In this document: in pieces, positions 1-64,000 of the stretch | Layout of the letters: each line of letters starts with the position of its first letter | Numbering within the stretch: the stretch's first letter is position 1 | Source: an uncultured Muribaculaceae bacterium | GTDB taxonomy: Bacteria > Bacillota_I > Bacilli_A > RF39 > UBA660 | Assembly (NCBI GenBank): GCA_964551965.1 | Contig: CAZKFB010000001.1 | Location: forward strand, 7,227 to 71,226 | Direction of reading: 5' to 3' | Length of the DNA stretch: 64,000 bases | Program-made: the position numbers and the translations under genes | The notes under the pieces: generated by a model | Databases searched by the model: none | Told to the model about the DNA's origin: nothing | Seen by the model: only the letters and a program-made list of their open reading frames with translations

Positions 1-578
1 AAGGATTCGAAGGTTATCCTGGAAATATATGTGTATCAGTCAATGATGAAGTGGTTCATGGCATTGGCAGCGAGGATCACATATTAAAAGAAGGAGATAT
101 AGTTACACTAGATATTGTAACACTATATCAAGGATATCATTCAGATTCAGCAGTAACTCATGCTGTAGGAAAGGTTAATAAAGAAAAAGAACACTTATTA
201 ACCCATACAGAAAAAAGTTTATATGTTGGATTAAAAGAAATAAAAGATGGTGCTAAACTAGGAAGTGTTGGAGCAAGAATTCAACAATATGCTGAACGAC
301 ATGGTTTAGGAGTTGTAAGAGAACTTGTTGGACATGGAGTAGGGCACGAGATGCACGAAAACCCGGATGTACCAAACTATGGAGTATATAATACCGGGAT
401 TACTTTGAAAGCAGGCATGGTAATAGCTGTAGAACCAATGCTAACTGCTGGAAAAAGGTATGTAGCTATGTTAGATGATGATTGGACAATAGTTACGGAA
501 GATGGCAGACCAGCTGCTCACTTCGAACATACTGTTGCAGTTACAAAAGACGGCTATGAAATACTTACAGGAGAGTGA
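1..578 (+). CDS. map: Methionine aminopeptidase type I, 5'-partial (continues upstream of the window)
   Basis: Open frame from the window edge. Translation carries the MetAP-I metal-binding segments (GHGVGHEMHE, AVEP, FEHTV). Sits in the conserved position upstream of infA. Confidence 0.85.
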   Translation, partial: GFEGYPGNICVSVNDEVVHGIGSEDHILKEGDIVTLDIVTLYQGYHSDSAVTHAVGKVNKEKEHLLTHTEKSLYVGLKEIKDGAKLGSVGARIQQYAERHGLGVVRELVGHGVGHEMHENPDVPNYGVYNTGITLKAGMVIAVEPMLTAGKRYVAMLDDDWTIVTEDGRPAAHFEHTVAVTKDGYEILTGE

Positions 579-587
579 GAATTTTAA

Positions 588-839
588 ATGAAAGTGCAAA
601 ATAAGAAAAAAAATCAAAGAGAGCAAAAACAAAAAGAACAAAAGATAGAAGTAGAAGGAAAGGTTATCGATGTTACACATGAGATATATCGTGTACAGCT
701 TGATAACGGAATAACTATAACTGCCCATGTTTCTGGTAAAATACGTATGAATGTGATCCGTATCTTAGCAGGCGATAGGGTTATAGTAGAATTATCACCA
801 ACTGATTTAACACATGGGATAATAAAATATAGAAAATAA
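588..839 (+). CDS. infA: Translation initiation factor IF-1 with a Lys-rich N-terminal extension
   Basis: Core [10 protein letters not shown]...[31 protein letters not shown] matches the IF-1 S1-like fold. Conserved map-infA-rpmJ order. Confidence 0.85.
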
Positions 840-850
840 GGAGGGTACTC

Positions 851-964
851 ATGAAAGTAAGAGCATCTGTAAAGAAAATTTGTCCAAAATGTAGAATAAT
901 AAGAAGAAAAGGCAAAAATATGGTTATTTGTGAAAATCCAAAACACAAACAAGTTCAAGGTTAG
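851..964 (+). CDS. rpmJ: 50S ribosomal protein L36
   Basis: 37-aa [40 protein letters not shown] with the L36 zinc-ribbon CxxC...C...H pattern. RBS GGAGGG lies upstream. Too short for the ORF track. Confidence 0.85.
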
Positions 965-975
965 GAGGGTATTAT

Positions 976-1350
976 ATGGCACGTATTAAGAATATTGAAT
1001 TACCAAAAGAAAAAGCTATTTATATTGGCTTAACTGCTATATATGGTATTGGTCAAAGTTCTGCAAAGAAGATTTGTAAGGCTTGTGATATTGATCCTGA
1101 AATTAAGGTTAAAGATATAACTGCTGATCAAGAAAATGCTATCAGAGCAGAAATTGATAACTATTTAGTAGAAGGTGAACTTCGTAGAGAAGTTCAAATG
1201 AACATTAAGAATAAAATGGAAATTGGTTCATACCAAGGAAGTAGACATAAAAAAGGTTTACCAGTTCATGGTCAAAGAACTAATAGAAATGCACGTACTC
1301 GTAAGGGTAAAGGAAAAGTAGTTGCTAACAAAAAGAAAGCTACTAAGTAA
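976..1350 (+). CDS. rpsM: 30S ribosomal protein S13
   Basis: MARI..IP..K.....LT.IYGIG N-terminus and a basic C-terminal tail. RBS AGGAGGG upstream. Confidence 0.95.
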   Translation: MARIKNIELPKEKAIYIGLTAIYGIGQSSAKKICKACDIDPEIKVKDITADQENAIRAEIDNYLVEGELRREVQMNIKNKMEIGSYQGSRHKKGLPVHGQRTNRNARTRKGKGKVVANKKKATK

Positions 1351-1369
1351 TTAAAGGAGGTTATTAAGA

Positions 1370-1753
1370 ATGGCTTATAATAGAAGAAAAAGAAAAGTTA
1401 AAAAGAATATTCCTGAAGCTGTAGCTCATATTACATCATCTTATAATAATACACTTGTTACAATTGCTGATAAAGATGGAAACACAATTAGTTGGGCATC
1501 AAGCGGAACTATCGGATACAAAGGATCAAAGAAGAAAACTCCATACGCTGCTGGTGTAGCTGCTGAGAGTGCAGGAAAGGCTGCAATGGATGCAGGAGTT
1601 GTTAAAGTATCTGTTATTGTTAAAGGTTTAGGTGGAGGTAGAGAAACTGCTATTCGTTCACTTCAAACTGTTGGATTAGAAATAACATCTATTACTGATG
1701 AAACACCAATTCCACATAATGGTTGTAGACCACCAAAACGTCCAAGAAACTAA
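1370..1753 (+). CDS. rpsK: 30S ribosomal protein S11
   Basis: Contains AHI.S..NNT.VTI.D..GN..SW.S.G..G.KGS.K.TP.AA. Lies in the operon position after rpsM. Confidence 0.95.
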
Positions 1754-1786
1754 TAAATAAAGTAATTAAGGAAAGAGGATTGAAAT

Positions 1787-2725
1787 ATGAATTTTGAAAA
1801 ACCAGAATATAAGATTACTGAATATGTTGAAAGTAAAAACTATGGTAAATTTGAACTAGAACCTTTAGAAAGAGGTTTTGGTACAACTATTGGAAATGCA
1901 TTAAGAAGAGTAATGTTATCTAGTATGCCAGGCTCAGCCGTTACTAGTGTTAAAATTGATGGAGTTATGCATGAATTCCAAAAAATTGATGGTGTAAGAG
2001 AAGATGTAATGAATATCATCTTAAATCTTAAATCATTAGTTGTTAAAAATCATTCTACTGAAAAAAAGGTAATGCATTTAACAGCATCTAAAGAAGGTCC
2101 AGTTACTGCAGGCGACATTGATCATGATGCTGATATTGAAATAGTAAATCCTGATTTAGTTATTTGTAATTTAGTTAAGGACGGAAAAATCAGTATTGAA
2201 ATGACTGTTGATAATGGTCGTGGATATGTTGATGCAAAAGAAAATAAGAAAAAAGTTGGAGAATCTGCAGGAGTTATTCCTATAGATTCACTATATTCTC
2301 CAGTTGAAAAGGTTTCATTTGAAGTAGAGAATGCTCGTGTAGGACATAATGAAAACTATGATAAGTTAATTATGGAAGTTTACACTAATGGTTCAATTAC
2401 TCCAGAAGAATGTATGGCTTTAGCTAGTAGAATTTTAATCGAACATTTAAATATTGTTGCTGATTTAAATCAAATAGCTGACATAACTGGAATAATAGCT
2501 GAAAAGAAAGTTGATACAATTACTAAGACTTTAGAAACTCCAATCGAAGAAATCGAATTCTCAGTAAGAGCATATAATTGCTTAAAACGTGCTGGAATTC
2601 ATACAATGCAAGATTTAATCGATAAGAGAGAAGTAGAAGTTACTAAGATTAGAAACTTAGGTAAGAAATCACTTAAAGAAGTTATTGATAAAGTTAATGA
2701 AATGGGATTAAAATTCCGCGATTAA
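1787..2725 (+). CDS. rpoA: DNA-directed RNA polymerase subunit alpha
   Basis: 312 aa. N-terminal GTT.GNALRR.LLSS..G motif and the C-terminal alpha-CTD motif (SVRAYNCLKRAGI.T..DL). Conserved position between rpsK and rplQ. Confidence 0.95.
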   Translation: MNFEKPEYKITEYVESKNYGKFELEPLERGFGTTIGNALRRVMLSSMPGSAVTSVKIDGVMHEFQKIDGVREDVMNIILNLKSLVVKNHSTEKKVMHLTASKEGPVTAGDIDHDADIEIVNPDLVICNLVKDGKISIEMTVDNGRGYVDAKENKKKVGESAGVIPIDSLYSPVEKVSFEVENARVGHNENYDKLIMEVYTNGSITPEECMALASRILIEHLNIVADLNQIADITGIIAEKKVDTITKTLETPIEEIEFSVRAYNCLKRAGIHTMQDLIDKREVEVTKIRNLGKKSLKEVIDKVNEMGLKFRD

Positions 2726-2750
2726 AAAATAAAACAAGGAGGTAACACTA

Positions 2751-3092
2751 ATGTATAGAAAATTAGGAAGGGAATCTAGAATTAGAAGAAGTATATTAGC
2801 TGGTATTACTAAAGATGTCATTATGAATGAAGGTGTTGTTACTACTGAAGCTAGAGCTAAAGAAGTAAGAAAGTTCGTTGATAAAATGATTACTTATGGT
2901 AAAGATGGATCTTTAGTTGCAAGAAGAAAAGCCTTAGCTTTCTTACACAATGATAAACGTGTTGTTGATAAAGTATTTAATGAATTAGCTCCACGTTATA
3001 AAGAAAGAAATGGCGGATATACAAGAATCATTAAACTAAAAGAAAGAGTTGGAGACGATGCTCTAACTGTAAGACTTGAATTAGTTGACTAA
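2751..3092 (+). CDS. rplQ: 50S ribosomal protein L17
   Basis: MYRKLGR....R....A.... N-terminus and the TTEARAKE.R..V.K.IT.GK motif. Last gene of the alpha operon. Confidence 0.95.
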   Translation: MYRKLGRESRIRRSILAGITKDVIMNEGVVTTEARAKEVRKFVDKMITYGKDGSLVARRKALAFLHNDKRVVDKVFNELAPRYKERNGGYTRIIKLKERVGDDALTVRLELVD

Positions 3093-3106
3093 TCAAGTCT
3101 TTTTTC
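3087..3106 (+). terminator. Weak intrinsic terminator after rplQ
   Basis: Short GACT/AGTC hairpin overlapping the stop codon, followed by a 6-T run. Confidence 0.35.
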
Positions 3107-3148
3107 TTGTATTAAATTGTTTTATAATTATATTTGAGAGTGGTATTA

Positions 3149-3403
3149 ATGAAATTTAGAAAGAGTAAAGCAGGTATTTATATACTAATTGTAAATATTT
3201 TATATATACTAATGACTTTGACTAATGATACTGAATTATTAGTTAAATTAATAACTACGATAATATCGGGCTTCATTGCTGTTACATTAAATGGTTATAT
3301 GATTAAGATGACAAAAAGAAAAAAGACAAATGTAATATGCTTTATCTTGAATATAATAATTTTAAATATATTATTAATGTATCCGATATATAATCCTATC
3401 TAA
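3149..3403 (+). CDS. Small hypothetical membrane protein
   Basis: ATG at 3149 with GAGAGTGG upstream. The ORF track's TTG start at 3134 probably over-extends. Two hydrophobic segments. AT-rich region, so weak support. Confidence 0.25.
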   Translation: MKFRKSKAGIYILIVNILYILMTLTNDTELLVKLITTIISGFIAVTLNGYMIKMTKRKKTNVICFILNIIILNILLMYPIYNPI

Positions 3404-3735
3404 AGAAAGTTAAAGAGTTATTTTTCGTTTGTGGAATGCTCTTTTTTATATTATTTTGGTTATTATTAATTGAAGGCATATTTAACTTAGGTAGATTACT
3501 ATTGGACATTTTACTTCTAATTGATCTAATAGTAGGAGTAATATCACGGACTAGGGGAAGTGCACGATTAGCAATATTTAAAATTCTTAAACTACTAGAT
3601 AAAAAATTGGAAAAGTTAGAAAACACATGTATCACCTAATAAATTATATGATTAATTAATAAAAATGTTTAATATTGTTTTTTTTTATGCTATAATTGAA
3701 TCATAGTGAGATACTAGAAAGTAGGTGTCTGAAGA

Positions 3736-5304
3736 ATGGGGTTAGCAAAAGAATCAGGACATAAGCAAGATAATTTCTTCTTATTCTTTCCTATGTATGT
3801 ATGTTTAGGAGTATATTACATTTTAAGAACTTTAGTTTCTCCATTATTAATTGTTTGGAATTCTTTATCAGATTCATTATATAGTGGAATTACTAAAAGA
3901 AATAATGCTGATGATGGTAGAATCTTCATGACTGAGCAAGAGAGATTAGATTATATTAAAGCTCAGGAATCAAAGAATCCGGAAGAAGCTAAGAAAGAAA
4001 TACATGTAAATCCTAAATTAATAGAAGAAAGAGAAAACTTAATTAATGCTATTGATTCAGGAACAGAAATAAGAAGTGATAAACCAGTAACATATCGTTA
4101 TACAGCTTTAACTCCAGAAGGAAAGCAAGTTACTAATTCATTCTATGCTTTTTCTAAAGTTGAAGTTTATACATTCTTAGAGAATGAAGGATATAAAGTA
4201 TTTAAAATAGAGACTTCTCCAATGATTGAAAGATTATATGGACCAAGTAAGTTTAATACAGGAAGAATTAGTACTAAGAATATAGTTTTCTGGTTACAAC
4301 AATTATCTACATATTTAAAGAGTGGAATACCATTAACTGATGCAATGCGTATTTTAAGTAAACAAATGGGTAGAAACAAGAATATTAAAAGAGTTTTTGA
4401 TGCTGTTGTATATAATTTAACATTAGGTGAAAGTTTCTCAAGTGCTTTGGAAAAACAAGGAGAAGCATTCCCAGCATTATTAATTAATATGGTTAAGTCA
4501 GCAGAAGCTACCGGAGATCTTGAAGGAACACTTGATGAGATGGCTGATTATTATAAGGCAACAGAGACAACTAGAAAAGAAATGATCAGTGCTTTAACTT
4601 ATCCTTGTCTAGTAATGTTCTTCTCAATATGTGTTATTACATTTATTCTTGTATATTTGATACCTCAATTTGTTGGAATATATGAGACTGCCGGAGTTAC
4701 TTTAAATCCAATTACAGCCGGTATTATTGTAGCAAGTAATTATTTAAAAGCTAATTTATTCTATATTATATTAGTAGTTGCAATGATTATTGTCGTACTT
4801 TATGTTTTATATACGAATATTAAAGCATTTAGATATTTTGCACAAACAGTATTAATGAAAATTCCAGTAATTGGAAAAGTAATTATCTATAAAGAAATGA
4901 TGATATTTACAAAAACATTCTCAAGTTTACTTAAGAATAATGTATTTATTACTGAATCTATGGATATTTTAAGAAAAGTTACTAATAATGAAATTTATAG
5001 AGAGATAATGATTAATACTATAAATGCTATTGGTCGAGGAGAAAAGATTTCGACATCATTCTATGGCCATTGGGCTATTCCCGAAGTAGCTTATTATATG
5101 ATGGTTACTGGTGAATCTACCGGTGAACTTGCTGAAATGATGGGAAAAGTAGCAGATTATTATCAAGAACAACATAAGATGATTGTCGATTCAATGAAGA
5201 CATTAATTGAACCTATCTTAATTATTTTCCTAGCAGTTGTTGTTGGTGGAATTATAATTGCTGTAATTGTTCCAATGTTCAGTCTATATCAAAACTTAAT
5301 GTAA
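3736..5304 (+). CDS. Type IV pilus / T2SS platform protein (GspF/PilC/ComGB family)
   Basis: Two T2SS-F repeats are recognisable: (1) NIVFWLQQLSTYLKSGIPLTDAMRIL...GESFSSALEKQGEAFPALLINMVKSAEATGDLEGTL, and (2) ALTYP...LIPQF...SSLLKNNVFITESMD...GESTGELAEMM. Three TM segments. AGGTG RBS before 3736. An alternative start at 3928 would drop an odd hydrophobic N-terminus. Confidence 0.8.
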   Translation: MGLAKESGHKQDNFFLFFPMYVCLGVYYILRTLVSPLLIVWNSLSDSLYSGITKRNNADDGRIFMTEQERLDYIKAQESKNPEEAKKEIHVNPKLIEERENLINAIDSGTEIRSDKPVTYRYTALTPEGKQVTNSFYAFSKVEVYTFLENEGYKVFKIETSPMIERLYGPSKFNTGRISTKNIVFWLQQLSTYLKSGIPLTDAMRILSKQMGRNKNIKRVFDAVVYNLTLGESFSSALEKQGEAFPALLINMVKSAEATGDLEGTLDEMADYYKATETTRKEMISALTYPCLVMFFSICVITFILVYLIPQFVGIYETAGVTLNPITAGIIVASNYLKANLFYIILVVAMIIVVLYVLYTNIKAFRYFAQTVLMKIPVIGKVIIYKEMMIFTKTFSSLLKNNVFITESMDILRKVTNNEIYREIMINTINAIGRGEKISTSFYGHWAIPEVAYYMMVTGESTGELAEMMGKVADYYQEQHKMIVDSMKTLIEPILIIFLAVVVGGIIIAVIVPMFSLYQNLM

Positions 5305-5323
5305 TTTCTACAAGGAGGGTATT

Positions 5324-6088
5324 ATGGATGTGATTGTGGTTTATCTGTTTATAGCAGGATTATTCTTTGGTTCATTTTTCAATTGTATTGCAAATAGACT
5401 AAGTAAAAATGAATCGATAATTCGACCAGGATCACATTGCGAAAATTGTAAACATGAATTAGCCTGGTATGAATTAATACCAGTTTTTTCATACATTTTT
5501 TTAAGAGGTAGATGTAAGAAATGTCATACTAAATTGAGTGTATGGTATCCATTAACAGAAATTATAACGGGATTATTGTTTGCTATTTCTTATATTCGAT
5601 TTGGTTTTACTATTGAAACTCTTATATCAATTACTATTGTTTCTATTTTAATTATTACATTTATAAGTGATATTAGTTATTATATTATACTAGATGAAGT
5701 AGTATTTATTGGGCTCTTGATAATGGTTGTATTGATGTATTTTAACTCAGGCGTTACGGGACTTATAAAGAGTATTATTGGTTGCTTATTTATTGGTGGT
5801 GTAATGACGTTCATTAAGTTAATAGGGGATAAAGCATTTAAAACAGAATCATTGGGATGGGGAGATATTAAACTAAGTTTAATAGCAGGATTTATTCTAG
5901 GTATTAGATTAGGTGCTGTATATATCTTTTTAGGTTCTCTTATAGCTTTACCGTTTGGAATTATTTTATCTTTTAAAAGTAAATCAAAGATTATACCTTT
6001 CGGACCTTTTTTATCGATAAGTTTAATTATTATATATTGGTTTAGCCCAGTATTTTATTCAATTTTAAATATTTTGTTAGGAGTATAA
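5324..6088 (+). CDS. Prepilin peptidase (A24 family, PilD/ComC-like)
   Basis: N-terminal zinc-binding CENC....C..C tetrad, a polytopic membrane profile and a GWGDIKL catalytic-Asp motif (GGGDVKL-like). RBS AGGAGGG upstream. Confidence 0.85.
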   Translation: MDVIVVYLFIAGLFFGSFFNCIANRLSKNESIIRPGSHCENCKHELAWYELIPVFSYIFLRGRCKKCHTKLSVWYPLTEIITGLLFAISYIRFGFTIETLISITIVSILIITFISDISYYIILDEVVFIGLLIMVVLMYFNSGVTGLIKSIIGCLFIGGVMTFIKLIGDKAFKTESLGWGDIKLSLIAGFILGIRLGAVYIFLGSLIALPFGIILSFKSKSKIIPFGPFLSISLIIIYWFSPVFYSILNILLGV

Positions 6089-6090
6089 AT

Positions 6091-7626
6091 ATGAAGAAGT
6101 TAATTATAACATTGTTATTATCCTTATTCTTTGTTGGTAATGTTGATGCCTTAACGACAATTAATAAGATGGATATTAATGTTAAAATCGATGAAAATGG
6201 TATTGCAACAGTAAGTGAAGTATGGTCAATGCCAAAGCAGAATTCTACAGAGATAAAAAAAACATTTTATAATACAGCTAATTCTAAAATAACAGATTTA
6301 GTATTAACTGATTCCAATAGTCATCAATATATAAATTCGAATAATATTAAAAATAAAATATATAATTATAAACTTAGTAGTAGAGGTAAGAGTAATTACT
6401 TATATATTAATACGGATGGCAGTGAGAAAGTTATTACATTAAACTATAAAATAACAGGAATGATTAAATCTTATAATGATCTAGATGGTATTAATTGGTA
6501 TTTTTTAAATACATCTAATGATATGGATGTTAAATCTCTTAATGTTACTATTGAAGATGTTTATCCATACACGGAAGGCAATGTTGGTTTATACGGAATA
6601 GGTAATAATCTTGATTGTTCAATAAAAGAAGGGAAAATTATTTTAAGAGCCGAATATTTAAGTAATCATAGTAAAGTATTACTATTAACTACATTCACTG
6701 ATAAGAAATATAATAATACGATTAAAATAAATAGCAATTATATAGATTATTATAAAAAGAATAAACCTTCAATAATAAATGATATTAGAAATTTTTTAGC
6801 TAGTGAAACTGTATTAATTATTATTATTGTATTCACTTTAATAGTTATCTTTGTAATATTAAGAGTGAGTTTAGGTAAAAAGAATAATATCTTTGATTCT
6901 CTAACTATTAAGAGTAAGACTAATTTAGTTCATTCGACAAAGGATGCTGAATATTATGAACTGCTTCCTTGTGATGGAGATTTCTATCATCTAGAGTTCT
7001 TAGCAGCATTCTTCAATATAACTAAGAGTAGATCTAATATAATTGCGGCAACTATTCTAAGATGGATTATAAATGGACTTGCCGAAATGGATAGTCAAGA
7101 CAAAGTAATAATCTTAAAAGAGAATTTAAAGTTTACTAATCCTTTAGATGAAAAACTATATGAGATTTTAATTGAATCATGCGGATCCAATAAGATCAAG
7201 AAAAATACTCTTAATAAATATATTGAAAATAATCAAGAGAAGTTAGATGAATGGTATATGAGTATTTATGAATATGCTATAAATAAAGAATATAATTTAG
7301 GTAATATTAAAAAAGGCAAGAAAACATTAATAGTAACCGACGAAGTTGTTGAATCAGCAAATAAATTAATGGGATTAAAGAAATATCTTCTTAACTTTAA
7401 TCAAGTACCAAGATCAAGTGAATTAACTCCAAAATTATATGAAGATTTACTTATTGTAGCATGTCTTTTAGGATTATCAAATTCTCTTTCTAAAGAGATA
7501 TTAAGAAAGAATAAGGACAATAGACTAGCTTTAGTATTAGAAGAATTTACGAATGTTAGAGATATCTTACTTCCGACATATACTATAAAGACTAGTAAAG
7601 TTAATTTTATTGAATCGATAAAATAA
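6091..7626 (+). CDS. Hypothetical protein with signal peptide, extracellular domain, single TM and cytoplasmic C-terminal domain
   Basis: N-terminal MKKLIITLLLSLFFVGNVDA signal. Internal TM VLIIIIVFTLIVIFVIL near residue 240. Its start overlaps the stop of the peptidase gene. No family recognised. Confidence 0.5.
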   Translation: MKKLIITLLLSLFFVGNVDALTTINKMDINVKIDENGIATVSEVWSMPKQNSTEIKKTFYNTANSKITDLVLTDSNSHQYINSNNIKNKIYNYKLSSRGKSNYLYINTDGSEKVITLNYKITGMIKSYNDLDGINWYFLNTSNDMDVKSLNVTIEDVYPYTEGNVGLYGIGNNLDCSIKEGKIILRAEYLSNHSKVLLLTTFTDKKYNNTIKINSNYIDYYKKNKPSIINDIRNFLASETVLIIIIVFTLIVIFVILRVSLGKKNNIFDSLTIKSKTNLVHSTKDAEYYELLPCDGDFYHLEFLAAFFNITKSRSNIIAATILRWIINGLAEMDSQDKVIILKENLKFTNPLDEKLYEILIESCGSNKIKKNTLNKYIENNQEKLDEWYMSIYEYAINKEYNLGNIKKGKKTLIVTDEVVESANKLMGLKKYLLNFNQVPRSSELTPKLYEDLLIVACLLGLSNSLSKEILRKNKDNRLALVLEEFTNVRDILLPTYTIKTSKVNFIESIK

Positions 7627-7742
7627 ATTTTAAGATTAACATGTAAAGTCATTAAAACTTATGTCGAATAGTGTTGAGAATAACATACTTTATGGTAAAA
7701 TCTAAAGTAGAAATAATAACATAGAAAGAAGGAAGTAAGAAA

Positions 7743-8324
7743 ATGAAAGGAAAAACAAAAAAGAGCATTTTAGTTCTAGTAGTACTACTATCAATAGGAT
7801 TTGCAGCTGTAACTACTACATTAACAATTAACGGAACACTTCGTTTAGGAGCAAATCAGGATAATTTCAAAGATAATTTGATTTTTACAAAAGCTGAATT
7901 GACATATTCTGAAGATGTTTCAACAGAAGTAGAAGAAGGAGAAAATGCAACAATTTCTGTAGATGGAAAGTCAATATCATTTACTACAAGAACACTAAAG
8001 AATATTGGAAGTGTAGCAACACTAACATATGATATAACTAATAATTCTCAATATACTGCAGAATTTACGGGAATTACTTGTACAGTTACAAATAGTGATG
8101 GAGTTGATGTAACAGATGCAGTAAAAGGAAATACTGATTATATTACATTAGATGCTAAAGATTTCACTAATGAAAGTGGAAATATAAAAATCAAACCTAC
8201 TGAAAAAGTTGAAGGTCATACCTTAAAAGTTGGTATGAGAAAATCATTTGTAGGTGATGAAACTAATAATCAAACACAATATACAATAAATTGTACTATT
8301 AATGCTTCAGGTTTATCTGATTAA
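7743..8324 (+). CDS. Small secreted protein with TasA/camelysin-type (SipW-cognate-like) signal peptide
   Basis: n-h-c signal MKGKTKKSILVLVVLLSIGFA|AVTTTLTINGTL. The G-x-F-A cleavage context resembles TasA (GTWA|A) and camelysin (GTFA|F). The gene immediately precedes a SipW-type peptidase. RBS GAAGGAAG upstream. Confidence 0.55.
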   Translation: MKGKTKKSILVLVVLLSIGFAAVTTTLTINGTLRLGANQDNFKDNLIFTKAELTYSEDVSTEVEEGENATISVDGKSISFTTRTLKNIGSVATLTYDITNNSQYTAEFTGITCTVTNSDGVDVTDAVKGNTDYITLDAKDFTNESGNIKIKPTEKVEGHTLKVGMRKSFVGDETNNQTQYTINCTINASGLSD

Positions 8325-8332
8325 TAATAAGA

Positions 8333-9475
8333 GTGGTGAGAAATATGTTAAAATATGTACTGCAAGTACTTTCAATATTATTAACGATTTCTCTTTTATT
8401 CTTTAATATTTATATTTCAAAATCAATAAGTTTTATCTTTACTCTTGCAGTACTAATAGGTCTCTTAATCGTGAGCTTTTTCTTGTGTGGATATAGAAGA
8501 ATAGATAAAAGGGACTATAAATATAAGATTTTGCTTATAGCAGGATTAGCATTTGTTCTTCAGAGTATATTATTCTTGATTGGAACAAAGACAGGATATA
8601 TTGCAAACTATAGCTCAATATTTAAAAATTATATTGAAAAGAATATGGTATTAACAGTATTCTTAATTATATTAGTAAGAGAAGTTGTTCGATATTTAGT
8701 ATTAAATGTACGCGCAGCAACTAAGATGCAAAGTATACTTATTAATGTTTTACTTGTAGTTATGTGCATATTAGTAGATATATCTATTTCTACTAAAATA
8801 TATACATTTACTTCATTTACATTAGTTTACGAATTTGTTGCATTATTCTTAATACCTAGTGCAGCAAAGAATATTTTACTCAATTATTTGAGTATTATTG
8901 GAGGCTATCCAATTACTATAATATATATATTAATCATGGATTTATATATTTATTTCATGCCAGTAAGACCTAAATTAAATATGTTGCTAGAATCAATTAT
9001 TTTACTAGTATTTCCATATTTAGTATATAATTATATAAGAAAGTTAAATAATAAGAAAACGATTATAAAGAAAAAAGAAAAGAGAAAAAATAAAGTAGTT
9101 AGTTTAATTTCATCAATAGTATTTATTCTACTTGTATGTTTGGTTTCAAGAGAATTTAAATATTCAATGATTGGGATAGGTTCTGAATCAATGACTGGTA
9201 CAATAAATAAGGGAGATGCAATAATTTATAAAAGACATGAAGGTCACGAAAACCTAATGAATAGAGTGATTGTATATAAAAGGAAAGACATAATGATTGT
9301 TCATCGTGTTATAAAAGTTTATGCTTTAGATGATGAGTATGTATTTCAAACTAAAGGAGATGCAAATGAATCGGCAGATAATTGGCTAGTAGAAGAAAAA
9401 GATGTACTGGGTACAGTAGAGTGGCGTATACCACTCATTGCATGGCCATCAGTTTTACTAAGCGAAATATTTTAA
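8333..9475 (+). CDS. Polytopic membrane protein with C-terminal ER-type signal peptidase I domain (S26B, SipW/Sec11-like)
   Basis: The C-terminal ~120 aa carry the S26B boxes GSESMTGTINKGD (SGSMEP-like catalytic Ser), IVHRVI (catalytic His) and TKGDANE (KGDNN-like). They are preceded by the peptidase's own TM (VVSLISSIVFILLVCLV). The N-terminal ~270 aa are a separate domain of about 7 TMs. Confidence 0.75.
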   Translation: MVRNMLKYVLQVLSILLTISLLFFNIYISKSISFIFTLAVLIGLLIVSFFLCGYRRIDKRDYKYKILLIAGLAFVLQSILFLIGTKTGYIANYSSIFKNYIEKNMVLTVFLIILVREVVRYLVLNVRAATKMQSILINVLLVVMCILVDISISTKIYTFTSFTLVYEFVALFLIPSAAKNILLNYLSIIGGYPITIIYILIMDLYIYFMPVRPKLNMLLESIILLVFPYLVYNYIRKLNNKKTIIKKKEKRKNKVVSLISSIVFILLVCLVSREFKYSMIGIGSESMTGTINKGDAIIYKRHEGHENLMNRVIVYKRKDIMIVHRVIKVYALDDEYVFQTKGDANESADNWLVEEKDVLGTVEWRIPLIAWPSVLLSEIF

Positions 9476-9492
9476 AATTGGAGTGGTAAATA

Positions 9493-10578
9493 ATGGAAAA
9501 AGTTGAATTACCAATTTTGAGAGGAAATAATAATAAAAAATCAATACCTTTAACAGTTACTGTTGGACTTATTATATTAGTTGTACTATTACTTATAATA
9601 AGTTTATCATTAACATTCAAAAAGACTTATAAGATAAATTATAGTGATTCTTCCGATTTAGATTATAAGGTATATTTAAAGAAAAACTCTCATTTTGATA
9701 CACAATATTTAGGAAAAGATAAACAGTATATTTCATCATTAATAGACTACATTGATGCAGATTTCACTTATAATTTTTCTAGTGAAGATGATATTGATAT
9801 CGATTATGAATACTATATATTAGCAACTCTTAATATCACAAATGCTGATGGTAAATCAATATATGAGAAAAAAGAGTATTTACAAAACATTAAAAAAGCA
9901 ACTTCAGATAACAATGCTTTAAATATTAAAGAAAACGTGAAAATTGATTATGATAAGTATAATAGAATAGCAAAAAGTTTTATTAGTGATTATGATTTAA
10001 CAGCTAATGCCAATCTAGTTATTAGTTTAATGGTCAATGTTAAGGGTAAGAATTCAAACTTTGATAAGACCATATCTGATGCTGGGGTAATTAAACTTAA
10101 TGTCCCATTAACAACTAAGACAGTAGATATATCTATGGACTATGAATTATCAAATAATAAGAATGCCACATTGCAACAAAGAGAAACAGTCATAAAGAAT
10201 AAAGCATTATTTATTGGTGGTGTTATATTTATAATTGTTGATATTTTAAGTATTATTGGTATTGTAGTTCATATTATAATTACTCGTGATGAAAAAGAAA
10301 AATATCGAGTAGCATTAAATAAAATATTAAGAGATAATGAAAGATATATAAGTGAGACTATTATTACTGAAAGAGTAGAAGATATGTTAAAAACTAGATC
10401 GTTAAGAATTGAAGTAGTAAAGAGCTTTAATGCTTTAATGGATATAAGAGATAGTTTAAACAAACCAATTCTCTACCATGAAGAGAAATTAGGAGAAGAA
10501 GCAGTATTCTATATATTAAGTGATCATATAGGTTACATATATGTAATGAATGTAAATGACTTTAAGAAAAAGAGATAA
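9493..10578 (+). CDS. N-terminally anchored membrane protein, unknown function
   Basis: Signal-anchor LTVTVGLIILVVLLLIISLSL, then a hydrophilic domain and a second TM near residue 230. RBS TGGAGTGG upstream. Lies inside the SipW-like locus. Confidence 0.5.
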   Translation: MEKVELPILRGNNNKKSIPLTVTVGLIILVVLLLIISLSLTFKKTYKINYSDSSDLDYKVYLKKNSHFDTQYLGKDKQYISSLIDYIDADFTYNFSSEDDIDIDYEYYILATLNITNADGKSIYEKKEYLQNIKKATSDNNALNIKENVKIDYDKYNRIAKSFISDYDLTANANLVISLMVNVKGKNSNFDKTISDAGVIKLNVPLTTKTVDISMDYELSNNKNATLQQRETVIKNKALFIGGVIFIIVDILSIIGIVVHIIITRDEKEKYRVALNKILRDNERYISETIITERVEDMLKTRSLRIEVVKSFNALMDIRDSLNKPILYHEEKLGEEAVFYILSDHIGYIYVMNVNDFKKKR

Positions 10579-10593
10579 CTATCTCTTTTTTTT
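10571..10593 (+). terminator. Intrinsic terminator
   Basis: GAGATA/TATCTC hairpin overlapping the stop, followed by a 7-T run. Confidence 0.6.
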
Positions 10594-10678
10594 GATAATT
10601 ATAATTATTGAAAATATATATGTTAAGTTATATAATAAAAAATATAGGATAGTACTATATAGGAAGTAGGTATTAACC

Positions 10679-12670
10679 ATGAATAGAAAGTTTTATGTTT
10701 TATTTATAGCTTTATTCTTAGTCGTTGGTTTTGCCGCTTTATCTACAACTCTTGATATAAAAGGACTTTTATCTATCGGATATAAAGAAGATGATTTTGA
10801 TGTTTATTTTAGTTTTGCTTCGTATCTTGAAAATACCGATAGTTATATAGAAATAACCGATAAAAATCAATTTATTTTTACTCCTAATATAAGTCAAGAT
10901 GATAAAACTTTAACAATTAATTATGAAGTTGCTAATGCAAGTCATCAATATGATACAGAAATAGAAGTTAATTGTTCTCCAATAAATCAAGAGTATACAA
11001 ATATCGAAAATAATCTTAAAGATAGTTTTATAAAAGCTAGAGACATTGGTGAAGGAACAGTAGTAGTTTCTTTGAATGAGTCAGCTACCGGAGAAGAAAC
11101 GATTAATGATAGTTATAAATGTGTTTTAGAAACTAAAGCTATATCTAGAACGGAAGTTGATAATTCAAGTATAGCAAGGTTTATAGAAATAGATGGTAAG
11201 AAAACTAATGTAAAAGAATGGAGAAATATTGATTTAGCTTATACGAGTTCAACTGATACTATTTATGCTAGAAGTGATGATGAATATCTATACTTATATG
11301 CAGATAATAATGAAAACTTAGATTACAAAAATATAAGACTTTATATTTCTACTACTGCTTCATCTTCTCTACAAGTATATAACTATTTGATTGAAAATAA
11401 TCGTGCTTATTCTTATGATAATGGAGCAACTACACTTGTTGGTCATACTGATTATAGAATAGATGAGGGATTAGAATATAAAATTCCATTAAGCGTTTTG
11501 AACGTTTCTTCAATTAATGAAATAAATACAATTAGATTGCGATATGCTGGTAGTAGCTATGAGACTTTAAAAGAGTTTGATATATTTTTGAAAAGAGATT
11601 CTATTATTGTTGATGGTAATAAAACTTATGTTAGTGAATATACAGATGAAGATGTTATTTATGAAAAAGGTAATGCAATTGTATACGCAAGAATAATAGA
11701 TGATTATATTTATTTTTATGCTTATGATAGTAGTTTATCACAGGATGACTTAACTAATCCTTCAATTTATGTTGGTAGTAGATCCGATAATATTACCAAG
11801 AATTTAACTACCGGCTATATGATTTGGTATGAAACATCTCTTTTATCTTGTAATTCAGTTTCTTGTAATAATTCAATTCCTGATAGTAATAAGTATAATC
11901 CATTAAGAGCTATTTCTTCCGGAGTAGAGTTTAAAATACCATTAGGTGTATTAGATATGAAGACAATGAATGATTTAAAAGTTGTAAGAATATTATATAG
12001 AAATTCTTCATGGCAAGAAGTTAAGACAATTGATGTAAGTCTTCTTTTAAAATATACACAAGAAGATTTAGTTGGTAAGACTTATGTACTAGCTAATAAA
12101 CCTACTGAATGGAGTAACATGTATATTTATCTTGATAATATGACATGGCCAGGAGAAGAAATGGGTATTCTTACTGATATGGAGAATTCCTATGTATATG
12201 TCTTACCTGATAATATAGAATCTGCTTATGCTGTGTTCTCATGTAAAGAAGGAGATTCATATCCAATAATTAATCAAAATATATTTAAAATTGAAAAGGG
12301 TAAGAGTAGAAAATGGGATTCTACAAAAGAAGGATTATTATCATGGAGTTATATAGATAGTTCTTATGAATCGACTGATTTAGGAATTAATTTTAAATTA
12401 ACTGTTCCTCAAGGTAAAACTGATGGTGGATGTGTATACTTGTATGATGCTGATGCTACATTAGATAAATTACATGCTTGGCCTGGAGTATATTTAACAA
12501 AAAATGGAACAGAATATACTGGAAGAATAGATGATATCAGTAAGTATAATAAAGTAAGGGTAATATTTAACAACTGTAATAAGGGATGGCAATTCCCATC
12601 AGTTGATGGAATATATGTAAAACCAGGCACTACTTTAACTTACGATGGATTAGGAGCTTATGCTAATTAA
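10679..12670 (+). CDS. Large secreted protein with the same SipW-cognate-like signal and conserved mature N-terminus
   Basis: Signal MNRKFYVLFIALFLVVGFA|ALSTTLDIKGLL parallels the 7743 gene (GFAA-(V/L)-(T/S)-TTL-x-I-x-G-x-L). 663 aa, no further TM. RBS GGAAGTAGG upstream. Confidence 0.6.
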   Translation: MNRKFYVLFIALFLVVGFAALSTTLDIKGLLSIGYKEDDFDVYFSFASYLENTDSYIEITDKNQFIFTPNISQDDKTLTINYEVANASHQYDTEIEVNCSPINQEYTNIENNLKDSFIKARDIGEGTVVVSLNESATGEETINDSYKCVLETKAISRTEVDNSSIARFIEIDGKKTNVKEWRNIDLAYTSSTDTIYARSDDEYLYLYADNNENLDYKNIRLYISTTASSSLQVYNYLIENNRAYSYDNGATTLVGHTDYRIDEGLEYKIPLSVLNVSSINEINTIRLRYAGSSYETLKEFDIFLKRDSIIVDGNKTYVSEYTDEDVIYEKGNAIVYARIIDDYIYFYAYDSSLSQDDLTNPSIYVGSRSDNITKNLTTGYMIWYETSLLSCNSVSCNNSIPDSNKYNPLRAISSGVEFKIPLGVLDMKTMNDLKVVRILYRNSSWQEVKTIDVSLLLKYTQEDLVGKTYVLANKPTEWSNMYIYLDNMTWPGEEMGILTDMENSYVYVLPDNIESAYAVFSCKEGDSYPIINQNIFKIEKGKSRKWDSTKEGLLSWSYIDSSYESTDLGINFKLTVPQGKTDGGCVYLYDADATLDKLHAWPGVYLTKNGTEYTGRIDDISKYNKVRVIFNNCNKGWQFPSVDGIYVKPGTTLTYDGLGAYAN

Positions 12671-12680
12671 TTTAAAAAAT

Positions 12681-12709
12681 AAATCTCAAGATTATTCTTG
12701 AGATTTTTT
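12681..12709. terminator. Bidirectional intrinsic terminator between convergent genes
   Basis: 11-bp perfect stem AAATCTCAAGA / TCTTGAGATTT with a T-run on + and an A-run upstream (T-run on -). The stop codon of the minus-strand gene lies in the loop. Confidence 0.75.
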
Positions 12710-13939
12710 AATTCCTAGTTCATAATTATGATCTTGATTTAATATGTTTTCTAAAGCTTCTAATTCTTCATTGATTGAATTTAACCAAAATTCTTTATCT
12801 TTACTAGAACTATTAATATATTCATTAACTAAGTCATGAAGAGTACGATCTAGATTTTCAATATCTTTAATACCTTTATAGTATTCAATCTTATTAGATA
12901 AGTCTAAGTATCTATCTAATGCACTTATGCACTTATGTTTTTTAAGAGCTTTAGAAATAAATGTTTCAATAGTTGAACCAGAGAAATCTAAATTTTGCAT
13001 AATAGTTACAACATATTGTATTTCTGCTATTCTAAGTGTTTTCTTAAGTATGTGATTTTCTAAATCATAATACTTAGATATAATTTGCATTCCTTCATAA
13101 TAATCATTTTTAGATATCATTGGTTCAGATTCTACTCTAAATGATTCAGTATTTATCTTAGGAGTTTTATCTTCATTTAGTTTCTTTTTATCTATTTTCT
13201 CAAATACACTTGATAAAGATTCCGGTTTAGAATAACCTAGTAAAGAGAATGCTTTAATTATAGAATCAATATTACATTCTTCTTTTATTTCTATCTTTAA
13301 TAAATATTCATCTTCTAATAGATGATGAGCTTTCTTAATATCCTCAAATTCTATACCTTCAGCAGTATCGGTGTATATGCCATTATATATATTATTTGCA
13401 ACTATACATAAAGTAGCACTTATGATATCTTGTTTGTTCATACACATTTCTTCAAATAGAGTAAACATTTCATTAAACTTATAGAAAATACTATCAGATC
13501 TTTCCGTTAATAAATCTCTTAATATTCCGTTAGTAGATATTAAAGTTGCAAAATGTAATAAATCTCTTTTTATTAATCTATAATGAGCATGTTTTGTTAA
13601 CCATTTATTAGTTTTCTTACTTCTTTTAGATAAATCATCATAAAAAGGTTCTAATTCGTCATATTCAACTTTTAATTCATATTCATCTAAGTGTTCTGAA
13701 TATCCATTATAGTAAATAGATAATAAGTTATTTCTAATAATTATCTTCATTATTTCATTTAATAGGTTATAAACTTTAATAATAGATTCTGCTTTAAATC
13801 TATTTCTAACAGCTTCCGAATAATAATCATAAGATTCAACTATACTATCTATTTGATTATCTGTGTAGCTATCTAGTGTTTGCAATAATTCCTTTCTTGA
13901 TACTAAAAAATCTTTATTTGTTGTCATATTAATCCTCAT
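12692..13939 (-). CDS. Hypothetical cytoplasmic protein (415 aa)
   Basis: Long minus-strand ORF with no TM or signal and no recognised domain. Confidence 0.5.
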   Translation of the reverse strand: MRINMTTNKDFLVSRKELLQTLDSYTDNQIDSIVESYDYYSEAVRNRFKAESIIKVYNLLNEIMKIIIRNNLLSIYYNGYSEHLDEYELKVEYDELEPFYDDLSKRSKKTNKWLTKHAHYRLIKRDLLHFATLISTNGILRDLLTERSDSIFYKFNEMFTLFEEMCMNKQDIISATLCIVANNIYNGIYTDTAEGIEFEDIKKAHHLLEDEYLLKIEIKEECNIDSIIKAFSLLGYSKPESLSSVFEKIDKKKLNEDKTPKINTESFRVESEPMISKNDYYEGMQIISKYYDLENHILKKTLRIAEIQYVVTIMQNLDFSGSTIETFISKALKKHKCISALDRYLDLSNKIEYYKGIKDIENLDRTLHDLVNEYINSSSKDKEFWLNSINEELEALENILNQDHNYELGIKKSQE

Positions 13940-14165
13940 TTCGTTTAATAATTAGTATAAGAAAAAAAGTAGTATATTGTCAATAATTTAGAGTGTAAAA
14001 TATATGCTCTTTAATAGTTCAAAATAGAAAATAATGATATAATTATCATAGAGTGTGATTAATGAGAATTATGTATAACTAAATAGAATCATTTATTTAC
14101 ATTTAATACCTATTAATATATAATAGGGTATATGACCTATAAAACTTTTATAAATATGTTTTGGA

Positions 14166-16382
14166 GTGATATTTATGGACAATAAGAAAGTTTATTATAG
14201 ATATTTAGATATAATAAGAGTATTTTTTTGTATAGCAATACTTTTTTATCACTTAGATATTATTAAGGGTGGTTATCTTGCCGTATGTTCTTTTTTTGCA
14301 TTAAGTGGATATCTATCTGTTATATCTTCAATGAGAAAAGATAATTTCTCATTAAAGAACTTTTATATAAGTAGAATAAAGAAAATATATTTACCATTAG
14401 TTATAGTTGTATTCTTAACAGTTGCTATTGTTAATGTATTTGATATTATTTGGTTGAATCTTAAACCGGAAACTACATCTATATTACTTGGATTTAATAA
14501 CTTTTGGCAGTTAAGTGTTAATTTAGATTATTTTGCACATCATATAGATTCACCATTTATGCATCTATGGTATGTAGCAATTCTATTACAATTTGAATTA
14601 ATATTCCCACTTATTTATATTCCACTTAAGAAATTAGGAGATAAAGTAAATAAATTATTACCGGGAAATATAATGCTTGTAATATCTATTTTGGGATATG
14701 TATTCTTCTATAGAATGTGTTTAAGTGGTAATTTAATGTTCCCATACTATAATACATTTACAAGGGTATTCTCACTTACATTCGGGGTTGCTTTAGGTTT
14801 CTTACATGGATACTTTAAACCATTAGTACCTAAATTATTAAGAGGTAAGAAAACAGTTAATGTTATAATGGGTATATATATGATACTTCTTACTATCATG
14901 TTCTTTACCATTGATGCATCAAATAAATATTTCTGTGCTGGTATATTACTATCAACTTTATTTGCTTTAAGATTAATAGATTATTCATGTATAAATAATT
15001 TAAATGAAGATAGTAAAGTAATAAGTATTATTAAATACTTATCTAGTATTAGTTATGAATTATTCTTAGTACAATATCCAGTAATATTCTTATTCCAATA
15101 TATTAAATGGAATGTTGTTATAGAAACTATATTAATTATAATTATTACATTTATTATTTCTTCTATTATTCACTTTATCTTAAAAATTAATAAAGAGAAG
15201 TTAGTATTAAAATTAATAATGGCTGTTTTGGTATTAGGTGGAGTATTCTATGGTGAGTATACATATGTAATCACTGAAGATCATTCTAAAGAAATGAAAC
15301 AACTAGAAGATGAATTAACTAAGAATGCTGAAGATGCTAAGAGAAAGCAAGAACAATATAAGAAAGAATATGAAGATGCTCAAAGAGAATATGAGGAAGC
15401 TTTAAAGAATCTTGATAAAGATAAAGACAACATTAAGAATGTTGTTGATAACTTACCTGTCGTTGGTATTGGTGATTCAGTTATGTTAGGAGCTGTTAAG
15501 AGCCTTGAAAGTGTATTTCCTAAAGGAATATTCAATGGAGAAGTATCCCGTACTGCTTATGCTGCAAATGATATATTACTAGAATATAAGAATTCGGGAG
15601 TATTAGGTGACTATGTAGTATTCAATCTTGGAACTAATGGAGATTCATCAGCAAAGTGTAAAGCAGAAATCATGGAAACTTTAGGAAATCGAGAAGTTTA
15701 TTGGTTGACAGTTACTAATGATGAAGAAGTTCACTTTAATGATAAGATTAAAGCTTATGCAAGTAAGTTTGAGAATGTTCATGTAATTGACTGGGCTGAA
15801 GCTGCAGTAGGCCATCCTGAATACTTCTATGCTGATGGCATTCATTTGACTCCTCCCGGAAGAAAAGCATATGCTGAAGTTATCTACAATGCTATCTATC
15901 AAGGTGTATTAGATAGAATAGATAGATTAAAGAGTGATCTAATGCAAGATCATGAGAATAGTACCAAGAATAAAATAACATTCTATGGAAATGATTTATT
16001 GTTAAATTCTTATGATTTAATAGAAAAAACTTTTAATAATTCTAATTTTGAAATAGATTCTGATTATACTACTGATAAACTAATTAAAAAAATAAATAAT
16101 AGTATCAAGAATAAAACAATAACTAATACTTTAGTATTTGTCTATGATTCAACATCAGATATCGATTATAAAAAAGTAATAGATTTAGTTAAAGATAAAA
16201 ATGTATACATTATAACAACTAAAGATATTGAAATTAATGTTGATAATGTCAAAGTTATAAACATTAAGAATGATTTGAATAGCAATGCTGATTATTTAAG
16301 ACCTGATAAAACCCATTTAACTGATAAAGGTAAAGAATATTTAAATCAAGTATTAATAGATAATGTAAAAAAGTCTAGTTAA
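14166..16382 (+). CDS. OatA-like O-acetyltransferase: acyltransferase-3 membrane domain + SGNH hydrolase domain + extra C-terminal domain
   Basis: N-terminal ~360 aa are polytopic and start with the AT3 pattern (RYLDIIRVFFCIAILFYHL). A coiled-coil linker rich in KE follows. The GDSL/SGNH block I is VVGIGDSVMLGA, with later GTND and DGIHLT motifs. About 160 extra residues follow the SGNH domain. Confidence 0.8.
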   Translation: MIFMDNKKVYYRYLDIIRVFFCIAILFYHLDIIKGGYLAVCSFFALSGYLSVISSMRKDNFSLKNFYISRIKKIYLPLVIVVFLTVAIVNVFDIIWLNLKPETTSILLGFNNFWQLSVNLDYFAHHIDSPFMHLWYVAILLQFELIFPLIYIPLKKLGDKVNKLLPGNIMLVISILGYVFFYRMCLSGNLMFPYYNTFTRVFSLTFGVALGFLHGYFKPLVPKLLRGKKTVNVIMGIYMILLTIMFFTIDASNKYFCAGILLSTLFALRLIDYSCINNLNEDSKVISIIKYLSSISYELFLVQYPVIFLFQYIKWNVVIETILIIIITFIISSIIHFILKINKEKLVLKLIMAVLVLGGVFYGEYTYVITEDHSKEMKQLEDELTKNAEDAKRKQEQYKKEYEDAQREYEEALKNLDKDKDNIKNVVDNLPVVGIGDSVMLGAVKSLESVFPKGIFNGEVSRTAYAANDILLEYKNSGVLGDYVVFNLGTNGDSSAKCKAEIMETLGNREVYWLTVTNDEEVHFNDKIKAYASKFENVHVIDWAEAAVGHPEYFYADGIHLTPPGRKAYAEVIYNAIYQGVLDRIDRLKSDLMQDHENSTKNKITFYGNDLLLNSYDLIEKTFNNSNFEIDSDYTTDKLIKKINNSIKNKTITNTLVFVYDSTSDIDYKKVIDLVKDKNVYIITTKDIEINVDNVKVINIKNDLNSNADYLRPDKTHLTDKGKEYLNQVLIDNVKKSS

Positions 16383-16399
16383 AACTAGATTTTTTTTTT
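16374..16399 (+). terminator. Intrinsic terminator
   Basis: TCTAGTT/AACTAGA hairpin spanning the stop codon, followed by a 9-T run. Confidence 0.6.
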
Positions 16400-16475
16400 A
16401 TGTAAGGTATGTTATAATTAAGATATAAGTGTAGTTGGTTATAAAATTTATTAATTTATACATAATAAATTTGAG

Positions 16476-16787
16476 GTGATTATTTTGGAAGTACTAGATC
16501 TAACCCCACTAAAAAGTGAATATAATTCACATTATCGAAATTATGATAAAAATATATTAGATTTTTATGAAATGAAGTTTCAAAATACATACACGATGGG
16601 AATCATCTTAAATTATATTATTGATACTAAAGAATATGAAGTGTATTGCTACATATACACAGATAAACAAACCGCATCTCATTTAAAAATGAAGTATTTC
16701 AAGAATAAAATATTATCCAAAATATATTTTAATTATTTAAAGTTATTTATGAATATAAGAGATTTGAGATTTTTTTTTAATAATTGA
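16476..16787 (+). CDS. Small hypothetical protein (GTG start), doubtful
   Basis: 103-aa ORF in an AT-rich spacer. GAGGTGA RBS before a GTG start. No recognisable domain. Confidence 0.2.
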   Translation: MIILEVLDLTPLKSEYNSHYRNYDKNILDFYEMKFQNTYTMGIILNYIIDTKEYEVYCYIYTDKQTASHLKMKYFKNKILSKIYFNYLKLFMNIRDLRFFFNN

Positions 16788-16854
16788 TTACAGTTTTATT
16801 ACAGTTTTGTAATAGAAATAAAAAAGATACTAAAGAGAAACTTTTCCGATATTT

Positions 16855-16884
16855 ACATTTACAAACCTTGATGTATAATGAAGT
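16855..16884 (+). promoter_or_regulatory. Candidate sigma-A type promoter upstream of the toxin-island operon
   Basis: TTTACA, 16-nt spacer, TATAAT preceded by TG. Lies ~110 nt upstream of the 16996 start. Confidence 0.35.
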
Positions 16885-16995
16885 AAAATGAATTAATTGT
16901 CTGTTGGATGATTAGTTCATTTTTTTATGCATTGGAGTGTGATTATTATGATTGTGCACAAATAATGATTAATTATACTAAAAAGGACTGATATT

Positions 16996-17340
16996 ATGAA
17001 ATTTATTAAAATAAAACCCACAACTAACTATAGTAATGAATCTATTATAAAACTATTTATTGAAGATAAATATTATCTTCATAAGACAACTATCACATTA
17101 ATACTTAACTATCCATTAGAAATAATCAATGGAATACCTGATGAATTAATAATACTAGTTCATAAAGGAGTAATTAATCAAGCATATATCAAGAGATTGG
17201 TATATAAAGAATCAACAGATAAAGAAGAAATAATAAAAGAATATTTGGAAATACCAAATATTTTTTTATTTAAAGGGGTTAATCATATTAAAACAAGCTG
17301 TAAAAATTTAGAAATAGAAATGGAGAATATATATGAATGA
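16996..17340 (+). CDS. Hypothetical protein (114 aa)
   Basis: ORF overlapping the start of the tail-collar gene by 8 nt, which suggests translational coupling. No recognised domain. Confidence 0.4.
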   Translation: MKFIKIKPTTNYSNESIIKLFIEDKYYLHKTTITLILNYPLEIINGIPDELIILVHKGVINQAYIKRLVYKESTDKEEIIKEYLEIPNIFLFKGVNHIKTSCKNLEIEMENIYE

Positions 17341-18001
17341 AAATATAAATAATTGTTTTACAGAAATTGAAGATGGAAAGATAAATGCTAAATTCAATAA
17401 AGCAACAATGAAATGCTTCGATTCAGAAAATAATAAATTTAGCATGGATTGTGATGGTAATTTAGTAGTTAATTCTATTATTACAAGAGAACAAAGTGGA
17501 AGTGGCCTAACATTTAATCAAGTGTATCCAGTAGGATCGATTTATATGAGTGTAAGTTCAATAGATCCTAGTACATTGTTTGGAGGAACTTGGGAACAAG
17601 TTAAAGGAAGATTTTTACTTGGCTGTGGAAATAATGGAGATGGAAATGATTACCTTGCTAATAATGTTGGTGGAGAAGCATCTCATCAATTAAGTATTAA
17701 TGAAGTACCAAGCCATGCTCACTATGTTAATTTGGTTACTGGAGCTAATGGAGCACATAATCATAATCTAAGAAGAGATATGGTAGGTAATGAATTTGGA
17801 ATCGGCGGAGGAAATTCTGTTGGAAACAGTTTAAACGGAACTTGGTCAAATACTAGTATATGGCCTAATTCTATTGGAGCATCTAGTGCTGGAATTCATA
17901 ATCATACTGTTTCCGGAAATACTAATGCTAATGGTGGAAGTCAATTCCATAACAATATGCCACCTTATCTTTGTGTATATATTTGGAAAAGAGTTTCTTA
18001 A
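17333..18001 (+). CDS. Phage tail collar domain protein (MdpB-like)
   Basis: Gly/Asn-rich repeats with HxH boxes (HAHYVNLVTGANGAHNHNL, HNHTVSGNTNANGG) and the terminal NMPPYL motif typical of phage tail-collar / microcystin-dependent protein family members. Confidence 0.7.
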   Translation: MNENINNCFTEIEDGKINAKFNKATMKCFDSENNKFSMDCDGNLVVNSIITREQSGSGLTFNQVYPVGSIYMSVSSIDPSTLFGGTWEQVKGRFLLGCGNNGDGNDYLANNVGGEASHQLSINEVPSHAHYVNLVTGANGAHNHNLRRDMVGNEFGIGGGNSVGNSLNGTWSNTSIWPNSIGASSAGIHNHTVSGNTNANGGSQFHNNMPPYLCVYIWKRVS

Positions 18002-18020
18002 AGTTCTATAGGAGTGTACA

Positions 18021-21000
18021 ATGAAAGAATTAATTAATTTAAGAAAACAAAGAGAAAAACACTTTCTAAATAAAGATGGAACAATAACTGCATGTATGTA
18101 TGATCATGATATCCATTATTTAGAAAATGGAGAATATAAAGAAATTGATAATACTCTAATAGAAGAGAATGATTATATTACAAATAAAAGCAATGATTTT
18201 AAAATAAGATTTAATAATGATAAATATTTAGTCAATATTAATCTAGGTAATAGCTATTTAAATATAAGTTTAAAAAATGCTAATGAAACAAAATCAAAGA
18301 TAATTAATAATGAAGTAATCTATGAAAATGTTCTACCTAATATAGATTTTCATTATTTAATTAATGGTTCAACATTAAAAGAAAATATCTATTTAAATAA
18401 TGAAATAAAAAATAGTATAATTTTTAATATTGATACTAATTTAAAATTAGAAATAAGAGATAATAAGGTACTTGCATTAGATAAAGATAAGGTTATATAT
18501 ACATTTAATCCATTATTTATGATTGATGCAAATGAAGTAATTAATCGCAATTGTAAATATAAATTAGAAAAAAATAATGATTTTTATGAATTAGAGATTA
18601 TTCTTGATCAAGACTATTTAATGAATGCCAATTATCCAGTAATTATTGATCCAACAATTACAAGTGATAATTTAGAAAATGTATTTGATGTAACTATTAA
18701 TTCAAATGCTGCAGATAGTAATTTTGATTTTTCAAAACATTTATATATTGGAAATGATGGAACAGGAATAAAGCGTGCATTATTAAAATTTGATTTACCT
18801 TTTATTTCTACAGGTTGCAACATTATAAAAGCAACAGTATATTTAAAAAATTCAGTTGCATTTATCCATGAAAATTCTGAGAGAATTGCCGTCCACGAAA
18901 TTACAGAAAGTTGGGATGAATCAACTGCGACATGGAATAACATGAGTAGTAAATTCGATACTAAAATGGAAACTTATCTTGAAACACCTCAAATGTTATA
19001 CCTAGATACAGCATTTGATTTTGAAATAACCAATATTGTAAAAAAATGGTATACCAATAATGTTAATAACGGAATCATGCTAAAATTGTTTGATGAAAGC
19101 CCTAATACAAGTCATGCAGACTATAGCTTTTACTCTAAAACATATGATGGAGTAAATGGAACGGCAGATCGACCATATCTAGTTATTGAATATAGAATGC
19201 AAAATGGTCTATTAGATTATATGACATATGAAAGTATACCCCTTTCGTATGGCGCATCATACATTAATAATAATAATGGTAATTTGATAACTCAAATATC
19301 TTTATCGGAAATATTAGATCAAACAAGTTTATATGGTTTACAAATAACATATAATACAGATAGTATGTTATTAAACCAAAATAATGGTTTCGGATTAGGA
19401 TTCAATATCAGTTATAATGACTATGTAATAAAGACTCCTAATCAATTTATGGAAACGGAATATTTATATAAACTATCTGATGGAACTAGTCATTATTTCT
19501 ATCAATTTAGTAAAGGAATATTTTGTGATGAAGATGGCATAAATCTAACGTTAGAAATTGTTAATGAGGAAAATAATAATTATAAAATTACTGATAAAGA
19601 GGGAAATAAATTTATTTTTACCAATAGTTATTTATCAAAAATAGAATATGTCGATGAAACATTTGTTAATATTGTTAGAAATAGTTCTAATTATATTACA
19701 AGTATTAAAGATAGTAAGAATAATGAAGTTACTATTAACTATAATACAAATCAAGTTTTATTAACATGTAATAATAAAACAATTACTGTTAATTTAACAA
19801 ATAATAAGATAAATAATATTTCATTTAAAAAGGGAAATATTAATTTTAATTATAATGACAGTTCACTTATATCAAAAATTATTGATATTAATGGTTTAGG
19901 TGCAGGATTTGATTATTATGAGGTATCTCCTTATCGTGTAAAGAAATTAACTGAATATGGATTAAATAATGCTACCGGTAAATTCAAAACTTTTACATAT
20001 GAATTTAATTCGACAACAGTAACTGATCATAAGAATAATAAAATTAGATATACTTTCAATAATATGGGCAATACAATAAGCACTGTTATTTTAGGAAGTG
20101 ATGATTCATTAAAGAATTCTTATGGATTTTCAGAAAAATATATAGACGAAGTAAAGTCGGCTGCTACTAATAAAGTATTATCAAGTTCATTACCTATTAA
20201 GTTTACAAAAAATTTAATTAAGAATGGAAACTTTGAGACTACAGATAATAATTTCTTATTCCAGTATAAATCTAATGAAGATAGTTATAATGGCAATTAT
20301 TCAGCAAAAATTAACGCATATGGTAATGGACAAATAGCAAATGTTTTTGAGAGTACAAAAAATTATACTTTTGGTGCGTTTTATAAAAATGAACATCCAG
20401 TCTATATTGAAATATATTCTAAATTAAACACTGATGTAGAAACATTAAAAGAATACATTATTATGCCTAATGATGAATTTACTTATCAAGAAAAAACATT
20501 TGAGACACCTAGTCAGTTTGATTGTATTGGTTTTAACTTCACTGTTTTGTATGATGGAATTGCTTATATGGATGATGTTGTAATAAGCGAAGGAGAGTCA
20601 GCAGGATTATATAATTTAATCGATAACCCAGACTTTGAAGATAATACTGATGGTTGGCTAATTAGTGGAAGTGTTGACGGATCTGAAGAAGAAATAAGTA
20701 ATCCATATCAAATAATTACTTTGTCATCAAATGAAAAAGCTATTCAGTTAAATAGTATTGTCAATGGTGGAGTATCAATGGTTAAAACTTTACCTATTTC
20801 CGGAAAAATTGGAGATGCTTATACCTTTTCTTTTTGGTATAAGAATGAAGGAGTGTTTAATGTTGATTCGGGATTAGTTGGAAATATGGCAGCAATCATA
20901 TTTAACGATCCTGATGATGATTTAGGAAGTGGAACGCAAAATGCATTATTAAATTATCATGCTGATAATTGGCAATATTATACAGATACTTGTGTAGCAG

Positions 21001-23981
21001 AGAATAATTATGATTCAATCACAATTGTAATATTAAGTATGTATGAAGCAAATCATATTTCTTTAACTAATTTTTCACTTATTAAAGATTTAGGTTCTTA
21101 TTCATTTAAATATGATGATAATGGAAATTTAATATCATTGAGTGATGTATTAAGCAATAAAAGTGAATTTAAATATGATAGTAATAATCAATTAATTAGT
21201 TCATTTAATGCTAAGGGTAAAAACTTTAAATATGAATATGATAATACTAAAGCAGATAGGCTTCTTAAAGGAATTAGTCCTACCGGAATATCTAATGAAA
21301 TTAAGTATGATGAATTTGGAAATCCTAAAGCCACAATTATTAACAATGTTAATCCAAAAGGGAATGATATAGATGGCAACTTCTATATTCGCTCTAAGGG
21401 TACTGATAAATATTTAACTCCTGATTTACAAACGGGAATAATAAGTTTAAAAAATGATACATGTAGTCATTATTCATACTCAATTGAAAGCCATAATGAG
21501 ATTAATGATCAAACAGAAACAAAAGTATATAATTTAAAATCAACTATATTACCAGATAAAGTTTTAGTAAAAATTGATAATACTATAAAACTAGTTAAAA
21601 CTGGGCCTTGTACAAACTTTGAATTTATTAATAGAGATAATGGATCAAAATTAATAAAGGTATATAATGAAGATTTATACTTAAAGGTAGATAATGAAGG
21701 ATTAGTATTTGCAGCTCTTGAAGAAAATTCAAACTATGAATTTTACTTTGAAGATACTGACACTAATGAATTTATTATGAATACTTCTGAATATACAGAA
21801 GATGGAAAATATATTACTAAAATGATTGATACTTTAGGAAATACAACTACTTATGATATTGATCATAATACAAATCTTGTAAATTCAATAACTAATGCTA
21901 AAGGGATTGAAACAACATATACATATGATAATAAAGATCGATTAACAAATGTAACTGTTGATAATAAACAAGTAGAATATGTTTATGAAAATGATTTAAT
22001 AAAAAATATTAAAACTGGTAATAAGAATTATCAATTTGAATATGATAATTTCCTAAATCCAACTAAGGTAAAAATCAACAATCAGACATTAGTAACTAAT
22101 GAATATGAAAGTAATAATGGAAAATTAAAAAGTGTTACTTATGGCAATAATGAAATTATTAATTATGAATATGATAAATTTGAAAGATTAGCTAAAAGTA
22201 ATAATTATGAATATCAATATAATAATTCAGGATTATTAAAATCAGTTAAAGATAATACTTCTTATATAGAAGATTACAATTATGACTTTGCTAATCGATT
22301 AAAAACATATATGCTTAATAATAAATTTAAAATAAATTATAACTATGATGTCAATAGTAATATCAATCATAAAGATTATTATTATGGAAATTATAAAAAT
22401 ACATTAGATTATATATTTAATGATGATGATTCAGTTATAAAAGTAAACTTTGATAACAATACAGTTAATTATACTTATGATTATTTAGGAAGATTGATAA
22501 CAAGGAATATTAATGATAATCTACCAGTAGAATATACATATAAGAAAAATGGAGATAGAACATCATTAATAATAGATACTATAAAAATAGGTAATGATAT
22601 TTATAAGTATTCATATGATAATCTATATAATATAACATCTATTAAAAAGAATAATGAGATAATCAATGAATATCTATATGATAATAGAAGTGAATTATTA
22701 GCAGATATCAATTATGAATTAAATAGAAAGTATGTTTATGCATATGATAACGAAGGAAACATCATAACTAAAAAAGAATATAACTTAGAAACTAACGAAT
22801 TAATTGATGAAGATACATTTACTTATGGAAATACTTCATGGGAAGATCAGTTAACTAAATTTAATAATGATGTAATAACTTATGATGAAATAGGAAATCC
22901 AATAACTATTGGAAGTAAAGAATTAACATGGAGTAAAGGAAGACAGTTAACAAAATATAAAGATGGAAATACAGAAATAAATTATAAGTATAATAAAGAT
23001 GGAATAAGAATATCAAAAGAGATAGGGAATAATAAAACAAATTATTATTTAGAAGGAAGAAAAATAATATTTGAAGATAAAAATAATAATGTGATATACT
23101 ATATATATGATGATAGTGGTTACTTGTTAGGATTCAAATATAACAATGAAATATACTATTATCAAAAGAACTATCAAAATGATATAACAGGAATCTACGA
23201 TAGTAATTATAACTTAGTAGTAAGCTATAAATATGATGGATGGGGAAATATAATAAAAGTAGAAGATAATACAAGTAATAATATAGGAAGTATAAATCCA
23301 TTCAGATATAGAAGTTACTATTATGATGAAGAGACAAGTTTATATTATTTAAATAGTAGATACTATAATCCAAATTGGTGTAGATTTATTAATATAGACG
23401 AGTATATAAAAATTTCTTCACTAGGAGGAAATTTATATTCATATACAGAAAATAATCCTATTACAAATATAGATGAAACAGGCAACATCTTTAAAAAGGT
23501 AGCTAAATTCTTTGTTGACAGCTATACTAAAACAAAAAAAATAGTGAAGAATAGTAGCAAAAAGATTTCTGATAAATTTAAGAAATTTAAAAAACAGTTG
23601 AAAGAAGGATATGAATATCTTAAAAAATCATTTGTGCTTGAAACGGGAAGAGGAAACGGTTTTTCACTAGAAGATAATACATCTTTTGCAAAAATTGGAA
23701 TAAACGATTCAACAAATATTGTATCAAAGTATAAACAAGGGAAAAAAGAAGAATACTTAGAGCAAACAAGAGGGATTTCATTAGGAGTTGTTGGCATCTC
23801 ACAAAACCTTGTGGATTTAGAAACAGAAGGTTTAAACCATTATCCAACAACTTATTCAATTGGGATAATTGAATTTTCTGATACAGATGGAACAATTTTT
23901 ATTGGGCATACAACTAGCTTACATTTTTATGTTGGTGGATATGTAAAAATAGGATTTGAAATAAAAATGACAGGAAATTGA
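18021..23981 (+). CDS. RHS/YD-repeat polymorphic toxin (1986 aa), no signal peptide, variable C-terminal toxin domain
   Basis: Many YD-type repeats (YxYDxxGN..., YEYD, YKYD). RHS repeat-associated core end is ...YKYDGWGNII...NPFRYRSYYYDEETSLYYLNSRYYNPNWCRFINIDEY, followed by the junction motif LYSYTENNPITNIDETGN and then a ~170-aa lysine-rich C-terminal domain. The N-terminal ~400 aa resemble the beta-sandwich (DNRLRE-like) module seen in Firmicutes RHS proteins (..RIAVHEITESWDESTATWNNM..). The hydrophilic N-terminus has no Sec signal. Confidence 0.9.
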   Translation: MKELINLRKQREKHFLNKDGTITACMYDHDIHYLENGEYKEIDNTLIEENDYITNKSNDFKIRFNNDKYLVNINLGNSYLNISLKNANETKSKIINNEVIYENVLPNIDFHYLINGSTLKENIYLNNEIKNSIIFNIDTNLKLEIRDNKVLALDKDKVIYTFNPLFMIDANEVINRNCKYKLEKNNDFYELEIILDQDYLMNANYPVIIDPTITSDNLENVFDVTINSNAADSNFDFSKHLYIGNDGTGIKRALLKFDLPFISTGCNIIKATVYLKNSVAFIHENSERIAVHEITESWDESTATWNNMSSKFDTKMETYLETPQMLYLDTAFDFEITNIVKKWYTNNVNNGIMLKLFDESPNTSHADYSFYSKTYDGVNGTADRPYLVIEYRMQNGLLDYMTYESIPLSYGASYINNNNGNLITQISLSEILDQTSLYGLQITYNTDSMLLNQNNGFGLGFNISYNDYVIKTPNQFMETEYLYKLSDGTSHYFYQFSKGIFCDEDGINLTLEIVNEENNNYKITDKEGNKFIFTNSYLSKIEYVDETFVNIVRNSSNYITSIKDSKNNEVTINYNTNQVLLTCNNKTITVNLTNNKINNISFKKGNINFNYNDSSLISKIIDINGLGAGFDYYEVSPYRVKKLTEYGLNNATGKFKTFTYEFNSTTVTDHKNNKIRYTFNNMGNTISTVILGSDDSLKNSYGFSEKYIDEVKSAATNKVLSSSLPIKFTKNLIKNGNFETTDNNFLFQYKSNEDSYNGNYSAKINAYGNGQIANVFESTKNYTFGAFYKNEHPVYIEIYSKLNTDVETLKEYIIMPNDEFTYQEKTFETPSQFDCIGFNFTVLYDGIAYMDDVVISEGESAGLYNLIDNPDFEDNTDGWLISGSVDGSEEEISNPYQIITLSSNEKAIQLNSIVNGGVSMVKTLPISGKIGDAYTFSFWYKNEGVFNVDSGLVGNMAAIIFNDPDDDLGSGTQNALLNYHADNWQYYTDTCVAENNYDSITIVILSMYEANHISLTNFSLIKDLGSYSFKYDDNGNLISLSDVLSNKSEFKYDSNNQLISSFNAKGKNFKYEYDNTKADRLLKGISPTGISNEIKYDEFGNPKATIINNVNPKGNDIDGNFYIRSKGTDKYLTPDLQTGIISLKNDTCSHYSYSIESHNEINDQTETKVYNLKSTILPDKVLVKIDNTIKLVKTGPCTNFEFINRDNGSKLIKVYNEDLYLKVDNEGLVFAALEENSNYEFYFEDTDTNEFIMNTSEYTEDGKYITKMIDTLGNTTTYDIDHNTNLVNSITNAKGIETTYTYDNKDRLTNVTVDNKQVEYVYENDLIKNIKTGNKNYQFEYDNFLNPTKVKINNQTLVTNEYESNNGKLKSVTYGNNEIINYEYDKFERLAKSNNYEYQYNNSGLLKSVKDNTSYIEDYNYDFANRLKTYMLNNKFKINYNYDVNSNINHKDYYYGNYKNTLDYIFNDDDSVIKVNFDNNTVNYTYDYLGRLITRNINDNLPVEYTYKKNGDRTSLIIDTIKIGNDIYKYSYDNLYNITSIKKNNEIINEYLYDNRSELLADINYELNRKYVYAYDNEGNIITKKEYNLETNELIDEDTFTYGNTSWEDQLTKFNNDVITYDEIGNPITIGSKELTWSKGRQLTKYKDGNTEINYKYNKDGIRISKEIGNNKTNYYLEGRKIIFEDKNNNVIYYIYDDSGYLLGFKYNNEIYYYQKNYQNDITGIYDSNYNLVVSYKYDGWGNIIKVEDNTSNNIGSINPFRYRSYYYDEETSLYYLNSRYYNPNWCRFINIDEYIKISSLGGNLYSYTENNPITNIDETGNIFKKVAKFFVDSYTKTKKIVKNSSKKISDKFKKFKKQLKEGYEYLKKSFVLETGRGNGFSLEDNTSFAKIGINDSTNIVSKYKQGKKEEYLEQTRGISLGVVGISQNLVDLETEGLNHYPTTYSIGIIEFSDTDGTIFIGHTTSLHFYVGGYVKIGFEIKMTGN
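23079..23400 (+). repeat. Repeat copy A: 3' end of the RHS core, in the full-length gene
   Basis: aataataatgtgatatactatatatatgatgatagtggttacttgttagg...tggtgtagatttattaat recurs near-identically at 25754 (from its start) and at 24302 (from its middle). Confidence 0.85.
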
Positions 23982-23997
23982 AAAAAGGTGAAGAATT

Positions 23998-24294
23998 ATG
24001 GCAAAAAAGCAGTGTAGAATAGGAAGTATAATTTTTGCAAAAGAATACTTAACGGAGCAAAACGATTTTTTTAATAGAAAAATATACTATAATGAGATTA
24101 AAAGCTATTATATAAAGGCAACCATACATTCTAAATATATGACAAAAGATTTATGCATTATAACTGAAAAAAACAAAAAAAAGAAAATGTCCTATACAGT
24201 TGGACAATGTGGGATTTTTTTCTTTGATCCAGAAGAAAATATAATTAATATGATGAAAATGGTTTGCCCCCATGCTGAATATATAAAAAAATAA
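23998..24294 (+). CDS. Putative cognate immunity protein for the RHS C-terminal toxin
   Basis: Small ORF 17 nt downstream of the toxin stop, with GGTGAAG RBS. Position is typical for rhsI-type immunity genes. No homology asserted. Confidence 0.45.
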   Translation: MAKKQCRIGSIIFAKEYLTEQNDFFNRKIYYNEIKSYYIKATIHSKYMTKDLCIITEKNKKKKMSYTVGQCGIFFFDPEENIINMMKMVCPHAEYIKK

Positions 24295-24301
24295 GTATTA
24301 T

Positions 24302-24481
24302 CAGTAGTAAGCTATAAATATGATGGATGGGGAAATATATTAGAAGTAGAAGATAATACAACAAATAATATAGGAAGTATAAATCCATTCAGATATCGAA
24401 GTTACTATTATGACGAAGAGACTAGTTTATATTATTTAAATAGTAGATATTATAATCCAAAATGGTGTAGATTTATTAATG
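24302..24481 (+). repeat. Repeat copy B: RHS core-end homology in orphan cassette 1
   Basis: ~180 bp at >90% identity to 23214..23395 of the main gene. Homology ends exactly where the toxin domains diverge. Confidence 0.85.
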
Positions 24482-25104
24482 CTGATGGAATAGTAGGAGC
24501 AAACCAAGACATAACGAGTTTAAACTTGTATGCATATGTAAGTAATAATCCAATTAGTAATACGGATGATGATGGCAATTCATTATTTAAAGTGATAAGA
24601 AAAGCAGTTAAAATTGCCGCAAACATATCATTTAAAGGAGTTAAGGATAAAGTTGTTAACACAGCCAAAAGATATATTAAAAATAAGATAGATGGATATT
24701 ATCAAATTGGAAAAGCATATGTGGACTCTAAAATAAACGAAATGAATTTTAGAGCAAATGCATTTTATGCTGAAGTTGGTGTAAGTGACCCCACAGTAAG
24801 CAAAGCTATAAGTAAAAGTAATAATACGTTGGGGATATATACTAATAAAACATACAAAATTCACCAAAAACAGATTTCTCGTTCAGCGGATACTGTATTA
24901 AGTATAAGTCCAATTTCCATTTCAAAATCTATAGACGATGAATCGACTGTTAGTAAAAACATATCATATTCGTTTAAATATGTAGAATTGTCATCTGAGG
25001 GATTTTTCTTTGGATATTCTTTCAGTGAGCATCACGGCACCGTTGGAATAGATGCAAAATTAGGTTTATATGTCAAATGGGATTGGTTTATAAAAGGCAT
25101 TTAA
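24302..25104 (+). CDS. Orphan RHS C-terminal cassette: displaced core-end fragment fused in frame to an alternative toxin domain, with no upstream start codon
   Basis: Frame opens right after the immunity gene stop and encodes VVSYKYDGWGNILEVEDNTTNNIGSINPFRYRSYYYDEETSLYYLNSRYYNPKWCRFINADG...LNLYAYVSNNPISNTDDDGN. This duplicates residues ~1730-1815 of the main gene and is followed by a different ~175-aa C-terminal domain. The ORF track reports only the TTG-initiated 24526..25104 part. Confidence 0.65.
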
Positions 25105-25132
25105 AATGATATAGGAAGATAGGTAATGGTGT

Positions 25133-25660
25133 ATGAAAGATATAGTTAAATATAATATAATATTTTTTAATCTTTTTCCAATTATAATAGAATCAATAAT
25201 CATAATTGTGGGAAGTATAGTTTTTCAATCACCGATTTTTTTACTATCTTTTATATTTATATTTATTGAGTGTAAAAACCTAAGAAAAAATTTAGACAAT
25301 TTAAGAAAAGTTCAAAATAAATTTGATTGTGTTGGAGAAGTACTTTATCAAAACAGTGGGTGTTTTCTATATGACAGTTGTATTATAAACATTAAATTTA
25401 ATATTTTTACTGTAGATTATTCTGATATAGATGAAATATATTTTGAAAAAGAATATTATGGAAATGTAAGAGAGCCAAATATATGTATAATAACTAAGGA
25501 TAGAAAAAAATATAAAATTAAATTTCCAAGATTAACAGTACCACAACCAAATGATGAAGAACTTAATCTTATAATTGGCATTATAAAAAAGAATAATCCT
25601 AAGGTGAAATTGACTGGTAACACTATAAAAAAATATATCGAACCAGATTTATTTAATTAG
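25133..25660 (+). CDS. Putative immunity protein for orphan toxin 1 (membrane protein)
   Basis: Follows the orphan toxin by 28 nt. N-terminal hydrophobic region of two TMs (IIFFNLFPIIIESIIIIVGSIVFQSPIFLLSFIFIFI). Confidence 0.4.
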   Translation: MKDIVKYNIIFFNLFPIIIESIIIIVGSIVFQSPIFLLSFIFIFIECKNLRKNLDNLRKVQNKFDCVGEVLYQNSGCFLYDSCIINIKFNIFTVDYSDIDEIYFEKEYYGNVREPNICIITKDRKKYKIKFPRLTVPQPNDEELNLIIGIIKKNNPKVKLTGNTIKKYIEPDLFN

Positions 25661-25753
25661 TTTAAATTGTATAGTTTAATTATAGTTGAAAAGAATATAT
25701 GCAAAGAATATTTGTGGTAAAATAGTGAGTAATTTTTATTATTTTAAATCGAA

Positions 25754-26000
25754 AATAATAATGTGATATACTATATATATGATGATAGTGGTTACTTGTT
25801 AGGATTCAAATATAACAATGAAATGTACTATTATCAAAAGAACTATCAAAATGATATAACAGGAATCTATGATAGTAATTACAACTTAGTAGTAAGCTAT
25901 AAATATGATGGATGGGGAAATATATTATCAGTAGAAAATAATACAATAAATAGTATATGAAGTATAAATCAATATAGATATCTAGTTTACTACTACGATG
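25754..26000 (+). pseudogene. Orphan cassette 2: degenerate RHS core-end fragment with premature stops and the toxin domain lost
   Basis: Starts with the same aataataatgtgatatactatatatatgatg... as main-gene position 23079. Translates as ...YIYDDSGYLLGFKYNNEMYYYQKNYQNDITGIYDSNYNLVVSYKYDGWGNILSVENNTINSI*, then decays (stop codons within SINQYRYLVYYYDGDNIFVIYT*). Confidence 0.65.
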
Positions 26001-26094
26001 GAGATAATATCTTCGTTATTTATACTTAGCATATCATTTAATCATTCTATACAAAATAAATATATATTGATATCTAAATCCTCGGAGGAAGTTT

Positions 26095-26730
26095 ATGAAA
26101 AAAACAAAGATTACAATTACAAAAGAAAACATACCCATAATATCAGCAAAAGCAAATCTTTTGATAACAAAACTTTTTAAAATTAATTTTTTTGTTTGTC
26201 TATTAGCGGGATATTTCTTTGTGAATGATTTAGTTACAAATACTGTAAAAGAAAGCTCCAACAAATACAATGTGCAAACGGATAGTTATTTGATAGTTTC
26301 TGCAATTTTATTTGTTTTATTAGTAATTTTGATGAGATATTTACATTTATATTTTTCATATAAAAAAATGCATAACAAAAAATACAATGATGAAAATAAT
26401 TATACAATATCATATAAGAATGAGTATTTAATCGGGGAAAATATAAATACAAAAATCAAAGTAAATTATGATAAGATATTTTTTATTGGAAAAGTTGACT
26501 TGTTATATTTTATGGCCTATTTAGATGACAATGAATATTTTATATTGCCGATAGGAAATGTTGGAATAGATGGTTTTACAATTAATGAATTATTAGTTAA
26601 TTGTCACAATTTAAAATTTAAAAAAATAGTATCTTATAATTCGAAAAAAAAGTTGTGCATATTACTTTTTGTAATATTATTTCTGATGTTTTTAGTTAAT
26701 TTTACTAGATTCCTATATTGTATAATTTAA
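26095..26730 (+). CDS. Membrane protein, possible orphan immunity gene
   Basis: 211 aa with several TMs. GGAGGAAG RBS. Located directly after the degenerate orphan cassette. Confidence 0.35.
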   Translation: MKKTKITITKENIPIISAKANLLITKLFKINFFVCLLAGYFFVNDLVTNTVKESSNKYNVQTDSYLIVSAILFVLLVILMRYLHLYFSYKKMHNKKYNDENNYTISYKNEYLIGENINTKIKVNYDKIFFIGKVDLLYFMAYLDDNEYFILPIGNVGIDGFTINELLVNCHNLKFKKIVSYNSKKKLCILLFVILFLMFLVNFTRFLYCII

Positions 26731-26788
26731 ACAAATGCTTTTTCAAGTTGCAATATTGTCATCTGACGGATTATTATTTGGATAATCG

Positions 26789-26887
26789 TTCAGCTTGCAT
26801 TATGGTGGACCTGGAGGCAATATAAAGTTGGATATTAAATTTTTAGATGGACTAGATTTTTTTAAATTTAAATTCATAACCGTGTGA
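26789..26887 (+). pseudogene. Remnant of a toxin-domain 3' end (third displaced cassette tail)
   Basis: Short frame SFSLHYGGPGGNIKLDIKFLDGLDFFKFKFITV* resembles the C-terminal end of orphan toxin 1 (YSFSEHHGTVGIDAKLGLYVKWDWFIKGI*). It has no start and no upstream domain. Confidence 0.35.
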
Positions 26888-26946
26888 GTAGTAAAATCTA
26901 AAAGATATATATGAAAATGATCGAATATGAGTTATAATTGAAATGA

Positions 26947-27741
26947 TTGAAGTTGGTGATACTAGTGGATAATAAATTTACATATCTTATTGGTTGTATC
27001 TTCTTATTTGGTGTCTTTATCTATTTGATTTTTTGTGTTATAAAAGAGTTAAAATTGTATAAAAGTTTTGATTTATCAAAAAAAATAGATTTGAAAAAGT
27101 ACAATAAGATACAGGATGTCAAAACAAGAACAATTGCATATATTATTTTATCAATTTGTATAGGCTTGCTATGTGTATTGGCGCTCTTTAATTTACCTAA
27201 AATTATAACTGGATTTTATGATGATAATTTTATTATTCAAGAATGTGAGATAACAGACTATCTATATAATGGAGTAGATAATCCTGACATGCTTAGTTGC
27301 AAGAATGATAATTTGGAAATAAATGAAATAGAGTTCTATAGCAGAGCTGAATCCATAGATGAAGATAGTATCGGGAATCATATTTGTATTAAAATAAAGC
27401 CTAATAGAGGAAACGCTGAGATTATAAAAATGAGTAATGAACATAATCTTTCTTGTGATGAGTTTTATTGGCAAAATAAAAATGAAAAGAATGAAGTTAA
27501 TTATAATTACTCAATAGTTAAATGTGAAATTAGTAAATATGAAAAAAATAGAATTAACTGCCGTATTAATAATAAGATATATTTAAAAGAAATAGATTTA
27601 TTAAATAAAGAGACAATACAAAAGCATAATAAAATATGCTTAAAGTATTATTGGAATACTAATTCGGGAGAAATTCTATATTCAGATGATTCTAATAAGA
27701 AGTTTAGTTGTGATGATTATATAAAACAAGAAGAAAAATAA
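26947..27741 (+). CDS. Hypothetical protein with N-terminal TM, Cys-rich, possible orphan immunity or accessory gene
   Basis: 264-aa ORF with an N-terminal TM and a second TM near residue 60. No recognised domain. Confidence 0.35.
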   Translation: MKLVILVDNKFTYLIGCIFLFGVFIYLIFCVIKELKLYKSFDLSKKIDLKKYNKIQDVKTRTIAYIILSICIGLLCVLALFNLPKIITGFYDDNFIIQECEITDYLYNGVDNPDMLSCKNDNLEINEIEFYSRAESIDEDSIGNHICIKIKPNRGNAEIIKMSNEHNLSCDEFYWQNKNEKNEVNYNYSIVKCEISKYEKNRINCRINNKIYLKEIDLLNKETIQKHNKICLKYYWNTNSGEILYSDDSNKKFSCDDYIKQEEK

Positions 27742-27768
27742 GATTATAAAGATTAATAGGAGTATTAA

Positions 27769-28347
27769 ATGGAAAAGATAGTAATAAGAGTATTAGGAGT
27801 TTTGTTTATGCTAGTTGCTTTAAAATTAATTAGAGATGTGGCCAGTTCTGATAATTATAATAAAACTCAATCTATAAAAGAAAAAATCCTTAAAACAAAA
27901 AATATTAAAGGGTATACTTGTTCCAATCGAGATGGGTATAAACTAATATTCTTTGGTTTAACAATTGTTTTTCTTATTATGACTGTTATAAGTCTGATTG
28001 TATTTATATATGAAATAATAAAAAAATATGATGTCAGCGAGACAAATAATATTCTTGGTATAACAAGTGTTATGCTTTGCTTATTCCTTGCCAGTCTTTT
28101 ATTATTTATTTATACTTCAAAGTGCAATCTCTATTTTAATGATGAAGAAATAATTAGATATAGGATATTAAGGAAAAAACAAGTCATGAAATATAAAGAT
28201 ATTGTGAGAACAATGGTAACCCCATTTTCTAGAATAATATTATATTCAACAGATGACAAATTGATATTTGGACTAGATACATCACAAAGCAATAAATTTA
28301 TTGATTTATTGAAAAAAAAGGGAATAGACATTAGTTATAAAATGTAA
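27769..28347 (+). CDS. Membrane protein (4 predicted TMs), unknown function
   Basis: GGAG RBS. Hydrophobic segments at about residues 5-20, 60-80, 95-115 and 150-165. Confidence 0.4.
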   Translation: MEKIVIRVLGVLFMLVALKLIRDVASSDNYNKTQSIKEKILKTKNIKGYTCSNRDGYKLIFFGLTIVFLIMTVISLIVFIYEIIKKYDVSETNNILGITSVMLCLFLASLLLFIYTSKCNLYFNDEEIIRYRILRKKQVMKYKDIVRTMVTPFSRIILYSTDDKLIFGLDTSQSNKFIDLLKKKGIDISYKM

Positions 28348-28418
28348 AAACTTTTTATTGTATTTTAAAAAACTATTATTCAGAAAAAAATTTATTTGAG
28401 CGGTATTTAGCAACAATT

Positions 28419-28443
28419 AAGAGCAATTTTATTGCTCTTTTTT
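28419..28443 (+). terminator. Intrinsic terminator immediately upstream of the hydrolase/holin genes
   Basis: AAGAGCAAT-ttt-ATTGCTCTT hairpin followed by a T-run. Confidence 0.6.
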
Positions 28444-28462
28444 AATGAAAGGAAGTGAGTTA

Positions 28463-29086
28463 ATGGCATATATATTAAGAAAAATAATTAATAGTCCATT
28501 AAAGGATATAACTAGTTCTAAGATTAATTCTGATTTTGGACCACGAACTTTTTATAATAAGATAACTAAAAGATATGAAACAGGACACCATAATGGTATT
28601 GATATTACAGGAAGCAATGTTGTCGTTTCTGCTTTTGATGGTATTGTTACTAGTACAAGAAATAATGTTGATGGTTATACGGAAAAGTATAAGAGTGGTA
28701 ATTACGTAACTATAAATCACGGTAATAATCTATATTCAACCTATTGCCATCTAAAAAAGAATTCTATTTGTGTAAAAAAAGGACAATATGTAGTAGCTGG
28801 TACTAAACTAGGTATAATGGGCAAGACTGGTCATGCAACCGGAATACACTTACATTTTGGTATTAAAAAGGATGGCAAATTTGTTGATCCTAAACCATAT
28901 CTTTTAAACAATGTTGCAAATATTAAAAATAATATTGAAGTTATCTATATTGTAAAAAAGGGAGATAATTTATCAAAGATAGCTAAGAAATATCATACTA
29001 CTTGGAAGAGAATATATGAAAAGAATAAGGAATTAATAGGAGACAATCCTAATTTAATATATCCGGGATGGGAATTAAAGATTTAA
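28463..29086 (+). CDS. M23 family peptidoglycan endopeptidase with C-terminal LysM domain
   Basis: M23 metal-binding motifs HHNGIDI ... GNYVTINHGNNLYSTYCHL ... GKTGHATGIHLHFG. The C-terminal LysM is YIVKKGDNLSKIAKKYHTTWKRIYEKNKELIGDNPNLIYPGWELKI. Start taken at 28463 (GGAAGTGAG RBS) rather than the track's 28445. No signal peptide. Confidence 0.8.
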   Translation: MAYILRKIINSPLKDITSSKINSDFGPRTFYNKITKRYETGHHNGIDITGSNVVVSAFDGIVTSTRNNVDGYTEKYKSGNYVTINHGNNLYSTYCHLKKNSICVKKGQYVVAGTKLGIMGKTGHATGIHLHFGIKKDGKFVDPKPYLLNNVANIKNNIEVIYIVKKGDNLSKIAKKYHTTWKRIYEKNKELIGDNPNLIYPGWELKI

Positions 29087-29457
29087 TTAATATTAATGTG
29101 ATAAGTAGTACGTTTATTTTTTTAATAGGTGGCTTTGATAATTTATTTATAACTTTATTAATATTCATTGCTCTTGATTATATAACAGGTGTAATTAAAG
29201 CAATTTATCAAAAAAAGTTAAATAGCAAATTAGGATTAAAAGGATTTTTAAAAAAATTAGGTTATATATTAATAGTAATAATAGGAAGTTTATTTGATTC
29301 ACTTATAGGAGATAAAACAATGGCAATAAGAACATTATGTATATATTTCTTTATTTCTAATGAAGCCATTTCAATACTTGAAAATTGGGCGTTTATGGGT
29401 CTTCCACTTCCCAAGAAAATATTTCAAGTATTTGAATCTTTAAAAGAAGATAAATAA
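29068..29457 (+). CDS. Holin of the TcdE/UtxA family (toxin-secretion / phage-lysis holin)
   Basis: Three-TM small protein. LDYITGVIKAIYQKKLNSKLGLKGFLKKLGYILIVIIG and the C-terminal ILENWAFMGLPLPKKIF align by eye with my recollection of the C. difficile TcdE sequence. The start overlaps the hydrolase gene end by 19 nt. Confidence 0.75.
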   Translation: MGIKDLININVISSTFIFLIGGFDNLFITLLIFIALDYITGVIKAIYQKKLNSKLGLKGFLKKLGYILIVIIGSLFDSLIGDKTMAIRTLCIYFFISNEAISILENWAFMGLPLPKKIFQVFESLKEDK

Positions 29458-29462
29458 AATTA

Positions 29463-29491
29463 TTGACTATATAAGGGAAAAAGGGTAATAT
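29463..29491 (+). promoter_or_regulatory. Candidate sigma-A promoter for the regulator gene
   Basis: TTGACT, 17-nt spacer, TAATAT. Sits ~30 nt before the AAGAGGTGA RBS of the 29521 gene. Confidence 0.45.
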
Positions 29492-29520
29492 ATACAATCA
29501 AGTGATTAAGAGGTGATTAT

Positions 29521-30036
29521 ATGATTAATACAATCTCGATTAAAGACTTTGTTGAATTACCAGATATTATGTTAGACAAAGCAAGAAAAGTTAAATATAT
29601 TCAACTATTAAGTGAAAATACAGTTAATGAATATTATTATTCTAATCTAAGAAAAGATATAGAAAAAGTTTTTAATAAATTTAAAGATTCTAAATATTTA
29701 ATATGCTATGATAATAACTATAGTTTAAAATCTAATGCCAGTTCACTAGAATTAAATAGGAACACTAATAAAATCAATGATAAGGTTGGAACATATATAG
29801 AAAGTAAAATGGATTTAAGTATATGGTCTAAGGATTTATATAATATTTTATATGCCTTATCAGAAGAATTAACAATAGAAGAATCTATGTATTTAACACT
29901 TACATTCTTTGAGGAAAAGACTGAAGAAGATATAAGTGAAATATTGGATGTTTCTAAAAAAGGCCTATATAAAATAAAAAAGAGTTGTTTAGTAAAACTA
30001 AGATTAGAGTTTTCTAAATATGATTTGATGAATTAG
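29521..30036 (+). CDS. Putative transcription factor with sigma-70 region-4-like C-terminal HTH (TcdR/UviA-type small sigma or ArpU-family phage late regulator)
   Basis: C-terminal LTFFEEKTEEDISEILDVSKKGLYKIKKSCLVKLR matches the region 4.2 pattern (F....T..EI.EIL..S...V.K.R..AL.KL) shared by TcdR-like sigma factors and ArpU regulators. It is 171 aa, the size of both families. Confidence 0.5.
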   Translation: MINTISIKDFVELPDIMLDKARKVKYIQLLSENTVNEYYYSNLRKDIEKVFNKFKDSKYLICYDNNYSLKSNASSLELNRNTNKINDKVGTYIESKMDLSIWSKDLYNILYALSEELTIEESMYLTLTFFEEKTEEDISEILDVSKKGLYKIKKSCLVKLRLEFSKYDLMN

Positions 30037-30067
30037 AGAAGTGTGAGAAATCACACTTCTTTTTTTA
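30037..30067 (+). terminator. Strong intrinsic terminator at the right edge of the toxin island
   Basis: 10-bp perfect stem AGAAGTGTGA / TCACACTTCT with a GAAA loop and a 7-T run. Confidence 0.85.
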
Positions 30068-30125
30068 TTTGTATTGACATGAATAATATATCTTGTTGTA
30101 TTATTAACATGGAAGGTGATATTTA

Positions 30126-30452
30126 ATGGAAAAACAAACTGCAGGAAGAGATAACTTAGGAAGTCTTGCTCCTAAATTTGCTGAACTTAATGATGATGTA
30201 TTATTTGGGGAAATTTGGAGTAGAGAAGATAAATTATCCTTGAGAGATAGAAGTATGATTACAATATCAGCTTTAATGGCTCAAGGATTGTACCCTCAAG
30301 TAAAATCTCATTTAGTATTAGGTAAGAAACATGGTTTAACAAAAGAAGAAGTAGTAGAGATGGTAACCCAACTAGCTTTCTATACAGGATGGGCTAAAGC
30401 TTGGAGTGTATTTCCTTTAGTAGAAGAAATTTATAAAGATGAAGAAGATTGA
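30126..30452 (+). CDS. Carboxymuconolactone decarboxylase (CMD/AhpD-like) family protein
   Basis: 108 aa with the CMD-family pattern (...LRDRSMITISALMAQG...HLVLGKKHGLTKEEVVEMVTQLAFYTGWAKAWSVF). Local GC is clearly higher than the flanks. Confidence 0.75.
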   Translation: MEKQTAGRDNLGSLAPKFAELNDDVLFGEIWSREDKLSLRDRSMITISALMAQGLYPQVKSHLVLGKKHGLTKEEVVEMVTQLAFYTGWAKAWSVFPLVEEIYKDEED

Positions 30453-30724
30453 ATAAGAAGGCGTATGATGGCTTGAAGTTCCAAAATGGAACTTCAACAT
30501 TAAGTAATCATAGTGGAGAAAGAAAATGCCATTTGTATTCACAGAGCATGGAGTAGCAAAGCTCGCAATAATAGAAGAAAGTAAAATTATTTGGTCCCAA
30601 GTTGGGACCGAAAAAATAAAATCTTTAGGAAAATATTTTTATAAGATTAATACAATAGATTAATGAAAAATTTAAAAAAGTATGCTATATTTATAATGTA
30701 AAATATAGGAGGTTTTTTGGTGGT

Positions 30725-31624
30725 ATGAGAATAATACATTTTTTCAATTGGCGACTTGATGATATCGTACCAAATTTAGATGAAGTTAAGAAACAAGGAT
30801 TTGATGCTGTACAGTTAAATCCAATACAACCATTAAAAGAAGATGGTTTAAAAGAATGGTGGATGTCTTATCAGCCAATTGCATTAGATATTGGAAATTA
30901 TTTTGGAAGTAAGGAAGAACTTGAGTACTTATGTCATGTTTGTCATGAATTGGGACTTCTTCCTATTCAAGATGTCGTAATCAATCATACGGGTTCTTCT
31001 ATCAGTGATAACTTTGCTCCACACGAGAAAGTTAATGAAAGATTAAGAGATAATCCTGATTATTGGCGACCAAAAAAGACTGTAACGGACTGGAATAATC
31101 GTGATGAAGTTATTCACAATTGTATTAACTTGCCTGGTTTAAATGTCTACAATCCGGATGTTGAAGATATGATTGTTGAATTCCTAAATAAACTATTAGA
31201 TTGTGGTATTGAAGGATTTAGATTTGATGCTGCTAAGTCAATTGGTCTACCTAGTGAAGGTTATAGATTTTGGCCCAATATAATTTATCGTTTAAAAAAA
31301 TATGGTTTATTCCTATACGGAGAAGTAATATTTGAAGAGAATAAAGCTATATTAGATGAGTATGCCCAGTATATGCATGTCTTAGGTAACTATGATGGAA
31401 GTGATCCAAATAGTATGGTTAAATTCGTTGAAAGTCATGATAGCTATCTAAGTGATGATAGATTAGGCTATACTCGTAATATGAATGATGAAGACATCAT
31501 TAGAGCTTATTCTTCTCTAACTGGTTATTATGACAATACATTATTTTATGTTAGGCCATGGAATGATACTTGGAAGAGAAGAGAAATAAAAGAAGCTAAT
31601 TATAAGAAAAGAATATTAAGATAA
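30725..31624 (+). CDS. GH13 alpha-amylase catalytic domain protein, apparently lacking the C-terminal domain (truncated)
   Basis: All four GH13 conserved regions are present: DVVINH (I), GFRFDAAKS (II), GEVIFE (III) and FVESHD (IV). The N-terminus follows the amylase pattern (IIHFFNW...QGFDAVQLNPIQP). The protein ends ~30 aa after region IV and has no signal peptide. Confidence 0.7.
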   Translation: MRIIHFFNWRLDDIVPNLDEVKKQGFDAVQLNPIQPLKEDGLKEWWMSYQPIALDIGNYFGSKEELEYLCHVCHELGLLPIQDVVINHTGSSISDNFAPHEKVNERLRDNPDYWRPKKTVTDWNNRDEVIHNCINLPGLNVYNPDVEDMIVEFLNKLLDCGIEGFRFDAAKSIGLPSEGYRFWPNIIYRLKKYGLFLYGEVIFEENKAILDEYAQYMHVLGNYDGSDPNSMVKFVESHDSYLSDDRLGYTRNMNDEDIIRAYSSLTGYYDNTLFYVRPWNDTWKRREIKEANYKKRILR

Positions 31625-31628
31625 GAAG

Positions 31629-31651
31629 AAAGACAATTATTTGTCTTTTTT
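31629..31651 (+). terminator. Intrinsic terminator
   Basis: AAAGACAA-ttat-TTGTCTTT hairpin followed by a T-run. Confidence 0.7.
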
Positions 31652-31902
31652 ACTTGGTAATAAATAACTGAAATAATCTGTTTTACCGGATATAATACCA
31701 ACACTTATATATAATCATATTAAGTGCTTTTTCTAATTCTTTAATTTGCATTCTATATTTTTTTACATTCTATACTCTTAATACTTCAATTGTCTTATCA
31801 TTGGACTATTATATTGGATAAATCATATTTATGAATTATTCTTTTTTTGATATAATTATGAAAAAAAAGTGAGTAAGAGGAGATTGTTACTAATGGAAAT
31901 AG

Positions 31903-32290
31903 TCAAAGCAACAATGGATGATATATCGATAATAGTTGATATGAAAATTAAAATGTCAGAAGAACTTGGAATAAGCCATATATTTCAAGATAATATATAA
32001 GAAAAGATAAGAGAAGAATATACCTATTTATATAAAAAAGATAAATGTTTCCACTATATGGTAAAAGAAAATAATAGAATTGTTGCAATAGGCGGAGCAG
32101 TCATAAAGTCTGATGTGCCTTTCTGTTTCTTTAAAACACCATATTATGGTTATATTATTGATAATTAGCGTTATTAAAAGAAAAGGGTATAAAACAAGTT
32201 AAACTAAAGCCTTCTAATCAAGGAAAAGATTTATATATAAAAATGGGATTTTCTAATTCTGAAGAAATGGAAATGACATTAGAAAACTCT
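31903..32290 (+). pseudogene. GNAT-family N-acetyltransferase pseudogene (in-frame stop plus frameshift)
   Basis: Pieces MEIVKATMDDISIIVDMKIKMSEELGISHIFQDNI* / EKIREEYTYLYKKDKCFHYMVKENNRIVAIGGAVIKSDVPF... / ...LLKEKGIKQVKLKPSNQGKDLYIKMGF together reconstruct a GNAT fold (motif A region AIGGAV) spread over three frames. Confidence 0.6.
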
Positions 32291-32461
32291 TAATATAGTA
32301 TAATAAGAAATACTGAATGATTTAAAATGATAAATACTGGATTTACTTGAATCAATGGAAGTGGTAAATCAACAACTATTTTATGGAGAGGTGATAAAAT
32401 GAGAATTTTAGTTTATACAAGTTAGGCATAAACTTTGATTATGCCAATAAGGAGGCATAAT

Positions 32462-34000
32462 ATGTTAGAAATAAAAAATGTTAGTATATCTATTAATGAT
32501 AGATATATAATTAAAAATTTAAATTTAGTATTAAATAGTGGCGATAAGCTCGCTATTATAGGAGAAGAGGGGAATGGCAAATCTACTTTATTAAAATCTA
32601 TCTTAGGTATATGTGAATACGCAGAAATAAGTGGTAGTATTAATTTTAATGGAAGTAAGATTGGTTATTTAGAACAATCGATAAGTGAGGATAGTTTAGA
32701 TAAGAAAGTATATGATTTTCTCTTTGTTAATGAAGATGATTATTATGATAAAATAAATAACTATTATAAGTATTTAGATTTGTTTAATCTGAGTGAAAAT
32801 ATCTTAACACAAAAAGTTAGTACATTATCGGGCGGAGAAAAAGTAAAAATAAGTATTTTAAGATTATTATTAAATGAATATGATATTTTATTTTTAGATG
32901 AACCAACTAATGATTTAGATATTGAAACATTAGAGTGGTTAGAAGAATTTATTAACAATACAAATAAACCAATCATGTATGTTTCTCATGATGAAACACT
33001 TTTAACTAATACAGCAAATATAATATTGCATTTAGAACAAATTAATAAGAAAACCGATTGTCGACATACTTTATTAAGAATAGACTATGAGACATATGTT
33101 AATCAAAGACTTAGAAAGATAGAAAAACAAACACAAATTGCAAAATCGGAAAAAAGGGAGTTTAATAGACAACAAGAAAGATTGCAAAAAGTAATCCAAA
33201 AAGTTGAATATCAACAGAATAGTATTTCAAGATCGGATCCTCACGGAGCTAGACTATTAAAGAAAAAGATGCATTCTCTAAAATCGCAAGAAAAGAAATT
33301 AGATAATGTTGAATTAACAGAAATTCCCGATGTTGAAGAAAGTATTAATTTCTTTTTTGAAAGTGTTGATATTCCCAAAACAAAAAATATAATTAGTCTA
33401 AATATTAAAGAATTAAAAGTAGCAGATAAAATTTTATCTAAGGACATCGAATTAGATATCGTTGGTAATATTCATCTATGCATTATTGGTAATAACGGTA
33501 TTGGTAAATCTACATTAATTAAGATTATTTATAATGAATTAAGAACAAGAAAAGATATTAAAGTTGGTTATATGCCACAAACATACGATGATATTCTAAA
33601 TAATTATAAGTATGTATTAGATTATATATGTCCGAAAGGTAGTCAAGAAGATATTACAAAAGCTCGCATGTATTTAGGAAATATGAAATTTACTAGAGAA
33701 GAAATGACTAGTGAAATCAAGAATTTAAGTAATGGTACAAAAGCCAAATTATTTCTTATTAAATTGGTTCTTGATAAGTGTGATGTTTTAATTCTTGATG
33801 AACCTACAAGAAATGTTAGCCCATTATCAAATCCAGTTATTAGAAAAGTATTAAGTGAGTATCAAGGGACAATAATAAGTGTATCTCATGATAGAAAATA
33901 TATCCGTGAAGTTATAAATGAATTATATATATTAAAATATAATGGATTGGTGAAAATAGATAATAATTATTTTGCAAATCATAAAGGATCATGTGAATAA
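32462..34000 (+). CDS. ABC-F family ATPase (two tandem ABC domains, no TMD)
   Basis: Two Walker A motifs (GEEGNGKST; GNNGIGKST), two LSGGE/LSNG signature motifs and two Walker B/D-loops (ILFLDEPTNDLD; VLILDEPTRN), with a charged linker between. Start taken at 32462 behind an AGGAGG RBS. Confidence 0.8.
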   Translation: MLEIKNVSISINDRYIIKNLNLVLNSGDKLAIIGEEGNGKSTLLKSILGICEYAEISGSINFNGSKIGYLEQSISEDSLDKKVYDFLFVNEDDYYDKINNYYKYLDLFNLSENILTQKVSTLSGGEKVKISILRLLLNEYDILFLDEPTNDLDIETLEWLEEFINNTNKPIMYVSHDETLLTNTANIILHLEQINKKTDCRHTLLRIDYETYVNQRLRKIEKQTQIAKSEKREFNRQQERLQKVIQKVEYQQNSISRSDPHGARLLKKKMHSLKSQEKKLDNVELTEIPDVEESINFFFESVDIPKTKNIISLNIKELKVADKILSKDIELDIVGNIHLCIIGNNGIGKSTLIKIIYNELRTRKDIKVGYMPQTYDDILNNYKYVLDYICPKGSQEDITKARMYLGNMKFTREEMTSEIKNLSNGTKAKLFLIKLVLDKCDVLILDEPTRNVSPLSNPVIRKVLSEYQGTIISVSHDRKYIREVINELYILKYNGLVKIDNNYFANHKGSCE

Positions 34001-34096
34001 TTATGGTTTAAAAAGTGGACTTTTAGCCTTTTTTATATTATAATCTATATATAAGATAAATTTGAGAAAAGAATAGTAAAACATGGAGAAATTTTT

Positions 34097-34540
34097 ATGA
34101 AAGAAACTTTAATAAAGGTGTTTTCAGTAATTGTAGTTATACTACTTATAATTGTAGTTTATCTTTTACTTAATAATAAAAGTGGTGAATATCACTTTAT
34201 TGGAGAAATAAGAGATGAAGAAACTAATATTTCTGTAGATGTATTTATAATGCAAAATAATAATGGTAATTTGCTTACATATAGCACGGACATTTATTCT
34301 TCTAAAGAAAAAATTGTTTCAGCGAGACTTTGTTATGACAAAGATGGAGAAAAGACTGTGGCATTAGGCAATGGTTTGAATTCTTATAATTATTCAAAGG
34401 AAGGTCAAGATAAAAAAGAATATGGCTATGATTATATTGACGATCTGCTAAAATATCCATTATATTTTGAACTATGTAAGGATTCTTCTTGTAATGAAGT
34501 ATACAAAACAATAGAATTAAGCAACAAGAAATTAAATTAG
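34097..34540 (+). CDS. Hypothetical membrane-anchored protein (147 aa)
   Basis: N-terminal TM VFSVIVVILLIIVVYLLL. No recognised domain. Confidence 0.4.
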   Translation: MKETLIKVFSVIVVILLIIVVYLLLNNKSGEYHFIGEIRDEETNISVDVFIMQNNNGNLLTYSTDIYSSKEKIVSARLCYDKDGEKTVALGNGLNSYNYSKEGQDKKEYGYDYIDDLLKYPLYFELCKDSSCNEVYKTIELSNKKLN

Positions 34541-34577
34541 AATTAAATAAATAGTTACATATTTAAGGAGGAAGAAA

Positions 34578-35315
34578 ATGTTAAAAGGAAAAGTAGCTCT
34601 AGTAACGGGCGGAACAAGAGGAATAGGATTAGAAACAGTAAGAGTATTTAAGGAAAATAATGCTGAAGTTATTTTACTTGGATCTCGAGAAGAAACAGTT
34701 GAAAAAGCAATTAATGAATTAAAGAGTGAAGGATATGAAGTAGGTGGTTACTATCCTGATTTAAATAATTATGAAGAAGTAGAAAATACAATAAAAGAGA
34801 TTGTTAATAAATATGGCCATTTAGATATTGTTGTTAACAATGCAGGTATTTCTGCCAATAAGAAAATTGAAGATACTACTAGTGAGGATTTTTCAAAGAT
34901 CATGGACTTAAATGTAAAAGCCATATTTAATATGATAAAGGCTGTAGTTCCTTATATGAAAGAGAATAATGGAGGAGTTATCTTAAATACAAGTTCAATG
35001 GTTAGTATTTATGGACAACCTTCGGGCGTTGGCTATCCAGCAAGTAAGTTTGCCGTAAATGGTCTAACTAAATCTCTAGCAAGAGAACTTGCACCATTTA
35101 ATATAAGAGTTAATGCTGTAGCTCCCGGAGTAACAAAAACTGATATGGTAGCATCATTACCTGAAGAACAAATTGCGCCATTAATTAAAACTATACCTTT
35201 AGGTAGAATAGGAGAACCTAGAGATATTGCTAATGCATTCTTATTCTTAGCTAGCGATATGGCAAGTTATGTTACTGGCGAAATACTATCAGTAGATGGA
35301 GCAGCAAGAAGCTAA
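34578..35315 (+). CDS. Short-chain dehydrogenase/reductase, FabG-like 3-oxoacyl-ACP reductase
   Basis: TGGTRGIG Rossmann motif, NNAG, catalytic S...YxxxK (YPASK) and the PG..T.D motif. RBS AGGAGG upstream. Confidence 0.85.
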   Translation: MLKGKVALVTGGTRGIGLETVRVFKENNAEVILLGSREETVEKAINELKSEGYEVGGYYPDLNNYEEVENTIKEIVNKYGHLDIVVNNAGISANKKIEDTTSEDFSKIMDLNVKAIFNMIKAVVPYMKENNGGVILNTSSMVSIYGQPSGVGYPASKFAVNGLTKSLARELAPFNIRVNAVAPGVTKTDMVASLPEEQIAPLIKTIPLGRIGEPRDIANAFLFLASDMASYVTGEILSVDGAARS

Positions 35316-35522
35316 ATATATTATATTTGTTTAAATAGTATTAAAATGATAGAATTGAATTATAATTTTATCATTTTTTATTTTATATTTTCATGGGTTA
35401 GGGATATTATACTATGAAAACTTTTAAATATTATTTATCTAGACTAACAATTATATTAATAGTAAATAATAAAGGATTATTTAATCCTTTTTTATGTGGT
35501 ATACTATTACTAGGTGATTATT

Positions 35523-35861
35523 ATGACAATTGATAAAATCAAAGATCAAATTCTTTCAGCTGGTAAATATATGTCAGAGAATGTTAATTTAGCGACTAGT
35601 AAGGCTAATGTTAAAATAACTTTAAAATCAAAAAATGATGCATTAAATGCCATGTACGCTTCTTTAGGTCGTGAGTATTTTAATTCGCTTTCTAAGACTG
35701 AAAAAAAGAAACATGCTGATATAATTGATTTAGAATCAGAAATAGAAAAGTTAAATCGTGAATTAGAAGCAATCGATGAATCTAGAGTTTGTCAAAAGTG
35801 TGGTACAAAAGTAAGTAAGAATATAAACTATTGTCCAGAATGTGGTGGCAAAGTTAATTAG
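35523..35861 (+). CDS. Zinc-ribbon domain protein
   Basis: C-terminal CQKCGTKVSKNINYCPECGG zinc ribbon. Start taken at the ATG at 35523 (AGGTGA RBS), not the track's GTG at 35514. Confidence 0.5.
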   Translation: MTIDKIKDQILSAGKYMSENVNLATSKANVKITLKSKNDALNAMYASLGREYFNSLSKTEKKKHADIIDLESEIEKLNRELEAIDESRVCQKCGTKVSKNINYCPECGGKVN

Positions 35862-35885
35862 AAAGTAATCGTTACTTTCTTTTTG
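35860..35885 (+). terminator. Intrinsic terminator
   Basis: AGAAAGTAA-tcg-TTACTTTCT hairpin followed by a T-run. Confidence 0.7.
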
Positions 35886-35914
35886 TATAAAATAATAATG
35901 AATGGAGGAATAAT

Positions 35915-37867
35915 ATGTTTGATTTAGTATCTAAATATGAACCATCAGGAGATCAACCTAAAGCTATTGAAGAATTAGTTCAAAGTATAAAAGATGGAAA
36001 AAGAGATCAAGTTTTATTGGGTGCAACCGGAACTGGTAAGACATTTACAATTGCTAATGTTATTGCTAAAGTTAATAAGCCAACATTAGTACTTGCTCAT
36101 AATAAGACATTAGCCGGTCAATTATATTCGGAATTAAAAGAATTATTTCCCAATAATCATGTAGAATACTTTGTTTCTTACTATGATTATTATCAACCTG
36201 AAGCGTATGTTCCTCAAAGTGATACTTATATTGAAAAAGATGCATCTATTAATGATGAAATAGATGAACTTCGCCATGCTGCTACTTCAAGTTTACTTAC
36301 ATATCCTGATACAATCGTTGTATCGAGTGTATCTTGTATATATGGTATAGGAGATCCCGATGATTATGAAAATCATATGCTTATAATAACGGTTGGTGAC
36401 ACTATTTCAAGAAATGATATATTAAATAGATTAATTGAAATGAACTATGAGAGGAATCAAATAGATTTCCATCGTGGAACATTTAGGGTAAATGGTGATA
36501 TTATTGATATTGTGCCAATAGCTGAAAAGAAGAATGGAGTTCGTATCGAATTATTTGGTGATGAAGTAGATAGAATATCCGAATTTGATATATTGACAGG
36601 AACGATTCTAAATAATAAGAGAAGTACAACTTTATTTCCGGCAACTCACTTTGTAACAAATAAAGAGAAACTTGAAGAAGCATGTAATAGAATCGAAGCA
36701 GAGTTAAGAAGTAGATGTAAAGAATTGATTGATAATAATCGTTTATTAGAAGAACAAAGACTTCGAGAAAGATGTGAATATGATCTTGAAATGTTAAGAG
36801 AGACTGGATTTTGTCATGGTATTGAAAACTATTCTCGACATTTAGCTTTAAGAGATGAAGGAGAGACACCATCTACTTTAATTGATTTCTTTCCTAAAGA
36901 TTTTTTGCTTGTTGTTGATGAATCACACGTTACCTTACCACAAGTAAGAGGGATGTATAATGGAGATAGAATGCGTAAGACAACACTTGTTGAATATGGT
37001 TTCCGCCTTCCCTCAGCATTAGATAATAGACCACTTAAATTTGAAGAATTTAATGATAAAATTAATCAGGCAATTTATGTATCAGCAACTCCGGGAGATT
37101 ATGAACTTGAGCTTGTTAATCATAAATGTGTTGAACAAATCATTAGACCAACAGGTTTACTTGATCCAACTATTGAAGTTAAAGGTACTTTAGGCCAAAT
37201 AGATGATTTAATAAATGAAATAAGTATAAGAACCGAAAAGAATGAAAGGGTACTTATTACAACTTTAACTATTAGAATGGCGGAAGAATTAACAAGCTAT
37301 TTAAAAAATGTTGGAATTAAAGTTGCATATCTTCACAGTGAAGTAAAAACTCTCGAGAGATTAAAGATCATTAGAGAACTTCGAATGGGCAAATATGATT
37401 GTTTAGTTGGAATAAATCTTCTACGTGAAGGTATCGATTTACCGGAAGTATCATTGATTGCTATTATGGATGCTGACAAACAAGGATTCCTAAGAAGTGA
37501 TAGATCGCTTATTCAGATTATTGGTAGATGTGCTAGAAATGCATCGGGTCATGTCATCATGTATGCAGACTCCGTAAGTGAATCGATGGATATGGCAATT
37601 AAAGAAACAAAACGTCGTCGTGAGATTCAAGATAATTTTAATAAAGAACATGGTATCATACCAAAGACAATTGTTAAAGAAATTAAAGAAGTTATATCTA
37701 ATACGGAAGTAGAAGAAAAGAGTTTATCTAAGACTAAGATGTCTAAAAAAGATAAAGATATGATTATGGCTAATATTGAGAGTGAAATGAAATTAGCAGC
37801 TAAAAATTTAGATTTCGAAAGAGCAATGGAACTAAGAGATATTCTTTTTGAAATGAAAAGTGAATAA
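35915..37867 (+). CDS. uvrB: Excinuclease ABC subunit B
   Basis: 650 aa. Walker A GATGTGKT, the beta-hairpin region, helicase motifs ([17 protein letters not shown]) and the C-terminal UVR domain ([15 protein letters not shown]). Confidence 0.95.
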
Positions 37868-37895
37868 AGACCATTTAAAATTAAATGGTCTTTTT
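37867..37895 (+). terminator. Strong intrinsic terminator after uvrB
   Basis: 12-bp stem AAGACCATTTAA / TTAAATGGTCTT followed by a T-run. Confidence 0.85.
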
Positions 37896-37969
37896 AGGAA
37901 TATCTTGAAAAAATTGTAGATTTAATAAAACTATTATTATATAATGAGAGTGAAATATAGTGAGGTTAT

Positions 37970-38875
37970 ATGAAAAGAGTTTTATTATTTTTATTTGTTT
38001 TATTTATTCCTTTGAAAGCTAATGCTTTAGCTGTAACTGGACTTGAGGTGTCAGCTCCACCAGAACTAAAACAATGGGAGATTTCTGAAGTTATTGTCGA
38101 TTTAAAATTTTCTCGTAGTGATTCTGAAGGTCTATTAATTGGATTAGGTGCCGGAATAGAAGTTGAATATAATCGAGAACTTCTAACTATGGAGGGAGCA
38201 AAAGCTGCCAATTCAGAAATATATACGCAAGGTGGTCAAGGGTACCGTGATGTTATTGGTGTCTTTGAATTTGAAGAAGAAGATGTGTCTTTTGAAACAA
38301 ATTGTAGTAATAATGTTTATTGCAATAATTATCGTTTTGTTTTACAAGTATATCCACGTTCTTCGGGATCAATTGAGTTTACTGTAAGATCACCTTATAT
38401 GTTAGCTGGTGATTTAAGTAATTTTCCAAATTTCACAGAAGATGATATTGGTTATGTTGATGGATCATTTGAGAAGAGAATATCTTTAAATGTTAAAGCA
38501 GCACCAAAACCCGCAGAGACTACTGAACCGATTGAAATAACAGAAAGACCAACTACGGCAATTACAGCCCCTAAAATATCTAAGATACCAACAACTAAGC
38601 CAAAATCTAATAATACTAAAACAACGACAACTACCATTAATTCTACGGAAACATCTATATCAACCGAATCAACAACATTAAAAGAAAATAAAGAAGATAA
38701 AAAAGAAGATGATTCAAAAGATAAAGAAAAGAATAACTTATTATATATTAAAAATAAGAAAGTATATTTTTATGGTGGAATAGTTATTGCAATAATTATT
38801 TTAATAATCATCGTAAGATTAATTATCAATAAAATAAGAAATCGAAAGATAGATAAAGTATTAAAAAATTTATAA
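37970..38875 (+). CDS. Surface protein: signal peptide, folded domain, Thr-rich stalk, C-terminal TM anchor
   Basis: Signal MKRVLLFLFVLFIPLKANA. A PT-rich low-complexity stretch (ITAPKISKIPTTKPKSNNTKTTTTTINSTETS). C-terminal TM IVIAIIILIIIV followed by a basic tail. Confidence 0.5.
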   Translation: MKRVLLFLFVLFIPLKANALAVTGLEVSAPPELKQWEISEVIVDLKFSRSDSEGLLIGLGAGIEVEYNRELLTMEGAKAANSEIYTQGGQGYRDVIGVFEFEEEDVSFETNCSNNVYCNNYRFVLQVYPRSSGSIEFTVRSPYMLAGDLSNFPNFTEDDIGYVDGSFEKRISLNVKAAPKPAETTEPIEITERPTTAITAPKISKIPTTKPKSNNTKTTTTTINSTETSISTESTTLKENKEDKKEDDSKDKEKNNLLYIKNKKVYFYGGIVIAIIILIIIVRLIINKIRNRKIDKVLKNL

Positions 38876-38941
38876 TTAAATTATTATTTCTTTTTAATTA
38901 TATTTATGATATTATTTATATAGAATAGAGGGAATTAAATT

Positions 38942-39655
38942 ATGAGAGAACAAGATTATGACGTTAAATTTATGTCAGTGTTTATTAAGATTGTAGCAAT
39001 TGCTTTTAAATGGGTTTGCTTAATCAATTGTGTACTTTGTGCAGGATTTAGTATCGGACTTTTAGTTATGTATATGGTAAGGGGAAATGAATTACCTTCA
39101 TCAATGTTATCAGCAATGGTAGCTTCTATTACAAAGTTTAATGTATCAGAAGTTTCCGGTTTAGTTGATAATTTTGGTATAGCTAAATTATTAGTTGCAA
39201 CATTGGGATACGGATTTTCTGTATGTGTATATTATGGATGCCTACATTCATTAATTACTAAAGCTTTAAAAATATTTAATTCAGTTGTTGAAGGGGATAT
39301 GTTTACTAAAGAAAATGTTGAAATTATTAATAGCACAGTATTACAATCGATTATTATTGCTTTCGTAATTCCATTAACAATTTGCTGTGTGTCATCATCA
39401 ACCGGAATCTTCTCATTATCAGATATTAATATTACAGGAGTACTATATATCTTTGCTGTATATGTAGCTAAGTTAATATTTACATCCGGGTATGAATTAA
39501 AAGAAACTAATAATAAAAAAGTACGTGAAATATCAGATATGAAAGCTGAATATGCTGAAGAAAAAATAAAGATGATTAAAGATAATACAAAGAGTACAAC
39601 TACAAAAAAGAAAACAACTACTAAGAAAAATACTAAAAAGACTACTTTAAAGTAG
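38942..39655 (+). CDS. Polytopic membrane protein with Thr/Lys-rich C-terminal tail
   Basis: ~5 TM segments. C-terminus KSTTTKKKTTTKKNTKKTTLK. Confidence 0.45.
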   Translation: MREQDYDVKFMSVFIKIVAIAFKWVCLINCVLCAGFSIGLLVMYMVRGNELPSSMLSAMVASITKFNVSEVSGLVDNFGIAKLLVATLGYGFSVCVYYGCLHSLITKALKIFNSVVEGDMFTKENVEIINSTVLQSIIIAFVIPLTICCVSSSTGIFSLSDINITGVLYIFAVYVAKLIFTSGYELKETNNKKVREISDMKAEYAEEKIKMIKDNTKSTTTKKKTTTKKNTKKTTLK

Positions 39656-39698
39656 TTTTTTTAAATTTTTTGATATAGAATAAGAGTTAGGTGGTAGT

Positions 39699-40592
39699 AT
39701 GTATAAATCAAATGTTAACTTTAATTTATATAAGACTTTCTATGATGTTGCTAAATGTGGAAGTATATCGAAGACAGCAACGATGAATTTTACTTCTCAA
39801 CCAGCTATTAGTAGAAGTATTAAGACATTAGAAACTGAATTAAATACTAAATTGTTTTATCGAACTAAAAAGGGAATAGAATTAACTGATAAAGGTAAGG
39901 AACTATTCTTCTATGTCGAACAAAGCTATAATTCGCTTGTAACGGCTGAAAGAATGATGTTAGAAACTAAAACTTTAGATAAGGGAAAGTTATCAATAGG
40001 TATTCCATCTCATATTGCATCTTTTTATCTATTTGATGCTATCGATGCATTTCATAAAGAATATCCCAATATTGAAATAACTTTAATAAATAAATCTACG
40101 AGTGGACTTCTAGAATTACTTCGAAGTCATGAAATAGATTTTATGATTGACTCAGAACCTATTAACTTTCAAGATGATTCAATAACTGTTAAGCATATAA
40201 AAGATTTATCAAATACTTTTGTAGCATCGGAAAACTTTGATATTTCCGAAATAAAAAATGTAAAAGATTTAGAAAGCATGCCAATTATACTACCAATAAA
40301 GGGAACAGCAAATAGAACTGATTTAGAAGAATTTCTAATTAATAATAAATGTACTCTTAACAATGTTATTAACATTCATACATCAGAAGTTATAATTGGC
40401 GCTGTAAAAAGAAACTTAGGTATTGGTTATATCATAAGAGAAATGGTTATAGATGATATAAATAGAAATATATTAAAAGAGATTAAAATACCTGATTTAC
40501 CTAAAATAGGTATTAGTCTAGTTTACGTAAAAGATTATATTACTGAATCTCCTAAGATATTCTTAAATAAATACTTTAATATCGAGATCTAA
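39699..40592 (+). CDS. LysR-family transcriptional regulator
   Basis: N-terminal wHTH (FYDVAKCGSISKTATMNFTSQPAISRSIKTLETELNTKLFYRTKKG) plus a ~200-aa substrate-binding domain. Confidence 0.85.
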   Translation: MYKSNVNFNLYKTFYDVAKCGSISKTATMNFTSQPAISRSIKTLETELNTKLFYRTKKGIELTDKGKELFFYVEQSYNSLVTAERMMLETKTLDKGKLSIGIPSHIASFYLFDAIDAFHKEYPNIEITLINKSTSGLLELLRSHEIDFMIDSEPINFQDDSITVKHIKDLSNTFVASENFDISEIKNVKDLESMPIILPIKGTANRTDLEEFLINNKCTLNNVINIHTSEVIIGAVKRNLGIGYIIREMVIDDINRNILKEIKIPDLPKIGISLVYVKDYITESPKIFLNKYFNIEI

Positions 40593-40690
40593 TAGAAGTT
40601 ATACCAAATATGATATATTTGATATAACTTTTTTTTATTTTATTTATATATTTTATTCTATTATGATTATTCTAGGAAAGGGATAGTTGT

Positions 40691-41011
40691 ATGAAAGTAT
40701 ATCAATTAAAAATAAAGGATTTAAATATCGTGCTTGATCCAGTCTTTGGTACGATTGACGCCGCACAGTTATTTAAAAACAAATATCATGGGCGTAAAAT
40801 AGAGATCGTAGAAGTGGACTTAGAAACACCTAATGATAAAAAATATATCTATCGAATCGAGACAATGGATATGGATGGAACTTACCTTGAAGAAGAAATA
40901 TTTCCATCTTTTGAAAGTGCTTTAAGAATTGTAAAAAATAACCAAAAAGTTGTTAAAGAGAATATTATTAATTTAAATACTTTTAAATATGTTATCGCGG
41001 ATGAGTTATGA
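40691..41011 (+). CDS. Hypothetical protein (106 aa)
   Basis: ORF with a plausible start. Its stop overlaps the next gene's start (ATGA). Confidence 0.4.
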   Translation: MKVYQLKIKDLNIVLDPVFGTIDAAQLFKNKYHGRKIEIVEVDLETPNDKKYIYRIETMDMDGTYLEEEIFPSFESALRIVKNNQKVVKENIINLNTFKYVIADEL

Positions 41012-41679
41012 TAAGATTTAATAAAGTAATAAATAAAATGGAGATTATTTATACATTAGATGATATGTCTATTATATGTAGGAAAACTCCTAAATGGGAA
41101 ATAAGTATAATTGGTATTATTGATGAAAAGAAGTTACTGGAATTGTTAGATAAAGTGATTAAAGATTTAGATAGTCCTATTTGTATATCACTAGATAATA
41201 ATCTAGAAAGTTCAATTAATATTCTAATTAAACTTAATAATTTATACCCAAATATAATATTTAAAGTAAGAGAAGAAGATATTAATAATATAAGAAAATA
41301 TATGAATGATATAAAAGATAATCATTTATCAATTATTATTGACTATATAATACCAAGTAATAAATTAGATTTAGAAAGTGATCTACAAGTACTAAGAGAA
41401 TTAGATGAATTATATATTATTGATGATCAAATTAAAAGAAGATTTAAATTATATTCAAAAAAGTTAAATAAAATATATCTAACTAAGAAACTTGAAGAAG
41501 GAGTAGTAGATGATCCTTATTCAAGAGCAATATTCATGTATTATCTTGACCGCTTTGGATTTAAAACAACTTTTGAAGGAACTAAAGAACTTATAGAAAG
41601 TTGGGAACAAGACATTAGAAAGTATTATCAAAATATATATTTTATTAGTAAAAAGAGAAATTTAAAAGTAGTTCAATAA
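41008..41679 (+). CDS. Hypothetical protein (223 aa)
   Basis: Translationally coupled to the upstream ORF. No recognised domain. Confidence 0.4.
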   Translation: MIRFNKVINKMEIIYTLDDMSIICRKTPKWEISIIGIIDEKKLLELLDKVIKDLDSPICISLDNNLESSINILIKLNNLYPNIIFKVREEDINNIRKYMNDIKDNHLSIIIDYIIPSNKLDLESDLQVLRELDELYIIDDQIKRRFKLYSKKLNKIYLTKKLEEGVVDDPYSRAIFMYYLDRFGFKTTFEGTKELIESWEQDIRKYYQNIYFISKKRNLKVVQ

Positions 41680-41723
41680 CTCTATTTTATATGATATAAT
41701 AACAATAGAATAGGGGAATAAAA

Positions 41724-43316
41724 ATGGAAAAAGTATTAATATTTGGACATAAGAATCCTGATACCGATTCAGTATGTGGAGCAATTACACTTTCTTATTT
41801 AAAGAATAAACTTGGCAATAACACAGAACCTAGAATACTAGGAACAATAAGTAAAGAAACGGAATTCGTATTAAAGAAATTTAAGGTACCAGTACCACGT
41901 TATTTAAACGATGTAAAAATTACTATTAAGGATGTTAAGTTTAATAAGAATTATCTAATTGAAGAAAATAGAACTATATATGATGCATTCAATATCATGA
42001 ATAATTATGGATTAACAGGTCTTCCTATTGTTAATAAAAAGAAAGTATTTCAAGGATATGTATCTTTAAAAGAAATAGTATCTGATATGGTAGAAAACAA
42101 TAATACTTTTATCAATACGACAATGGAAAACATTTTAAGTACACTTACGGTTGTTGATTATTTAAAGATAGATGAATCAATAAGTGGTAAAGTTAATGTT
42201 CTAACTGATTGGAAGAGTTATAATTCAGAAGCTGTTATTATAACTACTAATGTAGATGATATAAAATATAATAGTAATTTAAAGTTAATTATATATAATT
42301 CCGATAAGAAGATAAGTGCAACTTTAAAAAGCTTTGCTAGAAAGAATAAGATCAATATTATTGTATCTAAAGAATCTCTATTTAATATATCAAGAGTAAT
42401 ATGTTTAGCTAATCCAATCAGTACAATTAAGAGAAATCAAGTTACGATAACTTTTAATGAACATGATTACTTATCTGACTTCAATGAAGAAACTAGTAAA
42501 CTAAAACATACCAATTATCCAATTGTTGATAATAAGAATGTATGTGTAGGTATGTTAAGAACAATAGATGCTAAAGAAATAACAAGAAAGAAAGTAATAT
42601 TAGTTGATCACAATACTTTAAGTCAAACAGTAGATGGTATAGATGAAGCAGAAATACTTGAAATAATTGATCATCATAATTTAGGAGATATTAATACTTC
42701 AGTACCTATTAACTTTAGAAATATGTCAGTAGGTTCGGTTTCTACAATAATATACTACATGTTTCTTGAAAATAAAGTTAGTATTCCTAAATATATAGCA
42801 GGTTTATTACTTAGTGGAATTATATCAGATACTCTTTTACTTGCAAGTCCTACAACAACAGATATAGATCGTTTAGTAGCAAGAAAACTTGCAAAATTAA
42901 GTGGATTAGATATAAAGAAATATGGTTTAGAACTTCTTAGTAGTGGAGTTTCAATTGATGGATTAACTGCTAATGAAGTAATATTTAAAGATTTTAAAAC
43001 CTATAAAGTATCTGATGATACGATGGCAATTGCTCAAGTATTTACAACATCATTTGATATATTTGAACCCCGTATGGAAGAACTAATAGACGAATTAAAT
43101 AGATTAGCAGATAATCACGATTATAAAGTGTGTGCTTTATTTGTAACTAATTTCTTAACTAATGATTCTTATCTTTTATATTCGGAACCATCAAAGAGAA
43201 TTCTTGAAATGGCTTATGGAATAGATAATCTTGAAGAAGGCGAAGTTCTTCATGGAGTAGTATCGAGAAAGAAACAAATGGTACCAAATATAATGTCTAC
43301 TTTAGAACACATTTAA
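41724..43316 (+). CDS. CBS-domain-containing family II (Mn-dependent) inorganic pyrophosphatase / DHH-DHHA2 phosphoesterase
   Basis: DHH motif I LIFGHKNPDTDSVCGA. A CBS pair is inserted in the middle. DHH motifs III/IV are ILVDHNTLSQTVDGIDEAEILEIIDHHNLG. C-terminal DHHA2 with GLLLSGIISDTLLLASPTTT. Confidence 0.75.
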   Translation: MEKVLIFGHKNPDTDSVCGAITLSYLKNKLGNNTEPRILGTISKETEFVLKKFKVPVPRYLNDVKITIKDVKFNKNYLIEENRTIYDAFNIMNNYGLTGLPIVNKKKVFQGYVSLKEIVSDMVENNNTFINTTMENILSTLTVVDYLKIDESISGKVNVLTDWKSYNSEAVIITTNVDDIKYNSNLKLIIYNSDKKISATLKSFARKNKINIIVSKESLFNISRVICLANPISTIKRNQVTITFNEHDYLSDFNEETSKLKHTNYPIVDNKNVCVGMLRTIDAKEITRKKVILVDHNTLSQTVDGIDEAEILEIIDHHNLGDINTSVPINFRNMSVGSVSTIIYYMFLENKVSIPKYIAGLLLSGIISDTLLLASPTTTDIDRLVARKLAKLSGLDIKKYGLELLSSGVSIDGLTANEVIFKDFKTYKVSDDTMAIAQVFTTSFDIFEPRMEELIDELNRLADNHDYKVCALFVTNFLTNDSYLLYSEPSKRILEMAYGIDNLEEGEVLHGVVSRKKQMVPNIMSTLEHI

Positions 43317-43371
43317 GAGTAAATATTTATTTACTCTTTATTTATTGATATAATTTAGGTAAGGTGATAAT

Positions 43372-43701
43372 ATGACTGAATATAAGAAAGTAGTTACTAA
43401 ACTAGAAAGCAGTGTTAAACCAATTAGTATTGATTCTGCATCAGCATATGATCTTGCAAAAAGTCAAAATGAAGCAAATAATATTATTAATAATGTTGAG
43501 GAAGAAAAGCATGAAGATAAAGTTGCTACACCAATTAAAGCTGATGAATCTAACATTGAAGCTTTTCATGCTGTAAATGATGTTATTAAAGTGACAAAGA
43601 AGAAAACACCAATGATCACTTATGTCATCATGATAGCTATCTTAGTTGCCTTAGTAGCAATATTCGTGATCTTTGAACTTCCAATATTGAGAGGATTATA
43701 A
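43372..43701 (+). CDS. Small C-terminally anchored hypothetical protein
   Basis: C-terminal TM MITYVIMIAILVALVAIFVIF. RBS AGGTGA upstream. Confidence 0.4.
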   Translation: MTEYKKVVTKLESSVKPISIDSASAYDLAKSQNEANNIINNVEEEKHEDKVATPIKADESNIEAFHAVNDVIKVTKKKTPMITYVIMIAILVALVAIFVIFELPILRGL

Positions 43702-43702
43702 T

Positions 43703-44821
43703 ATGAAAACAAAAGTAAGTTTAAAAGAAAAAATTAAGAGATTCTTCGATGATGATAAAAAGAGAAGTATATTTATTTTAGTCGTTGTCATTATACTTTT
43801 AATAGGTGCCTTAATAGCAGCTTATTACTATACAGTTTATAATGTTAAAGAAGAGAAAAAACCACAAACAACAACTGTATCTAAGAAGACAACTGATAGT
43901 TTATTTAGAGGTTATAAAGTAAGTGAAATGAATGATAATTCATATAATTTAGATTTAGAGTCTAAACATGAAATTGTTTATTCAACTAATAAAAAGACTC
44001 CTATATCAACTTGTGTTGATGATTTAGAATTAATATATGAAGTAAGTTTAAAAGATGGTACTATTGAATTTAACGAACTTAGAAATGATGAAATATTAGG
44101 TGGACAAGTATATACAAATAATAAGTATTATTTAAAACTAGATAAAAAGATTACTAATTTTGTAGTTGGTTATAATTGTACTAGTTTTGAATATAATATA
44201 TTAGTACTCGATGAAAGTAACAACATATACCAGTACGAAAATACGCATGAATCTAATATGAGCATGAAGGATATTGTTAATAGTTTCAAAAAGGTAAAAA
44301 CTATTTCTACACCTAAGAAAATAGGTTATTACAATTATAATAATGAAGCCTTCTTAGAATGTGCTCAAAGTAAAATGGTATACTTAGATAAATCTGATAA
44401 TATTAGATTACTTGACAATAAGAATACTTTATTCTTTGAAACAGTTTATTATAGATATTTAGGTAATGAAGAAAACGGTGATGTTGTCTATGTATTTAAA
44501 GATAAATTAATGAAATTTTCTAATATCGATGAATATATAAATAATGGAACATCTAATGTTTTATATAAAGGATCATTCCATGATGATAAAAATCTATTCA
44601 TTATTAGCAGTGATAATTATCTATATAAAGTATCTTTAATGGAAGAATTTAGTAATCCAGTTATAACACCAATAGAGAATTCAAAGATTAAAAGAATAGG
44701 TAGTAGAATTGTTGGAGAAAATGATTTTGTTACTAATAAAAATAGTATAATTATTGAATTTGAAAATGGTAATAATGTTAAATTCGATGTTACTTATGAG
44801 TATGAATTACTAGGAGTATGA
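43703..44821 (+). CDS. Hypothetical membrane-anchored protein (372 aa)
   Basis: N-terminal signal-anchor IFILVVVIILLIGALIAAYY. Translationally coupled to the upstream ORF. Confidence 0.45.
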   Translation: MKTKVSLKEKIKRFFDDDKKRSIFILVVVIILLIGALIAAYYYTVYNVKEEKKPQTTTVSKKTTDSLFRGYKVSEMNDNSYNLDLESKHEIVYSTNKKTPISTCVDDLELIYEVSLKDGTIEFNELRNDEILGGQVYTNNKYYLKLDKKITNFVVGYNCTSFEYNILVLDESNNIYQYENTHESNMSMKDIVNSFKKVKTISTPKKIGYYNYNNEAFLECAQSKMVYLDKSDNIRLLDNKNTLFFETVYYRYLGNEENGDVVYVFKDKLMKFSNIDEYINNGTSNVLYKGSFHDDKNLFIISSDNYLYKVSLMEEFSNPVITPIENSKIKRIGSRIVGENDFVTNKNSIIIEFENGNNVKFDVTYEYELLGV

Positions 44822-45414
44822 TTTGCAAAATTCTTAGTAATATGCTATAATGTTTCTTGTGTGGTGCATTATGCTAGTCATTACACTATTTGAAGGTAGG
44901 CCTAAAAATCTACCAATTGTACAACTGACACTTTGCTTATCTGCTTCTTCGGCCCAAGTTGGGGTGGATAGGTGATTTAAAATTCAAGGATAAATTATAA
45001 TGGCATATAATTGAGCGTCCTTTTATTGAGTCTCTTATACAAATAATAGTAAATAACGTACATGATGTGAGTGAGTTCTAGGAATTAACGATCTTAATGT
45101 TATGAAATAGAATTTGCAAAAGCATATAAGAATAGTCACTATTGTTAGGGAAAACCTCTAGCGTGTATATATTATAAGTATTGGAGTGCGGACTAAGTGG
45201 TAATCGAGTAGTTAGAACGGAGACGACTAACTAAAGTTTTTAAATCGAAAGAGCACAAGGGTAACCGAGTGTAGACTTTAGAGAAATTCAACTCGACCAA
45301 AGCCGTAAAATTGATTTATAATATACCATACAAATAAAACCAAACTTTAATGAGGGGGAAACCAAGTTAAAGTTTTTTTCATGGATTAAAATATGTTATA
45401 ATTATATATAGTAG
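44822..45414. ncRNA. Candidate structured non-coding RNA or cis-regulatory element (unidentified)
   Basis: ~590 nt with no ORF of 60 aa or more in any frame. GC is ~40% against ~25-28% in the flanks. Several local hairpins are visible: GGTAG-n9-CTACC, TAGTTAG-n11-CTAACTA, CGAGT-n20-ACTCG, CCCAAGTTGGG. Confidence 0.3.
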
Positions 45415-45945
45415 GTGGAATATATGAAAAGTAATCGACAATGGATTATTACAATATTTATATTAACTTTTATTTTATCAATTATATTTAGTGCAGTATC
45501 AAATTGTATAGTTGCTGTCTTTAATGAAGTAGTTTTAGCTATTATTTTAGTTCTAGTAATTGTAATTGGTATTCTATTTGATTGTATTGGTGTTTCGGTA
45601 ATAACAGCTAGTGAAGCAACTTTCCATTCTATGAGTTCAAAGAAAGTTAAAGGCGCTAAAGAAACTATTACTTTAATTAAAAATAGTAGTAAGATTTCAA
45701 GTGTATGTAATGATGTAGTAGGAGATGTATGTGGGATATTGTCTGGAGGATTAGGTGCAGTGCTCGCAATATCTTTATCTACGAGAACCGGAATAAATAA
45801 TACAGTTATATCAGTTATTATATCTTCTCTTATTTCCGCTTTTACAGTAGGTGGAAAAGCTATCTTTAAAGGAATTGCAATGAAAAATGCCGATAAAATA
45901 ATATTTGTCGTTGGTAAGATAAAACATTTCTTTAAGATTAAGTAG
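45415..45945 (+). CDS. Small polytopic membrane protein (176 aa)
   Basis: 4 predicted TMs. RBS GGTGGA upstream. Lies directly downstream of the candidate RNA region. Confidence 0.5.
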   Translation: MEYMKSNRQWIITIFILTFILSIIFSAVSNCIVAVFNEVVLAIILVLVIVIGILFDCIGVSVITASEATFHSMSSKKVKGAKETITLIKNSSKISSVCNDVVGDVCGILSGGLGAVLAISLSTRTGINNTVISVIISSLISAFTVGGKAIFKGIAMKNADKIIFVVGKIKHFFKIK

Positions 45946-45951
45946 GTAATT

Positions 45952-46548
45952 ATGAAAAAGAAATCATTGATAACATTAATAACTTTAATTATATTACTTG
46001 TTATAGATATAGTTTTATTATTAACAGGATATATGTCTAATATAGATTCTCTTATTTATGAATTTATATTTAGTTTTAATAATAGTATATTAACTGATAT
46101 TTTTAAACTAATATCTTTTATAACTAGTACTAAAATGATTGTACTGTATAATATAATAATTGTAATTGTTATGATTATTAGAAAAAGTAACAAACTATTA
46201 TTAGTTCCAATAGCATCTTCAATAAGTGCAATAGTGAATAATTTAATAAAAGTAATTGTAGCAAGAGAAAGACCCGGAATAAATCCTTTAGTTATCGAAA
46301 CTACTTATTCATTTCCTTCAGGACATTCAATGATATCTATATTATTCTTTGGAACTATTTTATATATATTAAATCGAGATAATTATAAATATAAAAGAGT
46401 ATTTAATGTTATTATACCAATATATATATTAAGTGTAGGTATATCGAGAATATACTTAGGCGTACATTATTTTAGTGATTGTATTACTGGATACTTAATA
46501 TCATTAATAGTATTAATATTACTTACAAATATAAGGAGAAACAAATGA
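45952..46548 (+). CDS. PAP2-family phosphatase (undecaprenyl-PP / phosphatidate phosphatase-like)
   Basis: PAP2 motifs KVIVARERP (KxxxxxxRP), PSGH and SRIYLGVHYFSD (SRxxxxxHxxxD). 5-6 TMs. Confidence 0.8.
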   Translation: MKKKSLITLITLIILLVIDIVLLLTGYMSNIDSLIYEFIFSFNNSILTDIFKLISFITSTKMIVLYNIIIVIVMIIRKSNKLLLVPIASSISAIVNNLIKVIVARERPGINPLVIETTYSFPSGHSMISILFFGTILYILNRDNYKYKRVFNVIIPIYILSVGISRIYLGVHYFSDCITGYLISLIVLILLTNIRRNK

Positions 46549-47303
46549 GAGCATTAATTACGGGAGCAAGTAGCGGAATAGGTTATGACATGGCACGTTA
46601 CTTAGCAAGTAAAAACATTGATCTAATCTTAGTAGCTAGAAGAAAGAATAGATTAATGGATTTAGAGAAAGAATTTAAAAATATCGATGTTGAAATAATA
46701 CCATTAGATTTATCAGTAGAAGATAATTTAGAAACTCTAGTTAATGAAACTATTGATAAAGATATTGATATCTTAATTAACAATGCTGGATTTGGCTTAT
46801 TTGGAACTTTTGATACAACTGATCTTGAAACCGAGATGAAGATGATTGATGTCAATATTCGAGCCGTTCATTATTTGACAAAAGCATTCGTAAAAAAATT
46901 TATCAGAGAAGATAAAGGGTATATATTAAATGTTGCATCATCAGCAGGATTCATGGCTGGACCTAAGTTATCAACTTACTATGCAACTAAGAATTATTGT
47001 TTAAGATTGTCTGAAGCTATATATCAAGAATTAAAAGAGAAGAAGAGTAATGTTCATATATCTGTATTATGTCCAGGACCTGTCGATACAGAATTTAATT
47101 CGGTTGCACACGGAGTATTTAAAACCAAGGCAGCTAGCAGTGAATACGTAGCAAGATATGCTATTGATAAAATGTTTAAAAATAAACTTGTAATAATCCC
47201 AACTATCAAAATGAAACTAGTTATCTTCTTAATAAGATTTGTACCAACCAAATTATTATTAAGAATAACTTCTCGTATTCAAGAGAGAAAAATAAGCAAA
47301 TAG
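46545..47303 (+). CDS. Short-chain dehydrogenase/reductase
   Basis: Start at the ATG at 46545 (AAGGAGA RBS), overlapping the PAP2 stop (ATGA). The track's 46479 start is over-extended. TGASSGIG, NNAG and S..YxxxK (YYATK) motifs. Confidence 0.85.
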   Translation: MRALITGASSGIGYDMARYLASKNIDLILVARRKNRLMDLEKEFKNIDVEIIPLDLSVEDNLETLVNETIDKDIDILINNAGFGLFGTFDTTDLETEMKMIDVNIRAVHYLTKAFVKKFIREDKGYILNVASSAGFMAGPKLSTYYATKNYCLRLSEAIYQELKEKKSNVHISVLCPGPVDTEFNSVAHGVFKTKAASSEYVARYAIDKMFKNKLVIIPTIKMKLVIFLIRFVPTKLLLRITSRIQERKISK

Positions 47304-47319
47304 GAACCTATTTGCTTTT
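47296..47319. terminator. Bidirectional intrinsic terminator between convergent genes
   Basis: GCAAATAG-gaac-CTATTTGC hairpin with a T-run downstream and an A-run upstream. Confidence 0.75.
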
Positions 47320-47643
47320 GTATTTCTTATTTAAATAATCTAACTTTTCTTTTATAAAACTTTCATCCTTAATTAGCTCTAGTTCTTCATCAGTTAATTT
47401 TTCAATACGATGATCTTGTTTATATAATTCTTTCTCTTCATCACTTAATTCGCTTGCTAAATCATCATATTCTCTAATAAAACACAAACCATTTTGAAAT
47501 ATGGATTCATATACTACATAGTTTTTATCAGGGTATTCAGAAATTCCCGTATATTTAGGATTAATAGCAAGTATCTTATATATATTCTTTTCTATTAAAT
47601 TACTTCCTTTAAAGTGCTTATAAAAGCCTCCAACTTCCAACAT
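47308..47643 (-). CDS. Hypothetical protein (111 aa)
   Basis: Minus-strand ORF ending in the bidirectional terminator. No recognised domain. Confidence 0.5.
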   Translation of the reverse strand: MLEVGGFYKHFKGSNLIEKNIYKILAINPKYTGISEYPDKNYVVYESIFQNGLCFIREYDDLASELSDEEKELYKQDHRIEKLTDEELELIKDESFIKEKLDYLNKKYKSK

Positions 47644-47726
47644 AATATCACCAATAATATTATAGCAATAATTTGACTATAATGCATCTATGTTGTATAC
47701 TATTTAAACGAAAAAAGGGGATAGTT

Positions 47727-48551
47727 ATGGATAATTTTGTTAATGAAGTATATTATTTTATTCTTCCTTATCTAAGTGATGAAGGTAAATTTATTGAGTG
47801 TATTACTGAGTCTAATAAATATAATATGGAATTAATAAATAATAATCGTGATAAGATATTAGAATTTGTAATGAAAAATTTTAATATAAGAAAAGGTTCA
47901 ATGAGAATTGATGAATTATTATGTGGGAAAGATTACCGTTTATGGAATAATCTTCAAACCCTACATGATCTAGAAATATTAGATAAATTAGTTGGTCTTT
48001 TAATTGCTGTTGGAATTCTAGAAGATTCATATCTAACTAGATTTAATTCGTTTGGTAAAATAGGTATTTATGGTGAATTTCTAATTAAAGAGAGATTTTG
48101 CTTCTATGATGAAGAAACAACAGAAAACTATTTAATAACTATAAAAGATTATGTATTACCGTTCTATCGCTTTAATGTAAATGAGTCTACTTTTGAATAT
48201 ATGACAAGATTTAATTGCCCAAATCCCAATGAAGAGTTAAAAGAAACCATACTTAATTGGATTAAGACAAGTACACTTCCTATTACGGAAAGTGATATAA
48301 ATACGATTAAAGTATTCTTAAATTATAATATGGAACAATTTATAAATGCTATCGTGATGGGATTTGAATCAGAAGAAGGCCCTGATACTTTAGTTAATTA
48401 TTTAAGATTCGATCCTGAATTTGATTATATGGCAAAAATTAATAATTTAATTACTTCATATACAGATAGTCAAAGAGAAGACTTTGAAAATAAAAAGAAA
48501 TTATTTTTAAGTAGAATAGAAGAATCTATTAAGAAAAGAAAATTGCAATAA
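47727..48551 (+). CDS. Hypothetical protein
   Basis: Start at ATG 47727 (AAAGGGGA RBS). The track's 47673 start is likely over-extended. No recognised domain. Confidence 0.5.
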   Translation: MDNFVNEVYYFILPYLSDEGKFIECITESNKYNMELINNNRDKILEFVMKNFNIRKGSMRIDELLCGKDYRLWNNLQTLHDLEILDKLVGLLIAVGILEDSYLTRFNSFGKIGIYGEFLIKERFCFYDEETTENYLITIKDYVLPFYRFNVNESTFEYMTRFNCPNPNEELKETILNWIKTSTLPITESDINTIKVFLNYNMEQFINAIVMGFESEEGPDTLVNYLRFDPEFDYMAKINNLITSYTDSQREDFENKKKLFLSRIEESIKKRKLQ

Positions 48552-48556
48552 AAAAA

Positions 48557-48582
48557 CTATTGATTAAATCAATAGCTTTTTT
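48557..48582. terminator. Bidirectional intrinsic terminator
   Basis: CTATTGAT-taa-ATCAATAG hairpin flanked by an A-run upstream and a T-run downstream. Confidence 0.8.
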
Positions 48583-48585
48583 ATT

Positions 48586-49356
48586 TTACTTCTTTATCTT
48601 CTTTACTATTTCAGTCATATTACTTTGACCGAAAGCATTTAATACTTCAATAGGAATAGCAAATACGATTGTATTTGATTGATCTGATGAAATATCGTTG
48701 ATTGTTGATAAAGTTCTAAGATGTAAAGCCCCCGGAGCGCTAGACATTACTTCAGCAGCTTCAGCTAAGTTTTGAGCAGCTTCTTTTTCACCTAAAGATT
48801 TAGTGATAACAGCTTGTTTTTCTCTTTCAGCTTCCGCAATCTTAGCAATAACTCTTTGCATTTCATCAGGTAATTTAACATCTTTTAGTTCAACATTCTC
48901 AACCTTAATTCCCCAAGGATCAGTTGCTTCATCAATAATACGGCAAATCTCAGAAGATATCTTATCTCTTTCTGTTAATAATTCATCTAGAGATACAGCG
49001 CCAACAGCATTTCGCATTGTCGTTTGTGCTAATTGAGATACTGCATATTGGAATCTTTCGACAGCAATAATAGCTTTAGCTGCATCAAATACTTTATAGT
49101 AAATAACAGCATTAATTCTAATAGTTACATTATCTTTTGTAATAGCATCTTGTTCAGGAACATCTACTGCTTTAGTACGAACATCAACTTTAGTAAAAGA
49201 TTGAATAATAGGTAATACTATTTTCCATCCTGGCGTTAATATTTTCTTATATTTACCAAATTGAAATAGAATACCACGTTCATATTCATTTATTTGTCTA
49301 ATAGAACTTAAAAGAATAACTAAAACGATAATAAGTACAGGAATAATAATCTCCAT
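48586..49356 (-). CDS. SPFH/band-7 (stomatin/prohibitin-like) membrane protein
   Basis: N-terminal TM followed by an SPFH domain (...ERGILFQFGKYKKILTPGWKIVLPIIQSFTKVDVRT..., AVSQLAQTTMRNAVG) and a coiled-coil C-terminus. Confidence 0.85.
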   Translation of the reverse strand: MEIIIPVLIIVLVILLSSIRQINEYERGILFQFGKYKKILTPGWKIVLPIIQSFTKVDVRTKAVDVPEQDAITKDNVTIRINAVIYYKVFDAAKAIIAVERFQYAVSQLAQTTMRNAVGAVSLDELLTERDKISSEICRIIDEATDPWGIKVENVELKDVKLPDEMQRVIAKIAEAEREKQAVITKSLGEKEAAQNLAEAAEVMSSAPGALHLRTLSTINDISSDQSNTIVFAIPIEVLNAFGQSNMTEIVKKIKK

Positions 49357-49465
49357 AAAACGAACTCCTTTCTACTTATATTGTATAATTAATGATATTA
49401 AAATACAACTAATATTGACTTTTAAAATTAAGTAAAGTAGTATAAAATTATAAATAGGTGATGTT

Positions 49466-50335
49466 ATGAAAGTAGTTGAAAACTTCAAAGAATATGAAAT
49501 ATTAGATATGTCTAATGGACAAAAGTTAGAAAGATGGAATGGAATATTACTATCGCGTCCCGATCCTCAAATTATTTGGAAACATAAACTTAAACCAACT
49601 TTATGGGATAGTGTAGATGCTAATTATACGAGAAGTAAGACTGGTGGAGGAGAGTGGCATATATATAATAAGGATATGCCAACTAGTTGGACGATTAAAT
49701 GGAATGATTTAACTTTCAATTTAAAACTTATGGGATTTAAACATACTGGTTTATTTCCTGAACAAGCATACAATTGGAATATAATTAGAAACAAGATAAA
49801 AGATGCTAATAGGGAAGTTAAAGTTCTAAATTTATTTGCCTATACGGGAGGAGCTACGGTAGCTGCTTTATCGGCTGGAGCATCAGTTGTTCACGTTGAT
49901 TCATCAAGAGGAATGGTCGATTGGGCAAAAGAGAATGTTAAATCATCCGGATTAGAAAACGCACCAGTAAGATATATTGTTGATGATGTCGTAAAATTCG
50001 TTGAACGTGAAATAAGAAGAGAAAATAAATATGACATTATTATTATGGATCCACCTTCATTCGGAAGAGGATCAAATAAAGAGATATGGAATATTGAAGC
50101 AGATCTATATAATTTAGTAGAATTATGTACAAACGTATTATCAGATAATCCAATCATGTTCTTGATTAATTCATATACTACCGGACTTTCAATGAATGTT
50201 TTATCAGACATTTTAAAATTAACAGTTAATAAAAAATATAAAGGCACAATCGATGCTGATGAAATTGGTTTACCAATGAAAGATTCTGATTTAATACTTC
50301 CTTGCGGAATATATGCTAGATGGGATAGTATGTAA
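49466..50335 (+). CDS. Class I SAM-dependent (rRNA m5C-type, RlmI-like) methyltransferase
   Basis: SAM-binding LNLFAYTGGATVAALSAGA and the IIMDPPSFGRG motif (DPPxF). Confidence 0.7.
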   Translation: MKVVENFKEYEILDMSNGQKLERWNGILLSRPDPQIIWKHKLKPTLWDSVDANYTRSKTGGGEWHIYNKDMPTSWTIKWNDLTFNLKLMGFKHTGLFPEQAYNWNIIRNKIKDANREVKVLNLFAYTGGATVAALSAGASVVHVDSSRGMVDWAKENVKSSGLENAPVRYIVDDVVKFVEREIRRENKYDIIIMDPPSFGRGSNKEIWNIEADLYNLVELCTNVLSDNPIMFLINSYTTGLSMNVLSDILKLTVNKKYKGTIDADEIGLPMKDSDLILPCGIYARWDSM

Positions 50336-50338
50336 TTA

Positions 50339-51100
50339 ATGAATAAAATATTTGAAAATGAAGAAATAGTAATTTATTCAGAACCATCACTAGATATAAT
50401 AAATGATAGTATAGTTGATAATACTATAAAAAAGTTAAATGAATATCGTAAAATCTTTAAAAAAGAGAAACTAGCAAAATTAACAGTTAAATTTTATGAT
50501 AATTTAGAAACATATCAAGAAGATTATAGATGTATTCTAAGTGTGGAACCACCACAATATTCAAAAGGTTGGTTTGATTCTGAAAATGGGAATATTTATC
50601 TTTATATGAATTTAGAAATGTTATCAAAATATAAAAACTATCCTTTATTTTGGGATCAACAGGTTTCTTGCATAGCTCACGAAGCATTCCACTATTATTA
50701 CTATCTGTATTATTATGGGGAAGATAGAATAACTTGGTTCGATGAAGGAATGGCTCAATATATCTCAGGAGAAATAGCAAGTTATACCGAATATAGTTGG
50801 TATAAACTATTTATAGACTTTATTGCAAATTATAAAGCTATTGATAATCTAAATGAAAGAGAAAATGGCAATTCTGATGTTCCTGATAATCTAATATTTC
50901 GAAGAGAAAATGTCTTTGATGGATATGCAGCTAGTCTTTTAGCAATTAAGTACTTATTCGACACTAAGGGAGAAGACTATGTATTTGATATTATGTTTGA
51001 TAATAATCGAATAAGAGAAGAGGGCAAAGATATTTTAAATAGAATGATTTCATATTTTAATGAAGTCTATTCTGAATATTTACAAATAAAAAAGAGTTAG
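50339..51100 (+). CDS. Hypothetical protein with HExxH zinc-metallopeptidase-like motif
   Basis: CIAHEAFHYYYY (HExxH) with a downstream WFDEGMAQY segment that could supply the third ligand. Weak assignment. Confidence 0.4.
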   Translation: MNKIFENEEIVIYSEPSLDIINDSIVDNTIKKLNEYRKIFKKEKLAKLTVKFYDNLETYQEDYRCILSVEPPQYSKGWFDSENGNIYLYMNLEMLSKYKNYPLFWDQQVSCIAHEAFHYYYYLYYYGEDRITWFDEGMAQYISGEIASYTEYSWYKLFIDFIANYKAIDNLNERENGNSDVPDNLIFRRENVFDGYAASLLAIKYLFDTKGEDYVFDIMFDNNRIREEGKDILNRMISYFNEVYSEYLQIKKS

Positions 51101-51116
51101 TTACTAACTCTTTTAT
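51090..51116. terminator. Bidirectional intrinsic terminator
   Basis: AGAGTTAG-tta-CTAACTCT hairpin with an A-run upstream and a T-run downstream. Confidence 0.7.
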
Positions 51117-52111
51117 TCATATAATGAATCATCATCTTCTAAAGAATCATCGAAGTTAATATCTATATTGATATCTTCGTCTTTATCTTTGTCTTTTTTC
51201 TTTTTATCTTTCTTATCTTTTTTCTTTTCTGATTCTTTTTCATCTTGAACAAATGATTCTACATTGTCATTTTCAATTACGATCTTATGTTCATTACCTT
51301 CGATTACTTCTTCGTTGTCATAATCACTTACTTCTTCATCTTTAACCATATCGGAAATATCAACAGGTTCTAATGATTCAGTAACTTCATCTTCGACATC
51401 ATCCATAATATCATTACTTATTTCATTTACTTTTTCAACTTCATGGTTATCTTCATCTTCAGTAATATCTTCATCGATATCGAAATCTTCTTCTACGTTG
51501 TCAAAATCTTCCTTTACTTCGTCATTTTCATCGTTAGAAGCAGTAATATCGGTATCTATATCAATAGAAGTAGTAGTTTGTTCTATTGCAGGCATATTAC
51601 CAGTTAAATTATCTTTATGAGTAGATGAATAATTAATAATATCTCCTAAAACAGTAGAGTAGTAATTATAGGCATCTAATATTTTGTTTAAACATAACTC
51701 TAAAGCTTTCTTTTCTGAAGTTAATTTAACTAACTTAGATTTTACATTTTCAGCTTTATCTACAAGTTCGTTCATAGCATTCTTATCTTTAACAATCTTT
51801 CTTTTTCTTTCATCGATCTTTAAAGATATTTCTTTATTAGCAGCTATAAGTATATTAGCAAGCTCATCATCTTTGAATCTTTCAACTAATTTTTGATAAT
51901 CAGTTTCAAAGCCTTCGATATCAGCATTCATCTTTTCGATCTTAGCTTTTGATTCAAAGAATTCAGTTTTATACTTTTGTACTTTTTCTAATTGAGCATC
52001 TATTTCTACACTATTAGCTTTAAGTTTTTCTTCATATTCTTCTTTAATTTTTGTTAAATTAGCAATAATATCAGTTAATCTGCTATTAGTTTCACTAACT
52101 AAATTGTCCAT
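51113..52111 (-). CDS. Acidic coiled-coil protein (332 aa) with highly D/E-rich C-terminal half
   Basis: N-terminal ~200 aa show heptad-like coiled coil. The C-terminal ~130 aa are an acidic low-complexity region ending in a KKDKKKKDKDKDED tract. Confidence 0.5.
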   Translation of the reverse strand: MDNLVSETNSRLTDIIANLTKIKEEYEEKLKANSVEIDAQLEKVQKYKTEFFESKAKIEKMNADIEGFETDYQKLVERFKDDELANILIAANKEISLKIDERKRKIVKDKNAMNELVDKAENVKSKLVKLTSEKKALELCLNKILDAYNYYSTVLGDIINYSSTHKDNLTGNMPAIEQTTTSIDIDTDITASNDENDEVKEDFDNVEEDFDIDEDITEDEDNHEVEKVNEISNDIMDDVEDEVTESLEPVDISDMVKDEEVSDYDNEEVIEGNEHKIVIENDNVESFVQDEKESEKKKDKKDKKKKDKDKDEDINIDINFDDSLEDDDSLYE

Positions 52112-52223
52112 AATAATCCCTCTATTCTTTATAATAAAAATTATACAATATAAAAAAATATTTGTAAATATATATTATATATGAAAAGTAAAATAAATTT
52201 TTTCATAAAATTGCAAAAATATA

Positions 52224-52252
52224 TTGACTTATGTGAAATACTTGCATATAAT
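52224..52252 (+). promoter_or_regulatory. Consensus-like sigma-A promoter with no ORF downstream
   Basis: TTGACT, 17-nt spacer, TATAAT. The next ORF of 60 aa or more on this strand starts 490 nt away. Confidence 0.5.
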
Positions 52253-52631
52253 AGAGATACTTAGTAAGGTAACTAACTAAGCAACTGATATTTATTTTAT
52301 ATTTATTTTTATCCAAACGAAAATAAATATATTAATACTTATCTTTAACTGTTTTATTTTTGTATTAGAGTACTTGGTTATTAAATAATCAAAAAAAACT
52401 CTAATACTCAAAAATAATACAAGACTGCTTTAGTTTTGTGCTTATAATTATTTCATTGAACGGGATGTCCAATACTAGTTATAAGTATTCTTGTTACTAG
52501 ATGCCTATTTTGGTCTTATCTTTGTACTAAGTATGTGATCACAGTGAGAAAGAAAACTCAATTTTATTAGATAAGCAATTATAGAGGATGACCTGACATT
52601 CATCGGAAATAATTGATCTAAAAACTAGGGA

Positions 52632-52661
52632 ATATATAGTTGTCAGCTATATATTTTTTTT
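52632..52661 (+). terminator. Intrinsic terminator inside the intergenic leader
   Basis: ATATATAG-ttgtcag-CTATATAT hairpin (AT-rich, 8 bp) followed by an 8-T run. Confidence 0.45.
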
Positions 52662-52684
52662 ATGCTTATTTTTATTTAATACCC

Positions 52685-52713
52685 TTGCATATAAAATACA
52701 AGTTTGATATACT
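52685..52713 (+). promoter_or_regulatory. Second candidate promoter, immediately upstream of the 52741 operon
   Basis: TTGCAT, 17-nt spacer, extended -10 TGaTATACT. AAAGAGGAT RBS precedes the ATG at 52741. Confidence 0.5.
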
Positions 52714-52740
52714 TTTAATAGGGTAAAGAGGATTGAGAAT

Positions 52741-53460
52741 ATGAGAAATGTTTTAGGTTTTCTAATTCTAGGCCTGGTTTCTCTTTTTGTTATACCTAAT
52801 AATGTTTTCGCTGATTCGTGTGACTATAAGGTAAAAGCACAGCTAAATAAATATGCTTTTAATGTAAAAGCAGAATATGAATTTAAGAAGAACGAAGATG
52901 GAAGCACTTACTTTGATGTAATTATATATAATATTGTCCCTGACATTTATATTAATTATAAAAGTGAGTTAGAGGGTAGAACTTCAATAGGAAAGAATGT
53001 TATTTATGAGGAAACCAACAGCGGTACTTATAAATTTAGTATTCCTATTCCGAGTCAGCCTTTTGATTACATTATATATGTTAGAACAGCTAAAGAGGGA
53101 TGCGCTGGAGATTTAAGAAAATTTAATCTCTCCATACCAATTAGAAACTCTTATCATGATTTGGATGATTGTAAGAGAGTAGGCATGGAAGACTATTATT
53201 ATTGTAAAGAATGGATATCTGATGAATTCAACTTATCTTCAAAAGAGATAGAAAAAAAGATAAGAGAAAAGTATGAGGCATTAAAGAAGAATACAACTAC
53301 TAAATGTATTGGTTGTGATGAAAGAGCAAGAAATGCAGCTAAGATTAAAGCTTTCAATGAGTTAAAAATGAAGATAATAATAGGTATATCAATAGGAATT
53401 GTATTAGATCTAATAATCATGATTTTTCAAATAATAAATATTAGGAGGAGCGAGATATGA
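52741..53460 (+). CDS. Secreted, C-terminally TM-anchored protein (paralogue 1)
   Basis: Signal MRNVLGFLILGLVSLFVIPNNVFA, a Cys-containing domain, and a C-terminal TM IIIGISIGIVLDLIIMIF followed by a basic tail. Confidence 0.5.
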   Translation: MRNVLGFLILGLVSLFVIPNNVFADSCDYKVKAQLNKYAFNVKAEYEFKKNEDGSTYFDVIIYNIVPDIYINYKSELEGRTSIGKNVIYEETNSGTYKFSIPIPSQPFDYIIYVRTAKEGCAGDLRKFNLSIPIRNSYHDLDDCKRVGMEDYYYCKEWISDEFNLSSKEIEKKIREKYEALKKNTTTKCIGCDERARNAAKIKAFNELKMKIIIGISIGIVLDLIIMIFQIINIRRSEI

Positions 53461-54389
53461 CAAGATTGAAAGAGAAAAAAGAGTTCAAAAGAGAATATAT
53501 TCCCGTTATTGTTACAGGAATTATATTAATACTTTTGGTTGGTGCTCTAGTGTTCATGATATTTTATAAAGGAAATCTAGAACTTGAAGATGTTCCAAAA
53601 GATTCTGGACATAAAGTAGATGAACTTAATGTTGAAGTTGATAAAAGCAAATGTTCAACTGAGTTAATTAAAAAATTAAGTGATGAAGCAAAGAAAATAA
53701 AGATGAGCTATAAAGAAAAAGCAATTCAAGCTGATCTTTATGAAGCTGATGATGATTCGGGAGAAAACTTCTATACATATGATCATGTATGGAATGTAAC
53801 TTTTGATAATGTAACTGATAACTTCTATTTGAAAATAACTAATGATTCAAATGATACAGTTAAAACCATTACAAAAGATACACTTCAAGATGGTAAATGG
53901 TCATTTGATACTGAAGTAGATGATGATGTAGTAACTTATACAATCTCCGTTATCTCTAATCCTGAAGGATGTAAAGAACAAGTATTTAGAAAATTTGAAT
54001 TAAAAGCATTAATATTTAATGTATGGAGTAATAGTTCAAAATGTTCAGTTTATAAAGATTTCAAATATTGTCAAAGATGGACTGATGAAGATACAGTCAC
54101 TATTGATAAATTTGAAAGTGAATTAGCTAAGTATAAGAAAGAACATCCTGAAATTAAAGAAAAGAATCCATTTGGTGTTGAAGTACCAACTACTACATCT
54201 AGTACAAATAGTACAGATAAGACAAATGGTAATACTAAAACTACTAGTAAAAATAATAATGATGTAACAAATAAAGAAAATAATAAAAAGACAATAGATA
54301 ATAAAGTAATATATGCTGGTGCAGCAATACTAGCTGTTATCGTTGGGGTGGTAATCGTGGTACTGCTTAAAAAGAAGAGGAGTAAGTAG
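53457..54389 (+). CDS. C-terminally TM-anchored surface protein (paralogue 2) with Thr/Asn-rich stalk
   Basis: N-terminal signal-anchor. Shares a domain with the preceding protein (EGCAGDLRKFNLSIPIRNSY...DDCKRV...YYYCKEWISDEF versus EGCKEQVFRKFELKALIFNVW...SKCSV...FKYCQRWTDEDT). TSSTNSTDKTNGNTKTTSKNNND stalk. C-terminal TM AILAVIVGVVIVVLL followed by KKKRSK. Confidence 0.5.
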   Translation: MTRLKEKKEFKREYIPVIVTGIILILLVGALVFMIFYKGNLELEDVPKDSGHKVDELNVEVDKSKCSTELIKKLSDEAKKIKMSYKEKAIQADLYEADDDSGENFYTYDHVWNVTFDNVTDNFYLKITNDSNDTVKTITKDTLQDGKWSFDTEVDDDVVTYTISVISNPEGCKEQVFRKFELKALIFNVWSNSSKCSVYKDFKYCQRWTDEDTVTIDKFESELAKYKKEHPEIKEKNPFGVEVPTTTSSTNSTDKTNGNTKTTSKNNNDVTNKENNKKTIDNKVIYAGAAILAVIVGVVIVVLLKKKRSK

Positions 54390-54390
54390 T

Positions 54391-57300
54391 ATGAAAAAGA
54401 AATTATTATTGTTAATTATTATGGTTTGTATGGTTGTATTTACTCCTAATGTAAGTGCAAAGTCAAATGCAGTAGCAAGGTATAAGAACTTTCCTGGATC
54501 AGGAACAAACTATATAAGATCTGGTGTTATATATGCCGGTGAAGGAGATAAGAACCCTAGTAGTGCAACTAGAGGAAACTTTAAACTATATAATCAATAT
54601 ATTGAAATGAATGGAAAAGAATATAAAGCTTGGTGTGTTGACCCAGCATTACATTCACCTAGAGGTGCTGGTTATACATGTACTCCATTAAAGGATGCCG
54701 GCCTTGAATATATTTTTAACAATTTAACAGGTGATGAAACAATAAATGCTTTTGCATTTAGATTCTATGCTATTTATGCTGGTATTGGTATGACAATAAA
54801 GGATGAAAGTGGAAATGAAGTCACTCACTCAAGTTTAAACTATCCAAAAGCAGCAATAATTAGATACTTACAAGCAAGAAACGGTGATGGTGGTGTAACT
54901 TCTGAATATGGATCTGATTATAATCAATTCTTATCAGGAAATACTGCTGCACTTGATGCTGCATATAATATAGCTACAACAGCTGCACAACTTAAACAAG
55001 CATCAGAGTTGGAAGAGGCTACATCGGGAGATGGTAGTGGATTAAAATATACCATGACAACTCATGATAAAATGAGTGTAACATATGTAGTTACATCAGC
55101 ATTTGCAATGAAAAGAGAAGAAATGGAATTCACTTGTGAAAATTGTGCTAGTGTTGATGTCCTAAGTTGGTCAGAACACAGCGTTACTATAAAAGTAAAT
55201 CAATTATCAAGTGAAGGTGAAGGATGTAAATTTACTGTTTTAGCAACATTTAAAAAGAATGGTTTGTATGGTTGCTATGGTGGTGAAGGAAATCAATTTG
55301 AAGTTATCGTAGTTGATGATCCTACTTCAACACCATTCCCATTTGAAGGTCATAATCCTGAATGTGGAAGTGAATGCTGTACTGAGGCCCCTCTTGATAA
55401 ACCATTAGATGGAATTGTTGCAAACTGTTGTGAAGAGACAACTCATTCTTATGTAAAAGAATATGATCTTGATGATTTATTCTGTTACCATAATGAACTA
55501 CAAGTTCCTCATTATTGGGAAAAATGTGGAGCTGATGCTTATAAAACTGAAGAAATAAATGAATATTGTGATTTATATTGTACTGAAAGAGTTACAATCG
55601 ATATTCCGGGAGCAATAACTGCTAAGTCAGGAAGATACTTTACACTTTCTAAAAATCCTGTTGGAAATACAACAAGTCCATATATTCAAGGATTTAAGAG
55701 ATGCCGTGTTAGAGTTAAATATGACTTATGGGAAAAACATTATGTTGATGCCGTTAAGAATGAGGTAAATAAATATAATGAATTCCAATTAGCTGCAGCA
55801 AATTATTATTTCTACGTTCAAGGAGAACCGGGAGGATACTTAGGTTCAGAAAACGTAAGTGGAGATGCAACTTTAACACAAAATTGTGAAAAATATGGAA
55901 AATATTGTAGTAGAACCGTAAGTTGTACAGTAGGAACAGCCGGATGTGGAACTGATGGTACGAAGTCCGAAGATTATGATTGTTGGGTAGCTGATACACC
56001 AGCAACAGGATCATATCATTTCTCATATACAAAATATAAGTTTAAAACATCATTGCCATATCATACTTCTAAATATAAAGAAGACCCAGTAACTCATAAA
56101 GAAATTGAAGTATTACCAAATGGAACTAAAAATGCTTCACATGATCCATTTACGGTTTGGGATAGAGATAAGCAATATCAAGAAGCTGTACAAAAGGCAA
56201 ACGCGTTAACTTGTCCTGGAAGAGAGAACGGCTCTCCTTCTGTAACTGGTTTTGATTTAAGTGGTAAAAACGAAAACTTTGATAATCAAAAATCATCATT
56301 AAAAGGAATAATGGATGGAGCCGAAAACGCATATGCAACAGCCGTTTCTGATGCAAAAACTCTAGAACAGTTATTAACTGATTGTGATACTTACTTTGAT
56401 ACTAAATCAGCTAATGAAATGTACGAATTTGATCCTTCGATGTCATTTAGATACACACAAATATATCGTAATGATAGAGGACAATCAGAATTAAGTGTAT
56501 TACCAGTTAACTTCATGGAAACTCCTGGATGTACTATATCAGGACCTGAAAAAGGAGATATCACTTATGAAGGTGGTATGGATACAGCATCACCTAGATA
56601 TTCTGGAGTATACTTAACAGGTTTCTTCAATGGTAAAGACTTCGATGGTGGAAAGATTGAATACGATTTTAACGGAAGTAAATTCCCAAGTGAAAAGGAT
56701 CCGGATCCATATAAAGCAGATAAATTATTTACTCACGATGCAAGATATAAAGCTGTATGTGAATGGGAAGAAGATCCAAACAATGTTAATACATTAGTAC
56801 CAAATGGTGCTGTTACTGAAGATGCCGTTATGAACTTTACAAAACATGAATATGAATATAAGGTATTCTTAACAACATACGATGGTTCATTCGAAACTGA
56901 TTGGTCAGTATCTAATATCGGTGAAAAAGGTAAATTTGATGACTTTATTATCGAAAACGGTGGAACAACATGTGCAGGAAATCCAAGTTCTAAGAATGAA
57001 ATGTTCAGTTGTACATTACATGTAGAATATGAAATTGTATATACAGGTAAGTGTAATGGAACTACTACAAATCCTGCAGATTGTGACCCAGTAAATAATG
57101 TTGAAGGATTGTTCCAATTCAAGGTTGCTGATCCAGCAAATATATTCCCAACAGGAACTACATCAGATACAGGTGCTCCTATTGCAAGAAACTGGACAGA
57201 CACATCAGAAGGACAAACAACTAAAGCAGAGATTGAACAAAGAGCAGCTAGAGGATTAACTTATGCGCAAGAAAGGGAATCATATAAATTCCATTTAACT

Positions 57301-57576
57301 CCTGAAATAATGCGTCATATTAAAAACTATAACGTAACTAAGAATCAAGGAAATATTGGTGGATATTCAGATTTCAATATGACTTGTGATTGTCCTAGTC
57401 AAGTTCAAACTAATACTCTACAAGGTGGAGGAGTTGGATGTACTAGATGTCGAAGCAATCTACTTACTGATTTAGCAAATAATTCAATTAGTTATGAAGG
57501 TCAAACTTATACAGTTAGAGCTTGGTCATCAAGAAAATCAATTGATCAAGTTAGAAACGAATCACATTGGAGGTAA
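54391..57576 (+). CDS. Large (1061 aa) secreted cysteine-rich protein of unknown function
   Basis: Signal MKKKLLLLIIMVCMVVFTPNVSA. More than 40 Cys, often in CxxC/CC pairs (CGSECCTEAP, NCCEET, CDCPSQ...CTRCRS). No TM or sorting signal. Translationally coupled to the upstream gene. Confidence 0.55.
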   Translation: MKKKLLLLIIMVCMVVFTPNVSAKSNAVARYKNFPGSGTNYIRSGVIYAGEGDKNPSSATRGNFKLYNQYIEMNGKEYKAWCVDPALHSPRGAGYTCTPLKDAGLEYIFNNLTGDETINAFAFRFYAIYAGIGMTIKDESGNEVTHSSLNYPKAAIIRYLQARNGDGGVTSEYGSDYNQFLSGNTAALDAAYNIATTAAQLKQASELEEATSGDGSGLKYTMTTHDKMSVTYVVTSAFAMKREEMEFTCENCASVDVLSWSEHSVTIKVNQLSSEGEGCKFTVLATFKKNGLYGCYGGEGNQFEVIVVDDPTSTPFPFEGHNPECGSECCTEAPLDKPLDGIVANCCEETTHSYVKEYDLDDLFCYHNELQVPHYWEKCGADAYKTEEINEYCDLYCTERVTIDIPGAITAKSGRYFTLSKNPVGNTTSPYIQGFKRCRVRVKYDLWEKHYVDAVKNEVNKYNEFQLAAANYYFYVQGEPGGYLGSENVSGDATLTQNCEKYGKYCSRTVSCTVGTAGCGTDGTKSEDYDCWVADTPATGSYHFSYTKYKFKTSLPYHTSKYKEDPVTHKEIEVLPNGTKNASHDPFTVWDRDKQYQEAVQKANALTCPGRENGSPSVTGFDLSGKNENFDNQKSSLKGIMDGAENAYATAVSDAKTLEQLLTDCDTYFDTKSANEMYEFDPSMSFRYTQIYRNDRGQSELSVLPVNFMETPGCTISGPEKGDITYEGGMDTASPRYSGVYLTGFFNGKDFDGGKIEYDFNGSKFPSEKDPDPYKADKLFTHDARYKAVCEWEEDPNNVNTLVPNGAVTEDAVMNFTKHEYEYKVFLTTYDGSFETDWSVSNIGEKGKFDDFIIENGGTTCAGNPSSKNEMFSCTLHVEYEIVYTGKCNGTTTNPADCDPVNNVEGLFQFKVADPANIFPTGTTSDTGAPIARNWTDTSEGQTTKAEIEQRAARGLTYAQERESYKFHLTPEIMRHIKNYNVTKNQGNIGGYSDFNMTCDCPSQVQTNTLQGGGVGCTRCRSNLLTDLANNSISYEGQTYTVRAWSSRKSIDQVRNESHWR

Positions 57577-57581
57577 TATAG

Positions 57582-58013
57582 ATGAAAGAGAGTATGTGGG
57601 GCTACTGGATTGTAGTTCTTGGAGTATCAATCATGTCTGTTATGGTTTTATTGCAAAACATGACAACAACTAATGAACAAGATTATTATTTAATAAAAAG
57701 TTGTCTAGAAGCATCAATGTATGATGCTATAGACTATGGTTATTATCGTGATACTGGAGACTTAAAGATGAACCAAGAAAAGTTCACTGAAAGTTTTGTT
57801 AGAAGATTCTCAGAAATAATAAATATCAATAGAGATTATGATATTACTTTCTATGATATTTATGAAGAACCTCCTGCAGCTAGTGTTGGTGTTAAAACTA
57901 ATACTAAATCTGGTGGTATTGGTCAAGCAGCATCAAATGCTGATGGATTAGATGTAACTAATAGACTAACTGGTATACTTTATACTAATTCACTATATAA
58001 TCCAAGAAGTTAA
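57582..58013 (+). CDS. Small N-terminally anchored protein (143 aa)
   Basis: N-terminal TM WGYWIVVLGVSIMSVMVLL. Last gene before a strong terminator. Confidence 0.45.
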   Translation: MKESMWGYWIVVLGVSIMSVMVLLQNMTTTNEQDYYLIKSCLEASMYDAIDYGYYRDTGDLKMNQEKFTESFVRRFSEIININRDYDITFYDIYEEPPAASVGVKTNTKSGGIGQAASNADGLDVTNRLTGILYTNSLYNPRS

Positions 58014-58043
58014 AAGAATTGAATAATTTCAATTCTTTTTTTT
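58013..58043 (+). terminator. Intrinsic terminator
   Basis: AAGAATTGA-ataatt-TCAATTCTT hairpin followed by a 9-T run. Confidence 0.8.
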
Positions 58044-58083
58044 TAACTAATGAATAATATTAACTAGAAAGGAAAATTAAAAT

Positions 58084-58344
58084 ATGGAAATATTAAAAGT
58101 ATCTAGTAAGTCTAATCCAAGCAAAGTAGCAGGCGCTATTGCTAATGTATTTAGAAATTTTGGGAAAGTTGAAATTCAAACTATTGGTGCTGGTAGTTTA
58201 AACCAAGCAATTAAAGCTATATGTATTGCAAGAGGATTTGTTGCACCATCAGGTAAAAATATTGTTGTCATTCCTGCTTTTTCTGATATTACAATTGATG
58301 GAGAGGAAAAGACTGCTATTAAATTAATTGTAGAGGCTAGATAA
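58084..58344 (+). CDS. spoVS: Stage V sporulation protein S
   Basis: 86 aa. MEILKVSSKSNPSKVAGAIANVFRNFGKVEIQTIGAGSLNQAIKAICIARGFVAPSGKNIVVIPAFSDITIDGEEKTAIKLIVEAR is near-collinear with my recollection of B. subtilis SpoVS. Confidence 0.85.
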   Translation: MEILKVSSKSNPSKVAGAIANVFRNFGKVEIQTIGAGSLNQAIKAICIARGFVAPSGKNIVVIPAFSDITIDGEEKTAIKLIVEAR

Positions 58345-58354
58345 GCCTCTTTTA
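58334..58354 (+). terminator. Intrinsic terminator after spoVS
   Basis: GAGGCT-agata-AGCCTC hairpin overlapping the stop, followed by a T-run. Confidence 0.6.
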
Positions 58355-58401
58355 CTTTTATCTAATTTTATGGTATTATATTCAGCCGATGAGGTGTAAC
58401 T

Positions 58402-59172
58402 ATGTCAAGATATGATCAAAAATCAATTGATAAAATTAATCTAGAAATTAAACATAAAAATTGGGATAGAGCTATTTTCCTAATGGGAAAATATATTACT
58501 CGTTATCCTCAAGATAATTATATGAGATTAGTCTATACGAATATTTTATTAAAACTAGGTAAGAAAGAAATAGCAAGAGAAGTATTAGATAGTACAGTAT
58601 TAACAGATAAGGATGTTGATAAGAGTTTTGCTTCTTATTACTATGCAACTATAAAATTACTTGCTCAAGAAGAAAGATATCAAGATTGCTTAGATTATTT
58701 ATATAGTCATGAAAACTTATTTAAAGTAAACAACGACTATTACTATATTGAATCTTTCTGTAAATCAAGATTAGGAATTAAAAATGCTAGTAATGGCTAT
58801 CCGGGATATGTTTATCAACAAATTGTCGACTTTAATGAAGAGAGAACATTATCTTATATAAATGGGGAAACAGAGTTATATAATAGTCGTAAAAAAGGTG
58901 TTTTTAATTCTTCATTTGATACGGAAGCTTGTTTGCAAGTTATTAAAAGTAAGATAGCTGATTCCCAAAAGTATTATCCGGGACTAGTATATTTTGAAAG
59001 TGTATTTAAATGTGACAATTGTGGTAAATATGTTGGCAGACCAACAGACATAATAATGATTAATGGACTTATCAATAGTGATAATATCATATATATGTTA
59101 CCGGGGGTAAATGAACACCATATTGAGGTAACAGATATTACTAGAGATGTTCAAGAATTAAGATTAAAATAA
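58402..59172 (+). CDS. Hypothetical protein with helical-repeat N-terminus and C-terminal CxxC
   Basis: 256 aa. TPR-like composition (WDRAIFLMGKYITRYPQDNYMRLVYTNILLKLGKKEIAREVL) and a CDNCGKY motif. Confidence 0.45.
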   Translation: MSRYDQKSIDKINLEIKHKNWDRAIFLMGKYITRYPQDNYMRLVYTNILLKLGKKEIAREVLDSTVLTDKDVDKSFASYYYATIKLLAQEERYQDCLDYLYSHENLFKVNNDYYYIESFCKSRLGIKNASNGYPGYVYQQIVDFNEERTLSYINGETELYNSRKKGVFNSSFDTEACLQVIKSKIADSQKYYPGLVYFESVFKCDNCGKYVGRPTDIIMINGLINSDNIIYMLPGVNEHHIEVTDITRDVQELRLK

Positions 59173-59199
59173 AAGAACTTATGGCTATAAGTTCTTTTC
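59172..59199. terminator. Bidirectional intrinsic terminator
   Basis: 11-bp stem AAAGAACTTAT / ATAAGTTCTTT with an A-run upstream and a T-run downstream. Confidence 0.8.
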
Positions 59200-60416
59200 T
59201 ATTGATAACACCCATCAATAACCGAATTGAATGTTTCTTCAATGAATTTTTTATTTAATCCTAGTTTATATCTATAGTGACTAGTTTCATAATTGGTATC
59301 ATATTCTGAATAGGGAATAAGCTCAAAATTGGTTTTATTTTTATCAAAATAATTAACTATAGGTATTGTTTTTATCTCTTTGAATTCAATATTGTTATTA
59401 TCATATTCTAGTCTTACTTTTGATAGTAGCCCAAATTGATATGCATTATCAAATGTTTCATATCCTTTTTCTGTTCTTGCAATATCATCATCGTGGGATA
59501 CAAAGTTGCCCATTGAATAATATACTAGAGTTTTATTATGCTCACCAATAATATCAATAGGTTGTATTGAGTGAGAGTGGCTTCCCATAATAATATCAAC
59601 ACCTAGAGAATTTAAAAATTCCGCCATCTCTTTTTGTTCATTATTGGGAGTAAAGGTATATTCTGTACCCCAATGCATAATAACCACTTGTATATCTGTT
59701 TTATTCTTTAAATCAGTTATTTCTTTCGTTAATAAACTTTTATATTCATCAGTAATCGTTTTTGTATCTGGATTCCTATATAAACCAATTCTCGATCTAT
59801 TCGATTTATCTACTTTAATATTAGTTCCATAAGTGTATCCAAGAAAACCAACTTTTACGCCATCAACTTCAATTATTCTTGAACTTTCTCGATCCTCATC
59901 ATCTTTATAAGTACCAACGGTTAAAATGTCAGTATTATTTTTAAAGTAATCAATAGTAGAATCTATACCTACCGTTCCACGATCATTAGAATGATTATTG
60001 GCTGTAGTAAGTATTTCAAAATCTAATGAATTAACTAAATCACCAATGTATGAAGGAGCACAAAAGTTATAGCCATCACCACTTACACTTAAGTTATTAT
60101 TTCCAATGACAACTTCCATATTACCGACACTTATATCATCATCTAAAAAATATTTTTTAATTCGATTAAAGTAAATATTCTTATCATACCCATTATCTAT
60201 TGCTTTATAAAATAAAGATTCAAATAATAAATCCCCTACAAAAGTAAAATTAATTTCTTTTTTACTAGATCTTGTTTGACTTATGGTAGTTGTGTTTATT
60301 GATGTTCGTGAATTATTAGAATACTCCTTTTTAGAAGTAAACATTATAATAGCAAAAGTAGTTCCAATAACTAATAAAACGATAATAATAAATAAACATA
60401 TTTTCTTGCTTTTCAT
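59199..60416 (-). CDS. CapA/PGA_cap-family metallophosphatase-like membrane-anchored protein
   Basis: Start taken at ATG 60416 (AGGTGG RBS); the track's 60533 start is over-extended. N-terminal TM, then the CapA signatures (TANNHSNDRG, IMGSHSHSIQP, DSSRIEVDGVKVGFLGYTYGTN). Confidence 0.7.
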   Translation of the reverse strand: MKSKKICLFIIIVLLVIGTTFAIIMFTSKKEYSNNSRTSINTTTISQTRSSKKEINFTFVGDLLFESLFYKAIDNGYDKNIYFNRIKKYFLDDDISVGNMEVVIGNNNLSVSGDGYNFCAPSYIGDLVNSLDFEILTTANNHSNDRGTVGIDSTIDYFKNNTDILTVGTYKDDEDRESSRIIEVDGVKVGFLGYTYGTNIKVDKSNRSRIGLYRNPDTKTITDEYKSLLTKEITDLKNKTDIQVVIMHWGTEYTFTPNNEQKEMAEFLNSLGVDIIMGSHSHSIQPIDIIGEHNKTLVYYSMGNFVSHDDDIARTEKGYETFDNAYQFGLLSKVRLEYDNNNIEFKEIKTIPIVNYFDKNKTNFELIPYSEYDTNYETSHYRYKLGLNKKFIEETFNSVIDGCYQ

Positions 60417-60500
60417 AATACCACCTAAGTATATAATATCATATATGAGCAAGTTTAAAAACCAAAATAAATATGTTATAATTCGGATATAGGTGATTTC

Positions 60501-61265
60501 ATGAAGATTGAAAAATACGTTAAAGATAAACAAAATAAATATAAAGTTACAATCGATGGAGAAGAATATACTTTATATGATGATGTCATAGTTAAATATG
60601 CATTACTTATGAAAAATGAAATAGATAAATCTTTATTTGATGAAATAATAACCGTTAATGATGAACTAAAAAGTTACTATGATTCTATAAAGTATATTAC
60701 AAAGAAATTAAGAAGTGAAAAAGAAATATATGAATTTCTAAAAAAGAAAGATATAAGTGAAAATGTCATTAAAAAGACAATTAAAAGATTAAAGGATAAT
60801 AGCTTTTTAAACGAGGATATATATTTAAAGTCTTATATTAATGATCAGGTAAATCTTTCTAATAATGGACCTAAAAAGATAAAGGTAAATCTAATTAAAT
60901 TAGGTATTGATGAAGATAAAATAGAAGAATATCTAAGTAAAGTAGATAATAGTATATGGCAAGATAAAATAGATAATTATATAGCAAAAAAGATTAAAAC
61001 TAATCATACATCTTCATCTTATATGTTAAAGGGTAAACTTCAAAATGATTTAGTTAATCTAGGCTATGATAAGGAAATGGTTATACTAAGTCTATCTCAT
61101 TATGATATAATAGATACAGATATATGTAAAAAAGAATTAGAAAAAGCTAAGAGAGAATTATCTAAGAAATATTCAGGTTATGAATTAGAACAAAAGATAA
61201 AAATGAGACTTTATCGTAAAGGTTTTAAGATAGGTAGTATTGAGGAGAGTAGTTATGAAGAATAA
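60501..61265 (+). CDS. RecX-like regulatory protein (tentative)
   Basis: 254 aa, all-helical. Repeated 'G...E.I...L..KG(Y/I).D' style helical modules like RecX. Assignment by pattern only. Confidence 0.4.
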   Translation: MKIEKYVKDKQNKYKVTIDGEEYTLYDDVIVKYALLMKNEIDKSLFDEIITVNDELKSYYDSIKYITKKLRSEKEIYEFLKKKDISENVIKKTIKRLKDNSFLNEDIYLKSYINDQVNLSNNGPKKIKVNLIKLGIDEDKIEEYLSKVDNSIWQDKIDNYIAKKIKTNHTSSSYMLKGKLQNDLVNLGYDKEMVILSLSHYDIIDTDICKKELEKAKRELSKKYSGYELEQKIKMRLYRKGFKIGSIEESSYEE

Positions 61266-61554
61266 ATATCAAAGATTGACGAGTGAAGAAAAGAAGCAAG
61301 CTAAGAAAGATTATAAAGAATCTAATGAAGTAAATGCTAATATTTATAAGAAACTAAATAGATTAACTATTATTAGTATATTGGGAATTATCTATGCAAT
61401 TATTTCATTTGTTGTTGATTTCTTTCTAACTAAAATCATTTGGGATTTTGTTATTGATGGAATATTGTTAATTTTCTGTTTAATATTCATTATAAAATCA
61501 CAAAGTTTATTATCAGAACAAATTAATAAATTTTTAATAAATAAGAAGAAGTAA
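61240..61554 (+). CDS. Small membrane protein (104 aa)
   Basis: Two TMs. Overlaps the upstream gene end by 26 nt. Confidence 0.3.
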   Translation: MRRVVMKNKYQRLTSEEKKQAKKDYKESNEVNANIYKKLNRLTIISILGIIYAIISFVVDFFLTKIIWDFVIDGILLIFCLIFIIKSQSLLSEQINKFLINKKK

Positions 61555-61628
61555 TTATATAAAATAGCTACTTTTTTATATGCTTGACAAGTGTAAGTGC
61601 AACACATATAATTTAGGTAGGTGATATT

Positions 61629-62309
61629 ATGGAAGTGAATAATCCGCTTTATAAAAATCAAGGAATACATGTTATATCAAGTCTATTTACTGTTGATCAT
61701 GGAATAGTAAAAGTACTTTTAGTTAAGAGAAACAATGAACCATTTAAAGGCAAATGGGCGCTTGTAGGTGGAGCTTTATATAACAATGAAGATTTACTAG
61801 ATGGGGCTAGAAGAGAAATAAAAGAGAAAAGTGGAATTGATTCAATTGATTTATATCTTGCAAGTGTTCATGGTAAAGTTGATAGAAGCCCAGTAATGCG
61901 AATGGTAGCTGTATCTTATGTAGGAGTTATTGATATTAATTCAGTGAATGTCTTAAAGAAGACAGTTAAAACTACTGATGCTGAATGGGTAGATATTAGT
62001 TTGGTTAAAAATATGGATTTAGCTTATGACCATAATGAGATAATTGCATCTTCTTTCGAAGAATTAAAAAAGTTAATTCTTAAGAGTAGTATCTTAGATT
62101 GTTTATTTCCGCATGGATTTACAATTCCTGAGATTCAAAAAGTCTATGAAGTAATTTTAGGTAAAACTTATGATCGAAGAAACTTTAGAAGAAAACTTTT
62201 AAGTTTAGATTTAATAGAAGATACTGGAGAATCAAGCGTCTTCGATGGTAAAAAGCCAGCTAAGTTTTATAAATTTAAACGAGTATTTAATGATATTAAT
62301 ATATTTTAA
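61629..62309 (+). CDS. NUDIX hydrolase domain fused to C-terminal winged-helix domain (NrtR-like regulator)
   Basis: Nudix box GGALYNNEDLLDGARREIKEKSGI (Gx5Ex7REUxEExGU). The C-terminal ~90 aa are helical and basic (RRNFRRKLLSLDLIE), compatible with the NrtR architecture. Confidence 0.65.
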   Translation: MEVNNPLYKNQGIHVISSLFTVDHGIVKVLLVKRNNEPFKGKWALVGGALYNNEDLLDGARREIKEKSGIDSIDLYLASVHGKVDRSPVMRMVAVSYVGVIDINSVNVLKKTVKTTDAEWVDISLVKNMDLAYDHNEIIASSFEELKKLILKSSILDCLFPHGFTIPEIQKVYEVILGKTYDRRNFRRKLLSLDLIEDTGESSVFDGKKPAKFYKFKRVFNDINIF

Positions 62310-62336
62310 AACACCAATCAAATGGTGTTTTTTTTT
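62310..62336 (+). terminator. Strong intrinsic terminator
   Basis: AACACCA-atcaaa-TGGTGTT hairpin followed by a 9-T run. Confidence 0.85.
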
Positions 62337-62371
62337 AAGAATAAAAGTTATTATAAGAAATATAATATAGT

Positions 62372-63418
62372 ATGAAAAAGAATATTATAATAATATTAAT
62401 TGTAGCAATTATTTTTCCTTTAAAAGCAAACGCTTCGGTAATTGTAATGGATGCTGATTCTAATCGTGTTCTTTATGGAAATAATGAATATGATAAAAAG
62501 TTAATTGCATCTACTTCTAAGATAATGACATCTCTAGTAGTTTTAAATAATGCCAATATCGATGATATCGTAACTATTACTCCGAGTGTTTTGCGTAGTT
62601 TTGGATCGGGTATTTATATTGAAGTCGGAGAAAAAATAAGTGTTGAAAACTTGCTTTATGGGTTAATGCTTAGAAGCGGAAATGATGCCGGTATCGCGCT
62701 TTCAGAATATGTAGGAGGAAGTGAAGAAGGATTTGCCATGCTAATGAATAATCTAGCTGCATCTATTGGTATGAAAGACACCAATTTTATTAATGCAACA
62801 GGACTTGAAAACAATGAGGGAGTTGGCAATACTTCAACTGCTTATGATATGGCATTACTTATGTCTTATGCTATGAAAAATGAAACATTTAAAACTATTA
62901 CTGGTACTAAACATAAAGTTGTTAAAACTAACTATAAAACTTATGACTGGTACAATAAAAATAAATTATTAACAAATTATAAATATACAACGGGAGGTAA
63001 AACTGGATATACCCAAAAAGCTTATCGAACTTTAGTAACATCAGCTACTAAAGATGATAAAAATTTAGTTGTTGTAACCTTAAATGAAAAAGATGATTTT
63101 GCAATTCATGAATCTTTATATAAAGAGTATTTTAAAAAATATAAATTAGTAAATATAATTGATCATAAAACCTTCTTAAAGGATGAAGATTTATATGTCA
63201 AAGAAGATATTAATATGTTACTTAAAAGTGGGGAAATAGATGATGTTGAAGTAGATGTTGTCTATACAAATGATGCAATAGATAGAATAGGTTATGTAAC
63301 TGTATCTCTAAAAGGAAAAGAATACTATCGAGAAAACATATACTTAATGGATAAAGAAGCTAAAGAAAATTTTTGGCATAAAATTAAAAAGTTTTTTTCA
63401 AGATTATTTAGTTTTTAA
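62372..63418 (+). CDS. D-alanyl-D-alanine carboxypeptidase (S11, DacA-like low-MW PBP)
   Basis: Signal peptide plus the SxxK (ASTSKIMT), SxN (RSGND) and KTG (KTGYT) active-site triad in canonical spacing. Confidence 0.85.
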   Translation: MKKNIIIILIVAIIFPLKANASVIVMDADSNRVLYGNNEYDKKLIASTSKIMTSLVVLNNANIDDIVTITPSVLRSFGSGIYIEVGEKISVENLLYGLMLRSGNDAGIALSEYVGGSEEGFAMLMNNLAASIGMKDTNFINATGLENNEGVGNTSTAYDMALLMSYAMKNETFKTITGTKHKVVKTNYKTYDWYNKNKLLTNYKYTTGGKTGYTQKAYRTLVTSATKDDKNLVVVTLNEKDDFAIHESLYKEYFKKYKLVNIIDHKTFLKDEDLYVKEDINMLLKSGEIDDVEVDVVYTNDAIDRIGYVTVSLKGKEYYRENIYLMDKEAKENFWHKIKKFFSRLFSF

Positions 63419-63501
63419 ATAATATGTCTAATATAGCATGCACAGTTTTTATTACTTAAAAATTGTGCTTTTTCATGTTAAAATATATTTAGGTGATTTG
63501 T

Positions 63502-64000
63502 ATGGAAAGATTGCAAAAAGTAATAGCAGCCGCCGGTGTGGCATCTCGTAGAAAAGCAGAAGAACTAATTCTTGCAGGTAAAGTAAAAGTAAATGGTGAA
63601 GTATGCCGCGAACTAGGAACAAAAGTAAGCGGTGATGATGTAATAATGGTTAATGGTGAAATACTTTCTAAAGAAGATAAAGTATATTATCTATTAAATA
63701 AACCTCGCGGAGTAGTTTCAACAGCAAGTGATGATTTAAATAGAAAAACTATAGTTGATTATATTGATACAGATAAGAGAATATATCCGGTAGGTAGATT
63801 AGATTATGATACTACCGGCTTGATACTTTTAACTAATGATGGAGAATTAGCTAATTTACTTATGCATCCTACAAATGGTGTTGAAAAGACATATGTTGCA
63901 AAACTTAATAAAGTAATTACTTCTGAAGATATAAGAAAATTAAAAAACGGAGTTGAAATAGATGGTATAAAATGTATTCCAACAAGAGTAAAACTAAGAA
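63502..64000 (+). CDS. rluB: Pseudouridine synthase (RsuA/RluB family), 3'-partial at window end
   Basis: N-terminal S4 domain (RLQKVIAAAGVASRRKAEELILAGKVKVNG) followed by the catalytic RLDYDTTGLILLTNDGELA block. Confidence 0.8.
   Translation, partial: MERLQKVIAAAGVASRRKAEELILAGKVKVNGEVCRELGTKVSGDDVIMVNGEILSKEDKVYYLLNKPRGVVSTASDDLNRKTIVDYIDTDKRIYPVGRLDYDTTGLILLTNDGELANLLMHPTNGVEKTYVAKLNKVITSEDIRKLKNGVEIDGIKCIPTRVKLR

Follow-up and report, generated by a model that had tools for sequence, protein, structure and literature searches.

Tafi and Sec-type taf-like gene clusters comprise the peptidase TafD, the DUF5305 protein TafG and the pilins TafA/E/C/F (PMC11821415, PMC12337348). Both the processing of TafA and the formation of filaments require the tafD peptidase, alongside which TafG occurs (PMC11821415), and Tafi assembly proceeds by strand donation (PMC12337348). 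At the AbpX-type biomatrix loci of the TasA superfamily, which occur in archaea and Bacillota, a ten-TM SPase I and a DUF5305 protein are accompanied by minor subunits and tip proteins (bioRxiv 10.64898/2026.01.04.697558). DUF5305 has been proposed as an accessory protein at the archaeal Tafi/AbpX donor-strand fibre loci (PMC11821415, PMC12337348, bioRxiv 10.64898/2026.01.04.697558), and was likened in the preprint to the eukaryotic signal peptidase complex (bioRxiv 10.64898/2026.01.04.697558). In S. aureus, the CAAX-like protein SpbR binds the signal peptidase SpsB and inhibits it in trans (PMC12260438).

Here we describe an operon of an uncultured gut bacterium, found in a 64-kb stretch of DNA (the window, i.e. 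the whole stretch that was analysed). The operon seems to be a bacterial system related to Tafi/AbpX of archaea and to the TasA fibres.

Organization of the operon

The locus reads as one operon of four genes at positions 7743–12670, encoding a small secreted subunit, a fused signal peptidase, a DUF5305 protein and a large secreted subunit, in this order. The open reading frames 7743, 8333, 9493 and 10679 were all found on the plus strand where a preliminary description had placed them. The first gene (7743–8324) encodes a 193-aa protein with a predicted Ig-like beta-sandwich, which is presumed to be the major subunit. A consensus scan found a promoter-like site (TTGAGA-16-TG-TAAAAT, 7674–7701, plus strand) 5' of this gene; such sites were no more numerous in the surrounding AT-rich region than in shuffled sequences, and the site is weak evidence.

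The second gene was listed with a GTG start at 8333. Its true start is almost certainly the ATG at 8345, because the homologues all begin with M-[LFYI]-K-[YF] and are 375–380 aa long, and because the GTG sits within a GGTGA ribosome-binding site. From this ATG, the gene (8345–9475) encodes a 376-aa protein in which a membrane domain is joined to a signal peptidase. It is followed by the DUF5305 gene (9493–10578, 361 aa). A 100-nt gap with another promoter-like site (TTGAAA-17-TATAAT, 10608–10636, plus strand, a consensus match only) precedes the gene of the large paralogous subunit (10679–12670, 663 aa), which was identified as an open reading frame and by BLASTP and is presumed to be a minor or tip subunit or a cargo protein. 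A hairpin with an 11-bp stem and a T-run on both strands (12681–12706) would serve as a bidirectional terminator common to the operon and the convergent gene 12692–13939.

Catalytic domain and DUF5305 partner

Residues 254–375 encoded by the 8333 open reading frame (numbering of the GTG ORF, i.e. the C-terminal ~120 residues) matched TIGR02228 (sigpep_I_arch) with 67.6 bits, above the curated cut-off of 51.85. Human SEC11C/SEC11A were the only PDB sequence matches to the peptidase (E = 3.4e-8); when it was aligned with SEC11C, SESM lay over SGSM, IVHRVIKV was identical and TKGDANE lay over TKGDNNE. The catalytic Ser, His and two Asp were invariant among 27 homologues. They correspond to Ser282 in SESM (9188–9190), His320 in VHR (9302–9304), and Asp339 and Asp345 in TKGDANESAD (9359–9361 and 9377–9379). 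The S26B signal-peptidase module that had been recognized at the end of this gene was confirmed by these results. A Ser-His(-Asp) set replaces the Ser-Lys dyad in the peptidase of 8345–9475, and the model of bacterial P-type signal peptidases, TIGR02227, scored 28.8 bits, below its cut-off of 47. The ER/archaeal-type S26B domain (9149–9472) is extracytoplasmic and is preceded by an anchor TM helix (residues 244–268, 9074–9148), which comes after a Lys/Arg-rich cytoplasmic linker. This peptidase, previously labelled SipW-like, is not a SipW equivalog: the model NF046067 gave 43.6 bits against a cut-off of 190, and the protein has 376 aa with eight extra TM helices. The statement that stand-alone SipW proteins are ~190 aa long agreed with the 189 positions of that model.

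The product of gene 9493 matched PF17231 (DUF5305) with 63.1 bits (cut-off 29). Its topology comprises an N-terminal TM segment, an extracytoplasmic domain, a second TM segment (~245–263) and a cytoplasmic tail. Being DUF5305, this protein is better called a peptidase accessory protein than an 'anchor', as it had been termed, and by analogy with the fibre loci above we propose that it is an accessory subunit of the signal peptidase.

The DUF5305 gene lay directly downstream of the peptidase gene at all 63 loci with sequence available, and the order subunit(s)–fused peptidase–DUF5305 was kept at 63/63 testable related loci, the genes flanking the trio being otherwise variable. The related loci were all from gut MAGs of Bacilli and Clostridia, and subunit genes with the same N-terminus were present at 61 of the 64 (62 of 65 sources when this window is included). 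Close homologues of the peptidase amounted to at least 688 cluster representatives at 90% identity, and its Clostridial branch to at least 1372. The broad proposal of the preliminary description, a dedicated-peptidase fibre with a major and a minor or tip subunit, gains strong contextual support because gene 9493 encodes DUF5305, in a trio kept at every testable locus.

Membrane domain of the peptidase

In the AF2 model, the extra domain (8345–9058) consists of eight helices, which together with the anchor helix of the peptidase make nine TM helices in total. The loop charges were compatible with an N-in topology and with the catalytic domain outside. The reported fusion of a 7-TM domain to the peptidase was real and conserved, with eight helices instead of seven: homologues of the fused peptidase were all about 370–390 aa long, and the membrane domain gave 352 clusters at 50% identity, nearly all in proteins of 370–390 aa. 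It is predicted to fold like CPBP/CAAX proteases, showing an eight-TM Rce1-type fold with SpdC as the best structural match, as judged from a single AF2 model of moderate confidence (pLDDT 70, pTM 0.58). PF02517 matched neither the window peptidase (E ≤ 0.1) nor a single one of 36 diverse family members (E ≤ 1), and a profile of the membrane domain found no match among PDB sequences at E ≤ 10. The CPBP catalytic motifs EExxxR, FxxxH and HxxxN/D were sought, and only E113-x-x-R116 in TM4 was kept (E113, 8681–8683; R116, 8690–8692), the His being absent. The CPBP-like fold had not been foreseen in the preliminary description.

Secreted subunits

The products of 7743 and 10679 were found to be paralogous over their first ~155–190 residues (BLASTP E = 5e-9), the N-terminal ~156 residues of the large subunit being homologous to the small one. 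In each, an n-region and an h-region lead into [IV]G[FY]A|A, after which comes an amphipathic strand, L-x-I-x-G. When the window was scanned in all six frames, the [IV]G[FY]A motif turned up only in these two open reading frames. The shared signal and mature N-terminus pointed out earlier are real and exceed what chance would give. In the small subunit, the predicted signal peptide covers residues 1–21 (MKGKTKKS / ILVLVVLLSI / GFA; 7743–7805). A21 was invariant in the family alignment, and from the sequence, cleavage would be expected at A21|A22. The hydrophobic stretch has 15 residues, and a stretch of this length is too short for a stable membrane anchor. The mature N-terminus begins with the amphipathic strand AVTTTLTINGTLRLG (7806–7850), a candidate donor strand on the grounds of conservation and periodicity; residues 19–28 had pLDDT <50 in the monomer model. 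The region 10679–11146 of the large protein contains a signal peptide (residues 1–19, VGFA|A), the conserved strand ALSTTLDIKGLLSIG (10736–10780) and a subunit-like Ig domain.

Among 84 unique N-termini from 62 loci, position −3 was G in 76, −2 was F/Y in 84 and −1 was A in 82, in a profile where the regular expression partly imposes −3 to −1, +6, +8 and +10. The mature N-terminus had hydrophobic residues at even positions from +2 to +14 and Gly at +10, and L27 and G31 were at least 90% conserved at an overall identity of ~20% in the family alignment. Paralogy and family-wide conservation of the motif speak for the earlier view that both proteins are cognate substrates of the peptidase and share a segment conserved after the cleavage site. 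The N-termini had been expected to match the SipW-cognate signal TIGR04088; there was no match even at E ≤ 10, and across the family 1/41 members matched, weakly (E = 0.026).

The subunit fold is predicted to be a generic Ig-like sandwich, which need not lack a strand. Searches by HMM, hhalign and fold gave no subunit match to TasA or TIGR04088, nor could the subunits be related to AbpX, Tafi or DUF1102 pilins by sequence or by a specific fold. The TasA/camelysin-like structure anticipated for the subunits was not recovered.

The large protein continues with two tandem ~140-aa repeats (residues 169–304 and 309–455, 11183–12043), which matched each other with E = 2e-14 and 28% identity when the halves were compared by BLASTP and had no Pfam or PDB sequence match. 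Its C-terminal region (12056–12667, boundaries approximate) contains two CBM26-like stretches: PF16738 scored 37.9 bits with the whole protein and 39.7 bits with the C-terminal fragment (cut-off 28.1), the best stretch being residues 585–640 (12431–12598). Judging from this family assignment, these modules may bind starch. Elsewhere, the same N-terminal module carries GH3 (5 loci), DUF285/LRR or Listeria-Bacteroides repeats. An enzymatic cargo such as GH3 is unusual for pilus tip proteins and fits a display or anchoring system equally well.

Proposed mechanism and alternatives

On balance, we lean towards a surface fibre or display system with a dedicated peptidase, probably working by donor-strand exchange. 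Sec would export both structural proteins by a basic n-region and a ~13–15-residue h-region followed by [IV]-G-[FY]-A, and the cognate ER/archaeal-type Ser-His signal peptidase would cut after that Ala. The CPBP-like eight-helix domain would tether the catalytic domain and bind or gate the signal peptide or regulate cleavage, and DUF5305 would be a further accessory subunit of the peptidase complex. Cleavage would bare an amphipathic beta-strand (+2 to +14, L-x-I-x-G-x-h-x-h), which would most likely complement the next subunit by entering its Ig-like sandwich as a donor strand. The 193-aa protein would polymerise, and the 663-aa paralogue would join via the same N-terminal module, presenting its two CBM26 starch-binding modules.

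It is possible, if rather unlikely, that the proteins are displayed at or released from the surface singly, the N-terminal module only targeting them and no fibre being formed. The Ig spacer, CBM, GH3 and LRR would then be held by an uncleaved signal-anchor or by DUF5305 binding, and the CPBP-gated peptidase would control release, resembling the SpbR-regulated cleavage of LtaS by SpsB. The cargo domains are enzymes and binding modules and not typical pilins, as this would have it, but the substrate that is best conserved and never missing is a cargo-free protein of ~190 aa, as expected of a major fibre subunit. In the small-subunit model, the 8-strand sandwich looks complete and does not specifically resemble any donor-strand pilin; against this stands the conservation that extends, with beta-strand periodicity, 14 residues beyond the predicted cleavage site in every paralogue. 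Several small paralogues also occur in tandem at some loci (e.g. L033 and L035), as with major and minor pilins. Several of the MAGs with such loci bear the label Mollicutes or Tenericutes, groups in which sortase-type wall anchoring may be unavailable, a point in favour of non-polymeric display. There is a documented case of a signal peptidase being restrained by a CPBP-like partner (PMC12260438), whereas every characterised locus with a peptidase and DUF5305 makes donor-strand filaments (PMC11821415, PMC12337348).

Another explanation, which we consider doubtful, makes the membrane domain an enzyme in its own right, such as an active intramembrane protease. It would carry out a further reaction on the substrate or on the released signal peptide, e.g. 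signal-peptide degradation or modification of the new N-terminus, with the mature subunits forming a fibre or not. E113 and R116, which sit where CPBP motif 1 would lie, did not vary among homologues of ~20% identity, and N176 was nearly invariant, as might be expected of an enzyme. However, the spacing is E-x-x-R and not EE-x-x-x-R, the motif 2 and motif 3 His residues, without which CPBP proteases are not active, are missing, and there was no conserved His or Cys in the membrane domain among the homologues compared. MroQ is one of the true proteases among CPBP proteins, and LnsB is involved in modifying the N-termini of processed lipoproteins (PMC13559823, PMC12260438); yet of the bacterial CPBP-like partners that have been characterised, most are non-catalytic, and LnsB can do without its motifs (PMC13559823). 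In the reading favoured here, the domain is probably non-proteolytic, like SpdC, LnsB and SpbR, and probably acts as a partner built into the peptidase, binding or gating the signal peptide or regulating its cleavage.

That the subunits are type IV pilin- or archaellin-like, with a class III signal cut by the A24 prepilin peptidase whose gene lies 1.7 kb upstream (5324–6088), and are assembled with PilC (3736–5304), is highly improbable and effectively refuted by the synteny, since the S26B peptidase and DUF5305 genes are always adjacent and homologues of PilC, PilD or DUF2207 were found at 0/64 related loci; moreover, there is no PilB ATPase nearby, a G|F-T-L-x-E motif is absent, gene 10679 and the Clostridial members lack a Gly ahead of the h-region, and the invariant G-[FY]-A stands at the end of the h-region, not at its start.

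Comparison with known systems

The favoured system, a dedicated-peptidase fibre or display system, resembles Tafi in its S26 peptidase with extra membrane and accessory parts and an adjoining DUF5305 gene, in the several small paralogous subunits and larger multidomain secreted proteins with a common N-terminal module, and in the conserved N-terminal strands after the signal peptide. It differs in being bacterial (gut Bacilli and Clostridia) and in using a Sec-type signal, not Tat. The peptidase described here is extended by an N-terminal 8-TM CPBP-like domain, whereas TafD possesses 4 TM helices and, at its C-terminus, an Ig-like domain; the present subunits have no detectable homology to TafA/E or DUF1102, and a TafB-type regulator is absent. 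At AbpX loci, likened here by their description, a structurally distinct ten-TM SPase I and DUF5305 also adjoin donor-strand subunits, and the text of the preprint gave 0 matches for 'CPBP' and 'Rce1' (bioRxiv 10.64898/2026.01.04.697558). Unlike AbpX pilins, the present subunits were not detected in the TasA superfamily by HMM, hhalign or fold. The Clostridial members of the family carry Asp at +4, as in TasA/AbpX, whereas in the Bacilli branch, to which this window belongs, the aromatic residue at +2 and the acidic residue at +4 are missing.

In tapA-sipW-tasA of B. subtilis, too, the gene of an ER-type Ser-His signal peptidase lies between those of its substrates. The residues around the cleavage site, small-aromatic-Ala|Ala, are also alike (GTWA|A in TasA, GFA|A here), as is the conserved mature N-terminus, which is the donor strand in TasA. 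In contrast, SipW has ~190 aa without an extra membrane domain, and the present subunits are neither Peptidase_M73 nor TasA and do not match TIGR04088. To our knowledge, the tasA operon has no DUF5305 gene.

SpbR, SpdC/LyrA and LnsB are, like the membrane domain described here, polytopic and CAAX-protease-like with degenerate catalytic motifs, and SpbR physically partners a type I signal peptidase (PMC12260438). Here, however, both parts are in one polypeptide, the peptidase is of the ER-type S26B instead of P-type as SpsB, and the membrane domain has no sequence-level similarity to CPBP proteins. The eukaryotic signal peptidase complex is general, whereas the present peptidase is dedicated, and within the comparisons made its accessory parts are not homologous to SPCS1–3. 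The catalytic domain is nevertheless most similar to SEC11, and, as in SEC11 with SPCS1/2/3, the catalytic subunit has further TM helices around it and a single-pass accessory protein whose beta domain is extracytoplasmic.

Conserved operon and its surroundings

Inspection of the window, which has a G+C content of ~26%, revealed a block of four ORFs on the + strand, encoding a putative small subunit (7743-8324, 193 aa), a membrane domain fused to a signal peptidase (8333-9475, 380 aa if the GTG start is used), a DUF5305 protein (9493-10578, 361 aa) and a putative large subunit (10679-12670, 663 aa). The intergenic gaps were 8-20, 17 and 100 nt in this order, and the block was closed by a bidirectional hairpin of 11 bp (12681-12706). 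Promoter-like sites were found at 7674-7701 and 10608-10636, but such sites were not enriched over shuffles. All peptidase homologues started with M-[LFYI]-K-[YF] and were 375-380 aa long, and the GTG at 8333 falls inside a GGTGA Shine-Dalgarno sequence, indicating that the true start of the fusion gene is almost certainly the ATG at 8345, from which its residues are numbered here.

Sixty-four related loci were compared: 5 were retrieved by looking up exact proteins, and the other 59 came from species-representative genomes. Without exception they belonged to gut MAGs, assigned to Bacilli, Erysipelotrichales, 'Mollicutes', Clostridia, Oscillospiraceae or Christensenellaceae. The DUF5305 gene lay directly 3' of the peptidase gene in 63 of them, the exception ending at a contig edge. 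Motif-bearing subunit genes were present in 61 loci, mostly directly upstream of the peptidase gene; some loci carried tandem arrays of two or three small paralogues. The flanking housekeeping genes varied. When a profile of the Clostridial branch was searched for a cultured host, all named matches were MAGs.

Several loci were unusual. Three tandem small paralogues precede the peptidase gene in L033:4162-5814 and L035:4151-5808, their strands having diverged (GYASITT..., GFAAITI..., GFAAISL...), a pattern expected of major, minor and adaptor subunits. On a single MAG contig the pair of peptidase and DUF5305 genes occurs twice, ~5 kb apart (L012:2009-4284 and L012:7505-9145), so some genomes may have two such systems. 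Five MAGs (L006, L007, L016, L025 and L028) are titled 'uncultured Muribaculaceae bacterium' (Bacteroidota) yet carry this Firmicutes-type operon, and their titles probably reflect a labelling or binning error of the source records.

Several neighbouring genes of the window were also inspected. Directly after rpoA-rplQ, 3736-7626 encodes a PilC/GspF protein with an N-terminal extension of ~115 aa, an A24 prepilin peptidase and a DUF2207 membrane protein; neither a PilB ATPase nor a recognisable pilin gene was found nearby. A 415-aa protein (12692-13939, - strand) is encoded convergently with the operon, the hairpin terminator being common to both; it matched no Pfam or NCBIfam family, and the 64 related loci contain no homologue of it. 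The stretch 14166-16382, a short way beyond the operon, encodes a candidate OatA-like O-acyltransferase of 738 aa, in which an Acyl_transf_3 membrane domain is fused to a weak GDSL/SGNH domain. Further on, 17333-23981 looks like a polymorphic-toxin locus: after a protein with a phage baseplate Gp10_C domain (17333-18001, 84.7 bits) comes an RHS-repeat protein of 1986 aa (18021-23981), with small ORFs downstream.

The peptidase and its membrane domain

The preliminary description had recognised an S26B signal peptidase in the C-terminal part of the fusion, and this was borne out by its score of 67.6 bits against TIGR02228, above the curated cut-off of 51.85. The scores against the P-type model TIGR02227 (28.8 bits, cut-off 47) and the SipW equivalog NF046067 (43.6 bits, cut-off 190) were below the cut-offs. 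The only PDB sequences matched were those of human SEC11C/A (E=3.4e-8); in the alignment with SEC11C, SESM stands opposite SGSM, IVHRVIKV is identical and TKGDANE stands opposite TKGDNNE. Ser282, His320, Asp339 and Asp345 were invariant in the alignments of both the Bacilli and the Clostridial peptidases. Taken together, these results identify an ER/archaeal-type S26B enzyme that is not a SipW orthologue.

The additional membrane domain had been described as 7-TM, whereas the AF2 model (27 homologues; pLDDT 70, pTM 0.58) gave eight helices at residues 2-238, followed by a Lys/Arg-rich linker, the anchor helix of the peptidase (244-268) and a beta domain. The loop charges were consistent with an N-in topology and an outside catalytic domain. 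For the TM domain, no match was obtained by Pfam on 36 diverse members or by a profile search of PDB sequences. At ~20% identity, only E113, R116, G187 and P224 were invariant, L18, G84, N176 and L200 were near-invariant, and no His or Cys was conserved. A weak match to AgrB (E=0.0038, below cut-off) was discounted as noise, since the His and Cys needed for AgrB catalysis were not conserved. A motif-1-like E-x-x-R is retained in TM4 and the His of CPBP motifs 2 and 3 is missing, as it likewise is in the non-catalytic CPBP-like proteins SpdC, LnsB and SpbR (PMC12260438, PMC13559823). A single-sequence search of 1.84 billion representatives with the TM domain alone yielded 352 clusters (E<=1e-3). 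In almost every one the protein is 370-390 aa long and has the TM domain at residues 1-245; in effect, the domain is always fused to the peptidase.

The most plausible role of the TM domain is that of a non-proteolytic partner to the peptidase, which may act by gating, recruitment or restraint. In S. aureus, the CAAX-like protein SpbR, whose motifs are degenerate, restrains cleavage by the signal peptidase SpsB, to whose TM helix and ectodomain it binds (PMC12260438). SpbR and SpsB are separate proteins, whereas here the CPBP-like domain and the peptidase form one polypeptide. The location of the invariant Glu/Arg in the cytoplasmic half of TM4 suggests that they could contact the basic n-region of the signal peptide.

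Signal, predicted strand and cargo of the putative subunits

The products of 7743 and 10679 aligned across their first ~155-190 residues (E=5e-9, 26% identity), and within the window the [IV]G[FY]A motif was found in these two ORFs only, in agreement with the shared N-termini reported previously. The N-terminus MKGKTKKSI..LL.IGFAAVTTTLTINGT was nearly invariant among 25 close homologues; in a set of 41 diverse members, with identities as low as 17%, A21 was invariant and L27 and G31 were at least 90% conserved. A positional profile was made by aligning 84 unique N-termini on the motif; they came from the window and 61 related loci, 62 sources in all. The regex used for collection partly imposes positions -3 to -1, at which Gly (-3) was found in 76, Phe/Tyr (-2) in 84 and Ala (-1) in 82 of the N-termini. 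Positions +2, +6, +8, +12 and +14 were hydrophobic and +10 was Gly, of which +6, +8 and +10 are likewise partly imposed, and odd positions were polar. The segment directly past the predicted cleavage site is thus predicted to be a 13-residue amphipathic beta-strand. The predicted site itself is a textbook small-x-small one, and AVTTTLTINGTLR would be the peptide start expected from in vivo cleavage there. At only ~15 residues, the hydrophobic stretch of the signal has the length usual for cleavable signals and is not long enough to serve as an anchor.

In Clostridial members the predicted site reads GYA↓A-L-T-D (arrow, cleavage), with an Asp at +4 that is common to them and TasA (A↓AFND), whereas the Bacilli branch has Thr. 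The relationship to TasA proposed earlier was not recovered: the two N-termini gave no match to TIGR04088 at E<=10, the subunits had no Peptidase_M73, DUF1102 or other consistent family match, and hhalign against a verified TasA sequence returned a probability of 0.7%. A TINGT sequon was considered as an N-glycosylation mark and dropped because 10679 has K at this position. C113 and C184 of the small subunit were invariant in the 25 close homologues, and a disulfide between them is possible in the secreted Ig-like domain; across the 41-member alignment, which includes Clostridial members, neither was conserved (invariant or >=90%).

The large subunit comprises the subunit module, two ~140-aa repeats (E=2e-14) and two CBM26 modules, and a PDB sequence search with its C-terminal 506 residues gave no match. 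In large paralogues elsewhere, the same N-terminal module is followed by DUF285/LRR repeats, Listeria-Bacteroides repeats or, in five loci, a GH3 catalytic domain (L025:1024-4224, L026:8550-12449, L029:8508-12401, L030:1168-4383 and L031:8458-11328). The GH3 paralogues are 950-1300 aa long, with the same signal/strand/Ig module at the N-terminus and a GH3 domain of E ~1e-50, and would represent an enzyme attached to a putative fibre module.

The DUF5305 protein and the likely product

The product of 9493 scored 63.1 bits against DUF5305 (cut-off 29) and has two TM segments around an extracytoplasmic domain, plus a cytoplasmic tail. In a full-text literature search, DUF5305 was found only in three studies (four records, as one also exists as a preprint), each of them on donor-strand fibres with a dedicated signal peptidase. 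Deletion of Haloarcula tafD leaves TafA unprocessed and abolishes the filaments; TafG (DUF5305) always accompanies TafD, with Sec-type versions in Thermococcales and Archaeoglobus (PMC11821415). Strand donation was seen in the Natrinema Tafi structure (PMC12337348). In the AbpX preprint, ten TM helices are reported for the SPase I of AbpX loci, and DUF5305 was regarded there as an accessory subunit, at times fused to the peptidase, that recalls the eukaryotic complex (bioRxiv 10.64898/2026.01.04.697558). DUF5305 as a subunit-like base was rejected, as hhalign with the subunit profile aligned TM segments only.

A dedicated peptidase-substrate system is firmly supported, with subunit(s), the CPBP-like/S26B fusion and DUF5305 as its conserved core. 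The observation in the preliminary description was confirmed and its interpretation partly supported: it stood for the S26B enzyme, its substrates and the general idea of a major and a minor or tip subunit, and was not supported for the seven helices, TIGR04088 and the kinship with TasA. Analogy with Tafi, AbpX and TasA, together with the conserved amphipathic strand that would be freed by cleavage, makes a donor-strand fibre the most likely product. In such a fibre the ~190-aa protein would serve as the major subunit, and the large paralogues would be incorporated through this strand and the Ig module that they share with it. The chief competing explanation, a system for display or release that forms no fibre, is kept alive by the GH3 cargo and by the complete-looking sandwich of the monomer model; both AF2 models are of moderate confidence. 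The PilC and prepilin peptidase genes upstream of the operon had raised the possibility of type IV pilins; this reading failed since the motif was absent and no homologue of PilC, the prepilin peptidase or DUF2207 occurred in any of the 64 loci, so that their adjacency to the operon is accidental.

For the donor-strand fibre, we offer a speculative and rather unlikely joint scheme, in which the CPBP-like and SEC11-like domains and DUF5305 would make up a self-contained membrane machine free of chaperone and usher. The specialised signal peptide would be captured by the CPBP-like cavity, with the Glu/Arg of TM4 beside the site where the basic n-region would sit; cleavage would be directly coupled to passing the newly released N-terminal strand on to the elongating fibre, making the peptidase in effect a polymerase. 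The fibres of these uncultured gut Bacilli/Clostridia would display CBM26/GH3 and so be a fibre-based analogue of amylosome or cellulosome scaffolds.

For two elements no earlier description was found: the CPBP-like fold modelled for the membrane domain of the peptidase, and a putative, very abundant subunit family with glycan-related cargo, which current HMMs miss. If the fibre reading is right, systems of a dedicated peptidase and DUF5305, previously described mainly from archaea and a few cultured Bacillota, would extend to uncultured gut Bacilli/Clostridia in hundreds of 50%-identity clusters. The fusion would provide independent evidence, of the Rosetta-stone type, that the pairing of CPBP-like proteins with signal peptidases, recently found in SpbR-SpsB, is widespread and old, and a compact model for how CPBP-like domains gate signal-peptide cleavage. 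The CBM26/GH3 cargo would suggest an unnoticed route by which gut Firmicutes show glycan-binding and -degrading functions on their surface.

Follow-up and report, generated by a model that had tools for sequence, protein, structure and literature searches.

Gene content, recurrence and genomic sites

The window (the whole stretch of DNA analysed, 64,000 nucleotides) carries at 16.8-30.1 kb, on the forward strand, a module comprising orf114, a gene for a Gp10_C protein, a 1986-aa RHS toxin, an immunity gene and two orphan toxin remnants, with a 3' part made up, in order, of a terminator, an M23+LysM hydrolase overlapping a TcdE-family holin, a 171-aa regulator and a further terminator. This gene set is common to about 14 distinct loci (denoted by L numbers below) in metagenome-assembled genomes of uncultured gut "Bacilli bacterium"; all compared sequences are metagenome assemblies of uncultured organisms. 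One to three Gp10_C copies, an RHS protein of ~2000 aa, variable immunity and orphan genes, M23/LysM, holin_4_1 and the regulator recur across species at no fewer than six unrelated chromosomal sites (neighbours: CMD/amylase/UvrB; PolyA_pol/Lon; SocA; rpoB-rpoC; MMPL/DUF218; HTH/recombinase genes), in lineages that share only 35-65% protein identity. Recurrence at so many unrelated sites puts the association of these genes far outside what chance would give. Recombinase and cI/antirepressor-like genes adjoin L015 and L008.

In all close relatives found, the RHS gene is accompanied by the holin, M23/LysM and regulator genes, and at the at least six chromosomal sites this trio was never found in a complete prophage; the synteny comparison proposed in the original prediction thus favours a functional island. 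In agreement with the earlier statement that virion and integration genes are lacking, neither the scan of window proteins, which took in not all of the small ORFs in the 64 kb, nor the precomputed annotation of the syntenic flanks turned up a capsid, terminase, portal or integrase family. Likewise, no tube, sheath, tape measure, baseplate, capsid or terminase gene was found within 10 kb of any locus or among the scanned window proteins, and head, terminase and portal genes are absent from all of the ~14 loci.

The remote loci appear, from their domain content, to have kept the lysis function with the families swapped (non-orthologous displacement, holin_6_1 with GH25 or CHAP). The order in L053/L054 is a sigma-r4-like regulator, three Gp10_C genes, RHS, two small genes, holin_6_1 and a GH25/CW_7/LysM muramidase, and that in L008-L011 is regulator, holin_6_1, CHAP/SH3 endolysin and Gp10_C. 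No lysis cassette was found in the 3.8 kb downstream of the Gp10_C-RHS loci L051/L052, nor in the available DNA of the Gp10_C-RHS locus L056, which lies inside an ICE, and L047/L050, as far as their available DNA extends, have the regulator plus RHS only. The existence of cassette-free Gp10_C-RHS loci indicates that the lysis cassette is not obligatory for every member.

These comparisons bear on the alternative of a decayed prophage late region, in which the lysis genes, regulator and tail-fibre gene would be leftovers functionally unconnected to the adjoining rhs gene. Its phage ancestry holds, as every accessory part is of a phage late-gene type, and the neighbours of L015 and L008 speak for the prophage alternative as well. 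Decay, however, does not: the ORFs are all intact, dN/dS of 0.09-0.28 (against orthologues, with dS saturated) points to purifying selection on M23, holin, regulator and Gp10_C, the same set persists at ~14 divergent loci and multiple sites, non-orthologous lysis cassettes occupy the same module and head/packaging genes are retained in none of the loci. A decaying remnant is disfavoured by this sequence evidence, and we consider it very improbable.

The RHS protein and its toxin and immunity modules

18021..23981, + strand: RHS polymorphic toxin, 1986 aa (RHS_repeat, YD_repeat_2x, Rhs_assc_core and DNRLRE_dom, all above cut-offs)
18687-19190 (aa 223-390), + strand: CBM96/DNRLRE glycan-binding module (DNRLRE_dom match)
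21111 (~aa 1031), + strand: start of the YD shell
23232-23483 (aa 1738-1821), + strand: Rhs_assc_core (match above cut-off)
23508 (~aa 1830), + strand: start of the C-terminal toxin
23998..24294, + strand: putative cognate immunity gene, 98 aa (from its position directly after the toxin)
24303..25660, + strand: orphan module 1, rhs core-end remnant with an alternative C-terminal toxin, then a putative immunity gene
25737..26065, + strand: orphan module 2, second rhs core-end remnant, decayed (90% identity to 23065-23332)
26095..28347, + strand: three membrane-protein genes (26095-26730, 26947-27741, 27769-28347), likely orphan immunity genes

As originally suggested, the RHS protein has no recognisable export signal: its N-terminus is hydrophilic (maximum Kyte-Doolittle value over 15 residues of 0.08 in the first 80 aa), and neither a signal peptide nor a transmembrane segment was found in it or in 13 orthologues. 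Residues 1-391 are homologous, starting at the first residue, to the N-terminus of gp18 of Bacillus phage PBC1 (27% identity, E-value 3e-20), whose gene lies directly 3' of the tape measure gene. PBC1-type phages are without Dit, and the gp18-type protein has been proposed to act in adsorption (PMC9128512). The AF2 model of the N-terminal region (pLDDT 87) matches as a whole a siphovirus protein (E-value 8.5e-27, TMq 0.71), and its CBM part matches 8wab (E-value 6e-7). Judging from this homology, residues 1-391 constitute a phage tail-tip-like region that includes the CBM96/DNRLRE module.

The C-terminal toxins of the RHS orthologues differ (Tox-WTIP, Tox-REase-7, Ntox44), and this variation, together with the orphan modules in the window, gives the protein the sequence hallmarks of a polymorphic toxin. 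The toxin part of orphan module 1 runs to 25104 and its putative immunity gene occupies 25133-25660; positions 24303-24480 are 95% identical to 23216-23393 of the main rhs gene, and the translation has a ...NLYAYVSNNPISNTDDDGN junction. A toxin-end remnant at 26741-26805 (family D4) was noted with orphan module 2. The orphan rhs modules had not featured in the original prediction. The 98-aa putative immunity protein has no match in family searches, and the three membrane proteins, none with a family match above cut-off, are probably encoded by orphan immunity genes; the 264-aa and 192-aa pair lies directly 3' of the RHS gene in L001 and is found again in L002 and L003.

orf114 and the receptor-binding-like protein

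16996..17340, + strand: orf114, split-off N-terminal domain of the receptor-binding-like protein (alignment to the L017 fused protein)
17333..18001, + strand: tail-fibre/receptor-binding-protein-like gene, Gp10_C head domain with HxH motifs (Pfam Gp10_C, PHROG)

orf114 has no match in family searches; against the 382-aa fused Gp10_C protein of L017 it gave an alignment over that protein's residues 57-138 (E-value 2e-5), and it has orthologues in L015 and L027 (59-62% identity). It overlaps the Gp10_C gene by 8 nt (ATGAATGA), an arrangement that indicates translational coupling, as previously proposed. The coupled gene had been described as encoding a tail-collar protein; its phage tail type is borne out (Pfam Gp10_C 84.7 bits vs cut-off 27, with matches to PHROG tail and tail-fibre families), but the Collar family is not matched. 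Its receptor-binding-protein character was absent from the earlier description. Lactobacillus delbrueckii phages have an "antireceptor" whose C-terminus is up to 42% identical to the product. The first ~50 aa of Gp10_C hardly vary, whereas an insert in the head is hypervariable, also between the 2-3 paralogues of a single locus; this pattern suggests a docking N-terminus that is conserved and a tip that is hypervariable. Altogether, the PBC1 gp18 match, the siphovirus fold, CBM96 and the antireceptor match of Gp10_C argue for phage ancestry and extracellular targeting.

The conserved docking N-terminus of Gp10_C and the homology of RHS, from its first residue, to a tail protein encoded beside a tape measure gene could also be read as signs of an accessory tail-tip/adsorption set that rides on a phage, tailocin or other particle encoded elsewhere in the genome, with the lysis cassette and late regulator serving the release of that particle. 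In line with such a reading, ICE-like clusters begin with regulator homologues and the same promoter-hairpin, and an ICE contains one of the Gp10_C-RHS pairs. Against it stand the lack of tube, sheath, tape measure, baseplate, capsid and terminase genes in the regions scanned, the many different sites amid housekeeping genes, and the sole IMG/VR match to the regulator, which adjoins an RHS gene and is without virion genes. We regard a particle-borne function as decidedly unlikely.

Lysis genes

28419..28439, + strand: intrinsic terminator-like hairpin, directly 5' of the hydrolase ribosome-binding site
28463..29086, + strand: signal-less peptidoglycan hydrolase, M23 (LytM-type) endopeptidase + LysM (Peptidase_M23 81 bits, LysM 48.8 bits)
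29068..29457, + strand: holin of the TcdE-containing family (Phage_holin_4_1, TIGR01593)

The hydrolase has intact HxxxD and HxH motifs, a hydrophilic N-terminus, no signal peptide and a dN/dS of 0.09-0.17 against orthologues, whose comparison indicates 28463 as probably the true start, with 28445 as a possible alternative. Its gene overlaps by 19 nt that of the holin, as had been reported. The holin, which has hydrophobic segments and a dN/dS of 0.13-0.28, was assigned to the TcdE family in the original prediction, and the profile search agrees, with scores well above cut-off for both Phage_holin_4_1 (125.4 vs 22.2 bits) and TIGR01593 "toxin secretion/phage lysis holin" (94.9 vs 40.2 bits). 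A hairpin with T-run occurs at the same place before the hydrolase gene in L002, L003, L005, L012, L014 and L043, and none was found there in L015, L017, L021, L023 and L026; since the terminator splits RHS/immunity from the lysis genes in about half of the loci, co-expression is not guaranteed.

For the TcdE-containing holin family, non-lytic export has been proposed (for example PMC9527704 and PMC10516005). On a type-10-like secretion or surface-display model, M23 and RHS would pass the membrane via the holin and the producer cell would survive, with M23/LysM opening the wall locally and RHS held at the surface by its glycan-binding modules, acting by contact like WapA. The N-terminal layout of RHS (unknown domain + DNRLRE) is similar to that of the region by which S. 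suis WapA binds the wall (PMC12704120), and the terminator upstream of M23 would hold lysis-gene dosage low. However, without lysis a folded RHS cocoon of ~230 kDa would have difficulty getting through a holin lesion and then a thick wall, those T10SS cases studied in most depth proved lytic (PMC10847048), and the displaced cassettes use ordinary phage endolysin types (GH25/CW_7, CHAP/SH3), typical of full lysis. A non-lytic route thus seems rather unlikely to us, and lysis is our preferred route of release.

The regulator and the regulatory DNA

16787..16808, + strand: two tandem 11-nt direct repeats (ATTACAGTTTT), upstream of P1 (repeat scan)
16852..16879, + strand: module promoter P1 (TTTACA, 16 nt, TATAAT; TG upstream of the -10)
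16884..16926, + strand: conserved leader, starting 5 nt after the -10 (-10-like TAAAAT, 17-18-bp hairpin and U-run, terminator-like)
16948..16965, + strand: tiny ORF MIVHK* with Shine-Dalgarno, directly after the leader hairpin
29463..29491, + strand: the regulator's own promoter P2 (TTGACT, 17 nt, TAATAT)
29521..30036, + strand: 171-aa regulator, two helical domains with a sigma region-4-like C-terminal HTH (profile and structure evidence)
30035..30062, + strand: strong intrinsic terminator closing the module (12-bp stem + T-run)

The regulator had been described as sigma-4/ArpU-like. Profile and structure evidence speaks for this, but the Sigma70_r4 and Sigma70_r4_2 scores (20-21 bits) are below the gathering cut-offs (24.1 and 25.7), and the family search gave no direct ArpU match. 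In the AF2 model (pLDDT 82) the C-terminal domain superposes on SigF sigma-4 (TMt 0.83, rmsd 1.2 Å); no Foldseek match was significant. The family is rare (165 representatives among 1.84 billion); 26 of 41 remote members match TIGR01637 phage_arpU, below cut-off, and profile comparison gave an hhalign probability of 99.8%. By this transitive link, with matches below the curated cut-offs, the regulator (dN/dS 0.22-0.28) would be a distant member of the ArpU/Ltr late-activator superfamily of Gram-positive phages. Nothing specifically TcdR-like (group-5 sigma) was found, contrary to the TcdR comparison drawn earlier. Only the holin and the overall logic are accordingly parallel to the C. difficile PaLoc: the regulator differs, and the hydrolase is an intact enzyme, unlike the endolysin remnant TcdL.

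Phage operons for packaging and lysis are switched on by Ltr proteins through direct repeats upstream of late promoters (PMC3753634). By analogy, the direct repeats 5' of P1 may be where the regulator binds; another pair, of ATTTACA, overlaps the P1 -35 region, and other loci have different repeat arrays with ~11-nt spacing at the same position (TTTAGTTTAC five times in L034, TTTTGCAA six times in L038). Across 18 aligned loci, the TATAAT of P1 does not vary, nor does its distance from the elements downstream. The leader hairpin (-31.9 kcal/mol, z = -5.1; compensatory changes in 3 of 11 pairs of the consensus stem; no matching Rfam family) occurs in 19 distinct loci, always with this ArpU/Ltr-like regulator family and in company with direct repeats and P1, and may act as an attenuator or as an antitermination target. 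A Shine-Dalgarno and 3-6-codon ORF follow the hairpin also in L014, L015, L026, L027 and L032. P2 is kept in the holin-regulator gap in 11 of the 13 RHS-type loci examined, and ICE-type loci have it after the leader hairpin and before the regulator. The strong terminator predicted at the module end was recovered, with an equivalent one after the regulator in L002, L005, L012, L015 and L017. Repeats, promoter and leader hairpin were not part of the original prediction.

Proposed function and relation to known systems

By homology, the RHS N-terminus, Gp10_C, the lysis genes and the regulator are all phage-derived. On balance, and with modest confidence, we interpret the locus as a domesticated phage late operon turned into a self-contained module for a receptor-targeted RHS bacteriocin released by lysis. 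The ArpU/Ltr-type regulator would be expressed from P2 and bind the direct repeats 5' of P1, giving a single long transcript, starting behind the leader hairpin, that would encode orf114 and Gp10_C (the split receptor-binding-like protein), the signal-less RHS with its caged C-terminal toxin and the immunity genes and, past the internal terminator, the M23/LysM endopeptidase and holin. RHS would fold in the cytoplasm, its glycan-binding tail-tip-like N-terminal region probably associating with the putative trimeric receptor-binding-like protein. The holin would permeabilise the membrane, whereupon the signal-less M23 would cut the wall, and lysis of a committed subpopulation would release the toxin complex, which may bind surface glycans/receptors of bacterial competitors, with the immunity proteins protecting kin.

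Holin/hydrolase-assisted release of an RHS toxin had been called an undescribed pairing, which overstates the case. In Tc toxins the TcB-TcC cocoon is an RHS shell; T10SS cassettes of holin, endolysin and spanin, some of them located within Tc operons, release these toxins, and in Yersinia entomophaga the Tc toxin including this cocoon is released by T10SS-dependent lysis of a subpopulation (PMC10847048). Release of an RHS cocoon by a lysis cassette is thus already known, and the present module would follow the same logic. For these uncultured low-GC gut Bacilli, a lysis-released RHS would be a new variant of a principle for which the Yersinia Tc toxins are the precedent.

Organisation of the module and its flanks

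All genes between 16.8 and 30.1 kb are carried by the + strand, and the GC content of ~25% across the window shows no compositional break at the locus. The gene set described in the original prediction was confirmed, with two corrections, which concern the identity of the "tail collar" gene and the family thresholds of the regulator. The genes and the terminator that closes the block (predicted as strong, and found here) are:

16996-17340 (+): orf114, 8-nt overlap with the 222-aa gene
17333-18001 (+): 222-aa Gp10_C gene, overlapping the orf114 end by 8 nt
18021-23981 (+): RHS gene, 1986 aa
23998-24294 (+): 98-aa gene, putative immunity
up to 28347 (+): variable stretch following the 98-aa gene
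28445/28463-29086 (+): M23/LysM hydrolase, 19-nt overlap with the holin
29068-29457 (+): holin, Phage_holin_4_1
29521-30036 (+): 171-aa regulator
30035-30062 (+): closing terminator, 12-bp stem

The upstream flank is of the housekeeping type (rpoA, type IV pilus genes, an OatA-like acyltransferase), and the downstream flank comprises CMD, amylase, ABC ATPase and UvrB genes. The predicted lack of capsid, terminase, portal and integrase genes holds for the scanned window proteins and also for the 10-kb flanks of the related loci (given L numbers), and extends to the tail tube/tape measure. No TcA translocator or separate TcB family was matched in the module or its flanks, and no spanin genes were found at the module, where they are not expected because the host is a monoderm.

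Several other features of the window deserve mention. A type IV pilus/T2SS platform protein (T2SSF) and a prepilin peptidase (A24) are encoded at 3736-6088 (+), just 3' of the rpoA region, and an N-methyl pilin gene adjoins the regulator in the related locus L039; thus, type IV pili or competence pseudopili are apparently produced by this lineage. A 103-aa GTG ORF at 16476-16787 (+), which overlaps the repeat region 5' of the module promoter and has no family match, is probably not a gene. A four-gene cluster at 52741-58013 (+) encodes proteins of 239, 310, 1061 and 143 aa at a GC content of 0.33-0.34 (vs ~0.25) and is possibly a foreign island; the first three proteins have no Pfam match, and the 143-aa protein belongs to DUF5411 (181 bits). 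A full-length OLE (ornate large extremophilic) RNA is present at 44845-45345 (+) (RF01071, 224.7 bits, E-value 5e-62), its host being a gut-associated, low-GC genome of uncultured Bacilli; the neighboring ORFs 43703-44821 and 45415-45945, the second with a weak CNNM match, may be its partner genes.

The RHS toxin

The RHS protein matches RHS_repeat (70.9 bits), YD_repeat_2x (59.8 bits) and Rhs_assc_core (61.4 bits), as well as DNRLRE_dom. Its N-terminus is hydrophilic and devoid of a signal peptide, as in 13 orthologues, and the family scans reported neither a trafficking domain (Sec signal, PAAR, LXG/WXG, TPS) nor a LysM or wall-binding repeat, in agreement with the prediction that the toxin lacks a Sec signal and an LXG/WXG region. 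The C-terminal toxins vary among the orthologues (Tox-WTIP, Tox-REase-7, Ntox44). The 3' end of the core (23065-23393) is duplicated at 24303-24480 (95% identity) and at 25737-26065, which places two orphan toxin remnants with candidate immunity genes in the variable stretch, the role of the latter being predicted from their downstream position. Duplicated core ends with alternative C-termini are the classic mark that C-termini have been displaced in an rhs locus.

Residues 1-391 align, from residue one, with gp18 of the Bacillus phage PBC1 (27% identity, E-value 3e-20), whose gene lies directly 3' of the tape measure gene. In B. cereus siphophages of the PBC1 group no Dit was found, and the "YD repeat protein" is thought to serve adsorption (PMC9128512). 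The homology of the N-terminal ~390 aa, CBM96-like module included, is shared with the tail-tip "YD repeat" proteins of PBC1 (gp18), Carmen17 and Wes44; unlike the window protein, the phage YD protein has 1063 aa and lacks both a Pfam-detectable RHS shell and a toxin, and its gene sits in a complete virion module, flanked by the tape measure and tail genes. In the AlphaFold model of residues 1-420 (pLDDT 87), the N-domain is all-beta and precedes a CBM96-like module that binds glycans (vs 8wab: E-value 6e-7), and the entire model matches a 1379-aa siphovirus protein (E-value 8.5e-27, TMq 0.71). The best-conserved part of the RHS protein across loci is its extreme N-terminus, MKELINLRKxREKHFLNxDGTIT...; the homologue search with residues 1-420 returned 30 proteins, mostly truncated and hence fit for alignment, not for distribution. 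A tblastn search of INPHARED with the RHS N-terminus recovered the tail proteins of PBC1-type phages and one 15.7-kb scaffold from human faeces, filed as UNVERIFIED "Bacteriophage sp." (L049, MT835902.1). The latter encodes, at 422-6958 (-), a different 2178-aa RHS protein, the N-terminal region of which is 25% identical to that of the window protein; this scaffold, which may or may not be viral, proved uninformative.

Gp10_C protein and orf114

The 222-aa protein matches Gp10_C (84.7 bits) together with PHROG tail and tail-fibre families. Pfam Collar gave no match, so that the "tail collar" identity is rejected in favor of a Gp10_C-type tail-fibre head, up to 42% identical to the C-terminus of the "antireceptor" of Lactobacillus delbrueckii phages. 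In the alignment of module copies there is hardly any variation over the first ~50 Gp10_C residues, not even between the 2-3 paralogues of a single locus, and a hypervariable segment is situated between the HNH and HNNMPPYL motifs. This combination of a constant N-terminus and a variable segment is the anatomy of interchangeable receptor-binding proteins with one common docking site. The longer, fused Gp10_C proteins of two related loci (L017 and L039) have an N-terminal extension to which orf114 is homologous, and therefore the window Gp10_C represents a split form. Gp10_C homologues number more than 4000.

The similarity to phage tail proteins would suit a role of RHS and Gp10_C as tail-tip parts of a particle encoded elsewhere, an explanation that we consider improbable; tailocin genes (tube, sheath/tape measure, baseplate) are absent from all loci examined.

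Lysis genes

The hydrolase matches Peptidase_M23 (81 bits) and LysM (48.8 bits), with intact HxxxD and HxH motifs and a hydrophilic N-terminus devoid of a signal peptide, and its gene overlaps that of the holin by 19 nt, as had been proposed. The assignment of the holin to the families that contain TcdE is upheld by Phage_holin_4_1 (PF05105, 125.4 bits) and TIGR01593 ("toxin secretion/phage lysis holin", 94.9 bits). A holin and a peptidoglycan hydrolase are encoded outside a prophage and adjoin a signal-less cargo, which is the arrangement that characterizes T10SS-type systems. In about half of the loci a terminator lies immediately 5' of the M23 ribosome-binding site (28419-28439 in the window).

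The regulator

The 171-aa protein gives sub-threshold matches to Sigma70_r4 (20-21 bits) and TIGR02937 (26.8 vs a cut-off of 42.9 bits), and the profile search with the ArpU model TIGR01637 reported no match to it. Its AF2 model (pLDDT 82) reveals a three-helix N-domain of only ~60 aa, a disordered linker and a four-helix C-domain, which superposes on region 4 of SigF (TMt 0.83). The Foldseek comparison of the model with the PDB gave no significant match (best E-value 0.48; the list was enriched in sigma factors), and the PDB sequence search with the regulator profile reported SigF region 4 alone (E-value 0.024). Below its cut-off, TIGR01637 ("ArpU family phage packaging/lysis transcriptional regulator") is matched by 26 of 41 remote family members (best E-value 4e-8), and these are linked to the window regulator family with an hhalign probability of 99.8%. 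On these grounds we regard the regulator as a divergent relative of the Ltr superfamily (RinA, ArpU, LtrA-C), the relationship being distant and transitive, through the remote members. A TcdR-like sigma factor, the other half of the original prediction, is rejected: there is no group-5 match, the generic sigma matches are sub-threshold, and the family relatives match ArpU.

According to the passages of PMC3753634 on this superfamily, Ltr activators switch on the late packaging, morphogenesis and lysis operon via direct repeats 5' of the late promoter. The window regulator shares with them a small size, two domains and a sigma-4-like C-terminus, as well as direct repeats 5' of a promoter and an operon (predicted to be under its control) that ends in lysis genes. 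It differs in falling below the TIGR01637/Pfam cut-offs, in belonging to a rare family (27 homologues in a collection of 5.8 billion proteins; 165 cluster representatives among 1.84 billion), in its position 3' of the operon, not 5' of terS, and in a predicted target promoter that directly precedes a conserved terminator-like hairpin.

Cis-elements

The sigma-70 promoter scan is uninformative by itself in DNA of 25% GC (159 sites vs 159 expected), and therefore promoters were called only where conserved across loci. The following elements were identified:

16787-16808 (+): direct repeats ATTACAGTTTT x2, repeat scan, 5' of P1
over the P1 -35 (+): ATTTACA x2
16852-16879 (+): P1, the module promoter (TTTACA, 16 nt, TATAAT), conserved across loci
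four bases 3' of the P1 TATAAT (+): -10-like TAAAAT
to 16926 (+): leader hairpin, 17-18 bp and a U-run, fold z = -5.1
29463-29491 (+): P2, the regulator's own promoter (TTGACT, 17 nt, TAATAT), conserved

The leader hairpin exhibits compensatory changes in 3 of 11 consensus pairs and has no match in the Rfam scan of the whole window, which reported only the OLE RNA. The repeat-promoter-hairpin element was found in 19 distinct loci, invariably with the window regulator family: 5' of the first module gene in RHS-type loci, and 5' of the regulator in L008-type loci (reordered modules) and ICE-like loci. The repeats differ by lineage and are often spaced by 11 nt (five copies in the ICE-like locus L034, six in L038), as expected for candidate sites that co-evolve with their activator. 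We read P1 as the predicted Ltr-dependent "late" promoter of the module and the promoter-proximal hairpin as either an attenuator that would silence a lethal operon or a target of antitermination; the passages of PMC3753634 on Ltr promoters describe no such hairpin. Antitermination read-through into the regulator gene was also considered as the switch and was not kept, being weakened by the regulator's own conserved promoter P2. The association of this element with a rare ArpU-like family is a regulatory puzzle in its own right.

In most RHS-type loci a Shine-Dalgarno sequence and an ORF of 3-6 codons directly follow the hairpin (16948-16965 in the window). These tiny ORFs (MIVHK*, MKRRK*, MKKRR*, MKT*, MSC*; window and the equivalents in L014, L015, L026, L027 and L032) could encode a leader peptide or be what is left of a first gene that has been lost. 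L027 (9278-10429) encodes an additional regulator paralogue (42% identity), equipped with a promoter-hairpin of its own, ~5 kb 5' of a complete module with the usual terminal regulator (L021, contiguous on CAJUPN010000007.1). In the remote locus L046 (10001-13474), another small protein, which clears the Sigma70_r4_2 threshold (34 bits), and a Gp10_C protein of 655 aa are encoded between the regulator and RHS genes; the immunity candidate there is an ankyrin-repeat protein. Regulators 27-32% identical to that of the window, with the repeat-promoter-hairpin element, head ICE-like clusters (L034, 9733-20507; the same layout in L038, L040, L044 and L045) that encode a thioester-domain (TED)/SpaA adhesin, sortase, DUF3846/resolvase and a VirB4/TraG-like ATPase; this regulator family thus serves as a common switch for modules of two types, mobile or formerly mobile.

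Conservation across loci

All close regulator homologues (at least 40% identity, readable context within the look-ups of up to 10 kb per side) occur in one arrangement: 1-3 Gp10_C genes, a ~2000-aa signal-less RHS gene, variable genes, M23/LysM, holin_4_1 and the regulator. The proposed synteny comparison thus gave a consistent answer, since the holin, M23 and regulator genes accompany rhs in each of these relatives, at differing sites:

Chromosomal sites of the module
window, L001-L004: CMD/amylase/UvrB
L005: PolyA_pol/DnaB_2/Lon
L012: SocA/acetyltransferase
L014: immediately 3' of rpoB-rpoC
L015: HTH genes and a serine recombinase
L017: MMPL/DUF218

A recombinase is nearby only in L015, L008 and L056. 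The evidence is computational and comes from metagenome assemblies; the carriers are all MAGs from deer, rabbit, mouse, human, chicken and sheep gut, labeled "Bacilli bacterium" or "Tenericutes", with one Candidatus Ventrenecus and a few "Muribaculaceae" labels that are probably due to mis-binning.

The lysis genes are exchangeable. Loci L053/L054 combine a Sigma70_r4-like regulator, three Gp10_C genes, RHS with Ntox44 and two small genes with a lysis pair of a Phage_holin_6_1 holin and a GH25/CW_7/LysM muramidase, and the order in L008-L011 is regulator, holin_6_1, CHAP/SH3 endolysin and then Gp10_C. Retention of the combination with unrelated lysis families and in an altered order is the pattern that would be expected for a functional dependency. 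This dependency is not absolute: L047/L050 carry the regulator and RHS alone, and no lysis genes were found in L051/L052 within 3.8 kb. A Gp10_C-RHS pair (RHS of 2062 aa) also occurs as cargo of an ICE (L056, 1-20618; TrbL, PrgI, VirB4-like ATPase, DUF3846, serine recombinase), and no holin/hydrolase pair was seen in the flanks examined.

Every part of the module is of phage origin, and to this extent the alternative of a prophage late region that captured an rhs gene is borne out; its decay is not. Comparison of the window with its orthologues revealed saturated dS (0.9-2.4) and low dN/dS for M23 (0.09-0.17), the holin (0.13-0.28) and the regulator (0.22-0.28), which marks these genes as maintained rather than as debris of a prophage. 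The IMG/VR scan with the regulator profile yielded a single locus, with the regulator and RHS and devoid of virion genes, and that with the M23 protein no match, i.e. no holin/M23/regulator trio in a complete prophage without rhs was detected by these pattern-based collection scans, which distant relatives can escape. Recurrence, selection and cassette displacement effectively exclude a meaningless prophage remnant, to which we assign a very low probability.

Comparison with known systems

The closest precedent for the release of such a toxin is the Tc/T10SS system (YenTc/YenLC). YenTc of Y. entomophaga, which contains an RHS cocoon, is released by T10SS-dependent lysis of a specialised subpopulation, and T10SS cassettes reside inside the Tc operons of other species (PMC10847048). 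Both systems have a large signal-less RHS-cocoon toxin folded in the cytoplasm (as predicted for the module), a phage-origin holin and peptidoglycan hydrolase outside a prophage, and a dedicated regulator, and we propose subpopulation lysis for the module likewise. In contrast to Tc, the module belongs to a monoderm host and has no TcA translocator, separate TcB or spanins; its targeting parts are phage receptor-binding-like proteins, its hydrolase is an M23 endopeptidase and its regulator is ArpU/Ltr-like. The toxin is a single-chain polymorphic RHS protein, and the immunity genes and orphan modules that accompany it suggest that its targets are bacteria.

The likeness to the C. difficile PaLoc (tcdR, tcdE, tcdL, tcdA/B) stands in part. 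Both loci comprise a signal-less giant toxin, a holin of the same family (Phage_holin_4_1/TIGR01593), a phage-derived hydrolase gene and a small positive regulator (a predicted activator in the module). However, the module regulator does not belong to the group-5 sigma factors of the TcdR type, its hydrolase has remained intact and is not a remnant, receptor-binding-like genes are present, and the place of the large clostridial glucosyltransferase is taken by an RHS cage whose C-terminus is polymorphic and which is accompanied by immunity genes.

WapA and other Gram-positive RHS toxins (B. subtilis, S. suis) share with the module the YD shell, Rhs-associated core, orphan modules, N-terminal DNRLRE/CBM96 module and variable C-terminal toxin with a downstream immunity gene. 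WapA proteins have a Sec signal and are anchored to the wall by LysM or wall-binding repeats (PMC12704120); the window protein and all its orthologues have no Sec signal or wall anchor and are linked to lysis and receptor-binding-like genes instead. Export without lysis, as proposed for some holins of the TcdE family, or display on the surface, as in WapA, would fit the holin family and the shared RHS architecture; we regard it as unlikely, if less so than a particle encoded elsewhere.

R/F pyocins, diffocin and colicins with lysis proteins resemble the module as phage-derived or lysis-dependent weapons with altruistic lysis (proposed for the module), in which interchangeable receptor-binding proteins set specificity next to a phage-type lysis cassette and regulator. 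The logic of release is common to colicin lysis proteins and the lysis cassettes of tailocins. The module differs from tailocins in the lack of sheath, tube, tape measure and baseplate genes, and its killing would be effected by an RHS-caged enzyme with cognate immunity, not by membrane puncture.

Proposed mechanism and significance

Next to gene content, conservation, selection, ancestry and cis-elements, as described for these loci, we infer binding, complex formation, lysis and a target as follows. The regulator, triggered by some input, would activate P1, the transcript of which would specify the receptor-binding-like protein in its split form, the toxin-bearing RHS cage and the immunity proteins, and read-through of the internal terminator would add the signal-less M23 endopeptidase and the holin. 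Upon holin triggering the endopeptidase would gain access to the wall and the cell would lyse, freeing the RHS protein (~230 kDa), which would have folded in the cytoplasm and would probably bear Gp10_C trimers, attached via both invariant N-termini, in addition to its own glycan-binding modules. The released complex could then bind and intoxicate competitors, with kin shielded by the immunity proteins.

We tentatively suggest that the module may represent a new class of Gram-positive bacteriocin, a "tail-less", phage-derived, receptor-targeted particle released by lysis. A single-chain RHS cage would offer its tail-tip-like N-terminus as a dock for interchangeable trimeric receptor-binding proteins; an ArpU-like late switch, with a terminator close to the promoter, would govern synthesis of the complex, programmed altruistic lysis would release it, and the caged toxin would be delivered to competitors. 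RHS polymorphic toxins, TcdE-family holins, T10SS-type release and Ltr regulators are individually known, and the principle of a lysis cassette releasing an RHS-caged toxin is already known for Tc toxins, so that the "undescribed pairing" of the original prediction does not extend to the principle of release. It does apply to the Gram-positive arrangement: in the literature searched we found no description of Gram-positive RHS with a holin, lysis cassette or tail collar, of such a compact Gram-positive module, of an ArpU-like switch with a promoter-proximal hairpin, or of a single-chain immunity-linked RHS protein with receptor-binding-like proteins and a tail-tip-like N-terminus.

The module bears on two puzzles, namely how large signal-less toxins exit Gram-positive cells and how Gram-positive RHS toxins gain access to their targets. 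Its 13 kb unite cargo, receptor-binding-like proteins, immunity, a holin/hydrolase pair and a dedicated switch, a combination retained by evolution while single lysis genes were swapped. Lysis-cassette (T10SS-like) release would be extended from Gram-negative insect and enteric pathogens to interbacterial warfare among uncultured gut Firmicutes, and phage domestication would have taken a new route, from a tail tip and late operon to a toxin launcher, whose swappable receptor-binding and toxin ends might be of use in engineered, targeted antibacterials. If the suggested class of bacteriocin is real, signal-less Gram-positive RHS toxins would gain a means of export and targeting independent of Sec, T6SS and T7SS.

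Follow-up and report, generated by a model that had tools for sequence, protein, structure and literature searches.

What does it mean when the end of a gene's core is repeated behind the gene itself, each time with a small gene trailing it? The question is raised by a locus in a stretch of 64,000 nt of DNA (the window) from an uncultured gut bacterium of low GC content that belongs to the Bacilli. We consider it highly probable that the region at 23.0-28.4 kb combines the variable 3' part of an RHS polymorphic-toxin gene with an archive of earlier 3' ends. Positions are those of the window, and all features described lie on the + strand.

The main rhs gene and its toxin module

The main rhs gene (18021-23981; 1,986 codons in the ORF list) encodes a protein with a DNRLRE domain at aa 223-390 (NCBIfam, E = 1e-27), YD repeats (Pfam RHS_repeat, E = 1e-19; NCBIfam YD_repeat, E = 2e-16) and an Rhs-associated core at aa 1738-1821 (NCBIfam TIGR03696, E = 9e-17). 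A signal peptide is absent: the N-terminus is hydrophilic, and its first 100 aa include no hydrophobic segment. LysM was not found with Pfam or NCBIfam. The protein ends in a predicted toxin domain of 164 aa, CT-A (23487-23981), whose family is rare: a search of 1.84 billion representative proteins yielded 6 real relatives. Comparison of CT-A with PDB gave no significant matches; its AF2 model (pLDDT 52.8) has two helices followed by beta-hairpins. The next gene, imm1 (23998-24294), has its own Shine-Dalgarno sequence and encodes a soluble 98-aa candidate immunity protein for CT-A, free of hydrophobic segments. Homologues of imm1 stand after CT-A-family toxins in three related loci (L003, L009 and L019).

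Core-tail repeats and displaced modules

The earlier note had placed the 3' end of the core three times in the region, at 23079, 24302 and 25754, and self-BLASTN of 18000-28500, a check that the note had proposed, recovers all three. Copy A (23080-23393) lies inside the main gene and reads ...YIYDDSGYLLGF...YKYDGWGN...RYYNPNWCRFIN, with homology common to the other two; copy B (24303-24480) and copy C (25751-26004) lie in start-less fragments, here called orphans 1 and 2. Pairwise identity of the copies is 86-94.9%. Positions 23216-23393 of A match 24303-24480 of B at 94.9% over 178 nt (E = 3e-77), close to the 93% read by eye, and 23080-23332 of A match 25752-26004 of C at 91.7% over 253 nt without gaps (E = 1e-101; 91.7-93.9% for this pair overall), while B and C share 86% over 117 nt. 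Repeat-finding and a three-way MAFFT alignment agree with BLASTN, which confirms the repeats as genuine and well outside what chance would give. The three core tails are one another's closest relatives.

Orphan 1 (24295-25104) begins three codons ahead of its core homology, and copy B itself starts 8 nt past the imm1 stop and matches TIGR03696 (E = 1e-19). It is followed in frame by a linker and junction (...NNPISNTDDDGN, extending to 24579) and by CT-B (24580-25104), a predicted toxin of 174 aa that differs from CT-A. The frame is open over 269 codons, for which the chance estimated from base composition is 3e-12, and the other two frames contain 27 and 41 stops. Its first ATG, GTG or TTG is TTG 24526, with no Shine-Dalgarno sequence upstream, so the claim of an in-frame but start-less module with a different toxin stands. 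CT-B has only two relatives in 5.8 billion proteins, both in the same orphan context, and its model has a pLDDT of 40. It is followed by imm2 (25133-25660), which has a Shine-Dalgarno sequence and encodes a membrane-anchored candidate immunity protein for CT-B (175 aa, hydrophobic segment 7-48).

Orphan 2 (25751-26029) consists of copy C with the toxin and the rest of the core deleted. Its decay had been described correctly except for the plural 'premature stops': there is a single in-frame TGA at 25958-25960, core homology fades by about 26004-26010, the frame closes at TAG 26027-26029, and no toxin domain follows copy C. The orphan immunity candidate imm3 (26095-26730; 211 aa, about three hydrophobic segments) has a strong Shine-Dalgarno sequence (GGAGG) and no homologues among the related loci. 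Flush against its stop lies a relic of 147 bp (26741-26887), what remains of a CT-B-family toxin, its final ~48 codons, with an internal TAA at 26783-26785. BLASTN aligns 24987-25025 of CT-B with 26755-26793 of the relic at 87% over 39 nt (E = 3e-7), and at the protein level the relic aligns with orphan-1 toxin residues 131-163 at a score of 69 versus 25 ± 4.4 for shuffles. A toxin-tail remnant had thus been rightly noticed, at ~100 bp (26789-26887) instead of its full length.

The last genes of the array, imm4 (26947-27741, or from GTG 26965 if that is the real start) and imm5 (27769-28347), form a two-gene orphan immunity set that corresponds to another toxin, CT-X, which this strain does not encode. 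In L030-L036 and L038, which are co-circulating strains of this species, homologues 92-94% identical to imm4/imm5 directly follow an rhs allele ending in CT-X, and in L008 the CT-X/imm4/imm5 triad is present twice. They are not the immunity genes of the relic at 26741-26887; ORFs 25133, 26095, 26947 and 27769 remain orphan immunity candidates, as had been suggested, with the last two assigned to CT-X. Of the five immunity-candidate ORFs that follow the main toxin, 26947 alone lacks a Shine-Dalgarno sequence. The observation that the trailing genes are small and often membrane-associated also holds, since these four ORFs have one to three strongly hydrophobic segments each and only ORF 23998 (imm1) has none.

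The junction between core and toxin

Nucleotide-level conservation ends at '...RFIN' (23393/24480), and about 31 codons separate this point from the predicted cleavage site downstream, so the swapped module includes the linker between the two predicted catalytic aspartates. In the main gene this module-specific linker occupies 23394-23486, with the first of the two Asp (NID) at its start and the predicted cleavage junction NNPITNIDETGN at its end; the spacing between the two Asp is 25. Both the junction motif and the Asp positions were derived from D1324/D1346 of RhsA (PMC8765631), and by this analogy autoproteolytic release would occur after D-x-x-G-N. Across 29 distinct junctions only P-x4-D-x-x-G is constant (motif P-x4-D-x-x-G-x). 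The longer consensus proposed before, L-Y-[AS]-Y-x-x-N-N-P-I-[ST]-N-x-D-[ED]-x-G-N, was over-fitted to two copies. Its stated difference from the proteobacterial DPxGL is nevertheless borne out: Pro follows the Asp in 8 of the 29 junctions and the canonical Leu in none.

Flanking genes

Upstream of rhs (16476-18001) lie the conserved genes of this side of the island, namely two small ORFs (16476-16787 and 16996-17340) and a gene for a tail-fibre-like Gp10_C protein (17333-18001; Pfam Gp10_C, E = 1.5e-23; PHROGs tail protein, E = 5e-26), a copy of which is found immediately upstream of every full-length rhs relative with an upstream flank examined. Downstream, the rhs/immunity unit is closed by an intrinsic-terminator-like hairpin and T-run (28419-28439), the only + strand site of this kind between 16300 and 30035, and L005, L008, L009/L019, L030, L037 and L039 have a hairpin at this position as well, its stem differing in sequence. 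Immediately behind it begins a lysis-type cassette (28445-30036; Pfam, NCBIfam, PHROGs) of three genes. The first encodes an M23 peptidase that has LysM but lacks a signal peptide (probable start 28463, end 29086), the second a holin (29068-29457) and the third a small protein with sigma-70 region 4 (29521-30036), which searches that included NCBIfam did not assign to the TcdR family. Linkage of the cassette to rhs is kept in at least eight loci.

In colicin operons the toxin gene is followed by immunity gene(s), an intrinsic terminator and release/lysis genes. The gene order here is the same, with different proteins, and by this analogy expression of the release genes would depend on terminator read-through.

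Displacement and exchange in related loci

In L019 the locus has the order rhs with a CT-A-type end, immunity gene, M23 gene, and no orphan. L009 matches it in two segments (1-781 with 14704-15484 of L019 at 94%; 4798-9812 with 15246-20261 at 98%) and is therefore an L019-like locus with an additional ~4 kb carrying a new C-terminal toxin domain, behind which the old one sits after a 239-bp duplicated core tail. Here an insertion of ~4 kb made a resident toxin an orphan. Exchange is seen as well: over 24012-24370 contig L002 matches the window at 100%, and it diverges from a point inside copy B onward, with the toxin domain down to 50-70% and a diverged imm2 start after the diverged CT-B. This breakpoint marks a natural crossover inside the repeat, and together with the L019/L009 pair it supports the proposal that core repeats serve as substrates for homologous recombination.

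Depending on the genome, toxins of the CT-A and CT-X families either form the end of the main gene or are orphans. CT-A relatives include a full-length gene (P0003, 2,022 aa) and orphan-sized ORFs of 285, 299 and 177 aa, and CT-X/imm4/imm5 holds the main position in L030 and others and an orphan position in L008. Start-less orphan core tails were found in eight related loci (L003, L004, L007-L011, L013), truncated at points from tail residue 3 to 49; that of L008 is 90% identical to the window copies versus 86% to its own main gene. Relatives also carry recognised polymorphic-toxin domains: an orphan has Ntox44, and a main gene has Tox-WTIP. Together, anatomy and comparison uphold the view that these are displaced rhs fragments, decayed to different degrees and linked to immunity genes. 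They do not support an array 'caught mid-turnover', since the A/imm1/B junction recurs unchanged (99.7-99.9% identity) in at least 13 contigs, one of which was seen in at least 20 samples.

Discussion

Under the explanation we prefer, a crossover within the conserved core tail (...YKYDGWGN...RYYNPxWCRFIN) would bring in a new toxin/immunity module, which would then form the expressed C-terminus of the 1,986-codon gene. The previous module would be pushed downstream, keeping its core-tail stub and lacking a start codon and ribosome-binding site. Immunity genes, which retain ribosome-binding sites of their own, would stay expressed; as there is no terminator before 28419, they are probably co-transcribed with rhs, and the CT domains would be toxins that the candidate immunity proteins neutralise. 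Silent toxin stubs would decay: orphan 1 is intact, orphan 2 has acquired a nonsense codon and lost its toxin, the third module is down to 147 bp, and all that is left of the fourth is its two immunity genes. The repeated core tails would persist as crossover sites for module exchange or re-deployment. It should be noted that the right-hand joins of modules lie outside homologous sequence, which counts against this explanation, and that re-deployment of orphan 1 in particular is only inferred, since no full-length rhs with CT-B was found in the genomes and proteins searched.

The lack of a full-length gene with CT-B among those searched could also mean that the stubs are dead and never re-used, with an immunity bank against neighbours' toxins as the sole selected function. 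Loss of the toxin with retention of immunity at copy C/imm3, the relic at 26741-26887 and imm4/imm5, the same pattern in L037 and L039, and the match of imm4/imm5 to a toxin of co-circulating strains all fit such a reading. We nevertheless find it doubtful: the orphan-1 frame stays open for 269 codons, for which the chance is 3e-12, its 55%-identical L002 counterpart likewise keeps an intact frame of 279 codons, strains have exchanged a CT-B/imm2 module by the crossover inside copy B, and toxins of the CT-A and CT-X families do change places between main gene and orphan. Quite possible, if short of probable, is that rhs body and orphans were gained together by allelic replacement that used two conserved flanks, of which the left is the rhs 5' end and the right is imm4. 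Identity between window and L030 is 95-98% as far as 18202 and again from 26954, and the whole block between (18202-26953) is replaced, the rhs proteins being only 34-37% identical, so the array may have arrived ready-made; the mutual closeness of core tails A, B and C is expected from shared history in a donor lineage. Such an import merely shifts stepwise displacement to the donor, however, no donor with the same array was found, and the L019/L009 pair shows that single-module insertion does occur in the family.

That orphan 1 is an independently expressed small toxin, started at TTG 24526 or another internal start and acting alone or in a toxin-antitoxin-like manner with imm2, is improbable. 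A 192-aa product from this TTG is present in the protein collection (NCBI source), and internal expression of an orphan is reported for Salmonella (PMC7043789). Yet the TTG lacks a Shine-Dalgarno sequence, no ATG, GTG or TTG lies between 24295 and it, the beginning of the frame just ahead of core homology is typical of truncation, and the promoter scan was at background level (137 sites versus 134 expected). Short-read assemblies break at repeats, and Logan contigs indeed start at 23216-23436 and mostly end near 24332, but an assembly error that mis-joined or collapsed the copies of a single rhs 3' end is an extremely unlikely source of the array. The copies differ at 5-8% of positions and run into different unique sequence, the contigs that reproduce A-CT-A-imm1-B are independent, and L001 covers, at 99.8%, everything from the end of core tail A through CT-A, imm1, copy B and CT-B into imm2.

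The displacement and archiving that we favour are established for enterobacterial rhs (Jackson 2009 PMC2935791; Poole 2011 PMC3150448; Koskiniemi 2014 PMC3967940). As there, a full-length rhs is followed by same-strand 5'-truncated fragments with a core 3' stub, no initiation signals, different toxins and an immunity gene after each; shared core sequence is the crossover site, and orphans decay while immunity genes persist. In contrast to those systems, the host has no T6SS, PAAR or VgrG, and both the junction motif and the early end of nucleotide conservation differ. Orphan-activating recombination was demonstrated experimentally in Salmonella, where recombinants were selected (PMC3967940), whereas here it is suggested by comparative evidence. 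Orphan cdiA-CT/cdiI arrays likewise hold start-less modules downstream of the main gene, preceded by conserved pre-toxin sequence (PMC3150448), but CdiA is a filament, not an RHS shell, and junction motif and export route differ. WapA-CT1 of Streptococcus suis, with its WapA-CT2 orphan, is also a Gram-positive RHS toxin with a DNRLRE domain; it carries a Sec signal peptide as well as LysM repeats and needs a SecF-like protein and sortase (PMC12704120), while the RHS protein here lacks the first two and has Gp10_C, M23, holin and sigma genes as neighbours.

Holin/endolysin-dependent release of large signal-less toxins is known for the Tc toxin of Yersinia entomophaga via T10SS (PMC10847048) and for the C. 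difficile PaLoc with TcdE/TcdL/TcdR (PMC3369941, PMC6200909). Shared features are the large signal-less toxin beside a holin of the toxin-secretion/phage-lysis family and a peptidoglycan hydrolase, the small sigma-type regulator and, for the TcC subunit, the RHS shell. The hydrolase here is an intact M23+LysM endopeptidase, the part of the cassette in release is putative, and the cargo, unlike Tc complexes or glucosylating toxins, is a single-chain antibacterial-type RHS protein with immunity genes.

The array is thus a well-documented, ordinary example of bacterial toxin-warhead swapping and archiving. The more unusual part is its context, a signal-less RHS protein always accompanied by a tail-fibre-like gene and usually by a holin and/or M23 peptidase. 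For the strain itself, the retained imm4/imm5 pair should shield it from the CT-X toxin of co-circulating strains of the same species.

RESULTS

The window, whose GC content is 26.9%, is chromosomal: it carries rpoA, uvrB and further housekeeping genes as well as those for type IV pili. The nearest genomes were assembled from gut metagenomes of mouse, water deer and yak and belong to uncultured 'Bacilli'. The plus-strand ORF 18021–23981 of the window encodes an RHS protein of 1,986 aa. This contains a DNRLRE domain, YD repeats (Pfam RHS_repeat, E 1e-19; TIGR01643, E 2e-16) and the shell-closing Rhs-associated core domain (TIGR03696, aa 1738–1821, E 9e-17). The N-terminus is hydrophilic and lacks a signal peptide; no hydrophobic segment was found in its first 100 aa, nor in the first 65 aa of nine full-length relatives. 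Gram-positive RHS proteins of the WapA type carry a Sec signal peptide and a cell-wall-binding domain, whereas the window protein has neither: domain searches found no LysM or other wall-binding domain, and the DNRLRE domain is the only feature common to both. Nor does the protein carry the PAAR/VgrG-binding or LXG/WXG domains of T6SS and T7SS Rhs effectors, and no T6SS- or T7SS-type domain was found in a scan of ∼50 of the window's larger ORFs. Elsewhere in the window, a 1,061-aa ORF (54391–57576) and the 310-aa ORF preceding it (53457–54389) have no Pfam match at E ≤ 1e-5.

Self-BLASTN, a repeat search and a three-way alignment all bear out the claim of the earlier note that the rhs core 3' end is present in three copies. 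Copy A, inside the main gene (23080–23393), matches copy C (25751–26004) at 91.7% over 253 ungapped nt (23080–23332 against 25752–26004, E 1e-101) and copy B (24303–24480) at 94.9% over 178 nt (23216–23393 against 24303–24480, E 3e-77). [quoted passage not shown] Copy B belongs to orphan 1, whose frame is open over 269 codons (24295–25104) from three codons ahead of the core homology, with a chance of 3e-12 given the base composition; the shell-closing core domain is recognised at its aa 9–94 (TIGR03696, E 1e-19). As had been proposed, orphan 1 lacks a start codon, the first in-frame ATG, GTG or TTG being TTG 24526, before which no Shine-Dalgarno sequence was found, and it reads in frame into a different toxin domain, CT-B (24580–25104, 174 aa), for which BLASTP found no significant match to CT-A, the 164-aa toxin domain of the main gene (23487–23981). 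A promoter scan stayed at background level, and an Rfam search of 16000–30600 returned no matches. In the candidate immunity gene imm1 (23998–24294) an A7 run precedes the terminal TAA, and orphan 1 continues in the same frame past that single stop (24277–24303), as it does in L002, a contig from another sample. Read-through from imm1 was considered, but the arrangement is most likely due to chance: two ORFs share a frame with a prior probability of 1 in 3, and fusing an immunity protein to a toxin would make no sense.

Copy C, the remnant called orphan 2, is decayed as described before, with one in-frame TGA (25958–25960), homology ending at ∼26004–26010 and no toxin domain. Toxin-less core stubs occur independently in copy C (to 26004) and in the related contigs L037 (1201–1383) and L039 (2–73), and all three end at tail residues 79–88, around ...SINPFRYRSYYYDEE; the two contigs represent further variants in which core stubs are truncated and toxins deleted. 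The toxin-tail remnant reported farther downstream exists as well, but its extent had been understated. It spans 26741–26887, aligns to CT-B residues 131–163 (score 69 versus 25 ± 4.4 for shuffles), contains an internal TAA and is flush with the stop of ORF 26095–26730; judged by this alignment, it is a member of the CT-B family. What could not be upheld is the idea of an array caught in mid-turnover. The junction from copy A through CT-A and imm1 into copy B recurs in at least 13 independent contigs at 99.7–99.9%, one of them in 20 or more samples, and L001 continues from copy B through CT-B into imm2 at 99.8%. Since the junction is reproduced in independent assemblies, the array is real and stable in the population.

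Five candidate immunity ORFs follow the main toxin: imm1, imm2 (25133–25660), imm3 (26095–26730), imm4 (26947–27741) and imm5 (27769–28347). Membrane association, suggested earlier for such genes, holds for four of the five, which have 1–3 strongly hydrophobic segments, and fails for the remaining one. Each is preceded by a Shine-Dalgarno sequence except ORF 26947, the real start of which may be GTG 26965. An exact protein look-up of imm2 gave no record.

Relatives of the toxin domains are rare. An exhaustive search of 1.84 billion representative proteins recovered only six real relatives of CT-A, one a full-length RHS protein (P0003, 2,022 aa) and the rest orphan-sized ORFs. A word-indexed search with CT-A gave no matches, a likely cause being that clustering placed the rhs protein under a representative with another C-terminus. 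CT-A and CT-B are linked only distantly, via P0002, which shows 29% identity to CT-A (E 2e-6). The AF2 models are of low confidence (pLDDT 52.8 for CT-A and 40.0 for CT-B) and predict for both domains two helices followed by long beta-hairpins; Foldseek against the PDB returned nothing better than E 0.1, and a PDB profile search with the CT-A family no relevant match. A pore-forming or beta-barrel activity is only a guess from this predicted secondary-structure pattern and the membrane-bound immunity proteins. The assignment of orphan 1 to Pfam SUa-2TM, a weak match below the cutoff (E 0.0016), was not relied on.

RhsA carries the aspartyl-autoprotease motif PxxxxDPxGL and the catalytic residues Asp 1324 and Asp 1346, with cleavage four residues past the second Asp (PMC8765631). 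Among 29 distinct junctions from the window and its relatives, all contain P-x4-D-x-x-G and an upstream RF[IL]N-x-D, residues that the search pattern itself required. Pro follows the junction Asp in 8 of 29, the motif-end Leu occurs in none, Asn being commonest at its position (9/29), and the Asp-Asp spacing is 25–28 versus 22 in RhsA. This survey agrees with the departure from DPxGL pointed out earlier but shows that the consensus then offered was over-fitted. Nucleotide identity between copies A and B ends at 'RFIN' (23393/24480), and the linker between the two predicted catalytic Asp residues (23394–23486 and 24481–24579 in the window; junctions of L003–L030) co-varies with the toxin family, its Asp spacing being 25 throughout the CT-A modules and 27 in most of the rest. 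Taken together, the stop of identity and the co-variation indicate that the exchangeable module starts ∼31 codons before the predicted cleavage site. Right after D-x-x-G and ahead of the toxin domain, the C-termini of many relatives have a hydrophobic TM-like stretch and a Lys-rich segment, seen in main genes of L003 (11297–11860), L004 (11111–11635), L005, L006, L008 and L010; these may form a translocation element.

Species-representative genomes were scanned with the last 421 core residues, and the 16 loci recovered were mapped by tblastn. Across related loci one conserved core precedes many unrelated C-terminal domains, and each polymorphic C-terminal toxin has behind it a small ORF with a Shine-Dalgarno sequence of its own; recognised toxin domains are Ntox44 (in an orphan) and Tox-WTIP (in a main gene), along with a weak GIY-YIG match. 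In eight of the 16 loci (L003, L004, L007–L011 and L013), between one and three further core tails follow the main gene downstream; they lack an upstream start, and their truncation points fall between tail residues 3 and 49. Across orphans, the frame opens 0–6 codons before the homology in most and up to 19 in one. The conserved core, diverse C-termini and start-less core tails are the hallmark of a polymorphic RHS toxin locus carrying orphan modules.

Displacement of a C-terminus can be followed by comparing two of these loci. L019, which encodes P0003, is a minimal, orphan-free island; L009 aligns to it at 94% as far as the core tail and at 98% from there on, and carries between these stretches an insert of ∼4 kb with a new C-terminus, flanked by a 239-bp duplication of the core tail; a 100-nt N run masks the exact right-hand join. 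Read from their alignment, the two are a direct before/after pair for C-terminal displacement. L002 is identical to the window over 24012–24370 (imm1 plus ∼70 nt at the start of copy B), beyond which identity falls to 90% and then to 50–70% through CT-B and the start of imm2. This breakpoint inside copy B indicates that a crossover in the orphan's core stub exchanged the downstream module. Another orphan core tail, in L008, is 90% identical to the window copies versus 86% to its own main gene. Toxin families likewise change places: CT-A occurs in a full-length gene (P0003/L019) and in orphans (L009, L003), and CT-X, a toxin of other strains, in a main gene (L030) and in an orphan (L008). No full-length rhs with CT-B was found in protein searches or two JGI metagenome scans, the latter giving no matches for CT-B. 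In the middle of its variable region, L008 also holds a 34-codon fragment (12912–13013) resembling the M23 N-terminus (44% identity, E 2e-5), possibly the uneven right edge of a donor fragment that was inserted.

Close relatives of the window's holin led to L030–L036 and L038, whose flanks are 95–98% identical to the window at the nucleotide level. Their rhs allele has 34–37% protein identity to that of the window and ends in the hydrophobic toxin CT-X, directly followed by homologues of ORFs 26947 and 27769 (92–94% identical) and then by the M23 gene. Window homology to this type restarts exactly at 26954. The triad of CT-X, imm4 and imm5 is found twice in L008. As the homologues adjoin CT-X both in the L030 type and in L008, ORFs 26947 and 27769 would constitute a two-gene immunity set for CT-X, the toxin itself not being retained. 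They remain orphan immunity candidates, as had been supposed, but not as partners of the relic at 26741–26887, which is of the CT-B family. From these matches, immunity of the window strain to the toxin made by co-circulating strains is expected; the CT-X strains lack imm1. Window 18202–26953 is replaced as a whole relative to L030 1834–7889, divergence running from ∼180 nt into the gene to the exact start of imm4, so the array may have come in as one unit. Judging by these alignments, deeply divergent rhs alleles (∼35% identity) coexist at one locus within one species. Past the island, window segment 30100–30511, with a carboxymuconolactone-decarboxylase-family gene (30126–30452), is absent from L030 (11028) and only partly present in L031, L033, L037 and L039.

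The tblastn map outlines a conserved island of two small ORFs, one or two tail-fibre-like Gp10_C genes, an rhs of ∼2,000 codons, a variable region, an M23+LysM peptidase, a holin and a small sigma-like protein. In the window, the two small ORFs and the Gp10_C gene lie upstream of rhs at 16476–18001, and the peptidase, the holin and the small sigma-70 region-4 protein downstream at 28445–30036. Every rhs whose upstream flank was examined has a tail-fibre-like gene immediately upstream, and in most of the loci an M23 peptidase, a holin or both are present too. The holin belongs to the toxin-secretion/phage-lysis family TIGR01593 (E 3e-27); the peptidase (Peptidase_M23, E 7e-23, plus LysM) has no signal peptide, and its gene overlaps that of the holin. 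The full M23-holin-sigma cassette stands beside rhs in L003, L004, L005, L008, L009, L019 and L030–L036/L038. L007 has only the M23 gene and L010 only the holin, both upstream of rhs, so the link of rhs with Gp10_C and holin and/or M23 is kept despite changed gene order. Just before the M23 ribosome-binding site there is a hairpin with a T-run (28419–28439), found at the same position in L005, L008, L009/L019, L030, L037 and L039; the stems differ in sequence while their position is conserved, making the pairs compensatory. This placement gives the order toxin, immunity, terminator, lysis genes. The hairpin is the single plus-strand terminator-like site between rhs and the M23 gene, hence the immunity genes are probably co-transcribed. 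Identification of the sigma-like protein as TcdR/UviA was dropped, as tblastn against plasmids gave no match and the PDB only a weak SigF match (E 0.7).

DISCUSSION

Our data confirm the repeats and, with the corrections described, support reading them as displaced orphan modules, a reading drawn from sequence comparison. Incoming modules would recombine via the core tail and push the resident C-terminus downstream; immunity genes would hold on to their own ribosome-binding sites, while silent toxin stubs would decay or be deleted and the repeats persist as crossover sites. Such a mechanism agrees with the displacement model for enterobacterial rhs (PMC2935791, PMC3150448, PMC3967940) and matches Streptococcus suis WapA, where an orphan has been noted too (PMC12704120). 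Orphan rhs modules are already textbook knowledge in Enterobacteria and were recently noted in Streptococcus suis, and the finding mainly carries a known principle over to uncultured low-GC gut Bacilli. What gives it value is clean natural evidence, namely a before/after pair, a crossover in an orphan core stub and immunity genes matched to the toxin of co-circulating strains, which makes strain-level antagonism in the gut directly testable.

The island context may matter more than the array and is the part most worth pursuing. The linkage of a signal-less RHS protein with holin and M23 genes suggests, by analogy, a holin/peptidase-mediated, lysis-type release of RHS toxins in Gram-positives. 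Release genes also lie behind a terminator in colicin operons, and the island resembles the holin-dependent systems for Tc toxins and large clostridial toxins (PMC10847048, PMC3369941), the toxins for which lysis-type release has so far been documented. A phage-borne element is unsupported, since viral contigs scanned with the rhs core gave no relatives. No account of a comparable RHS island in Gram-positive bacteria turned up in our literature search. Tentatively, and with slightly more doubt than belief, we regard the orphan array as belonging to an RHS bacteriocin island of Gram-positives that has not been described before. In this view, a signal-less toxin would be made with a Gp10_C partner, which may assist in targeting, and would be released by an M23 peptidase and a holin dedicated to this task, encoded behind a conserved terminator beside their own sigma factor; the toxin would exist as divergent alleles within a species with one-sided immunity. 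If this is true, gut Bacilli would release RHS toxins through a lysis system similar to that of colicins or to a T10SS, and one allele type would be immune to the toxin of the other but not the reverse, which predicts one-way killing.
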